Part shown: one piece after another, positions 1 to 64,000 of the stretch
How positions within the stretch are numbered: position 1 is the first letter of the stretch
Layout of the letters: the number at the start of each line of letters is the position of its first letter
Assembly (NCBI GenBank): GCA_964187785.1
Contig: OZ076409.1
Coordinates: forward strand, 71,302,001-71,366,000
Reading direction: 5' to 3'
DNA from: Amphiscolops sp. MND2022
Taxonomy: Eukaryota
Length of the DNA stretch: 64,000 nt
Notes under the pieces: model-generated
Database searches by the model: none
What the model saw: only the letters and a program-made list of their open reading frames with translations
What the model was told of the DNA's origin: nothing
Made by a program: the position numbers and the translations under genes

Positions 1-680
1 TCGACGGTCTACAGTAGTGAACATAGTCATGAAACCTTGTGGGGGGTAACGGTATATAGCACCGGAAGTCAAACCGTTGGAGACAGCTTAGGTTTTTTGG
101 TTTTAAAATGTCTTTCGGCGTAATTTTTTCGACTCTTGTGGACTATTTTTAAAAATTAAAGTTTTTCCATATAGTTTCAGAGACTCCGAAACCTCAACCA
201 ACATAACCGTTACCTTATGATAGCCTTTCAAGTTGGCCTGGTGTCAACTTGGAAGCGCTATCCTTCTGAAATCGTTAATCAAGAGTGTTTTTGGGTAGGT
301 ATATATTGCATTAGTACCAATTAGAGCTTCATCAACAGTGTATCAACGACAAAAACTATGCCGTCATGATTCCGTTATTAGAATCATAGTGAGCAAATTG
401 TTGAAAAAAATGGTTTTTTCCATACAAAATGTGTCCTAAATGCCAGGAAACCTATTTACCTAACAAATGGTATTAATTGGAATGTTTGTAACAGATTTAT
501 AAAAGTTCAAATTGAATATTACATTTCATTATGGAAGCTGAAACGTCATATTTTAGTTTAATTAACGTCAACGCCACACACTTTACATCAACGCCCACCG
601 TCTGTGGGCATGCCGAGGCATGCCCTTCGACGACGTATACCAAATACATACCCAAACGACGCCCGTACATTCCGGGCTAG
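1..680 (+). mobile_element. Partial non-autonomous cassette (type C-related), right part only
   Basis: Ends in the conserved junction (hairpin 606-625, CTAG 677-680); carries the GATAGC...GCTATC hairpin (~219-262) also seen in type C units (~10865-10907). Confidence 0.7.
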
Positions 681-684
681 GTGG
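586..684 (+). repeat. Conserved junction/terminal motif, copy 1 of 13 (hairpin cores start at 606, 2783, 4977, 7354, 9731, 11120, 13504, 15691, 18072, 20457, 43479, 44873, 46144)
   Basis: CCCACCGTC(C/T)GT-like lead-in + RGGCATGCCGAGGCATGCCY palindrome + TTCGACGACGTAT + 29-40 variable nt + CTAGGTGG, read directly at each position. Confidence 0.95.
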
Positions 685-2858
685 ATGTTATTTTATAATA
701 ATTAAAGTGTTTTTTCCGGAGTTTGTGGCTTTGGAAAAAACAGAAGTCGAGAAATTTGGCACTCCAGGCTGATCCTGTCTAGTCCAAAATATACTATCAA
801 AAATGACCCATTTTTCTCCGATCTCGAAACCCAACCGTAGGATTTGGCTGAAAATTTGCATGTGGCTCCAAGTCAATGAGTGATGAAAAAGTGTAGAAGT
901 GACTTTTCCTGGGAAAATTGTTTTTGTTGCACTTTTTGCGCAATTTTTGGCCGATTGTTGCGTTTTTTATGTCACTTTCGACTTTTCAGGCAAAAAACTC
1001 ATGGATGCTTTGATCCTAGCGCATCAAGTGTTACGACCAAAAAGTTACAACATGTTCTTTTACGTATGCTGAGAAAATTTGGTCGCAATCGTATTACCCC
1101 CCACTGAGATAGAGGGGAACTTCCGGTGGATTTTAGCACCCTGAAAACGAGGACCTCCTCAATTTCAGCAGGAAGCGGTAGTTTTAGCGTTCTCATACCC
1201 TGCTGACGTTTTGTTGGGCATATTGAGTTAGTCATGATATCATGTGTTCAGTTCACCCCCATCACCCCCTGGACCGGAAATGAACTTTTTGTGCACTATC
1301 ATACCGGAAGTCTCCAATTTCAACGTTAAGCAGTCCTTGTACGAGCAACTACCAGGACATCAAAATTGAAGTACCACCTAAAGTCAATGCAGTGACTACG
1401 TGTTGTCCAGTCATAGGTTCCGCAATGACCGGAAATGGGGTCAAATCCCCCTTTTTTGTTGCTTTTTAACAATTTGACTAGTGTTTGGTCCACATTCAAG
1501 TCACATAATTCAATTGAACCAGTGTGAGCATAAACTGTATGTTCACTGCGTAGACGTAACTGACACTGACAGGTACCGGAAGTAACCCCCCCATAACCGG
1601 AAGTTGTCATTTTTGACCGGAAATGGTCCAAAATGTAGCGTAAAATCAGTTTTTCACTGCTTTTTGAAGTCAATTTAATTCATTTTCAATATTGGCGAGC
1701 TTGTATTCAGGTTCGTTTTTGTTACCCGTGCACTTTGCAACAAATATACATCTGTAAAGTTTTCTCCATAATATCTTCGGATAGAGAAATAACGTGTTTT
1801 CGGGACTTTTTTCAAAAATATTACACTATATCTGTCATTTTTACCCAAAGTTTTTCAACAGTACAACCACAGTGGTTAGTCTCTGCCCAAATGTATGCCT
1901 AACAAAACTATTTGGCCCATTGACCTCAGTTTGAGCGTTCCAGCTTTGCGTGGTCATAAGCTAAGGGACTTGAAAAATTTTCAAACTTTTTCAAAAAAAC
2001 AATTTCTCACCTTCATGTCTCCCAAAGTAAAGAAACTTCCACACAACTAGGATTGAAAGTGGATGCATGTGACAAGCCCTATAATTAAAGAAAAAAATGC
2101 CACTAAGAACGTCTCTCTATCGTAACTTGATGTTAACGTATGATACTTTGAATGAGAGCTTGATAAGAGGTCGAGAAGTCAAAGTGTGTAAATGGAACGT
2201 ATGTCTCGTCGAAAACTCATCGGAATACGTTCAATGAACCCCAATTGTCCTCAATTGCAGATGCCTAGTGCAACACCGTCTTTCAGGGACATTTTACACA
2301 ATTCCATAAGTGTCAAAATTATTTTTAAATTCAGTTAGCAAGAAACACTTGAGTACATTCTCATCTGTCCCCAGCGGGTGAGATGAGAATGTTCCTGCTA
2401 AAAACCAGGTACTACGGCCCACTTTTGTTTTGTTGCGACGCATTCTCTGCTTTAGCACATATATATATTTATTTCTCCTGATTTTTTGTACACACTCTAA
2501 CTTGTTATTATAAACTTCTCGTCATTACTTTACATAAATTTACAACGTTATCGTCAACGCCACATACATTTAGACGCCCACCATTCCGTAGGTATGTCGA
2601 GGCATACCTTTGATTACATGTCAAAACGCAAACGCGATAAAAATTGCTGAAATTCAGAAACAGTGACAAACGATTTTGACTATTTGAAGTATGGTAGGTT
2701 TTTTTATGGAACTTACACATCACTGACATTTCACAACATTCCAGCTGACGCCCACATACCAACATCAACGCCCACCGTCCGTGGGCATGCCGAGGCATGC
2801 CCTTCGACGACGTATGCCAATTTATTTCATATCTACACCCAACCGCGGTAGCAGCTAG
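681..2858 (+). mobile_element. Non-autonomous Helitron/Helentron-like cassette 1 (type A start, type C-like middle, A/B-like end)
   Basis: Bounded by conserved junctions; start matches 2859 and 13575; ~870-1680 resembles ~9965-10770; no credible ORF. Confidence 0.75.
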
Positions 2859-5045
2859 GTGGAGGTTATTTTATAATAATTAAAGTGTTTTTTTCCGGAG
2901 TTTGTGGCTTTGGAAAAAACAAAAGGCGAGAAATTGGGCACTCCGGGCTGAACCGTATACACTCAAAATTCGCCCAATATTTATACGATCTCGAAACCCA
3001 GCCGTACGATTTGGCTGAAAATTTGCATGCGGCTAAAAAATCAGATTCTAAGAACTATTTCCTGCTGACATTTTTTTGAAATTTTTGTGTACGTTTCCCC
3101 CCCGCCCCCTAAAGGGGTCAATTTTCCCCAATTTTGCACTTATGAGCCAAATTCTCAAAACTGGTGGATCTGAGCGTATTCCTGGCGGGGACAACTTTTA
3201 ACGCGCGCTCCTCAGTAGACCTTTTTGACTTTTAACTTTGGTGGTACGTTCACCCCCCGAGGAGGAAATGGCGTTTTTGTGACTTCCGGTCGAGGCTTTT
3301 TTCACCCAAAAAATAGAATTAAGCCAATTTTGAGCAGGAAGGAGTGGATTTAAAGTGCCTGTACCCTGCTAAAAATTTGTTGGGCTTGTAGCGATATATC
3401 TCATACCAAGTCTGGTTTTCACCCCCAAACCCCCCTTGGGACCAAAATTCACCCAAACTTTTTTTACCTCTGTTTGTAGTTTTTTTTGCAAAATGTCGTC
3501 ATTTCCATGGGTAAGGAGTTGAATTAGGGGCTCCTAATAGGGTACCAATGTTCAAGTACACTTGCAGTGCAACTGAGTGACCCTTTTGGGGCCTCTCCTG
3601 TGTTCGACGAGGACCGGAAGTGGTGTAAACCCCCCTTTTTTGACGTTTGTTGACCTTGAGACTCGCGCTTAGATGACGTTTATATCGCGCAAATCCTACA
3701 AACCAGTATTAGGATGACATGCTAGCCTACTAGAGAGCACTAAGGGAAACTATACTATACCGGAAGTAACCCCCCGTGACCGGAAGTTGTCATTTTTGAC
3801 CGGAAATGGTCCAAAACATAGCGTAAAAGCAGTTTTCATTGCTTTTAAAGTCAACTTATTACTTTTTTCAGTCTGCGCGAGCTTGTCTTCAGATTCGTTT
3901 TTGTTGTCCGTGCACACTACAACAAATATACATCTGTAGAACTTTTGCTATAATATCGTCGGAGAGAGAAATAACGGGTTTTCGGAATTTTTTTCAAAAA
4001 TGTTTGTCTATATCTATCATTTTTACCCAACGTTATTCAACAGTAGAACCACAGGGGTTAGTATCTGCCAAAATATATGCCTAACAAAACCACTCGTCCC
4101 ATTGGTTGCAGTTTGAGCGTTCTAGTTTTGCCTGGTCACAAGTTGAGGGACTTCAAAAAGTTTCAAATTTTTTTGGAAAATTTTTTTTAAACGTCACGTC
4201 TCCCAAAGTTAAGAATTTTCCACACAACTAGGATTGCAAGAGAATGCACATGGTAAGACCTATAAATGGAGAGAAAAATTCCGTTCAGAACGTCTCTTTA
4301 TCGTTACGTGACGTTAAAAGATGTTGCTTTGAATGTGAATTTGATAATGCGTCGAGAAGTAAAAGAGTGTGAATGGATCCTATGTCTCGACAAATACTCA
4401 TCGCAATACATACGATGAACCCCAATTACCCTCACTTTCAGTTGGCTAGTACATCAGCGTCTTCCAAGGACCGTTTACCTATTTAAAAATTGTCAAATTC
4501 ATTATTAATATCAGTTAGCAAGAAATATTTGAGTACATTGTCATCTCTCCCCATCGGGTGAGATGAGAATGTTCTTGCTAAAAGTCAAGTACTACGGCCC
4601 ATTTTTGTTTTATTGCGACGTTTTCTGTGCCTTAGCACAAGGATACTTTTATGTCATCTCACTTTTGTTATACAATCTGACTTGTTGTTATAAAATTCTC
4701 GTCATTACTTTACCTAAACTTACTACCATGCATCTTTAACGTCAAAGCCAAATTCATTTAGACGCCCACCATTCCGTAGGTATGCCGAGGTATGCCTTTC
4801 GAAGAAGTATGGCAAAACACAAACGGGCAAATGAAAAGGGCTGAAATTCAGAAACAGTCACAAACAATTTTGACTATTTGACCGATGGTAGGTTTTTATA
4901 TGGAACTTACACATCACTGACATTTCAAAACATTCCAGCTGACGCCCACTTACAAACATCAACGCCCACGGTCCGTGGGCATGCCGAGGCATGCCCTTCG
5001 ACGACGTATGGCAAATACCTTTTACGACGTCCCAACTTTCCCTAG
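2859..5045 (+). mobile_element. Non-autonomous cassette 2 (type A)
   Basis: Junction-bounded; closely similar to 13575-15767. Confidence 0.75.
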
Positions 5046-7424
5046 GTGGTCGGGGTGTTTCCCAGCCGTTTTGGCCGCGCGGGGAGGGACCCGTTCAGCG
5101 GCCCAGGTAATTAAGATTTTGTCATTCAAAAAATGACCCATCCGGAAAGCGATTTCGAAACCCACCCGTAGGATCCCTCTGAATTTTTGCATGCACCTCC
5201 GTATAACAGATGTAAGATAAAGTCAGCAAGGGCGTTTTCAGTTCTAAACGGGGAATGTTGACCAAAAAGCGCAATTTATGTCCAAAAAAATGCAATTTTT
5301 CGACTTTTTTATTTTTGACGGCCAACAGCGCTTTTCCAGATGCCCGCCCAAGTCATAAACCGAAGAGAACTTTTGTTGGGCACTTCGTGAAGAATCTTTA
5401 GGGTGATTTTCGTTTCAATCGTATTTGCTGACGTTGACTTTTATGTGACGCAATTAGGTGACAAATTCGGTAAAAAAACGTGATTTTCGGACTCAAGAGC
5501 CCATAACTCATTACAGAGTCAATTTAGCAAGTACACTTATATTTACGTTTTTGTTGCCTATCTATAGGCAAACAATTAAGCAGAAACAAAATTTTCTGTG
5601 AAACATCGTCAAAAAAAGATATCACAGGTTTTAAAAACGCAAAAAATGTACTTTTTTTGCATTTCGTGAAAAAATCTAAAAAGGTGGCATCTACCGGCTG
5701 TTTCAGGTAGCGGGTACTTTATTGCAGTTAATAGCTGACCTTTAGTAGTCATTTACTTGGATGGTTTTTGATTTTGATAAATTGCATGAAAACTTTCATT
5801 TTTTGCCTCACCAATATTGACACCCACGACTACAGTCGATTTTTCGAATTCACGTATTCAACTGGATATAACTTTTTTCCAGAGCGTTTTACGGTCCTCA
5901 CACAGGTGTGCAAAAATGTTGCCCGTCCTAAACAGAAGGCATATGGTGAGTTTAATATGATTTGAGACGTTTTTGAAATGTCCAGAGATGCACAAATTTA
6001 CAGTTTTTTTGCCCCTAAAACACTATTTCACGAAACCCAACACTTTTTGCCAAAAAAGTCAAACTTCGTCCACACAACTTAGATTGCAAGTGGATGCATG
6101 CGGAGAGTACTTGAAATGGCAAGAAAAATGAGCTATAGAACGCTCATTTACGACAACCTGACGTGGACTTAAGTTATTTTGAAAAATCACAAAAAAGAAC
6201 AGCGGTTCCAAAACAATCAGTTTGTAGTAAATGACCAATAACTCCATACACAACCCTCCGCGCAAGATAGTGTACTAGTACGTTTTTATTACCTGTGAGC
6301 AGTGGAACAAATAAGCAAAAGTAAAACTTTATGTAGAAAATCGTCGGGGAAAGAAATAACGGGATTTTAACTCACATTTAAGTGACAAAATTCAAAAATC
6401 AGTCTTTCCATGGCTTTTTCCCTAATAATTTTCGACAATACACCCACAGGGGGTAAACTCTGACTGAACTTGTGCCTACTAAAACTACTTGATCCATTGG
6501 CCGCAAATTAAGCCTTCTAGTTTTCCCAGTCAAAAGTTATGGGACTTCGAAAATTTTCAAAATTTTCATTTTTCAACAAAATTTCAACTTCAGGCCTCCC
6601 AAAGGTAAGAAAAACCCACACAACTAGGATTGCAAGTGAATGCATGTAGAAAATACTCGAAAAGATGTGAAAAATGGGCTTTAGAACGTCTCTCTGTCGT
6701 AACCTGACGTTGACTTATGAAGTTTTGAATGTGAGATTGCTACAGGGTCGAGAAGTCAAAGCGTGTAAGTGGAACATATGTCTCGTTGAAAACTCAACGG
6801 AATACTTTCCATGAACCCCAAACACACTCAATTGCAGTTGCCTAGTGCACCAACGTCTTTCAAGGACCTTTTTTGATAAGTGTCGAAATCATTATTAACT
6901 TCAGTTAGCAAGAAACACTTGAGTACATTCTCATCTCTCCCCACAGGGGGAGATGAGAATGTACTTGCTAAAACGGCCTCCTTTGTTTCCATGCGAGATA
7001 TTCTGTCGCTTTGGCACATAGATGACATTTTGTTTTTCCTTACGTTTCGTTTATACTTTGACTTGTCTTTACAAATTTTCCGTCATTATTTACTTTACAT
7101 AAACTTTCTACCATGCACCATTAACGTCAACGCCACATACAATAAGACGACTATCTTTCCGTAGGCACGTCGAGGCATGCCCTTTGACGACGTATGCCAA
7201 AACACACGCCAACAAAAGTGCTGGAATTCAGAAAGAGTAACAAACATTTTTGACTACTTGACATGTATGTTTTTGTATGTAACTTACACATCACTGACAT
7301 TTCACAACAATCCAGCTGGCGCACTCATACCAACATCAACGCCCACCGTCCGTAGGCATGCCGAGGCATGCCTTTCGACGACGTATGCCTAATCCACTAT
7401 TCCGACGCCCCCTCCTTCCCCTAG
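5046..7424 (+). mobile_element. Non-autonomous cassette 3 (type B)
   Basis: Starts GTGGTCGGGGTG...CCGCGCGGGGAGGGACCCGTTCAGCGGCCC; junction-bounded, ~2.38 kb. Confidence 0.75.
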
Positions 7425-9802
7425 GTGGTCGGGGTGTGTTTCCCAGCCAATTTTGCCGCGCGGGGAGGGACCCGTTCAGCGGCCCAGGTCATTATTTTTT
7501 TACATTAAAAAAAACGATACCCCGGAAAGCGATTTCGAAACCCACCCGTAGGATCCCTCTGAATTTTTGCATACACCTCCGTATAACAGATGTAAGAAAA
7601 AGTCAGCAAGGGCGTTTTCAGTTCTAAACGGGGAATGTTGACCAAAAAGCGCAATTTATGTCCAAAAAAATGCAATTTTTCGACTTTTTTATTTTTGACG
7701 GCCCATAGCGTTTTCCCAGATGCCCGCCCAAGTCATAAACCGGAGTAAACTTTTGTTGGGCACTTCGTGAAGAATCTTTAGGGTGATTTTCGTTTCAATC
7801 CTATTTCCTGACGTTGACTTATGGTTGGGTGAAAAAACGCAACATTTGTCACAAAAAGTGCTTTTGGTACTCAAGGCCCCATAACTCGTGACATAATCAA
7901 TTGAGCAAGTTCGTGTATACCTACGATTTTGTTGCCTATCTCTAGGAGAACAAACAAGGGGATACAAAATTTTCTGTGGGAAATCGTCAAAAAAAGATAT
8001 CACAGGTTTTATACTCAATAAAACAGTGTTTTTCGGTTATCGTGGAAAAAATGTAAAATAGTGGCATTTTTCGGCTGTTTAAGGTAGCGGGTATTTTATT
8101 GCAGTTATTAACTCACCTCTAGTAGTCATTTACTTGGATGATTTTCACTTTTGATAAATTGCATGATAAACTTCATTTTTCGCGTCACCAATATTGACAC
8201 CCACGATTACAGTCAAATTTTTCGCGTTCACGTTTTTGAGTGGATATAACTTTTTTCCAGTGCGTTTTACGGTCTTCATCCAGGAGCACAAAATTGTTGG
8301 CCGTCTTAAGCAGAAAATATATGGTAAGTTTAGAGTCATTTGAAACGTTTTTGAAATGTCCAGAGATGCACAAATTTACAGTTTTTTTGCCCACAAAACA
8401 CTATTTTACGAAACCCAACACTTTTTGCCAAAAAAGTCAAACTTCGTCCACACAACATAGATTGCAAGTGGATGCATGCGGAGAGTACTTGAAATGATAA
8501 GAAAAATGAGCTATAGAACGCTCATTTACGACAACCTGACGTGGACTTAGGATAATTTGAAAAATTACGAAAATAAAGAACAACGGTTCCAAAACAATCA
8601 GTTTGTAGTAAATGGCCAATAACTCCATACACAACCCACCGCGCAAGCTAGTGTCCAAGTACGTTTTTGTTACCCGTGAACAGTGCAACAAATAAGTAAA
8701 GGTAAAACTTTATGAAGAATATCGTCAGTGGAAGAAATAACGTGATTTTATGTCACATTTGAGTGACAAATTTGAAAAATTAGTCTATTCCGGGCATTTT
8801 ACCTAAACTTTTTCGACAGTACACATACAGGGGATAAAATTGGCCAAATATCATGCCTAACAAAACTATTTGATCCATTGGCCGCAATTTGAGCGTTCCA
8901 CCTTTCCCCAGTCATAAATTATGGCACTTCGAAAATTTTCAAAATTTCCATTTTTCAACAAAATTTCAAATTCAGGCCCCCCAAAGGTAAGAAAGTTCCA
9001 CACAACTAGGATTGCAAGTGGTTGCATGTGGAAAGTACTCGAACTGACGAGAAAAATGGGCTTTAGAACGTCTCTCTATCGTAACCTGACGTTGACTTAT
9101 GATGTTTTGAATGTGAGATTGCTACGGGGTCGAGAAGTGTAAGTGGAACATATGTCTCGTCGAAAACTCATCGGAATACATCCAATGAACCCCAATCACC
9201 CTCAATTGCAGTTTCCTAGTGCAACAACGTCTGTCAAGGACCTTTTTTGATAAGAGTCGAAATTATTATTAAATTCAGTTAGCAAGAAACACCTGAGTAC
9301 ATTCTCATCTCTCCCCATCGGGGGAGATGAGAATGTACTTGCAAATTGGCCTCATTTGTTTTCATGCGAGGCATTCTGTGCTTTGGCACACATAGATAAC
9401 TTTGTTTTGTCTGTCTTTTTGCATATACTTTAAATTGTCATTAGAAATTTGCCGACTTTACTTTACGTAAAATTAACTTTCTACCATGCACCTTTAACGT
9501 CAAAGCCACATAAATTTAGACTCCTATCATCGAAAAACATACCGCGGCATCTTTTTCGATGACGTATGCCGAAACACAAATGTGAAAAAAAGTGATGAGA
9601 TTCAGAAACAGTGACAAACAATTTTTACTATTTGACATAAGGTAGGTTTTTATATGGACCTTACACATCACTGATATTTAATAACAATCCAGCTGACGAA
9701 CACATACCAACATCACCGCCCACCGTCCGTAGGCATGCCGAGGCATGCCTTTCGACGACGTATGCCCAATCCATTCCTCCGACGCCCCCACTCCGCCCCT
9801 AG
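7425..9802 (+). mobile_element. Non-autonomous cassette 4 (type B)
   Basis: Junction-bounded; 3' half nearly identical to cassette 8. Confidence 0.75.
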
Positions 9803-11189
9803 GTGGTCGGGTATTTTTTTTACTCGTAGATGGCGTTTGCGAGGCTTTGGGGAGGGCCCCGTGCCGAGCCTGTACCGAAATTTACCACATACCAGAAGTG
9901 TCCGATTTAATCGAGATCTCAAAAACTAACCGTTAGAATTCTCTGAATTTTTGCATGTGGCCCCTAATCAATGAGTAATGAAAAAGTGTAGGAGTGACGG
10001 TTGCTGAAAAACTTGTCTTTGTTGCACTTTTTGCGCAATTTTCGTCGCATTGTTGCGTTTTTTATGTCATTTTCGACTTTTCAAGCAAAAAACTCATAGA
10101 TACTTTGTTCCTAGCGTATCAAGTGTGGAGCACGAAAAGTTGCAGCATCTTCCATTACGTATGCTGAGAAAATTTGGTTGCCCTCGGCTTACCCCCCACA
10201 GAGATAGAGGGGTGCATCCGTGTATTTTTGACCCCTAAATTTGGGAAATTGCTAATTTTCGTAATAAAGCCGTAGATTTAGCGCGTGCACACCCTGCTGA
10301 CGATTTGTTAGGCATTTTGAGATAGATCCGATGACATGCGTTGAGTTCACCCCCATCACCCCCTTGACCGGAAATGAACGTTTTTGTGCACTTTCAGACC
10401 GGAAGTCTCCATTTTCACCGGTAAGGAGGCATTGTACGAGCAACTAGCAGGATATCAAAAGTGAAGTATAACCTGGGGTCAACTTAATGACCACGTGTTG
10501 CCCAGTCATGGGTTTCGCTATGACCGGAAATGGGCTTAAAACCCCCTTTGGTAGTATTTTTATCAATTTTCCTTGTGTTTGGTCCACATTCAAGTTGCGT
10601 AAGTCAGCTGAACCAGTGAGAGCATAAAATATATATTCACTGCGTAGTCGTAACTGACACTGCCAGATACCGGAAGTAACCCCCTGTGACCGGAAGAGGT
10701 CAATTTTGACCGGAAATGGTCCAAAAATAGCGTAAATGCAGTTTTCAATGCTTTTTAAGGTCAAGTTATTATTTTTTTTGATTTGAATGCTTTTTCCACG
10801 CAAAAAGCTAACATCGTTGCATGTTTTGCTGAAGATCGGAAAAGTTATCACCATTATCACCCCCGATAGCCTTTCAAGTTGACCTTTGGTCAATCTTGAA
10901 GGCTATCTGTTCTGAAAACGAAAAATAGTGGAATTTTGTTTCCTCCTTTCTCTTGATATTTTTCCTTCAAGTCAATTTGTCAAAAGAAAGACATTTGTTC
11001 AACTGAGTGATCTGAATCCTGTCCAGAGGTGTCACCAGGACGAATACCATTTCAAGCTGAAGTACACAAATCAGGGTAGTCTTAGACATCACACACTCCT
11101 ACCAACTCCCACCGTCTGTGGGCATGCCGAGGCATGCCCTTCGACGACGTATGCCAAATAGCGCCACTGGGCGCCCAAAAGTTTGCTAG
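9803..11189 (+). mobile_element. Non-autonomous cassette 5 (type C, ~1.39 kb)
   Basis: Junction-bounded; nearly identical to 43552-44942. Confidence 0.75.
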
Positions 11190-13574
11190 GTGGTCGGGGT
11201 GTGTTTCCCAGCCAATTTTGCCGCGCGGGGAGGGACCCGTTCAGCGGCCCAGGTAATTATTTTTTTACATTAAAAAAAACGATACCCCGGAAAGCGATTT
11301 CGAAACCCACCCGTAGGATCCCTCTGAATTTTTGCATACACCTCCGTATAGCGGTTCTAAGAAAAAGTCAGCAAGGGCGTTTTCAGTTCTAAACGGGGAA
11401 TGTTGACCAAAAAGCGCAATTTATGTCCAAAAAAATGCAATTTTTCGACTTTTTTATTTTTGACGGCCAACAGCTCTTTTCCAGATGCCCGCCCAAGTCA
11501 TAAACCGGAGTAAACTTTTGTTGGGCACTTCGTGAAGAATCTTTAGGGTGATTTTCGTTTCAATCCTATTTCCTGACGTTGACTTATGGTTGGGTGAAAA
11601 AACGCAACATTTGTTACAAAAAGTGCTTTTGGTACTCAAGGGCCCATAACTCGTGACATATTCAATTGAGCAAGTTTGTGTACTCTAACGATTTTGTTGC
11701 CTATCTATAGGAGAACAAACAAGCACGAATAAAATTTTCTGTGGGAAATCGTCAAAAAAAGATATCACAGGTTTTATACTCAATAAAACAGTGTTTTCCG
11801 GTTATCGTGGAAAAAATGTAAAATGGTGGCATTTTTCGGCTGTTTAAGGTAGCGGGTATTTTATTGCAGTTATTAACTCACCTCTAGTAGCCATTTACTT
11901 GGATGATTTTCAATTTTGATAAATTACATGATAAACTGCATTTTTTGCGTCACCAATATTGACACCCACGATTACAATCACTTTTTTCGCGTTCACGTTT
12001 TTGAGTGGATATAACTTTTTTCCAGTGCGTTTTACGGTCTTCATCCAGGAGCACAAAATTGTTGGCCGTCTTAAGCAGAAAATATATGGTAAGTTTAGAG
12101 TCATTTGAAACGTTTTTGAAATGTCCAGAGATGCACAAATTTACAGTTTTTTTGCCCACAAAACACTATTTTACGAAACCCAACACTTTTTGCCAAAAAA
12201 GTCAAATTTCGTCCAAACAACTTAGATTGCAAGTGGATGCATGCGGAGAGTACTTGAAATGATGAGAAAAATGAGCTATAGAACGCTCATTTACGACAAC
12301 CTGACGTGGACTTAGGATAATTTGAAAAATTACGAAAATAAAGAACAACGGTTCCAAAACCATCAGTTTGTAGTAAATGGCCAATAACTCCATACACAAC
12401 CCTCCGCGCAAGCTAGTGTCCAAGTACGTTTTTGTTACCCGTGAACAGTGCAACAAATAAGTAAAAGTAAAACTTTATGTAGAGAATCGTGGGAGAAAGA
12501 AATAACGGGATTTTATATCACATTTAAGAGACCAAAGTGAAAAATTAGTCTATTCCTGGCATTTTACCTAAACTTTTTCGACAATACACATACAGGAGGT
12601 AAAATTGGCCCAATATTAAGTCTAACAAAAATATTTGATCCATTGGCCGCAATTTGAGCGTTCCACCTTTCCCCAGTCATAAATTATGGGACTTCGAAAA
12701 TTTTCAAAATTTCCATTTTTCAACAAAATTTCGACTTCAGGCGTCCCAAAGGTAAGAAAGTCCCACACAACTAGGATTGCAAGTGGATGCATGTGAAAAG
12801 TACTTGAATAGACGAGAAAAATGGGCTATAGAACGTCTCTCTATCGTAAGCTGACGTTGACTTATGATGTTTTGAATGTGAGTTTGCTAACGGGTGGAGA
12901 AGTCAAAGTGTAAAAGTGGAACATATGTCTGGTCGAAAACTCATCGGTATACATGCAATGAACCCCAATCACCTTCAATTGCAGTTGGCTAGTGCAACAA
13001 CGTCTGCCAAGGACAATTTTTGATAAGTGTCGATATCTTTATTAAATTCAGTTAGCAAGAAACTCTTGGGTACATTCTCATCTCTCCCCATCGGGGGAGA
13101 TGAGAATGTACTTGCTAAAACGGTCTCCGTTGTTTTCATGCGAGACATTATGGGCTCTGGCAAATAGATAGATAACTTTGTTTCGTCTGACTTTCTGATA
13201 AACGTTGACTTGTCATTAAGTTTCCCGTCGTTACTTTACGCAACATAAACTCTCTACCATTCACCTTTAAATTCAAAGCCACATAGATTTAGAATCCAAT
13301 GATCGAAAAACATACCGAGGCATGTTTTCGACGACATTTGCCGAAAAACAAACGCGAAGAAAACACTGAGAGATTCAGAAACAGTGACAACCACTTCTGA
13401 CTTTTTGACATATGGTATGTTTTTATATGGAACTTACACATCAATGATATTTCGCAACATTCCAGCTGACGCCAACCTACCAACATCAACGCCCACTGTC
13501 CGTGGGCATGCCGAGGCATGCCCTTCGACGACGTATAGCAAATCCACCCCTCCGACGCCCCCGCCTAACTCTAG
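11190..13574 (+). mobile_element. Non-autonomous cassette 6 (type B)
   Basis: Junction-bounded; nearly identical to cassette 9. Confidence 0.75.
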
Positions 13575-15767
13575 GTGGAGGTTATTTTATAATAATTAAT
13601 GTGTTTTTTTCCGGAGTTTGTGGCTTTGGAAAAAACAAAAGGCGAGAAATCGGGCACTCCGGGCTGAACCGTATACACTCAAATTTCGCCCATTTTTTAT
13701 ACGATCTCGAAACTCAGCCGTACGATTTGGCTGAAAATTTGCATGCGGCTACAAATTGAGATTCTAAGAACTATTTCCTGGTGACATTGTTTTGAAATTT
13801 TTGTGTACGTTTCCCCCCCGCCCCCTAAAGGGGCCAATTTTCCCCACTTTTGCACTTATGAGTCAAATTCTCAAAACTGGTGGATCTGAGCGTATTCCCG
13901 CCGGGGACAACTTTTAACAAGCGCTCCTCAGTAGACCTTCATGACTTTTTACTTTGGTGGTACGTTCACCCCCCGAGGAGGAAATTGCGTTTTTGTGACT
14001 TCCGGTCGAGGCTTTTTTCACCCAAAAATTAGATTTAAGCCAGTTTTGAGCAGGAAGGAGTGGATTTAAAGTGCCTGTACCCTGCTAAAAATTTGTTGGG
14101 CTTGTAGCGATATATCTCATACCAAGTCTGGTTTTCACCCCCAAACCCCCCTTGAGACCAAAATTCACCCAAAGTTTTTTACCTCTGTTTGTAGTTTTTT
14201 TACCGAATATCGTCATTTCCATGGGTAAGGAGTTGAATTAGGGGCTCCTAATAGGGTACCAATGTTCAAGTACACTTGCAGTGCAACTGATTGACCCTTT
14301 TTGGGCCTCTCCTGTGTTCGGCAAGGACCGGAAGCGGTGTAACCCCCCCTTTTTTGACGTTTGTTGACCTTGAGACTCGCGCTTAGATGACGTTTATGTC
14401 GCGCGAATCCTACAAACAAGTATTAGGATGACATGCTAGCCAACTAGAGAGCAGTAAGGGAAACAATATTATACCGGAAGTAACCCCCCGTGACCGGAAG
14501 TTGTCATTTTTGACCGCAAATGGTCCAAAACCTAGCGTAAAAGCAGTTTTTCATTGCTTTTAAAGTCAACTTCTTACATTTTTCAATCTGCGCGAGCTTT
14601 TCTTCAGGTTCGTTTTTGTTGCCAGTGCACAGCAACGAATATACAACTGTAAAATTTTCGCTATAAAATTGTCGGAGAGAGAAATAACGGATTATTTGGA
14701 CTTTTTTTCAAAAATATTAGTCTACATCTGTCATTTTTACCCAATGTTACTCAACAGTAGAACCACAGGTTTTATTCTCTGCCCAAAAATATGCCTAACA
14801 AATTCACCTGTCCCTTTGGTTGCAGTTTGAGCATTCTAGCTTTACCTGGTCACAAGTTAGGGGACTTGAAAAAGTTTCAAAAATTTTTCCGAAAAATTTT
14901 TCTAAACGTCATGTCTCCCAAAGTTAAGAAACTTCCGCACAACTAGGATTACAAGTGAATGCACGTGGTAAGACCTATAATTGGAGAGAAAAATTCAGTT
15001 TGGAACGTCTCTTTATCGTAACGTGACGTTAAGAGAAGTTGCTTTGAATGCGAGCTTGATGAGACGTCGAGAAGTAACAGTGTGTAAATGGAACCTATGT
15101 CTCGACAAATACTCATCGGAATACATGAGATGAACCCCAATTACCCTCAATTTCAGTTGCCTAGTACAACAACGTCTTCCAAGGACCCTTTAATCTTTTT
15201 GATAAGCGTTGAAGTCATCATTAGCTTGAGTTCGCAAGAAACAATTGAGTACATTCTCATCTCTCCCCATCGGGTGAGATGAGAATGTTTTTGCTAAAAG
15301 CCAGGTACTACGGCCCAATTTTGTTTTATTGCGACGCATTCTGTGCTTTAGCACATAGATACTTTCATTCCGTCTCACTTTTTGTATACACTCTGATTTG
15401 TTGTTATAAATTTCTCGTCATTACTTTACATAAACTAATTACCATAAAACTTTAACGTCAAAGCCACATTCATTTAGACGCCCACCATTCCGTAGGTATG
15501 CCGAGGTATGCCATTCAAAGATGTATGTCAAACACAAATGCGATAAAATTAGTGCTGAAAATCGGAAACAGTGACAAACAGTTTTGACTTTTTGATATTT
15601 GTTAGGTTTTCATATGGAACTTACACATCACTGACAATTCAAAACATTCCAGCTGACGCTCACATACAAACATCAACGCCCACCGTCTGTGGGCATGCCG
15701 AGGCATGCCCTTCGACGACGTATAGCAAATTCCTTTAATATCTACACCCAATTGCGGTAGCAGCTAG
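13575..15767 (+). mobile_element. Non-autonomous cassette 7 (type A)
   Basis: Junction-bounded; similar to cassette 2. Confidence 0.75.
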
Positions 15768-18142
15768 GTGGTCGGGGTGTGTTTCCCAGCCAATTTTGCC
15801 GCGCGGGGAGGGACCCGTTCAGCGGCCCAGGTAATTATTTTTTTACATTAAAAAAAACGATACCCCGGAAAGCGATTTCGAAACCCACCCGTAGGATCCC
15901 TCTGAATTTTTGCATACACCTCCGTATAACAGTTCTAAGAAAAAGTCAGCAAGGGCGTTTTCAGTTCTAAACGGGGAATGTTGACCAAAAAGCGCAATTT
16001 ATGTCCAAAAAAATGCAATTTTTCGACTTTTTTATTTTTGACGGCCTACAGCTCTTTTCCAGATGCCCGCCCAAGTCATAAACCGGAAAGAACTTTTGTT
16101 GGGCACTTCGTGGAGAATCTGTAGGGTGATTTTCGTTTCAATCCTATTTCCTGACGTTGACTTATGGTTGGGTGAAAAAACGCAACATTTGTTACAAAAA
16201 GTGCTTTTGGTACTCAAGGGCCCATAACTCGTGACATAATCAATTGAGCAAGTTCGTGTATAATTACGATTTTGTTGCCTATCTATAGGAGAACAAACAA
16301 GCAGATACAAAATTTTCTGTGGGAAATCGTCAAAAAAAGATATCACAGGTTTTATACTCAATAAAACAGTGTGTTTCGGTTATCGTGGAAAAAATGTAAA
16401 ATGGTGGCATTTTTCGGCTGTTCATGGTAGCGGGTATTTTATTGCAGTTATTAACTCACCTCTAGTAGTCATTTACTTGGATGATTTTCACTTTTGATAA
16501 ATTGCATGATAAACTTCATTTTTTGCGTCACCAATATTGACACCCACGATTACAGTCAAATTTTTCGCGTTCACGTTTTTCAATGGATATAACTTTTTTC
16601 CAGTGTGTTTTACGGTTCTCACACAGGAGTGCAAAATTGTTGCCCGTCTTAAATAGAAAGTATATGGTGAGTTTAGAGTAATTTGAAAGGTTTTTGAAAT
16701 GTCCAGAGATGCACAAATTTACAGTTTTTTTGCCCACAAAACACTATTTTACGAAACCCAACACTTTTTGCCAAAAAAGTCAAACTTCGTCCACACAACT
16801 TAGATTGCAAGTGGATGCATGCGAAGAGTACTTGAAATGATGAAAAAAATGAGCTATAAAACGCTCCTTTACGACAACTTGACGTGCACCGAGGATAATT
16901 TGAAAAATCACGAAAAAAAAGAACAACGGTTCCAAAACAATCAGTTTGTAGTTAATGGCCAATAACTCCATACACAACCCTCCGCGCAAGCTAGTGTCCA
17001 AGTACGTTTTTGTTACCCGTGAACAGTGCAACAAGTAAGTAAAGGTAAAACATTATGTTGAATTTCGTCAGTGGAAGAAATAACGTGATTTTATATCACA
17101 TTTGAGTGACAAATTTGAAAAATTAGTCTATTCCGGGCATTTTACCTAAACTTTTTCGACAGTACACATACAGGGGGTAAAATTGGCCAAATATCATGCC
17201 TAACAAAACTATTTGATCCATTGGCCGCAATTTGAGCGTTTCACCTTTCCCAAGTCATAAATTATGGGACTTCGAAAATTTTCAAAATTTCCATTTTTCA
17301 ACAAAATTTCAAATTCGGGCCCCCCAAAGGTAAGAAAGTTCCACACAACTAGGATTGCAAGTGGTTGCATGTGGAAAGTACTCGAACTGACGAGAAAAAT
17401 GGGCTTTAGAACGTCTCTCTATCGTAACCTGACGTTGACTTATGATGTTTTGAATGTGAGATTGCTACGGGGTCGAGAAGTGTAAGTGGAACATATGTCT
17501 CGTTGAAAACTCATCGGAATACATCCAATGAACCCCAATCACCCTCAATTGCAGTTTCCTAGTGCAACAACGTCTGTCAAGGACCTTTTTTGATAAGAGT
17601 CGAAATTATTATTAAATTCAGTTAGCAAGAAACACTTGAGTACATTCTCATCTCTCCCCATCGGGGGAGATGAGAATGTACTTGCAAATTGGCCTCATTT
17701 GTTTTCATGCGAGGCATTCTGTGCTTTGGCACACATAGATAACTTTGTTTTGTCTGTCTTTTTGCATATACTTTAAATTGTCATTAGAAATTTGCCGACT
17801 TTACTTTACGTAAAATTAACTTTCTACCCTGCACCTTTAACGTCAAAGCCACATAAATTTAGACTCCTATCGTCGAAAAACATACCGCGGCATCTTTTTC
17901 GATGACGTATGCCGAAACACAAATGTGAAAAAGTGATGAGATTCAGAAACAGTGACAAAAAATTTTTACTATTTGACATAAGGTAGGTTTTTATATGGAA
18001 CTTACACATCACTGATATTTAATAACAATACAGCTGACGAACACATACCAACATCACCGCCCACCGTCCGTAGGCATGCCGAGGCATGCCTTTCGACGAC
18101 GTATGCCTAATCCACTCCCCGACGCCCCCACTCCGGCCCTAG
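15768..18142 (+). mobile_element. Non-autonomous cassette 8 (type B)
   Basis: Junction-bounded. Confidence 0.75.
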
Positions 18143-20528
18143 GTGGTCGGGGTGTGTTTCCCAGCCGATTTTGCCGCGCGGGGAGGGACCCGTTCAGCGG
18201 CCCAGGTCATTATTTTTTTACATTAAAAAAAACGATACCCCGGAAAGCGATTTCGAAACCCACCCGTAGGATCCCTCTGAATTTTTGCATACACCTCCGT
18301 ATAACAGTTCTAAGAAAAAGTCAGCAAGGGCGTTTTCAGTTCTAAACGGGGAATGTTGACCAAAAAGCGCAATTTATGTCCAAAAAAATGCAATTTTTCG
18401 ACTTTTTTATTTTTGACGGCCTACAGCTCTTTTCCAGATGCCCGCCCAAGTCATAAACCGGAGTAAACTTTTGCTGGGCACTTTGTGAAGAATCTGTAGG
18501 GTGATTTTCGTTTCAATCGTATTTCCTGACGTTGACTTATGGTTGGGTGAAAAAACGCAACATTTGTTACAAAAAGTGCTTTTGGTACTCAAGGGCCCAT
18601 AACTCGTGACATAATCAATTGAGCAAGTTCGTGTATGATTACGATTTTGTTGCCTATCTATAGGAGAACAAACAAGCAGATACAAAATTTTCTGTGGGAA
18701 ATCGTCAAAAAAAGATATCACAGGTTTTATACTCAAAAAAACAGTGTTTTTCGGTTATCGTGGAAAAAATGTAAAATGGTGGCATTTTTCGGCTGTTTAA
18801 GGTAGCGGGTATTTTATTGCAGTTATTAACTCACCTCTAGTAGTCATTTACTTGGATGATTTTCAATTTTGATAAATTACATGATAAACTGCATTTTTTG
18901 CGTCACCAATATTGACACCCACGATTACAGTCACTTTTTTCGCGTTCACGTTTTTGAGTGGATATAACTTTTTTCCAGTGCGTTTTACGGTCTTCATCCA
19001 GGAGCACAAAATTGTTGGCCGTCTTAAGCAGAAAATATATGGTAAGTTTAGAGTCATTTGAAACGTTTTTGAAGTGTCCAGAGATGCACAAATTTACAAT
19101 ATTTTTGCCCACAAAACACTATTTTACGAGACCCAACACTTTTTGCCAAAAAAGTCAAATTTCGTCCACACAACTTAGATTGCAAGTGGATTCATGCGGA
19201 GAGTACTTGAAATGGTGAGAAAAATGAGCTATAGAACGCTCATTTACGACAACCTGACGTGGACTTATGATAATTTGAAAAATTACGAAAATAAAGAACA
19301 ACGGTTCCAAAACAATCAGTTTGTAGTAAATGGCCAATAACTCCATACACAACCCTCCGCGCAAGCTAGTGTCCAAGTACGTTTTTGTTACCCGTGAACA
19401 GTGCAACAAATAAGTAAAAGTAAAACTTTATGTAGAGAATCGTGGGAGAAAGAAATAACGGGATTTTATATCACATTTAAGAGACCAAAGTGAAAAATTA
19501 GTCTATTCCTGGCAATTTACCTAAACTTTTTCGACAATACACATACAGGAGGTAAAATTGGCCCAATATTAAGTCTAACAAAACTATTTGATCCATTGGC
19601 CGCATTTTGAGCGTTCCACCTTTCCCCAGTCATAAATTATGGGACTTCGAAAATTTTCAAAATTTCCATTTTTCAACAAAATTTCAACTTCAGGCGTCCC
19701 AAAGGTAAGAAAGTCCCACACAACTAGGATTGCAAGTGGATGCATGTGAAAAGTACTTGAATAGACGAGAAAAATGGGCTATAGAACGTCTCTCTATCGT
19801 AAGCTGACGTTGACTTATGATGTTTTGAATGTGAGTTTGCTAACGGGTGGAGAAGTCAAAGTGTAAAAGTGGAACATATGTCTCGTCGAAAACTCATCGG
19901 TATACATGCAATGAACCCCAATCACCTTCAATTGCAGTTGACTAGTGAAACAACGTCTGTCAAGGACATTTTTTGATAAGTGTCGATATCATTATTAAAT
20001 TCAGTTAGCAAGAAACTCTTGGGTACATTCTCATCTCTCCCCATCGGGGGAGATGAGAATGTACTTGCTAAAACGTTCTCCGTTGTTTTCATGCGAGACA
20101 TTATGGGCTCTGGCAAATAGATAGATAACTTTAATTCGTCTGACTTTCTGATAAACGTTGACTTGTCATTAAGTTTCCCGTCGTTACTTTACGCAACATA
20201 AACTCTCTACCATTCACCTTTAAATTCAAAGCCACATAGATTTAGAATGCAATGATCGAAAAACATACCGAGGCATGTTTTCGACGACATTTGCCGAAAT
20301 ACAAACGCGAAGAAAACACTGAGAGATTCAGAAACAGTGACAACCACTTCTGACTTTTTGACATATGGTATGTTTTTATATGGAACTTACACATCAATGA
20401 TATTTCGCAACATTCCAGCTGACGCCAACCTACCAACATCAACGCCCACTGTCCGTGGGCATGCCGAGGCATGCCCTTCGACGACGTATAGCAAATCCAC
20501 CCCTCCGACGCCCCCGCCGTCCCCCTAG
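18143..20528 (+). mobile_element. Non-autonomous cassette 9 (type B)
   Basis: Junction-bounded. Confidence 0.75.
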
Positions 20529-23064
20529 GTGGTCGGGGTGTGTTTCCCAGCCGTTTTTGCCGCGCGGGGAGGGACCCGTTCAGCGGCCCTGGTAATTCAA
20601 AATGTACATTCAAAAATGGACCATGTTAAAAGCGATTTCGAAACCCACCCGTAGGATCCCTCTGATTTTTTGCATGCACCTCCGTATAACAGATGTAAGA
20701 TAAAGTCAGCAAGGGCGTTTTCAGTTCTAAACGGGGAATGTTGACCAAAAAGCGCAATTTATGTCCAAAAAAATGCAATTTTTCGACTTTTTTATTTTTG
20801 ACGGCCAACAGCTCTTTTCCAGATACCCGCCCAAGTCATAAACCGGAGCAAACTTTTGTTGGGCACTTCGTGAAGAATCTTTAGGGTGATTTTCGTTTCA
20901 ATCCTATTTCCTGACGTTGACTTATGGTTGAGTGAAAAAACGCAACATTTGTAACAAAAAGTGCTTTTGGTACTCAAGGGTCCATAACTCGTAACATATT
21001 CAATTGAGCAAGTTTGTGTTCTCTAACGATTTTGTTGCCTATCTATAGGAGAACAAACAAGCAGGAACAAAATTTTCTGTGGGAAATCTTCAAAAAAAGA
21101 TATCACAGGTTTTATACTCAATAAAACAGTGTTTTCCGGTTATCGTGGAAAAAATGTAAAATGGTGGCATTTTTCGGCTTTTTAAGGTAGCGGGTATTTT
21201 ATTGCAGTTATTAACTCACCTCTAGTAGTCATTTTTTTGGATGATTTTCACTTTTGATAAATTGCATGATAAACTTCATTTTTTGCGTCACCAATATTGA
21301 CACCCACGATTACAGTCAAATTTTTCGCGTTCACGTATTTGAGTGGATATAACTTTTTTCCAGTGCGCTTTACGGTCCTCACACAGGAGGGCAAAATTGT
21401 TGCCCGTCCTAAACAGAAGGTATATGGTGAGTTTAGAGTAATTTGAAACGTTTTTGGAATGTCCACAGATGCACAAATTTACAGTTTTTTTGCCCACAAA
21501 ACACTATTTTACGAAACCCAACACTTTTTGCCAAAAAAGTCAAACTTCGTCCACACAACTTAGATTGCAAGTGGATGCATGCGAAGAGTACTTGAATTGA
21601 CGAGAAAAATGAGCTAAAGAACGCTCATTTACGACAACTTGACGTGGACTTAGAATAGTTTAAAAAATCACGAAAAAAAAAGAACAACGGTTCCAAAACA
21701 ATCAGTTTGTAGTTAATGGCCAATAACTCCATACACAACCCTCCGGGCAAGCTAGTGTCCAAGTACGTTTTTGTTACCCGTGGACAGTGCAACAAATAAG
21801 TAAAAGTAAAACTTTATGTAGGAAAACGTCGGAAAAAGAAATAACGGGATTTTACATCACATTAAAGTGACAAAATAGAAAAATTAGTCTAACCCTGGCA
21901 TTTTACCTAATTTTTTTTCGACAGTACACACACAGGGGGTACAATCTGCTCAAAATTGTGCCTACTAAAACTAATTGATCCATTGGCCGCAAATTGTGCG
22001 TTCTAGTTTTCCCATTCAAAAATTATGCGACTTCGAAAATTTTCAAAATTTTCTTTTTTCAACAAAATTTCAACTTCAGGCCTCCCAAAGGTAAGAAAGT
22101 CCCACACAACTAGGATTACAAGTGAATGCATGTGGAAAGTACTCAAATAGACGAGAAAAATGGGCTTTAGAACGTATCTCTATCGTAACCTGACGTTGAC
22201 TTATGATGTTTTGAATGTGAGCTTGTTAAGGGGTCGAGAAGTCAAAGTGTGTAAGTGGAACATATGTCTCGTCGAAAACTCATCGGAACACTTGTAATGA
22301 ACCCCAATTACCCTCAATTTCAAATTCCTAGGCCCACAACGTCAGTCAAGGACTTCGATGACAGAGCACAAAACTGAAAATGAGACCAATTCCTCGAGTG
22401 ACTTATTGCGAATCCAGCGTGTGAACATTGATTGAACTATGACAAGACAGGAACTTTTCAAGTCAGCGCTCCGCTCAAGGCTCAAGAATATTAGAGGTTT
22501 CAAAATATACTCGAAGCGTTTTTGAGAGGAATCTCTCATATATAAGTGTACCTAAAAATACCCAAAAGAACCCTTTCTTTCTCGGAAAACGCTTTTATAA
22601 AACTGAAAATATCAAAGAAAAACCGAATACAGGAAAATAAAATTTTCAAAAATTTGATCTTGAATAGTTTCCAGGATACGGTAAAGACTATGAAAACTCA
22701 CACGAAGTATCCTTTAGGCTCCTTGGCTTACTTCGGCATACTTTAGAACTTGAGCGTAAAGTCTGGAAAAAATGACTCTTTCAGTGTGAGTTCTGTGGTC
22801 TCAAAAAAAAACTGTTGCGTCTGTAAAAATTAGGCACTTTTTGTTACAAAATTTGAAAATGAGCAGATTTTGAAAAATCTTATGTCCCAAACGGTCAATC
22901 CATTACATAAGAACAAGTCTATGTCGAAACAATATTATACAAAAACGTGCAAAAGATCTTGATAGTTGTTCAGGTGCATCTACTCACATTAACTGTATTA
23001 ATTCAGGACCACTTACTTCAACTGTTGCCGTTCTTGGTCCTTTCTTATCTTCCCCGTTTCCTTT

Positions 23065-23197
23065 AATGCATGGCACGAATCATGGCATGGATCTATGCAA
23101 GGCATGACACGATCATGCATGGTCATGGCAATCATGGCATGATGATGACATGATCAGACATGCGTTTCATGAATCATGACATGATCATGCCATGAGT
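23065..23197. repeat. CATG-rich low-complexity tract
   Basis: Dense CATG/CATGAT/CATGG units. Confidence 0.7.
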
Positions 23198-23567
23198 TAG
23201 TGTTCAAAAGCAATGGGAAGAAATTGTGGTAACCCATAACTCATAAAGTCAGTTTAAAAAGTTTTTATCTTGAGAAAAGCAACACAATAATAAGAAAAAT
23301 GTAGATAAGTCTTTGATATCCCAAAGTACAGACAAAGTAAAAACAAAAAATATGGACAGAAGGCGTAATTTATGGATGTTGGACCACCTGAAACAAAGTT
23401 CTTCAACTTTTTAGCTTCGCTCTTGTTCGATAAAAAAAGCTGTTAGATAAAAAACGCCCCCGAAAAAACCTGCCATTGGAAGAAATCAGAATAACGCCAA
23501 AATAAATAATTCGAATGGTTTTTATCATAGGACGTTTTTCCTCGGGCATTTCTCCCTAAACCGGGTT

Positions 23568-23700
23568 GATCTTCTTACTAGCATCTTGGCTGTCTTGGCA
23601 AGATCTTGCCAAACTCCTACTACATCTTGGCAGCCATGGATCCTTTGGTAAGATTCCTATTAAGATCTTACTAAGATAATACTTATTCCAAGATCGTATC
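23568..23700. repeat. Degenerate (AAGATCTT/ATCTTGG)-type low-complexity tract
   Basis: Repeated ATCTTGGC and AAGATC motifs. Confidence 0.5.
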
Positions 23701-25501
23701 ATATCACGATGGACAAAATTTTAGGATTAGAAAAAACATTATACCTTCGGTACAAGCAGCTGAGACTCAATCTAAAAGCTCATTTCACCCAACAACGACT
23801 ATTTCTACTCGTTTTCATAATCAAAATGCTTAAACCTGCTGAAAAAATTTTGCATGCAAAAAAGCGTGAAAAATTACGATAACGTATTCTGGCGTACGAA
23901 AATAACTCAGACAGTTGCATAACATTCTCAACGACATTCTGCTTCACAGACTCTAACTTCTGCATATCACATTCTTTCAAATGTATGTTGAAAAACGTCG
24001 TGAAACTAATAGCTTTTTGTCTAAGATTTTGAGACATCGGCGGACTTGAAAACAAAAACACGTTCGTTTAGGAATCTGCTATCAAATCAATATATTAAGG
24101 TCTCTTTTGTTAAATAAATTTCGTTTAGACTCTTTCAAGCCTGTAACAATTCGAAATACCATGCCTTCCAATAGGCCAAATTCTGATCAAGAGTAATTCT
24201 ACAAAGAAAACTAAAAATTCATGGCCTTTGTTACTTCCATTGTTCGAAATACAATGGACAGAAACTGTAGGAAGGCGAGGTATCCATGGTTATCGGAAAC
24301 ACCTTCTTCTTCCAGGTTTCTTCTTCTTTATGATTTTTCAAAAATTAACCAATGCACATCGAAAAACATCGAAAATACATGGAAAACAAAAATACTCGAA
24401 AAACGTGGGCAATACGGAATAGCGACGACTGATTTCAAGCAGCAACTCATATGGAATCAAAAAATGACAGCTCATATCAGACGGTAATTCATTTATATCA
24501 AATAGTACGGGTGCAACGAACATCAAATACGGTCCAAGAGACGACAGAATTTCAGAAAAATGCCAGTAGGGAACCCGGGCCGATTAAACAACTGAACAAG
24601 ATGATATATCTTAGATGAAAACTTTGACACGGCCAATAATTGAACTTGTGACTTAACAAAACATAATCATAAAAAGATGGAGGCTGAAAAAATTGTTTGA
24701 AAACTGGTTCAATTATTCATTCAACATATTACGAGCTTCGATTGAGCCTAAGTTGAAAGGAAACGACTGAAACTAATTTTCAGAAAAAGAATTAAAAAGC
24801 GACATCATGTTTCACCTAATTGAGCCAAAATAGACATGTTTGCAAATGGACGCCAGTCTCGAACAAGAAGCTGCATCCCATCAGATTCCTACTACACTGC
24901 TTACCGCTTCAAAGTATCATAATTACCTGGGTTTGGAAATCCCTACTTTAATTGAGTATCATTTCACTTTTTTTGCGTTGTTCTACATACAATTGTCACT
25001 GGAAACCTTTTGATTAAGTTGTGATACTGAAATGAATAGCCGAGTTAATGATATAAGCCAATACTTCCGGCTACTACATTACAATTGCTAAAATGAATCA
25101 ACAATTAAATAATTTTCTCTAAACATTTACTCTAAAGATTTTTCTATTTCAAGAATTAGTGTATACAATATAAGTGAATTAAAATCTAACTACCTCAAAC
25201 GGTGAAAAAGTATTAGCTGTTTCGTAACGTTTCGTCGCAATCGAGTCTGTCTTCATAAAGAAGTAAAAAAGCAAGATGGGAACGTCTAAAATCGACGCTA
25301 TGTCTATTGCTTTAACCGGACTGTTCATTCATCATTTCATCCCACATTCATCCTGGAGGTATCCTTGGTAAAAAAAGAAAAAAAACATATTCACTAAAAC
25401 GTTATATCCAAACTTCGAAAATGTTACATCCGAACTTTGATGTAAAATGCATGGGAATTTTATTAGAAAAATCTAAAATGGAAACTAAGAGTGTTAGACG
25501 A

Positions 25502-25731
25502 TTTTTAATGGCATATTTGGACTCGTACAGACGGCGAGTCAGACCGAGCTCGAATGCACAGACTCCACTTGGTTCATCATGTGATGACTCTGGAGCCCCA
25601 ACTACATGAAATCACTACTGTATTGAAGCAGTTGGGGCTCCATAGTCATCACATGATGAACCAAGTGGAGTCTGTGCATTCGAGCTCGGCCTGACTCGCC
25701 TTCTATACGACTCCAAATATGCTATTAAAAA
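25502..25731. repeat. Long inverted repeat (foldback) 1, ~102 bp arms, ~26 nt loop
   Basis: Left arm 25502-25603 is the reverse complement of 25630-25731 with a few mismatches. Confidence 0.9.
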
Positions 25732-25806
25732 CTTGCTACGAGCATTGCATAAGAAGTTTGATATTCAACACAATAACTATTTAATCCTTTTAAAATATTT
25801 GCAATA

Positions 25807-25984
25807 CAGTAAACCCTCGATTATCCGCCACTCGATTATCCGCCACCTTTGGTCAACCGCCACAAATCTACGGGGACATTTTGCTATAACACCCGTGTTT
25901 AAGCTCCCTTGATTAACCGCCACTCTCACTTATCCGCCATAATTCGCGGTGGACCGATGATGGCGGATAATCGAGGATTTACTG
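25807..25984. mobile_element. 178-bp MITE, Tc1/mariner/pogo type
   Basis: 24-bp TIRs CAGTAAA(C/T)CCTCGATTATCCGCCA with one mismatch, TA on both sides (25805-25806, 25985-25986), internal ATTATCCGCCA-like subrepeats. Confidence 0.85.
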
Positions 25985-26098
25985 TATAATATATAATATA
26001 TATATGATATAATAAAGATGATATAATATATATGACGTAATATATATGATATAATATATATGATATGAACTATATAATATAAAAAATAATAATATAGA
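25985..26098. repeat. TA/ATA-rich microsatellite-like tract
   Basis: TATAATATATATGATA-type repeats next to the MITE. Confidence 0.7.
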
Positions 26099-29000
26099 TG
26101 AAGCTTTAAATACTCCCGTCCTTACGTTTTTGATCTTATTCCTACTAGATCGAATGACTTAGTTTAAATAATTTCAATCGATTTCGAGACTTAGAAAAAG
26201 AGTATTGGATATGTTTAACAACTGTTTTCGAAAGAGGACGAAAATTAATTCGATAAAAAAGCATTCTGTTTTTGTGTGAAATAATTAAACGGATTTTCAA
26301 ACTCGACTCGTTTTACTTTCCTTTTTCAACGGAAGTAGTGAACGACATTTTGCTTTGATGAAAAGCATGAAAACTCCCACTTTTGTTTTCCGGTTCAGTA
26401 TGGAAACTTTGAAAACTTATTCTGAAAACATTCATCGAATGCTACTTTTATCTGACGATTTACCTCATTCAAATGGTTCGATTAAAATTACCAACTGCTG
26501 ACAAAAAATATCTTTTGGACATAAAAAGGTAGACCCAAATTTATCGGCGCGGTCTATCTTTTTGGTCGGTGCTTTTCTTAGGAAAAGAGTCAAATATAAT
26601 AATTGCATCCGTCGATGTTTTCTGATACACCTGTCCAATATAGGTCTACAAAAGGTTTTCCAATGTTTGCAATGTTACTTTTGTTTGACAATTTACGTAA
26701 TATATTAAAGCTGTAAAAATTGCTAAGGACCTACTTGCGAGAAGACACAACAGAGAACGGATATAACGTATACCGGCTTTAACGTTTCTTGGAGATTTTC
26801 TCTTTGTACTTAGAAACAAAGTTGCTATTATTCTTAGTCAAAAGAGACCACATGTTTCTAAAATTATTCTAGCTTTGGAATTTTCACTTCAGATTTTGAG
26901 TTGATTTTACTGGAAAACATACAGATACTTCGCAAATTCTGATACGAAAATTAACGAATAATTCCCATACCCATTTTTCAGTTTTCACTTTTTTGAACTG
27001 ACGAACTACCAAAAGTGCTTTTATAAAAACCTACAGTTAAATAACAATTATAAATGGTTTTACTGAGCTCCATGCACTGTCATAAAAGCAATAGATGGTT
27101 GTAGAAAAGTTGATTTGATAAACCTGCACTCTTTTTTCGAAAACGTTGTCTCAATAACTTGTAGCTAATGTAGGTGGTTATTGGTGGCGCAAATCATTCG
27201 TTGCACTGCGGAAAAGCACCAATGACAATCAGTCATTTCTATTTCAATTATGTGACTCAGCACCTAAAATAAAACGTATTATTTGATGAATAGAAGACAA
27301 TAAAATGAAAAAAAAAATGTCTAGTTTGTTCTGATAAAACGAGTTTTGAAATTTTTTTGCACAAATTTTGCATGGTAACTTTCCAATCAAAACTTTTGTT
27401 TGATTTTGAGCCAAATGTTGATATCCGATAACAAGTTGAAAAAACACGAGTTACATTGAGGTTCAAGATTGGAAAGATAAGTTTCGTTTCCTTCAGGTTT
27501 CTCTCGAATGATCCGTATGCTCCGTGATAACTAAGTAGGATTCAATGTAACACTGGTGAAGAAACAATGATTTCAATGCTAAAATTTTACAAGAAGCTCA
27601 CAATATCTTACAAAATAATGTTTTTTTTTAGACTTCTCAAAAGGAATTACAAAGTATTGTGTGAACTGTCTGTCTTCAACCGTTTCTTCAAAGAGTTTAT
27701 CGTTGTTTGTTTTAAAAAATCAGTTGCTAGAGGATGTTAGCCAAGAAGGTATTGCACTTTTTCGACATGCAAATCATATATCACAGTCAATATACCCCAT
27801 AAAACTGAAGCTAGGATACTTTGTATCAAGGAATTTGGTACTCTTTCAACAGGTTTACAAAGATTTTGATCTTAAAAGGTCGAATCAAGTTGAGAACACA
27901 TCTTCAACAATCAGTAATGATTTCGATTTCAATTAGGTGTCTGTAATCAATATCACTCTCACTTTGGTATTTGCATTAATTCATTGCTCATTTGAGTAGG
28001 CGCTTCTTGTAACAAAAAATGACCGACACTCACAGTCAACCACCTAGAAAATATTTATTTTCAAAGGATTCCGCTTGCAAAACTTTGTTAGTACCTTCAT
28101 TAGTCTAAGAACACTCGGATGTTGAATTCTAACAGCTCTGAAGCATATATTAACGGGCGTTTCTCGTTGCGGTAAAAAGAAGAGATAATTTTCTGCTTCA
28201 TACAGAGTGCTGTATACTGTTAACAGTAGCATTTTTAAATAACGGAACTCCATTCAAAAAGCAGCTTACTTCAAACCCAAATTTTTCCGGAATTTTGATT
28301 ATGATCTATTCAAATCTAGAAAATCATTTATTTTGTGGTAAACTTCTTTTTTTATTCTGCAATTACCAACCTTTTCAGTATGGGTCCTCAGCAAATTCAG
28401 ATGAACATTTTTGTAAATTAAATAAATTCTAAGAAATTTTTGCAGCAGACAAATTTTTGTTTTCGTGGCAGGTTACGAGACGTTTGGTTTCAAACTTTTC
28501 CACTTCAGGCAATTGAGTTGCGATATTCTAAAACAATTTGTTGTATCGTGATGGAAGAAAGTAAAAGAAACGGTGGACCTGCGGGTAAAAAGGGCATGCG
28601 AACGAGACGGAAAGTTTTTCAGCAGGCCAGAGCGGAAATCTAAAAAGAAAAATTGACGCAACAGAATGGGAGCGTTGAAAAGAAGGAAAAAAGGTATGCG
28701 AGAAAACTAAGCGAAGCACCAGCGTTGAGAACAGAACAAATAGTTAACTCAAGCGCAGGGTGCAAAAAAGCGCCATCAAAATGTCTAAAACCTCGCTGAA
28801 TATAAACGGTTTTTTTTGACAGAATTTGAACGCGACGATTTTTCACTCTAAGCCATTAACTAAGCTTAGGGACATACTCAAATGACAACCATGTCGTTGG
28901 ATCAAAGTGGCTCGGTGGTCAACCATGTTGATACAAAGCAAGGATCGCGTCGATTTCGCAAACAAATGTAAGCCAGGTGCCATTTTGGAAACTGCTTCAA

Positions 29001-30337
29001 ATTATTCAGATATTGAATTTTGAAGTATTTTAAGGTTTTTGTTAACGGTATCTTGAAACGATGGTTAGTACCGCTGAAAATCTTCAGATCGTCTAAATTT
29101 TCTAAGAAAGCATTGAACAATTAATACTAAGATCTTGTTTTTCATCACGAATATGGCCTAACATTTTAGTGTTGCAAATCTGGGTAGAGGGTTTTTCGGT
29201 ACAGTAATTCATCTAGTTCTTTGAATAATTGTTAACTGTGGTTACATTGTTTTGATTTGAAGGTTTTAGCGGAAACATTTTGTGCAACAACTGAGTATTT
29301 AATCAGCCCATTGGAATGGAACATTCTCTCAATTTGAATTTGACACACGTCGATCAGTAGGATAGTTTTGCATGCTGATATTTCAACAACTGCTAAAAAA
29401 TAGACCCCATGTTCTGCTAATCTTCATATCAAAATGAGGCATTTAAGTTCATTCAAAAAGGATTCCATGACTACTGGACTACTCTTGTTGTGTGTCCTTC
29501 ACAAAACAGCTGCTTTGCGGCAAACAATGATGTTTCATTTAGATACAGTTGGCGAACAGTTTTAACACAAAATGAAAATTGTGAAGAAGTTTGTTTTACT
29601 TGACAAAAAAAACGATAAAAAAGTAAAATGCAAACAAACACACTCACAGGACTTGAAACGTTCAAAAACCGGTGCACTGCAGGATATGTCCTTTGAGCGT
29701 TCTCGGGGGTTTCAGAGCCGAAAAGTAACTGCAGAGAAACCTGGTCTTTTTAAAAAACCTAATTTGACAAACACGGAGACATTTTTGGCAAACATTTACT
29801 GGAAGGCAAAGAACCCTACAAATCGTTCCAATTATGTCCACACAAGAAAGAATAAAAAATATACATGTTTTCGTAAAATTGCAACAGTTTGTGTTAAAAC
29901 CGTGCTGAAGGTGTTAAGTCGAGGTACTTTAATGGAGCGTATGTGACAAGAAAAAATGTGAAAACAAAAGTGTCCGCTCCCTAGGAACTGTCTGAGTGGC
30001 AGATCGTTCCTCATGTAAACTTTCTCAAACCTTTATTGACTGAATTTGTTCATCGGGGGTATGTTTCTACGAGTCAAAACCAACAGTGCACTCGGTTTTT
30101 CAAAATGTATTAAAAAAGCAACGAACATAATGACTTTTCTTCTCTCACTATTGGTCAAATTACGTCGTTCTGCTAGTCGTGATCACTGATTTTTCGATGC
30201 GACAACTCAACTACGTCAATTGGTTGGTTTATCGACCTGAAAATGTATTTACTTTCATTTTCAACACTCGTTTCAACTGACATCTATTTACTCGAACGTG
30301 TTAATTAAATAATGCTACTCCTTTTTAGATACTACAA

Positions 30338-30901
30338 ATGTTGGTGAGACATGGCAACTTTTCATTCAAGTGCTTCTACAATGGGCACAGGAACAATATT
30401 CTCATTCTTGGAGATTCATTATTGAAGACATTATACATGGGCGAGGTTGACGTTTTGTGTTTCCCTGGAGCCAGAACTGACGACGTGTTAGAGTTTTTGA
30501 ACAATCGAGAAATCCGTAATATTGTCCGACGTTACGATAAAGTTGTGTTATTTTTTGGTGGAAATTCTGTGAACGATTTTCCAAAGCAAGGAGTTTTACG
30601 GCAAGCCGAAAGACCTAGTGAGGTGTTCCATAATTTCGTATTTATAATCCAGCAAATAAAAACTCTTCGCAATAGTGTCAAAATTGGAGTTCTGGGGTGC
30701 CCGAATCGCTTCAATGGAACTTGGGAAAAAATCAAAGAGTTAAACGAACTTCTTCAAATATTACCCTGCGAGTACCGGTTTATTGGGCTGGGTACAAAAA
30801 TGAGCTGTAAAGTTGTCATCGATAAAGATCAAGTTCATTTGACCCAATTAGGTATCACATGCCTAAAAGGCATCATCAAACATAAAATTGTCAAATGGTA
30901 A
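30338..30901 (+). CDS. SGNH/GDSL hydrolase (esterase-like) protein, 187 aa
   Basis: Block I ILILGDSL, block II FPGART, block III FFGGNS, block V DQVHL, in the expected order. Confidence 0.75.
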   Translation: MLVRHGNFSFKCFYNGHRNNILILGDSLLKTLYMGEVDVLCFPGARTDDVLEFLNNREIRNIVRRYDKVVLFFGGNSVNDFPKQGVLRQAERPSEVFHNFVFIIQQIKTLRNSVKIGVLGCPNRFNGTWEKIKELNELLQILPCEYRFIGLGTKMSCKVVIDKDQVHLTQLGITCLKGIIKHKIVKW

Positions 30902-31250
30902 ACAAAATTTTTTTCATCCTGTCAATTCTGTTGCAGAATACTTTGATCTTGTGCAATACATAAAGTGAACATTTCAATGCATTAATTGATGTCAAAACAG
31001 TTAAAAGCTTTGATTTGACCGCCTTGGCCACTTTCTTCGTTGCAAAATATTCATATGTTTTCCATTGTCGATAGTTGATTTTGCATACGTGATGGTTTTA
31101 TATTTGTTCCGTTTTTCGGTGACATTGAAGATCTATGTAGACGTTAGAAAACATTTATAGTTCGTTTCTTTCGGTATTTGGCGTTAAATGGACAAGTTTT
31201 ATAAAATGATTTCAGCTTTGATTATTCTTTCAGCATAATGTATATGTAGG

Positions 31251-34200
31251 TTGCGGAACCAGTTACAACTTTCATATAATGCTTATGTTACAATTTTCAG
31301 TGCTTATGTTGAGAAAGAGTTCACAATGCCAAAGCGTAGATTTAAAGAAAGTGATTGCGTGAAAAGTGCCAAAAGGCCATCTGCGAAATGCCTGACCTGC
31401 GGCAGATTCAAAACACAAGCAAATTGTCACAATTGCAACAGACCGAGTCACAGCGCCAATGATGACGATGACGTCTCTGAACTGTCACCTTTACCGCCCA
31501 TAAACGCTGATGAAAGACTTTATCCGGATGTGGATTACTGTTACAGTTGCACGAGACAGTCAACTGACAAATACCCCCTTGTTTTGAATTCGGTTAGCGG
31601 AAAGAATCTGATGCGAAGAAAATTTGGCCCCCAAACAACCAACCAAGAAGTACTTCTATGTTCTTTGTGCAGTAAGTATTTGAATTGTTTGTCCCCTGAG
31701 TACCAAAACAATGCTAAATTTGAACATGCATGGCCGGCTGTATTTTGGTTTCTTCTGTCTGACAAAACCATCCAAGTCAATTTTTGGCAATATATACCAA
31801 TTGAAATGCGCTGCAGTTGGTTACATAGCGCTTCCATTTGTAATTCAATTTTTCGTCAACGTATTGATCTGGTATCTCTGCCAATTTTTGTTGATGTTAC
31901 GTTTCGAAGTCGTGTTTTTAGCCAATTTAAAATTCAATGGTCATCTAGTGAAATGGTGCAAAATGTGAACAATGAATTCTTTCCATTTATAAAATGTCCT
32001 GTCGGTTGTGGGGAGTTCATAGACAACTTTGGTAAAATAGATTTTGTACATTATTTATCCAAATTAGTTCCTGATTTGAACTGTTTCCATGGTGACGCAA
32101 TTGCCTACCTTAGCGGTATGCGAGCCGATTATGAAATTCCTGATTTTATATTTCCTGATGACCCTTTTGCCCCTATTGTCAAACCCTCACTTTTGGTGTC
32201 GGATGATGGAATTTTTCTGTTGACATGCAAGGATCATGATAAAAAAATCAAAGAGCAATATTGTCACCTACCAAAACACCCTTGTGGACGAATTTTCAAT
32301 CCTCTACCGGACCGCTTTGCACCAGCCACTTTGAGTGTCAGATCAGTGAAGCCTTTCAGGGAAAATTTTTCGTCAGCTTCCTACAAAATGGTCCAGTTAA
32401 ATAGCTCTTTTTGCGGTTCCAACACCTGTTTCATTTCACACGGAAAGTCTTTAGATAAAGTTACTGATTGCAGCATGAATCACGAAAGTTTTTATCTGCA
32501 CTGTAGACAAGATACTCAATGTGTTGTTAGAAAACTTGTAGATAAAGGATTTTTGTCACAAGAAACTGCGGAGATTATTCTGAAAAATCAAAATGATCAT
32601 TGGCTTAGGGAGATGCGTGATTTGAAAGAGCATACTAATTTTGTTCCACTCGAAACAGTGGCCTTTATGAGACAAATTAATGAGAGACGTTTCTTTGATC
32701 CCATGACGACAATTATGGAAGACGAGGTGCACGCTGTTGATGCACTATCCGCTGATAATGAACTTATAACCACTGAAAATGGAAGTGAGAACGTTTCTTT
32801 TTCTAATACAGGATCGGACGAAAGTGGTCAAGTTAAACCCCGTGAAACAAGCGGAGCGGCATCGTTCATTGAAAAATTGTTGTTTCCTTGCGCGAAAGTG
32901 TTGGAACGAAATTTAGGTGCACCGCCTACCAGTTATCTCTGTCGATCAGAAAATAGTAAAATTTTGATTGACATGACTGGCAACTCAGTACTTTTTTATA
33001 GCAATTTAATTGAAGCAACTTTGAGAAAAAGTAGATATGGTTGGAAAATTTTATCATGTTTCACTAAGAAAAAAGGTTTGTCTGCCAGTTCATGTTTCAA
33101 GAAGGCTTTGAGGATTTTAGAAGATGATACAGGACACCAAAGTGTTGCGGACATTTTCTCGCAGTTGTCTTTTGTTTCTCTCGTAAATGTTCCCAACAGA
33201 CAAATGCCTATCCAATTCGATACTATCGTTTGCGAAAAAGATTTTGTTGTTGTTGTTAGCTCTTGTTCGAGGCAAAGATCTCTTTTGCCACTTGAAAAAA
33301 CGGCAAAGATCAACAATGTTTTTTTCAAGTTGGTCTATGTTGTTGCACGTAATCGTGACTGTTTTTTCCGTTATAAATTTTGCGATAAATGGTGGAATAT
33401 AACTAAAGCTAACAGACCACAACCAACTGTTCATGATAACATCAACAAATTGTTGGATAAGAACTCTTGGACTATTGCTATTTATGAAAAACTGGAGACT
33501 TCTTTGTCACAAAAAGAATCGAGTCAGGCCACAAATAGTATTTATGGTCAAGATAAGGTTTACTGTAAAAATCATGAACTTCCGTTGACTTGTGATTTTC
33601 CAAAAAATGGTTTCGTTTGTCAATTTGATTGTGAATGTATGCTGAAGTCAGCTTGGAGATGTCCATCTGAGGGTTGTGAAAGTGCTCTATGCAAAAAGCA
33701 TTTTAATACCATTTTGGAGAAGAGTTGGGTGTTACCGCATGAAGGGAAAAACACCCTCAACCAACACCTTGTTGAAGACTTTACTGGTGAAAGCGTTGTC
33801 AATGTGGAGTCCTGCCGTGAAGACATGGAATGTGATCCTTTAACACTTATTGAAATGCCTACTGAGGCTGGATTTGTAGATGACGTGGAGGCTTCGAACA
33901 CTGATACAGGGGCAACTGCAGTTGAGTACCACAGGAACGATGACTTGCAAAGTATTGGTAGTCATATTATAATCAACGGAGTTTGTTCTTTGCTCAATAG
34001 GCCAAAACACCCTTGTCACTTCCGTAAAAAAGATTGGCGGTTTTTGCAATCTTTCGTAGCCAATTGTCCAGACGAATCTGTTCCTTTGACGTTTCCTGAA
34101 GCTGCGTTGTTGCCATCCATATATTATGTAATGCTCAAAAACACGATCGGTGGCGCAATTCCTTCCCCACTTTACAGCCCCGCTATGGCGAAACGTTTCA

Positions 34201-34256
34201 ATTTTGCAAATATTGTTTCACATATTAGATCTCGGTTGAAAACATCAGTCTTCTAA
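31251..34256 (+). CDS. N-terminal half of Helitron-like Rep-helicase (Cys-rich, putative Zn-binding region); joined to 34277-38452 by a 1-nt frameshift
   Basis: 1001-aa ORF (likely start MPKRR at 31326); collinear with the N-terminal half of 55902-62810 (RKFG, AWP, CPxGCxxF, LTCxxH, WxCP..C...CKxH, PLxxPEAxLxPSI). Confidence 0.8.
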   Translation: MRNQLQLSYNAYVTIFSAYVEKEFTMPKRRFKESDCVKSAKRPSAKCLTCGRFKTQANCHNCNRPSHSANDDDDVSELSPLPPINADERLYPDVDYCYSCTRQSTDKYPLVLNSVSGKNLMRRKFGPQTTNQEVLLCSLCSKYLNCLSPEYQNNAKFEHAWPAVFWFLLSDKTIQVNFWQYIPIEMRCSWLHSASICNSIFRQRIDLVSLPIFVDVTFRSRVFSQFKIQWSSSEMVQNVNNEFFPFIKCPVGCGEFIDNFGKIDFVHYLSKLVPDLNCFHGDAIAYLSGMRADYEIPDFIFPDDPFAPIVKPSLLVSDDGIFLLTCKDHDKKIKEQYCHLPKHPCGRIFNPLPDRFAPATLSVRSVKPFRENFSSASYKMVQLNSSFCGSNTCFISHGKSLDKVTDCSMNHESFYLHCRQDTQCVVRKLVDKGFLSQETAEIILKNQNDHWLREMRDLKEHTNFVPLETVAFMRQINERRFFDPMTTIMEDEVHAVDALSADNELITTENGSENVSFSNTGSDESGQVKPRETSGAASFIEKLLFPCAKVLERNLGAPPTSYLCRSENSKILIDMTGNSVLFYSNLIEATLRKSRYGWKILSCFTKKKGLSASSCFKKALRILEDDTGHQSVADIFSQLSFVSLVNVPNRQMPIQFDTIVCEKDFVVVVSSCSRQRSLLPLEKTAKINNVFFKLVYVVARNRDCFFRYKFCDKWWNITKANRPQPTVHDNINKLLDKNSWTIAIYEKLETSLSQKESSQATNSIYGQDKVYCKNHELPLTCDFPKNGFVCQFDCECMLKSAWRCPSEGCESALCKKHFNTILEKSWVLPHEGKNTLNQHLVEDFTGESVVNVESCREDMECDPLTLIEMPTEAGFVDDVEASNTDTGATAVEYHRNDDLQSIGSHIIINGVCSLLNRPKHPCHFRKKDWRFLQSFVANCPDESVPLTFPEAALLPSIYYVMLKNTIGGAIPSPLYSPAMAKRFNFANIVSHIRSRLKTSVF

Positions 34257-34276
34257 CGTCTGGTGATCCGCGTCTT

Positions 34277-37200
34277 TTGCAATTTTATTTCGATTGTTAC
34301 TTCAATTTCCAATCGCTTCGCAGAGATTCGAGATTGGTGTTGAACCGAGGACTGCAAGAATTTACAAAATCAGATAGCGAATGCAATAACCATGCAAAAT
34401 TTAGAATGAATGAGGTAGATAGTCGAAAAATTGTGAATGAACTTGCAGCTGCCATACGATTAGAGGAACCTACATTTTTTCTTACTTTCACACTGAACAT
34501 GTCTCGAATGTTTGGAGTTGCGCCGCTCTTTCAACTCATTGAAAAAAATTGCAAGGGTTTGAGCACTGAACAACAACACATACTCAAGGAAAGTTTCATG
34601 CCACTTTACATGAGACTGTGGGAAAGGGCTGTAGTTTTTTTCATAGAATATCTTGAAAAGTCCACTGAAAAACCTTTGGGTACAGTGACTAACATTTTTC
34701 CGAGGTTTGAATTCCAAACATCCAAGGGAAATGCTCCCCATTTACATGTAATAGTTTGGACCGCTGAATCTAAAAATGACCCAGTTATTTTGAATAAAGT
34801 TTTAGGTTCATTCAGACAACTTCTTCATCAATTAAATGTAGAACTGTTTGACTCATCGAACAAAAACGTAATGTCTCAAGAAGATGTTGATGGTTTATTA
34901 ACTTTGGCAAAGTCCCTTCTCAGTCATAATTGTGAAAAGGCCTCTTATAGATGTCACAAAAAGTGTGACAATTCGGGTAAGATGGTTTGTCGCTTCCATA
35001 TTTTCGAACCTTGTTCTGAAACGTTTTTCAAGTCTGTTGAAAGACCACATACACCTGAGGTTTGGTCAATTTTACACCATCTCGGACTGGCCAGGCCACA
35101 TGACAAGGTGGACGGTGCATTTCACATAGATGAGGTTTTGCAAGGAGGTAAGTTTAACTATGCAGCTGATTACGGCGAAACGTTCTCACCAGTGAATGGT
35201 AAACTGTTTTCATTGCTCCAGTGCAGTATGAATTGCTTACTATGTGACAGAGTAATGTCTGCCAGTTACTTAGCAAAGTACGCTGCAGGAATTGAAGAAC
35301 ATGCTACGGTAAGTATATCCGGTAAGTCTGACACAACTGTTTCGATTTGTGTGAAAAGTTTGAAAAACTTAAAGATTGCTGGTGCTGAGTTAGCTGCGAA
35401 GTCTGAAAAAACAAAGGTTTCAACCAAAAACTGCAGAGTTCTGTCTACAACTGAATGTGTTTGGTCCATGTTAGATCTAAGATATGTTTTTCCAACATAT
35501 GAATGTGTTCATGTTAACACTCTCCCTTTAGAAAACAGGGGCGGTTTTCTTAAACGAAAAAGTCATGCTCCGGTCGCAGACACAGCAGCTGAGGAGGACC
35601 AAGCGTTACATTTTGCAAAGATGCGAATAAGTTTGCAATCAGACAGTCGACGTTATTTCACAATTAATCAAATACGAACTGTTAAGGAGTTTGTGAAGTC
35701 CGGGTTAACAATCGACAAAGTTTCTCTTTTTGCTATGCGTCCGCCAGAGTTACTTTTTGTCAACAACATAGAGTTTTATTACAGACATTTCACTTTCGTA
35801 AAGTTGGACAAAAAATCAACTACCTCGATGTATTCCAATTCATTGCATGATAGCTGTTGGATAGATGCTATCGGGAATATAGTTAAATTGCGCTCTCAAA
35901 GTATTCCTTCTTTCCAACAGTTTCTCTTTCAGTCGAAACAGAGTCCCTCCTCCAGTTATTCTTTTTTCTCGACTTTTTATGAAAATTCATTCTCTACAAC
36001 TTTCAATATCAATCATTTAGTGGACTTTTCAGCTGAAAAGCAAAAACCAGCTGTTGTTGTTTTCCCTAATGTTATACCAAAGCACGTGCCGAACTTTCTG
36101 ATCAGCTTCCTCTTGCAATTTGGACGGTATGAAACGGAATTTGATCTGTTTCAAACTGAAAACATTGCAACTGCGTACGCAAGAGCCGGTTTGATCAAAG
36201 ATGCTGCTTCAGTCAATGATATAGATATCAATGAGTTGCTCAAACTCTTTATACTTCAAAGGGTAATGTTTATACCAGGGTCACATGTATCTCAAGATAG
36301 ACAAATTGTTGACGCCAAAAATGCTTTTTGTTTTTTAAACGAAAGTCAGGAACTGATTGAAACGCCAACCATTGTGTACAATGCATTACAGCAAGAATGT
36401 TCTGAAGAACTGAATCGAAGTGTTACGAGTAAAATCACAAATGTCACCAAACAAATTCATAGTCTCATAACTGATAGTCAAAAACCAACAATTGACTCAC
36501 TAATTGATTGTCAGGCTGATTTTCCTCTGAACTACAACCCGCTACACTCCAATGCCCTTCATTTCAATGCTGAGCAAACCTTCGTACTGCAAAATTTGAT
36601 TCACATCATTGATTCTTTTGTCAATTCAGCGGCTTCGTTCTTCAAATATCAGTTCGTTGTTGGAATGCCTGGCTCTGGGAAAACGTTTGTTACAATACAT
36701 TCTTTGTTTTATGCACTTTGTAAGGGTCTCAATGTTATGGTTACATCGTTAAGCAGCGAAAGAGCCATGCAGTTCTCAGGCATGCACATTCACGATTTGT
36801 TTGGCTTACCAGTTTCTCAAAGTCTCATTGTAGATGAAATTGTGGAAAAAGCTCTACAGAAACTTGATTTTGATTTTGTGAAACTAACTCTTTTGAAGCG
36901 CTTAGACGTCCTTCACTTTGAAGAAATTGGTATGGTTTCGTCTGAAGAGTTTGCTTCAATTGATCTCATCTTGCAGAAAGTGAGAGAAAACTATCAGCCA
37001 TTCGGTGGCGTATTGGTCTTTGCTACGGGTGACCCCAAACAGTTGCCTCCTCCTCAGGGTCGTTTGATTTGGACATCCCCAATAGTCATAACCATAGTTC
37101 AGATGTATGCGTTAAAACAATGTGTTCGGATGGTTGAAAACGTCGGTCGTCAATTTTTAGAAATGTTGTCTAGCTCTGATATAGACGAAGCTGAATGCAA

Positions 37201-38452
37201 AATCATTTTAGATACGTTCGCGCAACAGTGTAGTTTTGTATCACATGATAAATGTCCAATTGATGCAGTAAGAATTTTCGGAACCAGAGCAGCTGAGCGC
37301 AAAGCAGTCGCTCAACAAATCAGTGGACTGCGGTCTTCGGGTATTTTTGTATCAGAAATCATGAGTTCCGATGAGGTGAAAATAAATTCCAGTAGTAATT
37401 GGAAAGAAATATCTAGTGTTCACGTTACGGTGTTGTCAAAATTGTGTTTGGAGCCCCGGATACTTTATTGCTACGAAAATGCCCTTTTCAGATTCACAAT
37501 GAATATGCCTTCTTTGCATGTTTCACAAGGACAATTGTGCGCTTTTTTAAACTTTTTGGGTTCTTTCACTATAGAATTTATGGCTGCACCACCAGGTGTT
37601 CGATGTTTACCACCAAAAGATACTTTCGGCAACTTTTTGTTTGAGGAAAACGGTTGGTTTAGGGTCATTGTTCATAAACAGGCAGGATTCGTACATAGTT
37701 GTCGAGGTTCATCTGTTCGTCGTGTGCAGTTTCCTCTCAAAAACTTCCTTGCAATGACCATTCATAAAGCTATGGGAGAAACAATTGGCAAGATCGTCAC
37801 CAAAATTGATTGTGTTGAACGAGAATATAACTTATGGGAAAAGGAACAACTTTATGTTTTGGCTAGTCGGGTGCAACGTCTAAGTGATTTGACCTTCATT
37901 GGTGAAAAGCAAAACACACTTGATGCAATAAAGTGTCTTCTCAACAAAAAAAATCAGTGGGATAAATACACAGAACAACTTGTGAATACAGCTTCTAATC
38001 AAACACCAGCTGTTTTTGATATTGCCAAATTTTCTCCATTTAGACCACAAAAAATGGAAATACCAAACGAAGCAGTAGGATTCGTCTACCTTTTAGTAAG
38101 CATAAAAGATGTGACATCTTTTTATGTAGGTGAAACTAGTGAATTACGTAGACGGCTCCTGGAGCATAACTCAGGACAAAGTTCTTTTTTCACCTTTCAA
38201 CCGCATCTTCGCCCTTGGGGTTTGCTAGCTTTCGCTACGGGTTTCAGCGACATTGCTGAAGAAAACAAAACCCAACGACAAACTTTAGAAAAAAAAATCC
38301 AGGATGAGATCTTTAAAAAATTTCATGCTTTCAACAGATCCGGATCACCAAATGAAGTGCTCGACGTTTTCCTTGAATGCATTCAACAGGCTAAGTATGA
38401 AAACAACTGTCTACGAGCTGTCATTACTGGATCAATTTTACACTCATGTTAA
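34277..38452 (+). CDS. HUH Rep + Pif1-family SF1B helicase + C-terminal GIY-YIG-like nuclease (Helitron-like transposase, C-terminal half)
   Basis: Rep motifs PTFFLTFTLN, EFQTSKGNAPHLH (HUH), YLAKY; helicase GMPGSGKT, FEEIGM, FGGVLVFATGDPKQLPP, RVQFPL..AMTIHK, QLYVLASR; GIY-YIG-like GFVYLL..FYVGET..RRRLLEHN..RPW. Confidence 0.9.
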   Translation: MQFYFDCYFNFQSLRRDSRLVLNRGLQEFTKSDSECNNHAKFRMNEVDSRKIVNELAAAIRLEEPTFFLTFTLNMSRMFGVAPLFQLIEKNCKGLSTEQQHILKESFMPLYMRLWERAVVFFIEYLEKSTEKPLGTVTNIFPRFEFQTSKGNAPHLHVIVWTAESKNDPVILNKVLGSFRQLLHQLNVELFDSSNKNVMSQEDVDGLLTLAKSLLSHNCEKASYRCHKKCDNSGKMVCRFHIFEPCSETFFKSVERPHTPEVWSILHHLGLARPHDKVDGAFHIDEVLQGGKFNYAADYGETFSPVNGKLFSLLQCSMNCLLCDRVMSASYLAKYAAGIEEHATVSISGKSDTTVSICVKSLKNLKIAGAELAAKSEKTKVSTKNCRVLSTTECVWSMLDLRYVFPTYECVHVNTLPLENRGGFLKRKSHAPVADTAAEEDQALHFAKMRISLQSDSRRYFTINQIRTVKEFVKSGLTIDKVSLFAMRPPELLFVNNIEFYYRHFTFVKLDKKSTTSMYSNSLHDSCWIDAIGNIVKLRSQSIPSFQQFLFQSKQSPSSSYSFFSTFYENSFSTTFNINHLVDFSAEKQKPAVVVFPNVIPKHVPNFLISFLLQFGRYETEFDLFQTENIATAYARAGLIKDAASVNDIDINELLKLFILQRVMFIPGSHVSQDRQIVDAKNAFCFLNESQELIETPTIVYNALQQECSEELNRSVTSKITNVTKQIHSLITDSQKPTIDSLIDCQADFPLNYNPLHSNALHFNAEQTFVLQNLIHIIDSFVNSAASFFKYQFVVGMPGSGKTFVTIHSLFYALCKGLNVMVTSLSSERAMQFSGMHIHDLFGLPVSQSLIVDEIVEKALQKLDFDFVKLTLLKRLDVLHFEEIGMVSSEEFASIDLILQKVRENYQPFGGVLVFATGDPKQLPPPQGRLIWTSPIVITIVQMYALKQCVRMVENVGRQFLEMLSSSDIDEAECKIILDTFAQQCSFVSHDKCPIDAVRIFGTRAAERKAVAQQISGLRSSGIFVSEIMSSDEVKINSSSNWKEISSVHVTVLSKLCLEPRILYCYENALFRFTMNMPSLHVSQGQLCAFLNFLGSFTIEFMAAPPGVRCLPPKDTFGNFLFEENGWFRVIVHKQAGFVHSCRGSSVRRVQFPLKNFLAMTIHKAMGETIGKIVTKIDCVEREYNLWEKEQLYVLASRVQRLSDLTFIGEKQNTLDAIKCLLNKKNQWDKYTEQLVNTASNQTPAVFDIAKFSPFRPQKMEIPNEAVGFVYLLVSIKDVTSFYVGETSELRRRLLEHNSGQSSFFTFQPHLRPWGLLAFATGFSDIAEENKTQRQTLEKKIQDEIFKKFHAFNRSGSPNEVLDVFLECIQQAKYENNCLRAVITGSILHSC

Positions 38453-38587
38453 TTGTCTCATTCTATTCGAACACACTTTCGTTTTCGCTAAGAGCTTGAA
38501 AAATCTGTTTCGCAAGGGTGTTTTCAATCAAAAGCAGTTACTATTTTTTTTAAAAGAAGCTTGAAATGTTGCTCACCTCATAGTAAT

Positions 38588-38667
38588 GCTCTACTCATAC
38601 TATAGTGGGCATTGCGCTACTGAGGTCATTGGGGGTTTTGCTCTACTCATATTATAGTGGGCATTGC
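38588..38667 (+). repeat. Two ~28-bp direct repeats downstream of RepHel 1
   Basis: GCTCTACTCATA(C/T)TATAGTGGGCATTGC at ~38588 and ~38640. Confidence 0.8.
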
Positions 38668-38856
38668 TCTTCTCTGGTGGGTCGCACATTGGGTAGCATT
38701 TCAAAGTAAATAGTTTAAAACTACACTGCACTGTTTCAAAAATATGTATTTGATCATGGTCCTTTTAGTTGACAGTCGTTTTCTTGTCATAACTAACTGT
38801 TTCAGTCGCTTTCACTTTTTTATCTAATAATTTCATGATGTATAAGGATCCTTTAA

Positions 38857-38906
38857 CCCGCACGCAGGCTGTTAAGGCTGCGTGCGGGGTTCCTTTTGGA
38901 CGCTAG
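38857..38906 (+). other. GC-rich hairpin followed by CTAG (Helitron 3'-end-like signal)
   Basis: Stem CCCGCACGCAG/CTGCGTGCGGG (38857-38888), CTAG at 38903-38906. Confidence 0.55.
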
Positions 38907-39314
38907 CTTGCCTAACCTTCTGGAGCCGAGACAACTTCAATTGAGTATCAGAACAAAACATTTATCAGGCACAATGGAATAACCACTGTTTCATATTTTG
39001 TTCATTTGCTTATACTCTTTTGACGATTGTTCACTTTTATCGATAAACATTCAGTTTGTTTGTATTATACAACTGCATTTGGGTAGCTTGGCATCGAACT
39101 TTTATGTAATAAAGCATTTAAAAAGTTCATATTAGCAGAACTTTTTCCCAAACTTTCAGCGACGTGCCCCGGGATAAATTTAAAATAGCTTGCTTGAGAG
39201 TTGTTAACTTCGCTGTTTTGTGTTTGGAATTGTCCTAACAAAAATTTCGAAAGGTCATGCATCATTATCCTTACTTTTGTAAAACACAACAATTGGTATT
39301 CGTATATCATTTAA

Positions 39315-40550
39315 ATGGTTGAAAGTTCCAATAAAAATCCCGAAAAACGTCAGTTTCTTAGCAAGTTGTTTGCAAGTACTTTTGTAGTTTATAAAACACT
39401 TGTTGACAGGTCGAGGTTTCACCACATTTGTTTCCTTTTTTCAGTTGTTGTTTTGTCACCGACATTCTTCATTGCAAACATGAATTCAGGTTTTGCTAGC
39501 TCACTGACCCCTGCGGCAGCTCACGTGTTGTCCTTAGAATATGAAGAAATTTCCTTTGTCAACTTCATTGCTGGCGATGATACAGAGGACAGAAAATTGT
39601 ATTTGGTTTATATTCATGGGAAACGATCCACAGAACCGATAAAATATAAAATGCCAAGTGGTTCGAAATCTAACATTGCTTACAAGCAAAGACTCTTACC
39701 ATTAACATATGACCGGTTTTTCCTATTTGGTGACCCCGCTTCCAACAGAGTCTTGGCTCTTTTCTCATCAAATGAGAAAGAGAGCAGAATATTGACCCGG
39801 TACCACAATTTGATAAAACCCGGTCAGGTTGTCGTCATTATTGAGCCCAGAATAACAGGTACCATGGTTGACTCACAAAATGTTCTAATAACTACAAGCA
39901 ATCCAATTCTCGCAGTCCCAGAAACTGAATGCACATTAACCTTCAATGAGATGCCGCCCTATGACATCGAAAGTGAAACTGACATAAAGTTTTTCCACTT
40001 CATAACAAAAGACCTCAGATTGAAGTTCGTCACGCCGACAACGGATTTATGCTCAGGCTCTTTTTGCGACGGTCAAGCGGCTAAAGAGACAATGTGTGCT
40101 TGCATCGAAAAAACAGGTGTGAAAGAGTGGGGAATAAGAGCTCTTGTGGAATGCACGGAGTTATCTCTGGAGCGAACTTCTCACCAAAAATCCTCGTTTC
40201 TTTCCGTAGCTTTCGCGAAATTGGCAACGGTTGGTCATAGAAACCTCCGCCCGCAGGACGGAATGGCTTTTAATTGGATGACTTTCAAACGAAATATCCG
40301 GGAGTTCATCGAGGCAATCAATAACCCGAATGGGGTACTTCCTGACGCCCAAATGACGCAATTACAGCGAGGATTCAAGGTAATTGGTTGGTTCAAGCCT
40401 TCCAAAATCGATTCAGAGAGCTTTGTGGAAGTTCACGAATTCCACATAATATCGATTACAACGGTCAGTAAGTCGGATGAATTACCTCAGCAAATATTGG
40501 CTTTGCGTTTCCCAAGGCCGCCTGTATGTGATTCTGACGAAAATGAATAG
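39315..40550 (+). CDS. Uncharacterised 411-aa cargo protein (possible OB-fold-like region plus Cys cluster)
   Basis: Long uninterrupted ORF in AT-rich DNA; CSGSFCDG...CAC cluster; start may be M56 (~39480). Confidence 0.65.
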   Translation: MVESSNKNPEKRQFLSKLFASTFVVYKTLVDRSRFHHICFLFSVVVLSPTFFIANMNSGFASSLTPAAAHVLSLEYEEISFVNFIAGDDTEDRKLYLVYIHGKRSTEPIKYKMPSGSKSNIAYKQRLLPLTYDRFFLFGDPASNRVLALFSSNEKESRILTRYHNLIKPGQVVVIIEPRITGTMVDSQNVLITTSNPILAVPETECTLTFNEMPPYDIESETDIKFFHFITKDLRLKFVTPTTDLCSGSFCDGQAAKETMCACIEKTGVKEWGIRALVECTELSLERTSHQKSSFLSVAFAKLATVGHRNLRPQDGMAFNWMTFKRNIREFIEAINNPNGVLPDAQMTQLQRGFKVIGWFKPSKIDSESFVEVHEFHIISITTVSKSDELPQQILALRFPRPPVCDSDENE

Positions 40551-42139
40551 TGGCTCTTGGAGTCTACTAACTCAAGAGGTGCACGTTCAAGTGCAGGTAA
40601 CTGTAAATGCATATTTAGAAGTGATGCAAGAATTTACATTAGTGTTCGTTTCTATGTTGTTGCTAATTCCTATACTCTGACTTTGTTTGGTGATGTAAGT
40701 CACAGTTGAATATGAATGTTGTTTTAATTGTAGTTGTGTGGGAATGTTCTTAATTGAGCAATAGAGTCCTCTTGAACAGACATAATGAGTAAAGAGCGCA
40801 GTAAAATGTTTTGCAAAAAACTGTTACCCTTGGAAACTCTGCTTTGTTGTTGTTCTCCTGCATCCAATTTTTATGTGTTGCTGCTCAAAGATTTTATGGT
40901 GAAAACTATGTATGCGTTGTTCAATCTCAATATATATTCTGTTACAAGAGGTTTGTTGCCGATGATTCTGTTAAAATTATTAATGCAAACAATTGATGGC
41001 GGATTATCGAAAACGTCACATATGATGAAAACAAAAACTATATTAGCTTGTTTCAATTAAACTAGCACTTTCGAATATTGTTTTTGAAATATTGAGTCAG
41101 AAAGAGCTCGGGTCGACAAAAAATTTGGGTAGATTTTCAATGGTACTAACATGATTTCATTCAAGAATCGACTACCATTCAATAATTCTTGTCTCGAAAT
41201 GTCCATCTCAAAATTAAAACGTACTATCCTTAAGATGAGATCATTTTAAGATCCGAAAAAGTTCTGTAAATGTAATTTGGTGGAACCGTGTTTTGCTTCT
41301 TCGGTAGTACTGTGTATACTTTGATTTTTCCCATTTCACGATACGATTGACGATTGTTGGCGTCTGACAGGCCTCTTAAAACAATGCTAAAATGGTGTCA
41401 TGTTTGATATCAGATTTTTGGTACCAATGATTTCAGTTAGACAACTTAGAACAATCGCGTCAGTCAAATCGATGGCCTGTGGTAGTAATGCAAACAATGT
41501 GTATTCAGAAAACTCAATAATCAAGGGTTGACCATTTTTTCGGTTTGGCTAGATACGCTTGTAAGCACCTCGTTTCTCGCTGTGATAGGTAGGTAAGAAG
41601 TTAGTTAAAGACTGTGACAGTTTTCATATTTCTGATTCAAAAACATCATTGATGATTTGGCCACAGAAACATGTTGGTCTGACACGATTTTCTCCACCAC
41701 GTTGTCGGAATACGTCGTGATACGTTGATGGTAATTGGGATGTTAACCAGACAAAGTTTTCTGTCTGTCCATTGTAAGGGTTTTCATAAAACACTTTTTT
41801 GGTCTATAGTTGAACATGTAGTGTCTACTGAAAGGACTCATAGAGCTTACCGATGACAATTGCGACGATTTTGGAGTATATTCTCATCGAGCAATCAATT
41901 ACCATTCAAGAAATGTACTTTAAATGTAGTGAACATTTTAACTTTTTACGTGAAGATGAAGTTCTCTCCTCGTCTGAATTTCTTCTCTTCCAAGGGTATA
42001 TTTGGTATATTTAATAGCGAAATAAAAATTCCTACCTTAGATGGTTCTCCTCTTCGTAAATTGCAAAGTATTAGGTCTAAAACTTCTGATGTCGGACTAG
42101 TGAAGTTTGTATTCGTCATCCTTCCATTGGAAAGAGAAT

Positions 42140-42890
42140 TATTATTCTATTTTCTTCTATCCTATTTTCTTCTCTTCTGTTCTGGTTCGTTCTGTTCAAC
42201 TCTCTTTTATTTTTCTATTCTATTCCTTGCTATTCTATTCTATTCTATTCTATTCTATTCTATTTTATTCTTTTCAATTCTATTCTATTCTATTCTATTC
42301 TATTCTATTCTATTCTATTCTGTTCAATTCTATTCTATTCTATTCTATTCTATTCTATTCTATTCTATTCTATTCTATTCTGTTCAATTGTGTTTTTTAT
42401 TCTATTTCACACTAATAAACTGTTTTCTTCTCTTGCATTATCTTTATATCTATTTTTTTTCTATTGGGTTGCTTTTTATTATTTTTGATTCTCTTCGAGT
42501 CTATTCTCTTCTATTTTATAATACTCTATTCTATTCTGTTCTATTCTTTTCTATTCTATTCTCTCCTTTTCTATCATTTTGTATGATATATTTCTTTCTC
42601 ACCATTATCTCTTTTTTTCCATTTCTTTCTATTCTACACTAGCCAATTAGGTTCTCTTCTCTTTTTCTCTGCTGTTTTCTCTCTTTTCTATTGCATTCTT
42701 CTCTAGTTCTCCTAACTATTTTCTCTCTTTTTATTTTTTTCTCTTCCACTATTCTATGCTGTTCTACTCTCTTCTTTTATATTCTACACATTTCTATTCT
42801 GTTCGCTCATCTTTTTTTTGTTCTATTTTTCTCTTCCATCATATAGTTCTCTTTTCTGTTTTATTCTAATTTATTATTTACAATTCTCTT
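42140..42890 (+). repeat. (TATTC)n microsatellite with degenerate pyrimidine-rich flanks
   Basis: Near-perfect TATTC array at ~42231-42380. Confidence 0.95.
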
Positions 42891-42894
42891 TTTT

Positions 42895-42968
42895 GGGGCC
42901 CAGATAGCGTGTGTCCTCGTCGCGGCCCTGGGTACTGGTGAAACAACACCAGTAGCAAGAGCGCTATC
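42895..42968 (+). ncRNA. Candidate HDV-like self-cleaving ribozyme
   Basis: P1 GGGGCC/GGCCCU with G1-U wobble, P2 GAUAGCGU/GCGCUAUC, P3 GUG/CGC, L3 UCCUCGU, P1.1 CC/GG, P4 UACUGGUG/CACCAGUA, C at 42956 in J4/2. Confidence 0.7.
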
Positions 42969-43551
42969 AAACACGTTTTTCGCCAAGGAGCCATGTTTCC
43001 GGAAAGTAATAAAACTGGTAGTTCAATCTTCTGAAGGGTAAAACGAAATGTAATTGGACTCTGATAAAGGTTTTAGACGACGCTGATTCCGAAAACACAA
43101 ACTGAAAATTGTCAGACATCAGGAACAAACAGTGCTACAGATGGGCGCTCGCCCAGAAATGGCGCTCTACAGAAACAAAAACTAAGGGCTCATATTCGAT
43201 AATTATGTTTTCGGGCTTTTTTAATTGGTTTTCTCGGCTAGTTCACACCCTAGCAACGTGATGAATCCAAGCAAGTATTTGAGACCCGACAAAAGTGCCA
43301 AATCCTATGTTTCTCTCGACTCAAATTGGCCTCCGAGCCCATTTTCAACTGTTAAATACTGTAAAATGGTAATCAATTGAATCAATGTCATCCAGACAAA
43401 AAATATTTGAAGTTAAAGGACGCAAAAGAGCGCAGTCTTCTTCAACATCAAAAACTCTTGCCAACGCCAACCGTCTGTGGGCATGCCGAGGCATGCCCTT
43501 CGACGACGTATGCCCTTTTTATTATCTACGCCCAATCGCGGTAGCTGCTAG

Positions 43552-44942
43552 GTGGTCGGGTATTTTTTTTACTCGTAGATGGCGTTTGCGAGGCTTTGGG
43601 GAGGGCCCCGTGCCGAGCCTGTACCGAAATTTACCACATACCAGAAGTGTCCGATTTAATCGAGATCTCAAAAACTAACCGTTAGAATTCTCTGAATTTT
43701 TGCATGTGGCCCCTAATCAATGAGTAATGAAAAAGTGTAGGAGTGACGGTTGCTGAAAAACTTGTCTTTGTTGCACTTTTTGCGCAATTTTTGTCGCACT
43801 GTTGCGTTTTTTATGTCATTTTCGACTTTTCAAGCAAAAAACTCATAGATGCTTTGTTCCTAGCGTATCAAGTGTGGAGCACGAAAAGTTGCAGCATCTT
43901 CCATTACGTATGCTGAGAAAATTTGGTTGCCCTCGGATTACCCCCCACAGAGATAGAGGGGTGCATCCGGGTATTTTTGACCCCTAAATTTGGGAAATTG
44001 CTAATTTTCGTAATAAAGCCGTAGATTTAGCGCGTGCACACCCTGCTGAAGATTTGTTAGGCATTTTGAGATAGATCCGATGACATGCGTTGAGTTCACC
44101 CCCATCACCCCCTTGACCGGAAATGAACGTTTTTGTGCACTTTCAGACCGGAAGTCTCCATTTTCCCCGGTAAGGAGGCATTGTACGAGCAACTAGCAGG
44201 ATATCAAAAGTGAAGTATAACCTGGGGTCAACTTAATGACCACGTGTTGTCCAGTCATGGGTTTCGCTATGACCGGAAATGGGCTTAAAACCCCCTTTTG
44301 GTAGTATTTTTATCAATTTTTCTTGTGTTTGGTCCACATTCAAGTTGCGTAAGTCAGTTGAACCAGTGAGAGCATAAAATATATATTCACTGCGTAGTCG
44401 TAACTGACACTGCCAGATACCGGAAGTAACCCCCTGTGACCGGAAGAGGTCAATTTTGACCGGAAATGGTCCAAAAAGTAGCGTAAATTCAGTTTTCAAT
44501 GCTTTTTAAAGTCAAGTTATTAGTATTTTTCGATTTGAATGCTTGTTTCCACGCAAAAAGCTAACATCGTTGCATGTTTTGCTGAAGATCGGAAAAGTGA
44601 TCACCATTATCACCCCCGATAGCCTTTCAAGTTGACCTTTGGTCAATCTTGAAGGCTATCTGTTCTGAAAACGAAAAATAGTGGAATTTTGTTTCCTCCT
44701 TTCTCTTGATATTTTTCCTTCAAGTCAATTTGTCAAAAGAAATACATTTGTTCAACTGAGTGATCTGAATCCTGTCCAGAGGTGTCACCCGGACGAATAC
44801 CATTTCAAGCTGAAGTACACAAATCAGGGTACTATTAGACATCACACACTCCTACCAACTCCCACCGTCTGTGGGCATGCCGAGGCATGCCCTTCGACGA
44901 CGTATGCCAAATAGCGCTACATGGCGCAAACTTGTCCGCTAG
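43552..44942 (+). mobile_element. Non-autonomous cassette 11 (type C)
   Basis: Junction-bounded; nearly identical to 9803-11189. Confidence 0.75.
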
Positions 44943-46209
44943 GTGGTCGGGAATTTTTTTTCTGCTCAATTCTTTGCCAACTGGGGGAGGGGCCCCTGGT
45001 GGCTGTTACCCGAAATACATACCTACCCAAATCGTCCGCTCCGGATACGATCTCAAAACTGAGCCACACAATTTTCCTGAAACTTTGCATGTGGGCCTAA
45101 AATGAGAATGTAAGAACAATGATATAGGCGTTATTCCTGAATTTTTTCAAAAAGTTGGTCAAAAACGCAAAAAATGGGTCAAAATTGACCTCTTTTTCAA
45201 CTTTTTTATTTTTGAGAGCCCATATCTCGGAACGAGGTGGCCGTAGCGGGCCGCATAAGGACTCCGTTTTTGCTGGGCACTTGATGAGGAGTGCGTGGAC
45301 AAATTTTCGTCCAAATCGAAGTAAAATTGACTGAGTAATGAGTGATTTTTTGGCGACCTTTTTTGCGAACCCTATTGTATCTCTGCCATTTTCCGCCAAA
45401 ATTTTCAAAAGTGGTTCTACAGGAGGCAACCCCTGCCCAATTTTCTGCAAAACAAAACCATTTGGCCCTAAATACGAGGTTTCAGCGTTCTAGCAATCCC
45501 CGGTGAAAAGTTATAGGACTTAGAAATTTGTCAGTGAAACGCAAAATTTGTAAATTCAACTTCCGGTGCCCAAAAGTCACAAAACTTTCACACAACTAGT
45601 ATTGCAAGTGAATGCATGTAGAAAGTACTGAAATAGACGAGAAAAATGAGCTATAGAACGACTCTCTACCTTAACCTGACGTTGACTTATGATGTTTTGA
45701 ATGTGAGCATCCTATCTGATTTTAATGTCAAAAATGAGATTTTGTAAGTCATGTCTCATCAAAAACTCATCGGAATACGTTCAATCATCCCCATAGCTGT
45801 TCAATTGCCGTGGCTTAGTACAGCAACGCCATTGAATGTCTTTGGACCCATTTTGAAAATTATCGATACCGTCTTATTCGTCCGATATCACGAAACAGTT
45901 GAGTACATTCCATCTCCCTCTTTGGGGGGAGATGAGAATGTACTCGCTAAAGAGCTGGTACAATGGCCCATATTTGTTTTTAACTGACGCTTCTCATGAT
46001 ATTTCACACGTACACCTCTATTTGGTAACACATTTTCCTTTGCACCATGTTTATATAAGCTAAACCACTTCTTTACCTTACTACTTCTACTCAAACATCA
46101 CCAACGTAAACGCCACATACTCGCATCAACGCCCACCGTCCGTAGGCATGCCGAGGCATGCCTTTCGACGACGTATACCTAGTGTACGCGTTAGCGCGGT
46201 AGCCGCTAG
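44943..46209 (+). mobile_element. Non-autonomous cassette 12 (type D, ~1.27 kb)
   Basis: Junction-bounded; shares the CACAACTAG.ATTGCAAGTG block and internal hairpin with types A/B. Confidence 0.75.
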
Positions 46210-48771
46210 GTGGCCGGGAATTTTTTTTCTGCTCAAATCTTTGCCAACTGGGGGAGGGGCCCCTGGTGGCTGTTACCCAAATTACATACCTACCCAAATC
46301 GTCCGCTCCGGATACGATCTCAGAACTGAGCCACACAATTTTCCTGAAACTTTGCATGTGGGCCTAAAATGAGATTGTAAGAACAATGATATAGGCGTTA
46401 TTCCTGAATTTTTTCAAAAAGTTGGTCAAAAACGCAAAAAATGGGTCAAAATTGACCTCTTTTTCAACTTTTTTATTTTTGAGAGCCCATATCTCGGAAC
46501 GAGGTGGCCGTAGCGGGCCGCATAAGGACTCCGTTTTTGCTGGGCACTTGATGAGGAGTGCGTGGACAAATTTTCGTCCAAATCGAAGTAAAATTGACTG
46601 AGTAATGAGTGATTTTTTGGCGACCTTTTTTGCGAACCCTATTGTATCTCTGCCATTTTCCGCCAAAATTTTCAAAAGTGGTGCTACAGGAGGCAACCCC
46701 TGCCCAATTTTCTGCAAAACAAAACCATTTGGCCCTAAATACGAGGTTTCAGCGTTCTAGCATTCCCCGGTGAAAAGTTATAGGACTTAGAAATTTGTCA
46801 GTGAAACGCAAAATTTGTAAATTCAACTTCCGGTGCCCAAAAGTCACAAAACTTTCACACAACTAGTATTGCAAGTGAATGCATGTGGAAAGTACTGAAA
46901 TAGACGAGAAAAATGAGCTATAGAACGACTCTCTACCTTAACCTGACGTTGACTTATGATGTTTTGAATGTGAGCATCCTATCTGATTTTAATGTCAAAA
47001 ATGAGATTTTGTAAGTCATCAAAAACTCATCGGAGTACGTTCAATCATCCCCATAGCTGTTCAATTGCCGTGGCTTAGTACAGCAACGCCATTGAATGTC
47101 TTTGGACCCATTTTGAAAATAATGGATACCGTCTTATTCGTCCGATATCACGAAACAGTTGAGTACATTCCATCTCCCCCTTCCTTCTCGTTTTAATTTT
47201 AGTAGTGCAACGACTAAAAAATTGATGTCAGTATCTAGTACATATGGAATGTTTCCCATGAGCATATCAGCCAACAAGCCGAAATGTCCTTTTCGCGTCA
47301 TATGGCACACTGGAGTTTCACATAGTAAAAAAAATACTCCATCGGAGATTTTGAAAAAAAATAAATTGAAGCACGACTGTAATTGAAACGTAAGAATTTT
47401 TTTCCGTAAATTTAGCAGCACGATTTGAGTAGTTCACGCCGAATCGAGCCCGAAGTTAGGATTATATTAGGCTCCTCAAAGTCACACTGGAAATGATTTA
47501 AATTTGCTGACCGGAAATTATTTCAGTGATGAACGAAATTTCTGTTGCCGCACCTGCATTTTCAAAAGCATACATTTGAGGCCGAAAGTTTTGGCAAACC
47601 AAAAGATATTGTAACAAAAAACCAAAAGGAGTTTCGTTGTCTACTAATCCGTTGCATAGCCTCTGTTTCGCAATCAGACGATGATTCGGACTGGCATTAT
47701 GTGAATCAGCGTTCTTATATTCTTCTTATGAAAAATGAACAGCGTGATACGTTTTTTCCGGTCATTTTTGAAAAAATCGTTGCAAAACCTGTTTTACAAA
47801 GTCTTTTGGTCTCAAGTGTATGATCTTTCATCAATTTAAAAAAAACTCGATTTAATAAAACTTTATATAAAATGATACCAAATAACTCCTTTTTGAGAAA
47901 TGGAAGGCCCCTTATAAATGTTGAGATTTATACCTTATGAAAGACTTTAGATGGTGTTCAATTTTTGAGCACGAAGTGTAAAATATCGATAATCAAAAGG
48001 CCGGGAACGGACAATGTCGTCGCAATATCGAAAGCTCAAAATTGTAAAAGAAAGAATCTTTGTGTGTTTTGAAACTTCTGTCGGTTGCAAATTATAAAGA
48101 AATTGAAAAGAGGAACCTGAGAGACTTTGAATACTTCAAAACACGTTTCAAAATGAGATTTTCGATTAGTTTCACAAGGCTGAAAAACGTACCCGAGACG
48201 AATCTTCGGGAATTTTGACATCCATTGTGCCACATAATATCGAAACAAACGAAGAAGAAACCCTCAGGTGCAATCCAAAAAGTTTCCAAAAAAGTCGCAT
48301 AGTGCTGAAAAAAAACGGAGTGAAAAACAGCAAAATGGAATCCTTCGTAGGTCTTTGAGGTTTTGGACGTCAAAGTTTTTGTTTTGAACGATGTTCTGGC
48401 GCTTTGAGTATGTTCTGGATGTCCGGTGTTCAAGTCGATGTTGTTGAACAAATATACTGAAAGTAAACCTTACGCGTCTAAAAGATACCCACTGTAAGAA
48501 TCGGGCACTTTTCTTTAAGAGCGCGGACTAAAAACACAAACCATGAAATGCTCTGTTGGGCAAAATTTCTTATTCAGGAATTAGTTGAAACTTCACATGG
48601 AAATTCAGCACTATATCTATTACTTAATCAAAAATTAGGTAAAAAGTATTGAACACAAAATTACGAAAAACATATCACACAGTGTCAAAAAATGTTAAAG
48701 GGGAGACTTCAGAATTGTCCGGTTTTGTGTGTTACGTTCGAAAAAAAAACACTTGGCAAAAACTTGGTTGC

Positions 48772-49060
48772 GTTTCCCAGGTTATCGTTCAGAACAATTT
48801 GAACAAAAAATATACTGAGAACTTCGATTATATATACTTCATTTATTTCATCTCACATTCATCCACATTCAGTTCAAAGGTTATCGTTCAGAACAATTTG
48901 AACAAAAAACATACTGAGAACTTCGATTAAATATACTTCACTCATTTCATCCCACATTCATCCACATTCAGTTCCCAGGTTATCGTTCAGAACAAACTGA
49001 ACAAAAAATATACTAGGATCTTCGATTAAATATACTTCATTCATTTCATCCCAGCTTCAT
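48772..49060 (+). repeat. Three tandem ~99-bp repeats
   Basis: GTTATCGTTCAGAACAA at 48781, 48880, 48979. Confidence 0.9.
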
Positions 49061-49188
49061 CCTGGAGGTATCCTTGCTAAAAAATAATTAGAGATGTTTT
49101 AGTAAAACGTTATATCCAAACTTTGAAAATGTTGAAAATGTTACATCCGAACTTTGATGCTGTCAAATTATTATATAAATCTAAATCG

Positions 49189-49460
49189 TAAACTAAGAGG
49201 GTTAGAAGATTTTTAATGACATATTTGGAATCGTATAGAGGGGGCGCCAGGGGGCGCGCGGCTGACCAATATCCATTTGGCGCAACATGTGATGACGCTG
49301 GAGGCACGGCCGCTCAATTACACTACTGATGACAAGGTGTTGAGCCTCCAACGTCATCACATGTTCAGCCAAATGGATATTGGTCGGCCGCGCGCCCCCT
49401 GGCGCCCCCTCTATACGATCCCAAATATGTCATTAAAAATCTTCTAACCCTCTTAGTTTA
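49189..49460. repeat. Long inverted repeat (foldback) 2, ~117 bp arms
   Basis: TAAACTAAGAGGGTTAGAAG...GCTGGAGGC is the reverse complement of GCCTCCAACG...CCTCTTAGTTTA with few mismatches. Confidence 0.9.
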
Positions 49461-51215
49461 CTATTTACATTCATTCACCCGAACTTGATGATGGTTTAAA
49501 TATTGGTACTAAATAATAATATCGAAATGAATAAATAATTTAAAAATATATTTGAAAACGTATTTAAATGTAAAAGGTATTCAAAAGTTAGTATACAGAC
49601 GAACATATTCTAAATATGTACACCACCAAAAAACACTTTTTAAGTTTCAGCATGTCCAAGGACTTTTAAAATTGAATTTGAATAATTTATTTAGATTATG
49701 AGACTTTGCAAAAAAGAAAAGTTTGCAGTACTGAGTTTGTTCATCACTTGATTCAAAAGATGACAAAAATTTGGCGAAACAGCATTATGTTTTTTGTGTG
49801 AAATGATTAAACGCATTTTGACACTCAACTTACTTTCTTGTCCTGTTCTTTTTCAACAGAAGTAGTGAACAAAATTTTGCATTGATGTAAAGCTTGAAAT
49901 CTCCCACTTTTGATTTCCTGTTTGATCAGGAAACTTTGAAAACTTATTCTGAAAAATTTTACGTTTCACTGACGACTTACATCATTCAAATGATTAGATT
50001 TGAATTAACAACTGCTGACAAAAGGTTTTTTTTGACTATAAAAAGATAGACCCATATTTATCAGCACTGACGAAACAATTGCTTCACGATAAGAAATCAA
50101 TCACTGTAGTTGTCAGAAAATAACGTTAATTGTTTCAAAAATACGCATTTTAATCTTGATTCATTCAAAATTACTCAGTGGTCTCAGAATCTTTATAATG
50201 GCTTTAAATATGGGTCTACAGCATTGAAAACGAACCCTGTTTACTAGTACTTTCGAAACGCGGCTTTTAATAGGTTGTATAATTTGACTTCTAAATTTCT
50301 ACTTAATTTTTTTATAATTTCTAACCTATACAAATACCATTCTAACAAGTTTTCAGCAAAGCTTAAGATCGCTTTAAAATAATATAACGACGTGTTTTTT
50401 TTTCAATTCATCAAACTCAATTCACGCTGATTTCACGTACAGTTTTCGTTTCTGCTTCCCCTTTAGTTGAAGTATTTGAAACGTACTATAGTTTTTATTT
50501 GAATGAAATGTTTGAGAAAGCGAAAATGAGTAACATCAGTGTATTTTTTCTGTCAAATTCATTCTTTCGATCAAAGTAAACGTCCACGTTTATCTTGAAT
50601 GTTTGTTGGAAAGATTGTAATTGTCACAAAACAAAGAAAGGATTATCAGACTTCTTTATCAACTTTTGTGGTATCACAAATCAGGGATCCACGGCCGCAG
50701 ATTGACACAAACGGCGAATACCGCTCTCAGAGCTTGTTGCTAAGAAAATGCTGATAAAGGAATCGTTTTGGTGCTAGTTATACTGCCTGTGCTATTCATG
50801 TTTGCAATTTCTTGATGTTGTTCTAAGATATATGTTCGTTGCTGCGAATGGAAGTCTTTCTGAATGCAGTTCTGATCGGACTTCTGAAATGAAAGATACT
50901 TTCATTTGATTTTGCTCGAAGTGTACAAGCGAAAGCTTGTAACTTTCCACCAATGACACAAATTAATGGTCATTTTTTTGCGCGTAAGTATCGTTTATAT
51001 AATCCCAGTTTTGATATCCATTCATTTTCTTCTACTTACCTTTTTGAAAACAGCTATTTCTGACACGAAGTTTTATGGACTGAGGCAAAGAGTTTTTCGT
51101 GGACACCTCGCGTGGGCAAGTGATGTTACGGATGCGTTCCGAAGTTACAAAAATTTTGACTGGTTTTTTGCAATTTCCAAACTACTTTGCAGAATTTGAT
51201 TGAAAACTATGCTAT

Positions 51216-51373
51216 ATCATCATCATTTCCGCCGTTGTCCTAGTCGACTGGGGTTGGCGGGGCGCTCCTGAATTGACAAGCGCCAGTTGTCTCTATCCAG
51301 TGCGTCGTTCGATAGCAGCCATCGTTTTCTGAACATCAATTCCATTGTCTCGGGTCTTTCAGGCCGTTCTTCC
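51216..51373 (-). mobile_element. 5'-truncated RTE-type non-LTR retrotransposon 3' end
   Basis: Minus strand encodes ..DALDRDNWRLSIQERPANPSRLGQRRK* followed by a short (GAT)n tail, resembling RTE C-termini and tails. Confidence 0.6.
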
Positions 51374-51929
51374 ACTTACAAATTGTGGGCAATTCTATAG
51401 TTTTTTGGAATGTTGTATTGAGATTGATTGATTCAAAATGGATTCTTTTTTTAAATTTGATGTGTAAAAATATATGACTTTTTGACCGTCCTCAGATTGC
51501 ATTGAAGTTATGGTTAAGTTTTGTTTGTGGAATTCCAACTTCCATTTTTATTATTTCTGCAAACCAGGAATAACATTGAAATCTGAAAGTTTTCACCTTT
51601 TTTAGTGAAATATTTTGTTTGTATCCACTGAAAAATTCAGATATTTTGTTCGGGAGTGAGTGTGAACGTGAGACTCAAATTTCTCAAGCTGCCGACGACA
51701 ATTCGTTTCTCGTGCGATAAAACGAGCGAGTGGTAATTTTGCATTCGTACGCCGAATTCATTGACATGAAGCGAATGAGTATTAATTATTCGTTCGCCGA
51801 GAGCTTTGGCCGCAATTTCTTTTTTAGTGACATTAGCCTTTATAACTATAATGAGCATGAATCTATTGGGACACGATCCAAAAGTTTTTGTTCAGTTATC
51901 AATAATCAAAAATCAAAACCACTCTAAAA

Positions 51930-52200
51930 ATGCAAGCTACGTAATAATTGGAGACAGCCATTTAAAACGCATTAACCCTAATCAAATCCAAGGTGATGTG
52001 ACTGTTGTTGCCCGTGATTGGCCTTCGAGCAAATCGTATTATCGAAAACTTTCTCCAGCAATATCCAACTAAAGAGGTCTGCTTCCTCCTCGTCGGTAGG
52101 AATGACATAAGTTTTCATCCAACATATAACCTACATCCCAAAACTGCACAGCAAACTGCTCACCGAATAATCAGTTGTCAAATTTTAATTGAAATTTTTT
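51930..52200 (+). pseudogene. Frameshifted SGNH hydrolase remnant
   Basis: YVIIGDSHLKRI (block I) in one frame; VIGLRA and LLVGRND (blocks II and III) in the next frame after GCCC at ~52010; no block V seen. Confidence 0.6.
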
Positions 52201-52387
52201 TCCGAGCTCGAAAGATTTTAAATAGACCTGCACGTATGTTACAGCCGCCTTTAACAATTTTTTCGTTTGTTATATCATGTTTACGGACATTTTTTGATAA
52301 TTTGATAACATTTCGGCTGGTTAACTTTTCGGCTCTGCGTGTATGAAGCTGCAAAAGTGAAAGGTACGTTTAAACGGCCTTTCATTG

Positions 52388-52684
52388 GGTTGACCAAACG
52401 CCCCAGTAGGTCTGGCACGCGTTTCGCCACCGCGTTTCCTGAAGCCGCTGAGATAGGTAGGTTGTTTTCAATAAAAGGTAACTCAAAAATTTTTACTTAC
52501 GGATTGACCAGACGCCCCAGTTGGTCTGGCACGCTTTTCGGCACCGTGTTTCCTGAAGCCGCTGAGATAGGTAGGTTGTTTTTCATAAACGGTAGCTCAC
52601 AAAATTTTTTCTTTATGGGTTGACCAGACGCCCCAGTTGGTCTGTCACGCTTTTCGGCACCGCGCTTCCTGAAGCCGCTGAGAA
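52388..52684 (+). repeat. Minisatellite, ~115-bp unit, ~2.6 copies
   Basis: TTGACCA(A/G)ACGCCCCAG..GGTCTG..TTCCTGAAGCCGCTGAGA at ~52390, ~52504, ~52620. Confidence 0.9.
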
Positions 52685-52837
52685 AGGTGAGTTTAAATCC
52701 CTTCAACATTCTGCGTTTGAACTCCTAGCAAGACCATCTAGCCGTTTTCACGCCATTTCAGCGTTCCAGCATTCCCGCGGGTATAAGATAAATGACTTAG
52801 AATTTTAGGCATTGTTTTCTAGAATGGAGTTAACTTG

Positions 52838-53182
52838 CCTTAGGTTTCCTACGTTTACGATTCTAACGCTTAGGTTTTAGGCTTGCATTTGTTAGGCTTA
52901 GGCTTCTCTGGTTTAAGTTTTTAGGCTTAGGTTTTTTAGGTTAGGTTTATTAGGCTTTGCTTTTTTGGCTTAGATTTTATAGGATTTGGTTTATTACGCT
53001 TAGGTTTCTTAGTCTTAAATTTCTTAGGTTTAGGTGTTTCAGTTTAGGTTCTTAGGCTTAGTAGGCTTAGGTGTCTTAGACTTAGGTTTATTAGGCTTAG
53101 GTTTCTTAGTCTTAGGTTTTAGGATTAGGTTACTAAGGATTTGATTCATTAGGCTTTTGTTAGTTAGGTTTAGGTTTTCTAA
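52838..53182 (+). repeat. Degenerate telomere-like TTAGG/TTAGGC tract
   Basis: Many TTAGG, TTAGGC and TTAGGT units interspersed with T runs. Confidence 0.8.
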
Positions 53183-53779
53183 ATTATGTCTTTGTTTTAA
53201 GTTTCAACGGTTAACTAAAATTTTCCTATTTAAAAAACCTCAAAACTTTTCATTTCTGTATATACAAGGTCAGCAGCTCTTCGTCTTCGAGCCCAGTAGG
53301 AACTGCAGCCGGAAAAAAAGATATGAACATTTTTAAAACATTTTGCTTTTCTTCAAGTATTTTTGATATCCGATTTGATTACATTCGAATTCAACTTTTC
53401 CCAAGATTATTTCAACAATCAGTTTTCAACTTCTGGTTTGTTCAATAATTCCAAGATACAAGTTACAGTCTTCAAAACCAAGGTTCAAGATCTAAAAAAT
53501 CAACAAGCAATACGATAACCACTTGTGTTTATTAAAAACAAGATATCTGAACAGTTGGTACTGTTGGTTCAAGACTTCAAATTTTGCAAAAAACTCTTTA
53601 TTGGATTCAAGAAATCAAGATGTAACACAAGACGGACTTCTAAACTTCAAATACGAGTTCCTGTTGGCATATACGTCCTGCAAAAATTGCTCAATGTCAA
53701 ATTTCATATTTACTTCACTCAATAACGTTTGTTACATATGTTTCCGCCGGTTTATTTAGCTTCATGAATTCTTAGGTAT

Positions 53780-53935
53780 CGCTGTATTTGTAATGTCTGG
53801 TGTTTGGTGTGTGCTTGTGCGTGCGGTATCAGGTTGTCTGCATGATTTTGTGCGTGTGCTGTGAAGTTGTGTCCTTGTGCTTTTGAGTGTCTTTGTATGG
53901 TGCGGCTGTGTGCGTATATGTGTGTGGACGTTTGT
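53780..53935 (+). repeat. GT-rich low-complexity tract
   Basis: GTGTGC/GTGTG motifs. Confidence 0.55.
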
Positions 53936-55901
53936 TAGTTTCTAATATCAAATGAAAAAGGATTGTATGTTGTTCAGGTTACCTTTCATTGACGTGAATC
54001 AATCGAATCCAGATAAAACGAGCTAAGAAGCGCAAAATCAAGGCAAAGACGTGGTCACTTCTTCACCCAGCATTTCGAACAACAAGTGTATATTTCATTG
54101 GTTAATTTGAAAGGGTCCAGTACTTAGAACGTTTTGTTACAATATATTTTGTTTTGCTTTTGACATGCGCTCTCCTTTGGAAACAAGTTAATCCTTTTAG
54201 TATCCGAGGTATGAAAGTTATATGAGAAATGTCCGATTTGTAAAAATTATAAATCCATCGAACGCAGCGACCTCTGTGATCTCCTAATAGGCCACAATGA
54301 TGTCATGTTTCATGTTTGCAAAAATCCAAACCCAAAAACTGCTCTACATAAAGCTGGAAACCAGCAATTGTCAATTGTCTTATATCGATCAATGTCTATA
54401 GGTTTTCGAAGCTTGAAGTTTGAATCTGTAAGCCTTTTTGAAAAATGGAATTGATATATCTTTCTTTAGAAGTTGTGCTCTTCAATTATTCCACAATTTT
54501 TCTTGAAGAGCAGCTTTTTACCTTAAATTTGGCCTCCATGTAGATAAACAGGACAAAGTGCAACCTTGTATACAAAATAATTGAAGACATTTGTAAACTG
54601 CCTGAGATGATCTGATCTTTCAATTTGATTCTTTGCTCCTCAATGATGTAATTTTTTGATTAAATGAAATTAATTTTTTGATTAATTGAACTTGACACAT
54701 TCTCGTTTATTATACCTTCTATTATAAAGTAGAAAACACCGTTTGTTCGACAACAGTTTCATTTGAAGTAATCCAATGTCAATTTATTTAGCTGAAACGG
54801 TTCAATGAACATTAGTCATTGTCTGCACCTAAATGATGTTTTCATAATTTGTCTCGGGGAATCCCTAGCGTTAACGTTTCAATTGTTTCTCGCTCTCAAT
54901 TGTGATTCGTGATAACTTTAATTTTTCACACACTTTTTAACAAGTAAATGATTGAGGTAAAAATCACTTAAACCCTACAATAACAAAACAAGCAGTTAAT
55001 ATAAATTACATTGCTGTGAAACTGGTTTAACAAGAAAAATAACAGTTAATATTTTCAGACTTTCGCATGAACAGAGTCTCATTCCATTTTCAAATTTCAA
55101 GAAAATCCATCTCATTCATTCAAGAAGGAAGCGACACTTAATAACATGGGAAACAAAAACGTATGTACCATGCTGTTTTTATTTTCTTCCAATTTAGCAA
55201 CATTAAAGAATAAGGTTTTTTAAACTTCAGCGAAAACGGAACAGGTGTTGTGTGTGTCAAACCTTCATTGGTAACAGTTTCGCCTTTTGCAGTATGCATC
55301 AACCACGACATGATGATGCAGTTAGTGTTTAGAATAATATAAAATAAAACCAATTAAAACCAATAAATTGCTGTTATAATCATCAAACTTGGTTTTAAGG
55401 CCCAGACAGACATCCATGAAGCCCCTAGTTGCAAAAGACGTCAATTAGAAAGTAAGTGGATCTATTTAGTAGAAAAAATACATTCTCAAATAGATTTTAT
55501 AGACACCTGTGAGTCTCTACTGAGCTATGTAAAAAAGCCATTATCAAACTACATCAGGTCAAATTTTTCCCATTATAAATGAACAAATCGATTGTATTTG
55601 GCCGTTCGCTGCTTCCAGTTTCTTGTCTCAACCGTCTTTTTTGTGATACGCTATCTGTTTCAATGAGTTCTGCCATTGTCCCACGAACCACGTTTCTTTT
55701 GTTTAAGGCTCCAATATTGCAGGACCATCTTCATCAGTTGTTCTACACACACACCTTCCTCTGTCACCAGAGCAACTTACGATTGACGAACACTTACGCC
55801 AAACTGCTAGTGTTGGATCTTCCGAACATAATGACCATACTGTCCCGTCTTCATCGACCTTTGAAACTCCAACTAGTAACCCTCACGATGACCACTTCAA
55901 T

Positions 55902-58900
55902 TTGATGCACAAGCTGAAAAATCATTTAGTATCTATGACCGGTGAAACCATAAAAACAAACAACACGTCATCCATAGGTCTTTCCTGTGACAAATGTTTG
56001 CGGAAGTCAACAGTGTCCCACGAGATTAGCGTTTGTACTTACAACACCTCTGAACTTCAGATTAAGAACAGAAAGTTTGGTCGAAAACTTCCCTCAACTG
56101 ATTACATCAACCTTTGTGCCCCTTGTCTTGAGTACACGACATCTGATTCCACAACGTTCAGAACTGCATGGCCGAGTATTTTGTGCTCCTATTGGGTTAA
56201 TGAAGACAAAGATGAAGCCATTATAGAAAAACTAATTTCCTTTCTTCCTTGTACAATTATTGAAATGTTCTGTCATTCAATGGACAAATACAGTCAAGTT
56301 TTCAAAAAAGCCATACAGCACACTAACTTGTTGGTAAAAGACAGAACATCCGACAGAACTCTTCTCCTACAGGCCAAAATTGAACTCAAGGGTGCTGATT
56401 TGAAGCGTAATTTTGACAGATTTCCTCTTCCCGATGTTGTTTGTCCCTGGGGCTGCTGGGATTTTGTGGAAAGATGTCAAACACTGTCGTTCGAATTTTT
56501 CCTTGCCAAAATTGATAAAGATTTTCGCTTTTCGACCAACCAGGAATCGCTGTTAATGGGTGTTACATCCAATTTTCCAGAGGGTTATACTTTGCTGCAA
56601 CAATTTGAGATTACACCCGCTGTAATTATAGAAGAAGATGGCCACTTTGCATTTCTTACTTGTTCTAAGCATTCGGGCGAAACTTTGCAATATCTTCATC
56701 CCCCTCGAAACCCAATACTTAGCAGTGTCTCTCCCAACAAACCAGAGCGACTGGCTCTAACTCAACAGCAACTGAATATAGTTAAAACTGGCAAACCGAA
56801 GTTTAACTCTCACTCTAGTCACCTAATCGAAGAAAGAGGAAGTTTTACCGGCATCAGCAGTAGCACTCTTCAATTCCCCACGTTTCTAGAAAGTTCAACT
56901 CCATTGAACGACCTTTCCGAGTTTGTTATTTCAAAAGGACGTTCCGATGTCTACCCCCTGGTCGATTACTTTTTAGAAAACAATATTGTTGATCAAAATT
57001 TTGCTGACTTCTTGTTCAACAGTACCCTCAATCTCAGCCAAAATGAAATTGCAGCTGCAATTTCTGATTCAACGAATGTGTCTCTTTACGACGCTTTCAA
57101 GTTGCAGATGCATTTGAATGAGAACCAGAATACTGAAGAACTGGAGATTTCTTTCCCCGTCTACGCACACAATCTCGGAAAAAACTCTGAATATGGATGT
57201 GTGCCACCACGTGTTTTCTCATCTGGAGCCATCGCAATTGTCTTTGAAGGATTAGGTCGTTTTACGGCTTCATTTCTTCCGAGTTTGCTCAAGTCTGATA
57301 TTGACTCTCTTCGCCAGCTTTCTCAAAAATTCTGCAATCTTTTGTTTTTGACGGGGTCATCTAGACGTCGGATTCGCGCCGCCAAAGCTAAGGTTTCGAT
57401 AATTGCTGAAAACATCACTGAGCAACTTTCTGACAACTCTTCATCATTGAATAGCTTCTTCGAGTATCTGGTTGCTGGAAATTTAACTGCCTTCAAAGTG
57501 CTATCTCGTTCGTTCACAAGTCTTCCCCCGACTGCTACAAACTCTGTCGATGGGCCGCTTTTTGTTTTTGCTCCCTCCCGGTCAGAGCGTGATTGTATTA
57601 TACCACCAGATACTTTGACACATAATTCGAAGATTTATCAACTTGTCTTCTTGAGCAAAAAGTTTTGGAATGCTGAATTTTACTGCCGCCATCAAAGAAT
57701 TAATTCTGCATGGTTCGAGTCTTTTTCGTGTTTGAATTCGTTTACAGAGACCAGTTTTAGTAACTTCTACGATTTCGCAGCAAAAGGAACTTGGGATGTT
57801 GCTGTCTACGAGAAGCAGGATTCGTCTGATAGCCAAACGATGCTTAGAACCTTTTTGAAAAGTATCGGGGGTCAGAACAACCTATCATGCGGAAGACACA
57901 ATTGTCTATTGATTCAAAGGAATCCATCGGATACATTGACTTGCTTCAACACTTCATGCAGGAAAAAAGCCAAATGGGTATGCCCAAAAGTCGATTGCAA
58001 TACTGGGGTGTGCAAACAACATTCTGAAGACCTGATAAACGGTTCTTCAATGTGTGCGGTTACAAGTAATAAAGAACGAACTGTTCCACTTTTCCCAGAG
58101 GAATTTCAAAACCAAAATGATAATAGTTTGGACAACGTAGCAAATAATGAACCTGAGTTACAACCTGAGTTAGACCTAATTTTTGAACCAGACAACTACT
58201 TGACCATGTCTGTTGACACATCAGATCAGACCCTTCCATTATCGTCCAATTCTGGTGTTCCTTTTGTCTCGTACTTCACTGAAGAAACCCACACGAAACG
58301 AGTACCTACAAAAGTACTACTCAACAATTACTTGAATGTTCTTCAACGCTCCAAAGTACCTATTTGGACAACCAACGCCCACAAAAACTTTCTGCAGAGC
58401 ATTGTAAGCAGAATTCCCAATACTTCTGCCCCACTTTTATACCCAGAAGCTCTCTTGTTCCCCAGTATTTTTTGGAAGCAACAAGAAGATGGCTCCTATG
58501 CAGGTGCTCTTCCATCCTGCCTACTCCAGTCAGACAAACTGAATACCAAACTTGGATTTGCAACTGTTTCGAAACATCTCTGGAACAGACTAACGAATGG
58601 GAGCTTGCTTACATCGAGCAGCATCGGCTATGCAAGTTTTGCTTTTGACATCAAAATGAACCAAGAGCTCAATAGAAGTCATAGCAACTACATTGTGTTC
58701 AAAAGAGGTTTTGAAGATTACTTGGGTGCAGATGAGGCCTTGAAGCTCCCCAATTGTGCCATCAAATGGGATGGACTCGACAGCTCGAAGAGGGTCCAAG
58801 AAGTTGCAGCTGCCTGTGCTGAAGAAAGCCCTCACTATTTTTTTACACTAACGTGTTCAATGGCGGGACAATTTGGTGTTCGACCACTCTTTGAGGCCAT

Positions 58901-61900
58901 AAACGAAATCTATGCTAACGAGAACAAGGATGTTTATGAAGCAGTTGTTCAAAGTTTCATGGGCATGTTTGTACGTATGTGGGAAAGGATGTCTTCTGTT
59001 GTGATGGAGTACATTGAAAAGTCCAGCGAAAGGCCATTGGGAGAGGTATTACGAATTTGGTGGAGATATGAATTTCAGACGAGTCAAGGCAATTTGCCTC
59101 ATATCCACTGCTTACTTTGGGTCAATGAACTGAAATCGTCAGAGTGCTTCCAAAATCGAGTTGTTCTCAAAAAGTGCCAACTGTTGTTCTCTCTTGAAGA
59201 CACCTTTCTACAGACAATAGGCCTTGTTAACGACAGAGACCATGCATTCAGTCTTTATAAAGATGCTGTCAAGATTCATTACCACTCTTGCGCAGCCACA
59301 AATTTCAGATGCCATAAAAGAACAAACGAAAAAGGGCAGAGTTTTTGTCGCTATCCGGTTTACCCAACAAGCGCAGAGTATCATTTGGAAGAAGTGGATG
59401 TCAACCATTCGGAAGAAACTTTTCAAGTTTTGTCACTTTGCGAACTGGCTAAAGAGAAGATTGGTTATGTCGACACGATGTGTGTTACAGAAGAATTGAA
59501 AGCAGGCCAATGGTTCTACCCAAGCCAAAAAAATCAAAATGTAACACCAATGAATCCACATCTTTTTGTCCTCACAGAATCACAGAACAACCTTCTGATT
59601 TGTGACAAGTACCTCTCTGCTCGTTATATAGCGAAATATGCTGCTGGAGCAGAGGAGAAGGCTCAAGTTTCAATAACTGCTGGAAAAAATCAGAATGAGT
59701 TAAACGTTGATGTCGGAAGCATTCAAAACAACAAAATCGCAAGCGTCCAACATCGCTTGAGGAAGGAAGAACAACAGCAGCGGAAAGGATCTTGCCAAGC
59801 AAAGCACATTTGTATCACTGAATGTTATTGGCACCTCTTTGATTTGCCTTTTGTCCGATCATCGTTCTCGAGTATTTGCCTGAACACAAATGAAATGGAA
59901 AACAGACCAGGAGTAAAACTAACTCGTCAAAGAAGACGTCTTGCAACCCAAAGCGAGAACCAGTTTACTTCACCTCTAATCACTGTTCGTGACCAATTCC
60001 CAAACTGGCGACAGTTCACTGAAAGTCAAAAGCGGATCATCCAGCTACACTGTGAAAGCAACATTTCTGTGAGTAACATCACTGCTCACAGTGCGCGACC
60101 TCCGGAATTGTTGTTCATCAAAAATCCTAAACAATATTTTTGGCTTTTTTCACGGGAAACTATTAAGAAACCGACTACGTCTCAGCTTTGCCAACTGCTA
60201 AGATCCAATAAAATGGTTTGGATTGACGGATTCGGGAAACAAATTTTGATTCGAAGAGACCGTGTCCCTCAATTCCTCGACATTTTGCGAACTTCTACTG
60301 AAAGAAGTGCCACGTCTCTCAGAGCTGCCATTGAAACTGAAGCCGACATGGCCTCTTTAACATCAAAAATCACGGACTCCAGAAGCAATGTAGTAGTGTA
60401 CTTTTCAAAAATATATCCTTCTGATGCAGGAAAGTTCTTGATACACCTCCTTCTTTCCCTGGGCGAATTCGAAACCGAATTTGATCTCTTCAACTGTACA
60501 AGTTTATTGGACAGTTTCAAAAAAGCAGGACTCTGGACAGAATGTTCAGTTCGACAAAACATTTTGAAACTGACGAAGAAGTACATTTTAGAAGAGGCTC
60601 AATTTCTGCCGGGCTCTACCAGGATGTTTAACAAAAACGTGGTTCAATGTTTTCAAACACTAACAGAGTTTTTTGAAAATGGATCCATTGATTATGTAGA
60701 GCTACCTCGCGTTCTTTTATCTTCAGTGAAAGCAGCTGTCGACGATAAAGTGGAGGTTTTTCTAAAACAGACACGTGTCAACATTGCCAAAGGGTTGATT
60801 GCCAGCGGCAAAGTGCCGAATTGTCCAAGTGAATTGCAAATTGCCCAAGCTACGACTGCGACTTGTGTTCCTTTCTCTCCCACTCTTGCCACTTTGCCAA
60901 CTCAAACTGCAACCAGCTACGGAAAGCAAAAAACTGTCCTTGATCAATTCATCAATGCCATTGACCAGTATCTGTCAGGTTCAAAAGTTTTTGTGCCGCA
61001 TCACTTCGCTCTGGGAAAGCCAGGAACTGGCAAGTCCACTATCACTCTCGTGGCCACTTGCTATGCAATGTGCAAAGGACTCTGTTGCATGATCACCACA
61101 TTGGCCGGTGAGAAAGCTGCCCAGTTTGGAGGAATGCACCTTCACCGGTTAATTCCCATTCCAGTCAAAACAAGTCTTCCTGTGATGAAGCAAGTAGAAT
61201 CTACCGTTCAACGACTATACCACGACCCACTGAGACTAACGTTTTTGAAGCGATTGGATGTACTGGTAATTGAAGAGGTTGGAATGTTGAACTCTGAGCA
61301 GTGGAGTGTTTTGGACCACACTCTTCGTTTTGTGAACAACTCAAACGTTCCGATGGGTGGTATTTTGGTGTTGGGAAATGGTGACCCGAAACAACTCAGA
61401 CCTCCTTCAGGACCACTGCTTTGGATTTCTCCGATTCTTTATACTAATTTTAAACTGTTTTACCTAGCAGAGTACGTCAGGATGATAGACCCCTTAGGTG
61501 CAAGACTCCTAACTTTACTGGATAGACTTGAGGTCAGTGATGCCGAAGCAGAGGAAATTGTTGATATTCTGTCCAATAACAGTACGTTTGTCGAAAAATG
61601 GTCGGACATTCGAAACGATGAGGCCATTTTGAGAGTTGTACCAACAAAACAAGCGGAAAAGAAATTGGTTAATGAAAAGTACAATCTGATTAGAAGAACA
61701 AACAACAATCATTTAACTTTCAACTCAACCGACGAAGTTTCCAGACGCGGACAAAACCTGTGGTCTAAAACAGAAGACGCCAATTGCATCACACACTTGA
61801 ATCGAAACTGCCTAGAACCGAACTCACTTCTCATATACGAAGGTGCACCGATGAGGATAACTAGAAATATTCAAGACTTACTGGTAACTCAAGGTCAACT

Positions 61901-62810
61901 GTCTGTAATTAGACAAGTTCCAGAAGCAGACTCTACTTCACTTGACTTATTTGTTGCACCACCGTGTGTGCGAAGTTTACCACCTGTACAACCTGATGGA
62001 TCCCGCAATTTTGAACTTTCTGGATGGCGAACCGTGAGTGTAAGAAGAATGGAGGGATTGCCGCAGAATTTTAGACACCATTCATCGCTGCGACGAACAC
62101 AGTTCCCATTAAAACCTTTCCAAGCCTCAACAATACATAAATGTATCGGCGACGATGTCCCTCTGCTGGCAACACAGATAGCCACCACTGATCCCTTTGA
62201 GCGGAAAATGTTTAAGTTATGGGAGAAGAACCAGCTGCTTGTTTTGGTGAGTCGTGTTAAAGAACTCAAAGAACTGACGTTTGTGGGAAGTAAATCCGCA
62301 ACGTTGAAAACAATTAAAGACATTGCAACGTCCACCAGCCAGTGGGACTATTTTGTTCACGAATTCGTGGAAGCATTGTCGCAACAAGACTTGTCAAAAC
62401 CCCTTGCAACGTTTCCTGTCTCCCAACATATTTACTCAATGTCCTGCCAATCCGTTCCACAAGACAATTGCGCTACAGTGTTCTGCCTGATGTCATTGAA
62501 AGACGGAACTATTGCTGTCGCCGCTTGTACTAACATCAGAAAAACACTGCAACAGAAAAATTCATTCGATGTAACTGAAAACACTTTTACTGGCAACAAA
62601 AAACCATGGGCTCTACTGTGTGCTGCCTTTCACCCAGCTGTGTCCGCCTTAGATGACTCTGTGCGAGCGTTGGAGTGCCATTGGAACAATAGTCTTCCAC
62701 ATGACGAAAAACCCGATCCACCGAAAATTGTGCGTCTGTTGCAAGAGACCACATTATCATTCACTTGCTTCTATCAAACTATTAACTTTGTTTCATTTGT
62801 AAACCCATGA
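55902..62810 (+). CDS. Intact Helitron-like Rep-helicase transposase (2302 aa+): Cys-rich N-terminus, HUH Rep, Pif1 helicase, degenerate GIY-YIG-like C-terminus
   Basis: PHYFFTLTCS, YEFQTSQGNLPHIH (HUH), YIAKY, GKPGTGKS, IEEVGM, MGGILVLGNGDPKQLRPP, RTQFPL..ASTIHK, QLLVLVSR; frame stays open upstream to ~55707. Confidence 0.92.
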   Translation: MMHKLKNHLVSMTGETIKTNNTSSIGLSCDKCLRKSTVSHEISVCTYNTSELQIKNRKFGRKLPSTDYINLCAPCLEYTTSDSTTFRTAWPSILCSYWVNEDKDEAIIEKLISFLPCTIIEMFCHSMDKYSQVFKKAIQHTNLLVKDRTSDRTLLLQAKIELKGADLKRNFDRFPLPDVVCPWGCWDFVERCQTLSFEFFLAKIDKDFRFSTNQESLLMGVTSNFPEGYTLLQQFEITPAVIIEEDGHFAFLTCSKHSGETLQYLHPPRNPILSSVSPNKPERLALTQQQLNIVKTGKPKFNSHSSHLIEERGSFTGISSSTLQFPTFLESSTPLNDLSEFVISKGRSDVYPLVDYFLENNIVDQNFADFLFNSTLNLSQNEIAAAISDSTNVSLYDAFKLQMHLNENQNTEELEISFPVYAHNLGKNSEYGCVPPRVFSSGAIAIVFEGLGRFTASFLPSLLKSDIDSLRQLSQKFCNLLFLTGSSRRRIRAAKAKVSIIAENITEQLSDNSSSLNSFFEYLVAGNLTAFKVLSRSFTSLPPTATNSVDGPLFVFAPSRSERDCIIPPDTLTHNSKIYQLVFLSKKFWNAEFYCRHQRINSAWFESFSCLNSFTETSFSNFYDFAAKGTWDVAVYEKQDSSDSQTMLRTFLKSIGGQNNLSCGRHNCLLIQRNPSDTLTCFNTSCRKKAKWVCPKVDCNTGVCKQHSEDLINGSSMCAVTSNKERTVPLFPEEFQNQNDNSLDNVANNEPELQPELDLIFEPDNYLTMSVDTSDQTLPLSSNSGVPFVSYFTEETHTKRVPTKVLLNNYLNVLQRSKVPIWTTNAHKNFLQSIVSRIPNTSAPLLYPEALLFPSIFWKQQEDGSYAGALPSCLLQSDKLNTKLGFATVSKHLWNRLTNGSLLTSSSIGYASFAFDIKMNQELNRSHSNYIVFKRGFEDYLGADEALKLPNCAIKWDGLDSSKRVQEVAAACAEESPHYFFTLTCSMAGQFGVRPLFEAINEIYANENKDVYEAVVQSFMGMFVRMWERMSSVVMEYIEKSSERPLGEVLRIWWRYEFQTSQGNLPHIHCLLWVNELKSSECFQNRVVLKKCQLLFSLEDTFLQTIGLVNDRDHAFSLYKDAVKIHYHSCAATNFRCHKRTNEKGQSFCRYPVYPTSAEYHLEEVDVNHSEETFQVLSLCELAKEKIGYVDTMCVTEELKAGQWFYPSQKNQNVTPMNPHLFVLTESQNNLLICDKYLSARYIAKYAAGAEEKAQVSITAGKNQNELNVDVGSIQNNKIASVQHRLRKEEQQQRKGSCQAKHICITECYWHLFDLPFVRSSFSSICLNTNEMENRPGVKLTRQRRRLATQSENQFTSPLITVRDQFPNWRQFTESQKRIIQLHCESNISVSNITAHSARPPELLFIKNPKQYFWLFSRETIKKPTTSQLCQLLRSNKMVWIDGFGKQILIRRDRVPQFLDILRTSTERSATSLRAAIETEADMASLTSKITDSRSNVVVYFSKIYPSDAGKFLIHLLLSLGEFETEFDLFNCTSLLDSFKKAGLWTECSVRQNILKLTKKYILEEAQFLPGSTRMFNKNVVQCFQTLTEFFENGSIDYVELPRVLLSSVKAAVDDKVEVFLKQTRVNIAKGLIASGKVPNCPSELQIAQATTATCVPFSPTLATLPTQTATSYGKQKTVLDQFINAIDQYLSGSKVFVPHHFALGKPGTGKSTITLVATCYAMCKGLCCMITTLAGEKAAQFGGMHLHRLIPIPVKTSLPVMKQVESTVQRLYHDPLRLTFLKRLDVLVIEEVGMLNSEQWSVLDHTLRFVNNSNVPMGGILVLGNGDPKQLRPPSGPLLWISPILYTNFKLFYLAEYVRMIDPLGARLLTLLDRLEVSDAEAEEIVDILSNNSTFVEKWSDIRNDEAILRVVPTKQAEKKLVNEKYNLIRRTNNNHLTFNSTDEVSRRGQNLWSKTEDANCITHLNRNCLEPNSLLIYEGAPMRITRNIQDLLVTQGQLSVIRQVPEADSTSLDLFVAPPCVRSLPPVQPDGSRNFELSGWRTVSVRRMEGLPQNFRHHSSLRRTQFPLKPFQASTIHKCIGDDVPLLATQIATTDPFERKMFKLWEKNQLLVLVSRVKELKELTFVGSKSATLKTIKDIATSTSQWDYFVHEFVEALSQQDLSKPLATFPVSQHIYSMSCQSVPQDNCATVFCLMSLKDGTIAVAACTNIRKTLQQKNSFDVTENTFTGNKKPWALLCAAFHPAVSALDDSVRALECHWNNSLPHDEKPDPPKIVRLLQETTLSFTCFYQTINFVSFVNP

Positions 62811-63251
62811 ACTTTCTTGTTTCTCTATTTGATTTCCTTGCATGAGTTTGTTGCTGCACAAGTTAGTGCCCCAATGAATAAAGAATAAAAAAACTCTCAG
62901 AAAAAATATGATGACAAAACAATGAAACGGCCGAGAGTTTTAAAAAAAAAACAGAAACTCATCATTATTAGACAAAAATCTGTTAACAGAAACTGTTCTT
63001 TTTTCTACACAAACAAAACGCATCGGATGAAACCGAATTAGCAAAACTGTCTTTCCTGCAAAAATTTTATCCCTTTTTAGATTGTTTTTGAACATCTGTC
63101 GAATTGCCACGAAGAATTCGGACACCTAGCTACGGTAAAATGCACTTCGGGACTGGTGTGAGGTTTGTTACTTGGCACTCGCGAGGATTAGAATGCCTGC
63201 AACTATCCTACGATCAAAAGGTTTCCACAATGTCCTCACTAGAGTCTGTTG

Positions 63252-63298
63252 AACACTGATTGGCTGCCCGCAGCAGCCAATCAGTGTTTTCTGTCTAG
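63252..63298 (+). other. 16-bp perfect hairpin followed by CTAG (Helitron 3'-end-like signal)
   Basis: AACACTGATTGGCTGC-CCGCA-GCAGCCAATCAGTGTT (63252-63288), CTAG at 63295-63298. Confidence 0.55.
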
Positions 63299-63429
63299 CA
63301 TTTTTCAAACTGATACCATGAAGATATTTTCTGCTCTCGTCTTCTCATTGCACTATCGTGTTTTGTGTTATCTGAATCAAAAATTTCCAAATTGCCGTTG
63401 ATTTTCCATTGGTTTCAAATTTAGTCTTT

Positions 63430-64000
63430 GCTCTTTTGTTGGAGTGATTTCGTGGTGCAAGTTGGTCCTTAATTATTATGTGTGAATGATGACATCGCTG
63501 GTTGTCTGGCTCTACATAACACTCAAACTGTAGGGCACTAACAGCTGCCGGCTCACATGTCATCAAATACACAGTTTAATTTCGGACCAGTTTTTACACC
63601 AAAAGAACTCCATCAATTGACGCTAGGCTGTGACTCGATTCGACTCCCAGCATTGTGTCGTTTTCCATGTGATGTTTAGTTGTGTGTTACACTTTGTTCG
63701 GCTGTTGGTTTCTAGTTACAGCTATGCTCTTTTGTTGAAATGATTTCGTGGTGCAAATTGGTCCTAAATTATTATGTGTAAATGATGGCATTGCTGGTTG
63801 TCTGGCTCGACAGAAAACACAAACTGTTGGGCGCTAACAGTGGCCGGCTCACATGTCATCAAATACACAGTATAATTTCGGACCGGTTTCCACACCGGAA
63901 ACATTCTGACAATTGATGCTAGGCTGTCACTCTTGTCGACTCCGAAACTTGTGTTGTTTTGATAAGATCCGTCTTTGTGTGTTACACATTTGTTCGGCTG
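63430..64000 (+). repeat. Tandem repeat, 296-bp period, about 2 copies, runs off the window
   Basis: GCTCTTTTGTTG at 63430 and 63726; GGCTCACATGTCATCAAATACACAG at 63550 and 63846. Confidence 0.9.

Follow-up and report, generated by a model that had tools for sequence, protein, structure and literature searches.

Why should a short stretch of DNA differ at every junction of an array of repeated units when the sequence on either side of it is conserved? The window considered here (the whole stretch of DNA that was analysed) comprises 64,000 nt from Amphiscolops sp. MND2022 (GCA_964187785.1, contig OZ076409.1, 71,302,001-71,366,000, forward strand). Using a pattern search, TTCGACGACG was found exactly 13 times in the window, always on the + strand, and each copy is followed after 29-40 nt by CTAGGTGG, of which there is only one further copy, at 28047 on the - strand. 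Each junction consists of a conserved hairpin, TTCGACGAC, the variable segment and CTAG, after which the next element opens with GTG, and each variable segment is the 3' end of the upstream element. On balance, we favour the view that Helitron-like elements inherit the segment as their final 30-40 bases, between the hairpin and CTAG, and that it is probably a loosely constrained terminator linker, reshuffled by recombination beside a predicted nick site.

Structure of the junctions and elements

All 13 segments that the initial annotation had placed in the window were recovered at their coordinates (Table 1) and all differ in sequence, although four of them have identical twins among 407 junctions, a set that covers about a tenth of the copies in the genome. 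As had been described, the segments of cassettes 11190-13574 and 18143-20528 (97% alike) differ only in their final 5-6 nt. The segments of the two 1.39-kb copies (95% alike) also differ, but are slightly more alike than was first noted: their initial 12 nt are identical, followed by a common AC and a GGCGC, and a GCGCY..GGCGC stem is retained in each. The flanks, invariant within the window, are less so genome-wide: among the 407 junctions the terminal tetramer is CTAG in 394, CTGG in 10, CTTG in 2 and CTCG in 1, the four GTAT positions are kept in 399, 387, 379 and 379, in order, and the outer pair of the hairpin is G-C in 335, A-T in 69 and G-T in 3. Many families start with GTGC rather than GTGG, and segment length ranges from 21 to 48 nt.

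Table 1. Features of the window (positions within the 64,000 nt)
Feature	Position	Strand	Remarks
Conserved subterminal hairpin (example)	606..625	+	one before each of the 13 segments
TTCGACGACGTAT hairpin foot (example)	626..638	+	
Variable 3'-terminal segment (example)	639..676	+	
Other 12 variable segments	2816-2854, 5010-5041, 7387-7420, 9764-9798, 11153-11185, 13537-13570, 15724-15763, 18105-18138, 20490-20524, 43512-43547, 44906-44938, 46177-46205	+	
CTAG, final four bases of element, putative nick site (example)	677..680	+	lone copies end CTAG, then host DNA
Nine non-autonomous elements, head to tail	681..20528	+	681-2858, 2859-5045, 5046-7424, 7425-9802, 9803-11189, 11190-13574, 13575-15767, 15768-18142, 18143-20528
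Autonomous-type element 1, 23.0 kb	20529..43551	+	
Element 1 Rep(HUH,Y2)-PIF1-GIY-YIG transposase	31239..38452	+	two overlapping frames, 31239-34256 and 34229-38452
Two non-autonomous elements	43552-44942 and 44943-46209	+	
Autonomous-type element 2, 21.3 kb	46210..64000	+	ends 3,477 bases past the window
Element 2 Rep(HUH,Y2)-PIF1, unbroken 2,367-aa frame	55707..62810	+	31% identical to P0001

The initial annotation had proposed that an HUH-type element is involved, and this is borne out by the presence of Y2 HUH Rep-PIF1 proteins. Both pieces of the element 1 transposase match a single relative of 2,376 aa (P0001), H171, H173, Y347 and Y351 are invariant across 35 sequences, and a domain search found the PIF1 helicase domain in the transposases of the window. 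The Rep region of element 1 is predicted by structure comparison to fold like Helraiser, the only significant fold match being 7LCC (E 6e-8); the single-sequence structure model of a 411-aa frame was uninformative (pLDDT 31). GIY-YIG is present on many of the Reps, and the domain search gave no GIY-YIG match in the element 2 frame. The first 1.8 kb of element 1 matches the 2.37-kb cassette family, and an element carrying a relative of its Rep opens with the same 5' end; likewise, the first 1 kb of element 2 matches the 1.27-kb cassette.

Element ends, target site and arrays

In the 1.07-Gb genome there are 4,298 such hairpins, almost all of them within head-to-tail arrays of mixed families; one array extends over ~6 Mb and contains at least 28 long Rep-PIF1 frames. 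Elements bearing a Rep have the same ends at 20 of 20 loci. In lone copies CTNG closes the host 5' flank (14 of 15), and this target is constant whatever the segment. Comparison of one filled site with 11 empty paralogues, a single case, revealed precise insertion without duplication. The elements run from GTG to CTAG, behind CTNG and without duplication, in mixed head-to-tail arrays that also contain Rep-helicase elements sharing those ends. They probably insert into one another's ends, using a four-base site of the type seen in bacterial IS91.

Concatemer formation or tandem duplication was rejected as the main source of the arrays: adjacent copies of the same family are no closer to each other than to others (25 of 49; median 9.0% versus 10.2%), and 119 of 168 neighbours belong to different families. 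A lone copy that ends CTTG and resembles its target had suggested a target hybrid, and this idea was dropped when the same ending was found within an array (L170). The hairpin pattern had no match in the viral and prokaryote sequence collections searched, and no Rfam family was matched by the segment.

Inheritance and variability of the segment

An identical twin segment exists for 260 of the 407 junctions, alleles recur unchanged on several chromosomes, and recent autonomous copies carry identical segments in 4/7 and 4/5 cases. The segment is linked to the 5' allele of its own element (p<=0.003 in five of six tests and 0.023 in the sixth). The initial annotation had raised the alternative that variation simply tracks unit phylogeny, and half of this holds: the segment tracks the family of the upstream unit and its distance correlates positively with body distance, but within families it follows the unit phylogeny more loosely than body windows do in four of five families. 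Neither swapping with neighbours nor linkage to them was detected in 12 distance tests, and of 18 further neighbour tests one reached p 0.048. No swap signature with present neighbours was seen, which counts against reshuffling.

The suggestion of greater variability in the segment than in the units themselves was upheld: between near-identical cassettes, segment divergence is 4-7 times that of the body. Where the rest of the body differs by <1% between two cassettes, segment divergence is 5.6% compared with 0.8% for 35-nt body windows, and for pairs at 1-2% the values are 7.5% and 1.9% (the pairs are not independent); no body window position in near-identical pairs reaches the divergence of the segment, the maximum being 0.037. 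In three of five families the segment has 2-3 times the density of common variants found in bodies, without extra singletons (7.8 per 1,000 in the segment, 6.2 in bodies and 2.3 in the hairpin), and the segment is the most diverse window in two of five families. In one large family it is no more variable than the body, which argues against a reshuffled linker. An excess of common variants without an excess of singletons is also compatible with diversifying selection.

Conflicts in four-gamete tests between segment and body at 60-250 nt occur at frequencies of 0.49-0.83, compared with 0.19-0.34 between body sites, in all five families, although such conflicts may also arise from repeated mutation or from misalignment at indels; no conflict was found inside the segment in one family. 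In another indication of shuffling, 26 left and 18 right segment halves make up 37 combinations in 54 copies of one family, and segment halves are found across families. Import from other families as the sole cause gave a mixed result and was set aside; 12-mers shared between families are not consistently more frequent in the segment than in bodies, the segment ranking highest in 4 of 9 families. Some constraint is retained: 128 of 208 alleles have ACRC at 13-24 nt upstream of the cut, compared with 30 after shuffling, and stems of >=7 bp, ending 6-8 nt before the terminal tetramer, are present in 21 of 285 alleles, compared with 3.1, some lineages keeping them through compensating changes. 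The majority of alleles are without a strong stem, which speaks against a terminator linker.

Proposed mechanism and alternative explanations

The circles, nicks and transposition of the mechanism that we propose are inferred from sequence. Rep would nick after CTNG, roll out the top strand and halt at the next CTAG, and the circle would close with a joint, CTAG|GT, that is the same as an array junction; junctions would therefore be preferred as targets, and arrays would grow via self-insertion. The hairpin, which is common to most families, may anchor an exchange of strands, or a switch of template, immediately above the nick, by analogy with rolling-circle viruses, in which the origin is a recombination hot spot (PMC3187698). 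Exchange anchored in this way would mix old variants of the linker halves, which would then be copied faithfully.

It is conceivable, though we think it unlikely, that the segment is instead an identity (address) element read by its cognate Rep, such that diverged Rep lineages share the array and the hairpin while selection keeps the variants diverse, much as in geminivirus iterons. The high density of common variants would fit this, segment classes largely track families, and segments are alike between one autonomous lineage and its cassette family. Different segment classes are nevertheless borne by autonomous copies whose Reps are 96% and 99% identical, and by element 1 and the 2.37-kb cassettes derived from it; several unrelated classes occur within one family, and by eye Rep lineages are matched better by 5' ends than by segments. 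We are similarly doubtful of a broader proposal, in which integron-like megabase arrays are built by a third, widespread Helitron clade (Rep-PIF1-GIY-YIG, CTNG target) that inserts into its own junctions, while dozens of competing Rep lineages read the segment as a recombining address whose diversity is maintained by frequency-dependent selection.

Drift of an unconstrained spacer along with unit phylogeny, its variability apparent only in contrast to conserved flanks, is improbable. It would account for the correlation with body distance, for singletons that match the body and for similarly divergent patches that appear in bodies over longer times, but not for the excess divergence of near-identical pairs, the weaker linkage to the body than in controls, or the motifs and compensated stems that are kept.

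It is very improbable that the segment acts as a guide, in DNA or RNA form, selecting targets by base pairing (the IS200/IS605 analogy drawn in the initial annotation), or that it is a captured spacer. The last 8 nt are slightly more like the target flank than permuted pairs are in 14 lone copies (p 0.045-0.048 in two of eight tests), but significance is lost when 20 sites are taken, long words that are shared with the flank or complementary to it are not in excess, and the CTNG target is the same regardless of segment. An element's own 5' start can pair with its segment in a few G-rich families, but such pairing is not general (mean rank 0.42) and is at chance with the downstream start, and no pairing with or likeness to neighbours was found. 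A search for an outside source gave no credible 14-mer match, and no captured spacer, in 2.04 Mb of fetched DNA outside junctions, mostly array DNA. Repeated cuts by Rep or GIY-YIG, followed by error-prone repair that left a scar at each junction, would suit the range of segment lengths, the variation adjoining the nick and the many Reps with GIY-YIG, but this suggestion of the initial annotation is largely refuted because segments are inherited, with singletons not raised, CTAG and the start of the next element intact, and precise insertion at the one known empty site, and we consider it the least credible.

Comparison with known systems

In the broad sense the elements are Helitron-like, having a Y2 HUH Rep fused to a PIF1 helicase and no target-site duplication in the single case compared. 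They share these features, a 3' CTAG end and the 7LCC fold match with Helitron1/HLE1 (Helraiser), for which head-to-tail arrays are already known (PMC5876387). HLE1, however, starts with TC rather than GTG and inserts at A|T rather than CTNG|DT. HLE1 ends in CTRR after a short hairpin; here the end is CTAG (394/407), a stem 6-8 nt before it exists only in some alleles, and the constant main hairpin lies further up, ~45-60 nt before the element end. Identity to Helraiser is 13%, and Helraiser differs from the elements here in that they carry a C-terminal GIY-YIG in the same frame and that their arrays mix many families. Helitron2/Helentron (HLE2) is alike in its RepHel transposase, hairpins near both ends and many non-autonomous partners, but it inserts at T|T, which the CTNG host flanks do not show; the elements here end in CTAG and have no clear 12-16 nt terminal inverted repeat on inspection. 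The HLE2 marker DUF6570 (PMC11417382) had no Pfam match in the proteins of the window or in 20 of 20 relatives (the Pfam copy may lack the model), and the HLE2 endonuclease had none in the 20 relatives.

IS91 keeps a tetranucleotide target beside its start (CTTG, CTCG), has a similar tetranucleotide at its far end and makes no duplication (10.1101/2025.01.24.634351), as is found here; its Rep is, however, short, prokaryotic and without a helicase, whereas these elements are eukaryotic, 20 kb long and encode a 2,300-2,400 aa RepHel, and megabase self-arrays are not among the IS91 features described in the literature covered. By description, a third Helitron clade of Paramecium (PMC13085455) likewise falls outside HLE1 and HLE2, is site-specific and in one orientation, and has alternative right ends with compensated stems, but it inserts into C4A2 telomeric repeats, ends in CCAA and has 9-10 kb frames. 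Gemini- and nanovirus common regions place a conserved origin hairpin on the master Rep and dependent components and are kept alike by recombination (PMC3187698), whereas the units here are chromosomal transposons without a capsid, and the likeness is one of analogy only. Replitrons (PMC10288648) are HUH transposons with variable right ends in one family, but have a Y1 Rep without a helicase, and their fuzzy ends derive from flanking DNA, unlike these segments. The defining behaviour of IS200/IS605, in which element sequence pairs with the target and sets it, was not seen within the segment tests.

Significance

A terminal linker is the most likely role of the segment itself; the greater novelty lies in the self-stacking array system. 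This is an unusual one: a Helitron-like clade with IS91-type ends and dozens of unbroken transposase frames, in multi-megabase, single-strand-oriented arrays with some 30 or more passenger families. Structure-based annotators that seek TC...CTRR or terminal inverted repeats would miss such elements. With hundreds of natural junction variants and cognate unbroken Reps, one can test which signal a Helitron Rep recognises for termination and how its targets are chosen. A Rep able to place 20-kb cargo with precision at a defined junction would also attract interest as a tool.

Organisation of the arrays

The window holds 14 head-to-tail units of several families, and the joints between them are marked by 13 variable segments, all of which, together with their flanks and coordinates, the window sequence bears out as initially annotated. 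The preceding hairpin and foot occur in 4,298 exact copies in the 1.07-Gb genome (vs 0 for a reversed control), whilst pattern searches found only 36 ends at which the next base is not G, and 5 at which G comes next but T does not come after it; the patterns behind these counts differ slightly, and their ratio is approximate. The great majority of hairpin copies are array members. Of 20 ten-kb samples from C1:70.59-76.0 Mb, every one is array DNA on a single strand. Neighbours are of different families in 119 of 168 cases; the 49 same-family neighbours exceed chance expectation (12 genome-wide, 41 within stretches), and adjacent same-family copies are no closer to each other than to other family members.

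Features of the window and of related arrays
Feature	Position	Remarks
Window	C1:71.30-71.37 Mb	genome 1.07 Gb
Other large arrays	C2:102-103.9 Mb; C3:2.4-3.9 Mb; C1:3.5-3.6 and 37.9-38.2 Mb	
Rep-helicase frame pair, element 1	31239-38452	two overlapping frames, one common 2,376-aa relative; PIF1 and GIY-YIG matches
Rep-helicase frame, element 2	55707-62810	2,367 aa
Passenger frames, element 1	30329-30901; 39315-40550	weak GDSL/SGNH-like match (E 4e-4); 411-aa frame without family
Decayed second terminal hairpin	4774, 7159, 9531, 15490, 17874	lacks CTAG and lies ~200 bp 5' of the current terminal hairpin; probably former ends
5' variable stretch, 30-45 nt	681-730 and each unit start	between GTG and GGGKAGGGNCC in most families; family-specific, few singletons
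Long internal palindrome	2350-2390 and 8 similar sites	kept across cassette families, also in metagenome contig L223
ACCGGAART	1-22400	18 copies in cassettes, none in 22400-43500; ETS-like motif

Element ends and target site

Both the ends and the target rule are supported directly. CTAG forms the final four bases of lone copies and array ends; 30 of 36 matches were examined and, with two internal matches left out, the second base after CTAG is T in 27 of 28 loci (hand count). In 14 of 15 cases the host sequence abutting the GTG start closes with CTNG, a motif that played no part in finding these cases (in one set of 20 stretches searched for starts, none was located in 11 and one was array-internal). 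One copy sits in a repeat of which 11 empty paralogues run uninterrupted through the site, 10 reading CTTG then GTCC, so that its insertion was precise. At two loci (L165, L168) units start at a CTTG inside another cassette, and therefore sites other than junctions are also used. IS91 has a CTTG target and a CTCG far end (10.1101/2025.01.24.634351), compared with CTNG and CTAG here; the targets given for the Helitron groups HLE1 and HLE2 in PMC11417382 are A|T and T|T, respectively. Further array families with the 5' motif but no hairpin (L082-L110, L122, L154, L279-L282) end in CTGG, CTTG or CTAG, and in some of them CAC or CCAC could base-pair with the initial GTG.

Rep-helicase elements

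The HUH motif and both Tyr residues are unchanged across 35 sequences, and the structure modelled for the Rep region (pLDDT 81) has Helraiser as its sole significant fold match (E 6e-8, 13% identity). A 167-aa Rep query gave 152 matches; by hand count among those listed, at least 28 lie in frames of >2,000 aa at C1:70.5-76.5 Mb, all on the + strand and 31-99% identical. That Rep elements have the same ends is directly supported: junctions lie both upstream and downstream at 20 of 20 examined loci with frames >2,000 aa, for a few of which the nearest junction may be a neighbour's, and the 3' end is hairpin plus segment in 15 and another ending in 5. Relatives are widespread (597 representatives, E<=1e-10), and one cluster carries a hagfish name; GIY-YIG was found in 9 of 20 relatives examined and DUF6570 in none of the 20. 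The metagenome contig L223 combines the array hairpin with a 35-nt segment, CGAG and a GTG start. In L283, which is related to element 1, a segment and CTAG form the end but the hairpin is missing.

Inheritance and probable shuffling of the segment

The segment belongs to the upstream unit. Its variation is uncoupled from that of the body: segments differ at three or more positions in 9 of 29 pairs <1% apart, vs 24 of 1,442 body windows (each window omitted in turn from the pair distance). Inheritance of the segment is directly observed: 407 junctions carry 210 alleles, 260 having an identical twin; 4 of the 13 window segments recur, two on another chromosome; in one class of 330 copies, 41 of the first 100 have a common tail (hand count); and recent autonomous copies have identical segments in 4/7 and 4/5 cases. 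Singletons per 1,000 number 7.8 in the segment and 6.2 in bodies; in three of five families the segment carries common variants at 2-3 times the body density, and in the other two it does not. Alleles are also directly seen to be mosaic. In the main window class (66 copies), left and right halves flank a 10-nt core, with 37 combinations in 54 copies, and four-gamete conflicts between segment and body are about twice background in 5/5 families, a pattern from which the halves appear to recombine. Two results count against a simple story: cross-family word sharing was mixed, and the tests run saw no link between segment and neighbouring units. The segment is probably a reshuffled linker. It remains under constraint: its first 7 nt are semi-fixed, it keeps an ACRC motif, and some lineages have a 7-bp stem, of several different sequences, 6-8 nt before the end (about four alleles in this survey were shortened by the parser); the outer pair of the constant hairpin is compensated.

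An address read by Rep is a doubtful alternative, and plain drift is less credible again. The initial proposal of a guide is very improbable: the last 8 nt gave p ~0.045 in 2 of 8 tests on 14 lone copies, and none was significant on 20 sites. In 2.04 Mb of DNA searched outside junctions, most of it from arrays, the only segment matches were a 14-mer at chance level and a junction whose hairpin is damaged. Scars are the least plausible reading of all.

Proposed mechanism and relation to known Helitrons

By analogy with work on Helraiser (PMC5876387) and rolling-circle viruses (PMC3187698), the element would be nicked after CTNG and form a circle, junctions would serve as targets, and strands would be exchanged near the nick, reshuffling the linker. 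Every array junction obeys the target rule, as the joint of a circle would read CTAG|GT. Self-insertion is suggested by the fit of junctions to this rule, the mixed family order and the lack of any extra closeness between same-family neighbours.

A literature search covering few subscription papers found none describing Helitrons of a clade that runs from GTG to CTAG, targets CTNG or builds mixed arrays by targeting itself. Single-family Helitron arrays (PMC11934779) and a third, telomere-targeting clade in Paramecium (PMC13085455) are already described. With HELIANO, elements from 19 genomes remained unclassified, and its supplements may contain this clade. The interest of these elements lies mainly in the array system.

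Follow-up and report, generated by a model that had tools for sequence, protein, structure and literature searches.

The window, by which we mean the whole 64,000-nucleotide stretch analysed, is a single head-to-tail array; its transposon content and few long open reading frames (ORFs) give it a eukaryotic look. No tRNA was found in it. The units of the array and the principal genes of its two long units, whose boundaries are putative, are listed here.

681-20528, plus strand: nine short non-coding units of 1.4-2.4 kb, with a 20-bp palindrome and then CTAG, without foldback
20529-43551, plus strand: long unit A (23 kb), from one CTAG junction to the next
30338-30901, plus strand: GDSL/SGNH-hydrolase-like ORF of unit A (Pfam PF13472, E 4e-4, under the curated cut-off)
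31239-38452, plus strand: RepHel-GIY-YIG gene of unit A, read in two frames that overlap, 31239-34256 and 34229-38452 (PIF1 E 4e-13, GIY-YIG E 2e-6, Rep motifs)
39315-40550, plus strand: ORF of unit A whose product is predicted to be an RPA-like protein with an OB fold that binds single-stranded DNA (Foldseek match to archaeal RPA at E 1e-5, resting on a pLDDT-57 model)
43552-46209, plus strand: two more short units without foldback
46210-64000, plus strand: long unit B, which continues beyond the window
55707-62810, plus strand: RepHel ORF of unit B, running without interruption for 2367 codons between stops, 32% amino acid identity to unit A

Each of the 13 array junctions consists of the 20-bp palindrome followed by CTAGGTGG, a sequence whose 13 plus-strand occurrences all fall at array junctions. 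CTAG is present at all 13, located 40-55 nt past the palindrome, whose start is 62-73 nt upstream, and GTGG follows CTAG directly in every case. The variable 35 nt before CTAG correlate with the upstream sequence (rho 0.45) and not with the downstream sequence (rho -0.18), coefficients whose p-values assume independent pairs and are indicative only. Because this tail tracks what lies upstream, the unit boundary is placed at or near CTAG. The body type of a unit fails to predict the type of the tail that follows (rho 0.16 overall), so the units are mosaics. All 11 complete short units are non-coding, about 1.3-2.4 kb long, and form a mixed array of at least four unit types. In both stretches of short units, 681-20528 and 43552-46209, unit type switches at a CTAG junction. 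The palindromes, at 606, 2783, 4977 and ten more junctions, are accompanied in most units by a degenerate second copy about 200 bp upstream; they appear to resemble a p53-family binding site.

The starts of the long units resemble short units, at 91% over 1.8 kb for unit A and at 96% for unit B. The long RepHel units probably have the short ones as their non-autonomous partners. Units A and B have a 5' core in common (66-77%), and positions 41509-41732 of A match positions 52386-52688 of B at 58-64%, with a simple repeat after each. This last match hints that unit B may be a chimera of two elements. Most short units also contain a 44-nt hairpin (20022-20065 and equivalents). In an observation that covers this hairpin and positions 22352 and 47180, similarity to the short units ends within the hairpin loop in unit B and some 75 bp short of the hairpin in unit A; the region may be a preferred site of breakage or insertion.

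Rep and helicase motifs are found in the RepHel proteins of both long units, with the HUH Rep motifs upstream of the PIF1 helicase (Helraiser match, E 3e-9). The C-terminal GIY-YIG region of the unit B protein went undetected by Pfam. Members of this RepHel family are 2,300-2,800 aa long and carry a fused SLX1-like GIY-YIG domain, for which the best solved relatives are SLX1 nucleases (E 2e-8), and a long, uncharacterised, cysteine-rich N-terminal part, for which an atlas search gave a weak UCH match only (0.76). The family comprises hundreds of clusters, with many subfamilies on long contigs. A search with the Rep region gave 34 matches among 1774 candidates, and 793 cluster representatives at E 0.001. 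Among 19 proteins scanned, three from the window and 16 of the 34 matches, GIY-YIG was found in 11, OTU in two, and DUF6570 or AP endonuclease in none (E 0.01). In a scan of metagenomes, 138 of the 178 stretches were confirmed, and the 75 loci that came back are all distant; no RepHel relatives were found in viral contigs. The ORF at 39315-40550 is Pfam-negative, its predicted structure has an RPA-like OB and zinc-finger fold, and its homologues adjoin RepHel in loci L001 and L014.

An HUH Rep and a PIF1 helicase in one ORF are likewise described, in the passages cited, for the Helitron-like groups HLE1 and HLE2 (Helitron, Helitron2, Helentron; PMC11417382, PMC4067079, PMC4778049). Other shared traits are the RPA-like gene, OTU in some relatives, CTAG ends, and short non-coding partners. 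The units under study differ in the great length of the ORF and in having a fused C-terminal GIY-YIG in place of the AP endonuclease. The parts of PMC11417382 and PMC4067079 that define the groups give a 5' TC start as the rule for HLE1, and short terminal inverted repeats (TIRs) with DUF6570 as marks of HLE2. Here the sequence after CTAG is GTGG rather than TC at all 13 junctions. The 3' CTRR of HLE1 is matched by CTAG, but the palindrome begins 62-73 nt upstream instead of about 11 nt from the end. Comparison with the 12-16-nt TIRs of HLE2 yielded scattered 12-14-nt matches, none at the putative ends, and the two HLE2 protein marks, DUF6570 and AP endonuclease, are the domains absent from all 19 proteins. 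Judged from its sequence, the carrier is Helitron-like by its RepHel and fails the HLE1 and HLE2 end rules examined. One Sphagnum HLE2 family with a captured GIY-YIG domain has already been published, in the part of PMC11417382 that deals with it. In the open-access literature we found neither a 100-bp internal Helitron foldback nor a fused RepHel-GIY-YIG family, although subscription papers, Repbase or supplements may describe them. Long and short members of this large family appear to be stacked head to tail at a common CTAG junction.

Each long unit contains one long foldback, here called F1 (unit A) and F2 (unit B), within a conserved non-coding block of about 1.2 kb. The features of the two blocks are these, no strand being assigned to the foldbacks or to the MITE.

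25328-25501, plus strand: conserved unit A sequence upstream of F1, with the same base as unit B in 87% of aligned columns
25396-25437, plus strand: motif of about 22 nt in that flank, iterated twice as a tandem repeat, conserved beside the stem
25502-25731: foldback F1, arms 25502-25610 and 25623-25731, each 109 nt, 92% complementary
25532-25576: mid-stem of F1, left arm, GC-rich (58%) and faster-diverging, 26 of 45 positions identical to F2, gapless
25807-25984: TA-flanked MITE of 178 bp with terminal inverted repeats of about 22 bp, in unit A only
26227-26548, plus strand: non-coding block downstream of F1, 77% to 49752-50065
49036-49174, plus strand: upstream flank in unit B, conserved, its 5' neighbour a 99-bp x 2.9 tandem repeat at 48779-49062
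49175-49474: foldback F2, arms 49175-49305 and 49344-49474, each 131 nt, 94% complementary; by arm comparison its outer 30 bp or so are paired in F2 only
49240-49284: mid-stem of F2, left arm, GC 71%, containing a 9-nt tandem repeat (period 10) that the right arm mirrors
49752-50065, plus strand: non-coding block downstream of F2, conserved counterpart of 26227-26548

F1 and F2 are the top two folding windows across the whole 64 kb. As RNA, F1 has a minimum free energy of -184.6 kcal/mol (z -23.0), equalled by none of 200 shuffles, and F2 one of -231 kcal/mol (z -26.1), equalled by none of 100; when 588 kb of locally shuffled sequence were scanned for hairpins, nothing passed the threshold. 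The earlier note had placed F1 exactly; its span for F2, 49189-49460, was slightly too narrow. It was right that each copy is complementary within itself and that the two sit in homologous context, since 25328-25738 aligns with 49036-49446 at 72% and 25987-26548 with 49507-50065 at 69%. The distance from unit start to foldback is 4.8 kb in A and 2.8 kb in B, an internal and not a terminal position, and none of the 11 complete short units has a foldback.

Identity of the foldback block between units A and B is 69-77%. The downstream blocks contain indels and are without codon bias. Non-coding blocks at about 70% beside proteins only 32% identical suggest, so far as two sequences allow, that the blocks are under constraint or that subfamilies have exchanged left arms. 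A coding origin of the foldback arms was considered and ruled out, since they show neither codon-position bias (p 0.18-0.70) nor any match to a protein. Searches for DNA homologues of the block came back empty: profile searches of 83 loci gave nothing below E 0.02, scans for the exact scaffold pattern had no match in metagenome contigs or in GTDB genomes, and three scaffold patterns had 0, 1 and 0 matches in viral contigs, the single match (L076) being unrelated sequence without a foldback. The two genomes behind L077 and L078 gave chance-level matches to the block only. The analysis therefore rests on two copies.

That the palindromes were created by misassembly or by chimeric reads is scarcely credible. 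Foldback chimeras are a known long-read artefact; here, however, there is a difference of 6-9% between arms, the loops show homology, and one register is common to both copies. Such structures would also arise if an ordinary family of foldback MITEs had inserted twice independently, and foldback MITEs are typically 230-300 bp, with long inverted arms and a short spacer. F1 and F2 fit that size and shape, and a real MITE has inserted 75 bp from F1. Against this, both flanks are homologous and in register, so that the copies occupy one homologous site, the arm ends are not fixed but vary between copies, and no target-site duplication (TSD) is visible, a TA or TTAA duplication being indistinguishable from the palindrome itself. 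The dispersed copies with TSDs expected of such a family were not seen either: the 64 kb hold two copies, both in homologous flanks, and no third. Independent insertion is accordingly very improbable, and what the earlier note had named as the case against its idea was not found.

F1 and F2 align without a gap over 269 columns at 71% identity, and the alignment is gap-free in three of four alignment settings, while the flanks have one gap per 40-70 columns. The chance of so few gaps is P 0.02-0.1 for one arm plus loop. Conservation along the stem is uneven. A common outer stem and a common inner stem, both reported in the earlier note, are borne out at 27 of 30 and 17 of 19 bases identical; the 8-nt loop motif it listed with them is present, with marginal significance (permutation p 0.04). 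The same note held that the intervening 45 bp or so had been replaced. This is not so: the middle aligns without gaps, with 26 of 45 positions identical against 26% expected from composition (p 9e-6), and the best of 30 shifted registers reaches 17 of 45. The middle is thus homologous and has diverged by substitution, and on this alignment the variable middle is an accumulation of substitutions rather than a swapped payload. It has nonetheless changed faster, with 19 differences in 45 positions versus 12 in 91 in neighbouring sequence (permutation p 0.006, which accounts for choosing the worst 45-nt window).

The arms have changed in concert. At the stem positions compared, they match at 94% and 91% within a copy and at 72% between copies. 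The 102 stem positions comprise 68 pairs without change, 20 that have changed on both sides and are still Watson-Crick, 10 with a change on one side, and four that have changed on both sides with pairing not present in both copies; these counts rest on two copies with no outgroup. In 20,000 simulations with independent arms, double changes averaged 1.2 and never exceeded seven. Counted on the predicted folds, 21-23 pairs are kept via double change and 3-4 via single change. Transversions account for 14 of the 20 double changes in the stem and 40 of 73 changes in the flanks. With a share so near that of the flanks, there is no excess of the transitions expected from G-U intermediates, and no sign of stepping through G-U pairs. 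The double changes cluster as adjacent runs. Immediately left of the stem 29 of 35 nt are identical between copies, and these outer 35 nt pair at 32 of 35 in F2 versus 15 of 35 in F1, so that either the F2 stem was extended in register or the outer arm of F1 was overwritten.

A tandem pair of hairpins at the window end provides an internal contrast. A 296-bp tandem repeat occupies 63409-64000, 600 bp downstream of the unit B RepHel, and each repeat unit folds into a bulged hairpin of about 190 nt (z -7.5 and -8.7). Here the plus strand folds better by 14-24 kcal and pairing is kept mostly via G-U-type changes. The pattern of change is the reverse of that in the foldbacks, two double against 8-9 single changes (Fisher p 4e-4 against F1/F2), in a comparison of pairs that differ in divergence (72% identity for F1/F2, 82% for the hairpins at 63.4-63.9 kb). 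The latter look more like RNA precursors than F1 and F2 do, and unrelated to them.

The pattern in F1 and F2 points to arms kept matched by arm-to-arm copying at the DNA level, the mechanism itself being read from sequence. Arm-to-arm conversion was among the origins proposed in the earlier note, and the covariation, the scarcity of one-sided changes and the in-register extension of the F2 arm speak for it. Known cases are similar. In the part of PMC8794818 that treats them, template-switch footprints include multiple compensatory changes and stem extension. The section of PMC1803023 on nematode intergenic inverted repeats describes structure more conserved than sequence, and proposes arm-to-arm conversion. 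F1 and F2 share with these concerted inverted repeats the precedence of structure over sequence, the multi-base compensation and the stem extension; they differ in being only 230-300 bp long, in lacking inverted paralogous gene flanks, and in residing inside a rolling-circle element. The foldback thus behaves like known concerted inverted repeats. It belongs to no Rfam family, the best lead being a sub-threshold miRNA match (E 0.12, 26 of 71 bits). We infer that copying at the DNA level accounts for the covariation and neither proves nor excludes a function; copying and function are not exclusive. For two copies such as these, heavy covariation can come from DNA copying and so is not by itself proof of a functional RNA.

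We tentatively prefer, with confidence just short of even, to regard the foldback as an accessory passenger of long Helitron-like elements whose arms are matched through copying. Both copies would go back to a single quasi-palindrome. It would have become fixed in the left-hand arm of such an element, presumably through template switching or through insertion of a foldback MITE long ago. Duplication of this left arm into units A and B would have followed, and the two diverged by about 28%. DNA-level templating, perhaps template switching or mismatch correction in a folded strand, would have either removed each substitution from the arm in which it arose or carried it over to the opposite arm; such templating would leave each copy self-complementary while F1 and F2 drift apart. 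A single-stranded stage of rolling-circle transposition might favour folding and correction, and the Helraiser model, as presented in the relevant part of PMC4778049, includes a single-stranded circle. Rep, helicase and the RPA-like protein are encoded near the foldbacks. The 11 short units without a foldback indicate that it is dispensable in cis for their spread; it would be dispensable for mobility generally, and would have no selected function. A mutation spectrum that looks neutral, the lack of targets in the window, the 273 proteins and the 75 loci, the want of an Rfam family and a strand bias short of significance also speak for a passenger. What sits poorly with a mere passenger is the contrast between the conserved stem ends and the middle (p 0.006), which suggests selection on some of the stem sequence. 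Few gaps, the conserved iterated 22-nt motif by the stem, and the survival of an unstable structure also argue for constraint. In the passages of PMC1803023 that discuss it, the persistence of long near-perfect inverted repeats is argued to imply selection.

If some function is selected, an RNA is one candidate. The foldback would then be a putative hairpin-RNA gene on the long elements, its transcript folding to a duplex of 110-130 bp that is diced to siRNAs. Conserved stem ends and flanks would fix the register of transcription or processing, the middle would be a freer or target-tracking payload, and the compensatory changes would still come from arm copying. Duplexes this long and this nearly perfect are typical substrates of Dicer, and hpRNA genes have just such long duplexes yielding endo-siRNAs, with paralogues whose stems diverge. 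The long intramolecular duplexes with their extreme z-scores fit well, as do the conserved scaffold with a faster, mostly gap-free middle, the 1.2 kb of conserved non-coding context, and the pair of RNA-like hairpins, unrelated to the foldbacks, that unit B also contains. In contrast to hpRNA genes, F1 and F2 have few G-U pairs and no clear strand preference: the minus strand is 9-11 kcal more stable and G-U-compatible (wobble-type) mismatches number 9 versus 3, a strand bias that is not significant. No Rfam family was matched at the gathering threshold. The earlier suggestion that the variable stem might have targets drew no support from searches of the 64-kb window, where stem matches were chance 15-mers with two mismatches only, of 75 related loci, or of 273 proteins. 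A hairpin-RNA gene is possible but doubtful. Less probable still is the broader proposal that giant RepHel/SLX1-like GIY-YIG transposons, little-described and widespread, carry their own putative long-hairpin RNA genes, in which the scaffold fixes the processing register and copying lets 45 bp change without loss of pairing. Such a re-programmable siRNA cassette could silence host genes or rival elements; a transcribed foldback would mean that a DNA transposon carries a fast-evolving siRNA cassette.

A DNA signal restricted to the long elements seems unlikely. It would be a putative second-strand origin on a single-stranded circle, of the kind that figures in the pertinent section of the published Helraiser model (PMC4778049), or a hairpin or cruciform that is bound or cut, with RepHel or its SLX1-like GIY-YIG acting on it and the middle tuned to each transposase subfamily. 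The similarity of the family's C-terminal domain to SLX1 structures fits this reading. SLX1 cuts branched DNA. An iterated 22-nt motif adjoins the stem, and the mid-stem of F2 has a tandem repeat (shuffle p 0.002); the corresponding F1 iteron, however, is not significant (p 0.12), and the unit B GIY-YIG escaped Pfam. A sequence-unrelated imperfect foldback of 245 nt (z -13), with internal sub-repeats, lies 0.5 kb upstream of the ORF in one distant relative, at 22-266 of locus L066, and may be an unrelated MITE. It is the only long foldback among the 75 relative loci. Among 28 loci measured and folded, the three (representing two elements) with at least 5 kb of upstream sequence have no comparable foldback, an absence that weighs little because short-read contigs may break at such repeats. 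A second-strand origin, as the earlier note had it, is weakened by the 11 short array units that lack the foldback. Its position, 2.8-4.8 kb inside the units and away from their ends, is likewise not that of a rolling-circle terminal or origin hairpin, and the hairpins known from Helitrons sit at the ends and measure about 19 bp, whereas those of F1 and F2 are 110-130 bp and internal. Homology of F1 or F2 to the L066 foldback or to the hairpins at 63.4-63.9 kb was unsupported, the best result being 2 of 200 shuffles in one of 20 comparisons.

Matched arms that change fast, in hairpin repeats close to an HUH enzyme, are also a trait of REPINs, which are bacterial and are mobilised by the HUH transposase RAYT. 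F1 and F2 differ in being eukaryotic and in lying near a Y2-type RepHel rather than RAYT, with neither dispersal nor mobility demonstrated.

Two further observations concern unit B. Two overlapping short frames at 51779-52346, with GDS and GxND motifs by eye, are possibly a broken SGNH-hydrolase gene; the region had no Pfam support and no tblastn match to the GDSL ORF of unit A. Farther on, a 114-bp x 2.6 tandem repeat is followed at 52875-53178 by degenerate TTAGGC/TTAGGT-type repeats, which resemble telomeric repeats.

Follow-up and report, generated by a model that had tools for sequence, protein, structure and literature searches.

An SLX1-type GIY-YIG domain fused to the Rep-helicase of a likely third lineage of Helitron-like elements

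Two related Rep-helicase genes, here called elements A and B, lie in the window, a stretch of 64,000 nucleotides from Amphiscolops sp. MND2022 (contig OZ076409.1), and the 3' end of element A raises the question of what a further nuclease does on a transposase of this kind. A preliminary description had proposed that a GIY-YIG-like nuclease resembling SLX1/UPF0213 is fused to the C-terminus of a Helitron-like Rep-helicase, that such a domain is unexpected in Helitrons and that it could open hairpin junctions and thereby explain a targeted stacking of elements; it had also suggested an HMM search with the tail and a survey of Rep-helicase proteins for GIY-YIG. Here we address the identity of the domain, its distribution among the relatives and its possible role.

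Table 1. Coordinates of the features in the window
Feature	Position	Strand	Details
Non-coding block with long palindrome	25332-26548	.	arms 25502-25610 and 25623-25731
SGNH/GDSL-esterase-like ORF upstream of A	30329-30901	+	PF13472 E 4e-4, 21.3 bits, cutoff 32.9
Element A, front ORF	31239-34256	+	1005 aa, first ATG 31326; family-specific N-terminal half
Element A, rear ORF	34229-38452	+	1407 aa; HUH-Y2 Rep, Pif1-type helicase, GIY-YIG
Element A, motifs			HUH 34739, YxxKY 35267, Walker A 36671, Walker B 36920; helicase about 36566-37870
SLX1-type GIY-YIG nuclease domain with C-terminal helix/strand	38078-38452	+	Pfam span 38078-38305
Element A, active-site codons			Y1287 38087, Y1299 38123, G1301 38129, R1309 38153, H1313 38165, E1354 38288
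Element A, candidate right end	38857-38906	+	hairpin 38857-38888 (-20.7 kcal/mol), CTAG 38903-38906
Partner gene, predicted OB-fold ssDNA-binding protein	39315-40550	+	411 aa, conserved Cys cluster
Homologous block upstream of B	49041-50065	.	palindrome arms 49175-49305 and 49344-49474
Element B	55707-62810	+	open 2367-aa Rep-helicase of A's family, 32% identical to A
Element B, candidate right end	63252-63298	+	hairpin 63252-63288 (-19.7 kcal/mol), CTAG 63295-63298

The fused domain and the gene that carries it

The suggested HMM search recognised the tail above the Pfam cutoff. PF01541 matches residues 1284-1359 of the 1407-aa frame (E 2.2e-6, 28.3 bits, cutoff 22.6), and the last 140 aa alone reach E 6.8e-8 (33.1 bits). 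Sequence matches of the tail in the PDB were UPF0213 (1ywl, 2.5e-5) and Slx1 (4xlg, 1.5e-4). When a profile of 20 family tails was compared with solved structures, SLX1 and At-HIGLE (5e-15 to 2e-12) came ahead of UPF0213 (2e-7), while T4 endonuclease II (0.04) and UvrC (0.92) were weaker; SLX1 and At-HIGLE are the closest solved relatives of this family profile, including the RPW, GF and E-x-x-W motifs. All six active-site positions are intact in element A, which combines the Pfam match with the Tyr, Tyr, Arg, His and Glu of a GIY-YIG active site and thus belongs to this superfamily. From GIY-YIG chemistry we take Y1287, Y1299 and H1313 to have active-site roles. Y1287, Y1299, G1301, R1309, H1313 and E1354 align to positions 14, 26, 28, 36, 40 and 79 of Slx1, where Arg36 and Glu79 are named active-site residues (PMC4407285). 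The C-terminal RING of cellular SLX1 is absent from element A, as the ORF stops ~50 aa past the Glu and Pfam gave no RING match.

An AlphaFold model of helicase and tail was of high quality (mean pLDDT 90, pTM 0.88, GIY part 90-96). Since fold searches with this 650-aa model returned lists filled by the Pif1 helicase part, the assignment of the GIY fold comes from sequence profiles. At this level, positions 38078-38452 are confirmed as an SLX1-type GIY-YIG domain in an in-frame fusion to the HUH-Y2 Rep and Pif1 helicase; the motifs quoted in the preliminary description lie past the final helicase motif in a frame uninterrupted by a stop, and both the nuclease assignment and the C-terminal fusion proposed there hold.

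The 1407-aa frame is the rear half of a gene of ~2400 aa which is split by a frameshift near 34240. Front and rear ORFs match the halves of continuous proteins of 2466-2510 aa (34-35% and 48-49% identity), and the ORF runs across the break position in the relatives P0014-P0016 and P0061. A programmed frameshift at 34240 was considered and rejected, as these four close relatives are continuous there. The copy of element A is probably frameshifted and non-autonomous. Its N-terminal half (~1000 aa) contains Cys/His clusters and several Trp and Pro motifs that are conserved family-wide, and gave no match in Pfam.

Downstream of the Rep follows the fused Pif1-family helicase, for which a fold search with the model found the fold of Pif1 and Helraiser (7lcc: Z 21.4, rmsd 3.7, 442 aligned). 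By sequence, the match to Helraiser reached E 1.4e-4 only, ranked below bacterial Pif1, and the Pfam Helitron model catches element A poorly (14.7 bits, cutoff 28.9). The GIY-YIG tail of element B (from about 62472) is homologous to the family profile (E 1.7e-10) and catalytically decayed, with the Glu alone kept of the six active-site residues. A search of the window against Rfam gave 0 matches.

Distribution of the fusion and placement of the family

The survey of relatives was performed with a phmmer query of 1200 aa of Rep and helicase that ends before the nuclease and is thus free of GIY. It yielded 314 cluster representatives at E <=1e-30, the best 150 of which were analysed; after dropping 28 without a helicase end and 12 with tails below 90 aa, 110 complete relatives remained. 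Among these, from the best 150 of 314, a GIY tail was found in 108 or 109 of the 110 with two different profiles, where the profile giving 109 was built mostly from metagenome loci and scored 0/110 on reversed tails. Of 17 long relatives picked by hand, 16 gave a Pfam GIY-YIG match above the cutoff, and all 20 of 20 family tails gave one at E <=0.01. No GIY tail was found in 121 Helentron proteins, which came from bivalves and one fish, or in 11 Helitron1 ORFs, five of which extend to the helicase end. The view that the domain is unexpected in Helitrons was thus borne out for the Helentron and HLE1 proteins tested, and by its distribution in these sequences the fusion is a trait of the lineage and not a one-off capture.

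All six active-site residues are kept in 81 of the 110 tails at ~25% overall identity, and 23 of the 110 retain three or fewer (both among the best 150 of 314); on a 90-sequence tree the active site died in at least four separate changes. Conservation of tail and helicase is similar in intact pairs (e.g. 51 vs 56%), whereas in the B sublineage the tail diverges faster (54 vs 72%, 20 vs 45%). Decayed sublineages retain the domain, including open frames of 2350-2600 aa with several diverged copies.

Clustered at 50% identity, the lineage forms at least 150 clusters; a metagenome scan gave 69 loci. The few named hosts are Styela clava (XP_039257388.1) and, in an Atlas cluster with few recorded members, mostly diatoms. 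Some relatives carry extra domains. An OTU protease passes the cutoff in P0021 and gives weak matches in P0124, P0077 and P0062, and P0110 has a Ulp1/C48 protease downstream of GIY-YIG. Frame breaks recur at profile positions of about 490 (L006, L012, L051, L053), 1050 (L008, L018) and 1420 (L051, L053, L059, L068), and are probably common introns. Pieces of the transposase gene are copied downstream at L051:12537-12655 and L053:16081-16198, both inverted, and at L055:8043-8229. In L044 a 177-bp direct repeat (93%) lies at 7401-7577 and 16121-16294 on either side of the transposase gene; the second copy adjoins 3'-UTR-like sequence, as in an internally deleted derivative, and the partner gene described below is upstream there.

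All 90 of 90 family Reps have the HUH motif, and the tyrosines are found in 89 and 88 of these. In hhalign the Rep profile of the family scored 98.5% against both HLE1 and HLE2, which scored 99.4% against each other. The family therefore shares with Helitrons a homologous HUH Rep with two catalytic tyrosines, and it differs from Replitrons, which have a Y1 Rep and no fused helicase (PMC10288648). In a Rep tree (38 family, 11 HLE1 and 8 HLE2 sequences) the family forms one side of a branch with SH-aLRT 100, and in a helicase tree with five prokaryotic Pif1-type outgroups the family branch has a support of 100 (100/100 under a mixture model with 32 rows). In both trees it is a clade separate from HLE1 and from HLE2, the latter being represented by Helentrons only.

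The HLE1 references were unannotated contigs in prokaryotic bins, found as 28 loci in a motif scan of genome contigs; the motif was our own choice, which we assume to be typical of the Helitron1 Rep. Two scans of this kind in viral contigs found no Helitron1 references. These 28 contigs filed as prokaryotic (L070-L097), several with full Rep-helicase ORFs, are probably eukaryotic contamination of the bins.

Because the sister relation to HLE1 in the helicase tree is weak (95/68), the outgroup there splits into more than one clade, long branches meet in the Rep tree and the references are thin (11 and 5 HLE1 contigs, 8 and 5 bivalve/fish Helentrons, with Helitron2, proto-Helentron and HelenSM92 left out of the trees), a third Helitron-like lineage beyond the sampled HLE1 and HLE2 is likely but not settled for the family of A and B. 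Taken together with the transposase architecture of Rep, Pif1 helicase and GIY-YIG, it is a reading in which we have high confidence.

With Helentrons the family shares a Rep-Pif1 protein with a C-terminal nuclease, its size of 2400-2900 aa and a separate RPA-type gene (PMC4067079), as well as an OTU domain in some members. The nuclease fold, however, is GIY-YIG and unrelated to AP: in the two window proteins and 17 relatives Pfam matched neither DUF6570 (PF20209) nor the AP endonuclease families PF03372 and PF14529 (Exo_endo_phos), and GIY-YIG takes that position. The HUH motif differs too, being E[FYL]Q-x(2-7)-N-x-x-H-x-H instead of EFQQRGSPH. The likeness to HLE1 and Helraiser consists of the HUH-Y2 Rep with Pif1 helicase, an RPA-like accessory gene (PMC5876387) and, as a candidate right end, the hairpin and CTAG behind both window copies, whereas the family protein exceeds Helraiser by ~900 aa, its N half is unrelated and it ends in GIY-YIG; CTAG is followed by C in both window copies, and no 5' TC end was identified.

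A GIY-YIG domain also travels in HelenSM92, an HLE2 family of the moss Sphagnum, where it was reported as 'captured and transposed' (Li et al. 2024, PMC11417382), the one place in the main text of that article which names GIY-YIG. HelenSM92 differs in being described as a single HLE2 family that has terminal inverted repeats and targets TT. To SLX1 and At-HIGLE the element domain is alike in its active-site residues and motifs (PMC4407285), but it has no RING, is fused to a helicase in a mobile element and has no known SLX4-like partner. The main texts of PMC8788227, PMC4067079, PMC10288648 and PMC12130899, as far as accessible, do not mention GIY, and we found no description of a Rep-Pif1-GIY-YIG lineage in literature that excluded most subscription papers and Repbase Reports. 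By its sequence the family works like a Helitron, yet it departs from HLE1 and from HLE2 in defining features of each group that were tested.

Candidate right ends, partner gene and neighbouring repeats

The hairpin-CTAG sites behind A and B are candidate right ends, judged from their sequence. Their hairpins, 450 and 484 nt past the stops, are the two strongest in 22.3-64 kb, and only 3 of the 115 plus-strand CTAG sites have a hairpin of <=-9 kcal/mol just upstream. The base after CTAG is C in A and B, and T and C in the copies of L055, where two copies of a 134-nt repeat diverge directly past a CTAG 235 nt after the stop. Among metagenome loci, 0 of 29 have a hairpin with CTAG within 700 nt past the stop, and at -6 kcal/mol the count of 2/31 falls within the shuffles. 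A hairpin with CTRR (-12 kcal/mol, a threshold set after looking) occurs in 3 of 29 loci. Five of six such sites in about 300 kb lie within 500 nt of a stop (p 2e-6, post hoc threshold), a value that mostly measures hairpins because CTRR is common. In five cases (A, L001, L003, L018 and L055) the partner gene is found on the far side of the candidate right end. A simple model with one terminator does not account for this, which would call for bypass of the terminator, a further end or an arrangement in tandem. L037 and L038 share 9.5 kb which starts at CTGG/GTAG and CTAG/GTAG, respectively, and both flanks end in CTRG.

Each element is preceded ~5-6 kb upstream by a palindrome block (109-131 nt arms), though the proteins are only 32% identical. 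The two blocks are colinear, at 72% and 76% over two stretches, and may represent a left-end region or a common landing repeat. A small inverted-repeat element (25810-25985) lies inside the first block, and the relative L033 has a 350-bp palindrome ~700 bp upstream of its ORF. The SGNH/GDSL-like ORF upstream of A is only a candidate component of that element. A frameshifted stretch upstream of B (about 51850-52340) has SGNH/GDSL-like motifs, presumably GDS and GxND-like; the two SGNH-like stretches gave no BLASTP alignment to each other, and the one upstream of B no Pfam match. Further repeats lie at 42148-42872, 48774-49062, 52386-52688, 52835-53181 and 63409-64000, and the repeat types of the window include a pyrimidine-rich microsatellite, tandem repeats of ~99, 114 and 296 bp and a degenerate TTAGG-like tract.

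ORFs of 400-500 aa from one family recur beside the transposase gene in metagenome loci, and a profile of 16 of them, with the window left out, matched the window ORF with E 8.4e-19; by this profile the window has no second copy. The partner is present in 20 of 25 non-redundant metagenome loci with at least 1.5 kb past the stop (16 that built the profile and 4 new), with 10 convergent, 9 downstream on the same strand and 1 upstream. Eight of eight partner proteins gave 0 matches in Pfam. The best matches of the partner were RPA (E 5e-5), MCM10 (E 2e-4) and baculovirus LEF-3 (E 6e-5); a fold search with the middling model (pLDDT 65) gave MCM10 (Z 8.9, rmsd 2.9, 107 aligned) in a list filled by OB folds, and the Atlas gave weak recognition of POT1, CTC1 and MEIOB. 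The partner is thus predicted to be an OB-fold (RPA/MCM10/LEF-3-like) single-strand-binding protein, in parallel to the RPA gene carried by Helitrons and Helentrons (PMC4067079, PMC11417382).

Head-to-tail arrays occupy positions 1-22330 and 43386-47182, in which four non-coding unit types of about 2.18, 2.38, 1.39 and 1.27 kb (range 1.27-2.39 kb) are mixed. Their 13 junctions share a hairpin ... CTAG/GTGG, and the 30-40 nt before the CTAG are specific to the upstream unit. The units are probably stacked non-autonomous rolling-circle elements, for which no autonomous partner was found in the window.

Possible roles of the nuclease

The SLX1 type of the domain, its C-terminal fusion and its absence from the canonical Helitrons tested make a structure-selective role plausible. 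Our best explanation, which we favour with moderate confidence, is a rolling-circle Helitron-like transposon in which the nuclease would trim branched intermediates or resolve them; for the branch-processing role itself, drawn by analogy, we regard the chances as evenly balanced. The transposase of ~2400-2600 aa would combine a Cys/His-rich N half, HUH Y2 Rep, Pif1 helicase and GIY-YIG, with a separate OB gene beside it. For Helraiser, a left-end nick, strand displacement, a hairpin-terminated second cut, circles and integration have been described (PMC5876387). By extension from this HLE1 element, the Rep would nick the left end and stay attached, the helicase would peel off one strand, and the hairpin would end the copy at CTAG, which would then be joined, via circles, to the target. 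The OB-fold partner, judged by its fold, would coat the displaced strand. The substrates of Slx1 are Holliday junctions, flaps and splayed arms, while nicked, gapped and plain duplex DNA is spared (PMC4407285), and by this affinity the helicase-tethered nuclease may cut branched DNA at the donor or the target, such as a D-loop, a fork or a 5' flap. The nuclease would be an aid apart from the core chemistry, helpful but dispensable in some sublineages, because open-frame sublineages repeatedly lose the active site yet keep the domain.

The domain might instead initiate or guide insertion by nicking duplex DNA of the target or the donor. It would then be a convergent counterpart that replaces the AP endonuclease of Helentrons, which sits at the same position and has been hypothesised to act in nicking and target preference (PMC4067079). 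Penelope-like elements employ a GIY-YIG endonuclease (PMC6431247), and the CTRG ends of the flanks of L037 and L038 would agree with such a role. We nevertheless consider it unlikely, since the nearest relative is the structure-selective SLX1, the scores of homing-type models stay far under the cutoff (TIGR01453, 17 bits vs 56), a Rep with both tyrosines needs no helper to nick and dead sites arose repeatedly on the tree. Retention of the domain in decayed sublineages, among them B and the open 2350-2600 aa frames, speaks for a DNA-junction-binding module or a structural helicase cap with incidental cutting; conservation of all six residues in most tails of the survey, and the faster divergence of the B-sublineage tail, as relaxed constraint would predict, make this quite improbable.

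Equally improbable to us is an integrated plasmid- or virus-like rolling-circle replicon, consisting of a Rep-helicase-resolvase with its own SSB. The compact two-gene replication module, the viral LEF-3 as best viral fold match of the partner and the many relatives on 8-15 kb contigs would fit such a replicon. However, no relatives were confirmed in IMG/VR or GTDB (weak negatives, with 2-6 peptide patterns per scan), loci of at least 5.5 kb have no exact terminal repeat, no capsid family was found among 30 neighbouring ORFs, and several diverged, broken copies lie on contigs of 0.1-1.5 Mb. Plasmid and phage sets gave partial Pif1-type matches only.

In favour of the proposal that the nuclease opens the array hairpin junction and drives targeted head-to-tail stacking are the common junction of the four unit types and the hairpin with CTAG that both elements have; the starts of L037 and L038 at CTGG/GTAG and CTAG/GTAG resemble the array junction and are the lone hint to stacking from outside the window. 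Apart from this resemblance, this part of the preliminary description found no support, and A is not bounded on both sides by array junctions. BLAST of the units against A and B gave no match, the array 5' ends had no credible match in the flanks of A and B, and of 20 local alignments of unit ends with element flanks, 18 scored no higher than the maximum reached by shuffled sequences and 2 passed that maximum by 1-3 points. Neither CTAG behind the element hairpins leads into an array unit, and the nuclease of the open-frame neighbour B is decayed. Non-autonomous elements normally share ends with their autonomous partner (PMC11417382), and ordinary Helitrons also form head-to-tail junctions and tandem arrays (PMC5876387). 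We therefore regard this mechanism as highly improbable.

Overall, our data point to a widespread and apparently previously undescribed third Helitron-like lineage. Present classifications hold two Helitron groups, and a third would mean that a class of mobile DNA in marine eukaryotes has been overlooked. The family also presents a second, independent nuclease fusion at the same end of a rolling-circle transposase. A bolder version, which we think rather unlikely, is a third major rolling-circle class as deep as HLE1 and HLE2, ranging from diatoms to tunicates, that has Rep, helicase, branch nuclease and its own SSB and inserts beside its own CTRG/CTAG end in the manner of IS91; if true, such insertion would stack the class and its non-autonomous dependants head to tail, like the arrays of the window. 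The role of the Helentron endonuclease is given as undetermined in the available text of PMC8788227. In the present lineage intact and inactivated forms of the domain occur naturally side by side, and the role of the nuclease is therefore directly testable.
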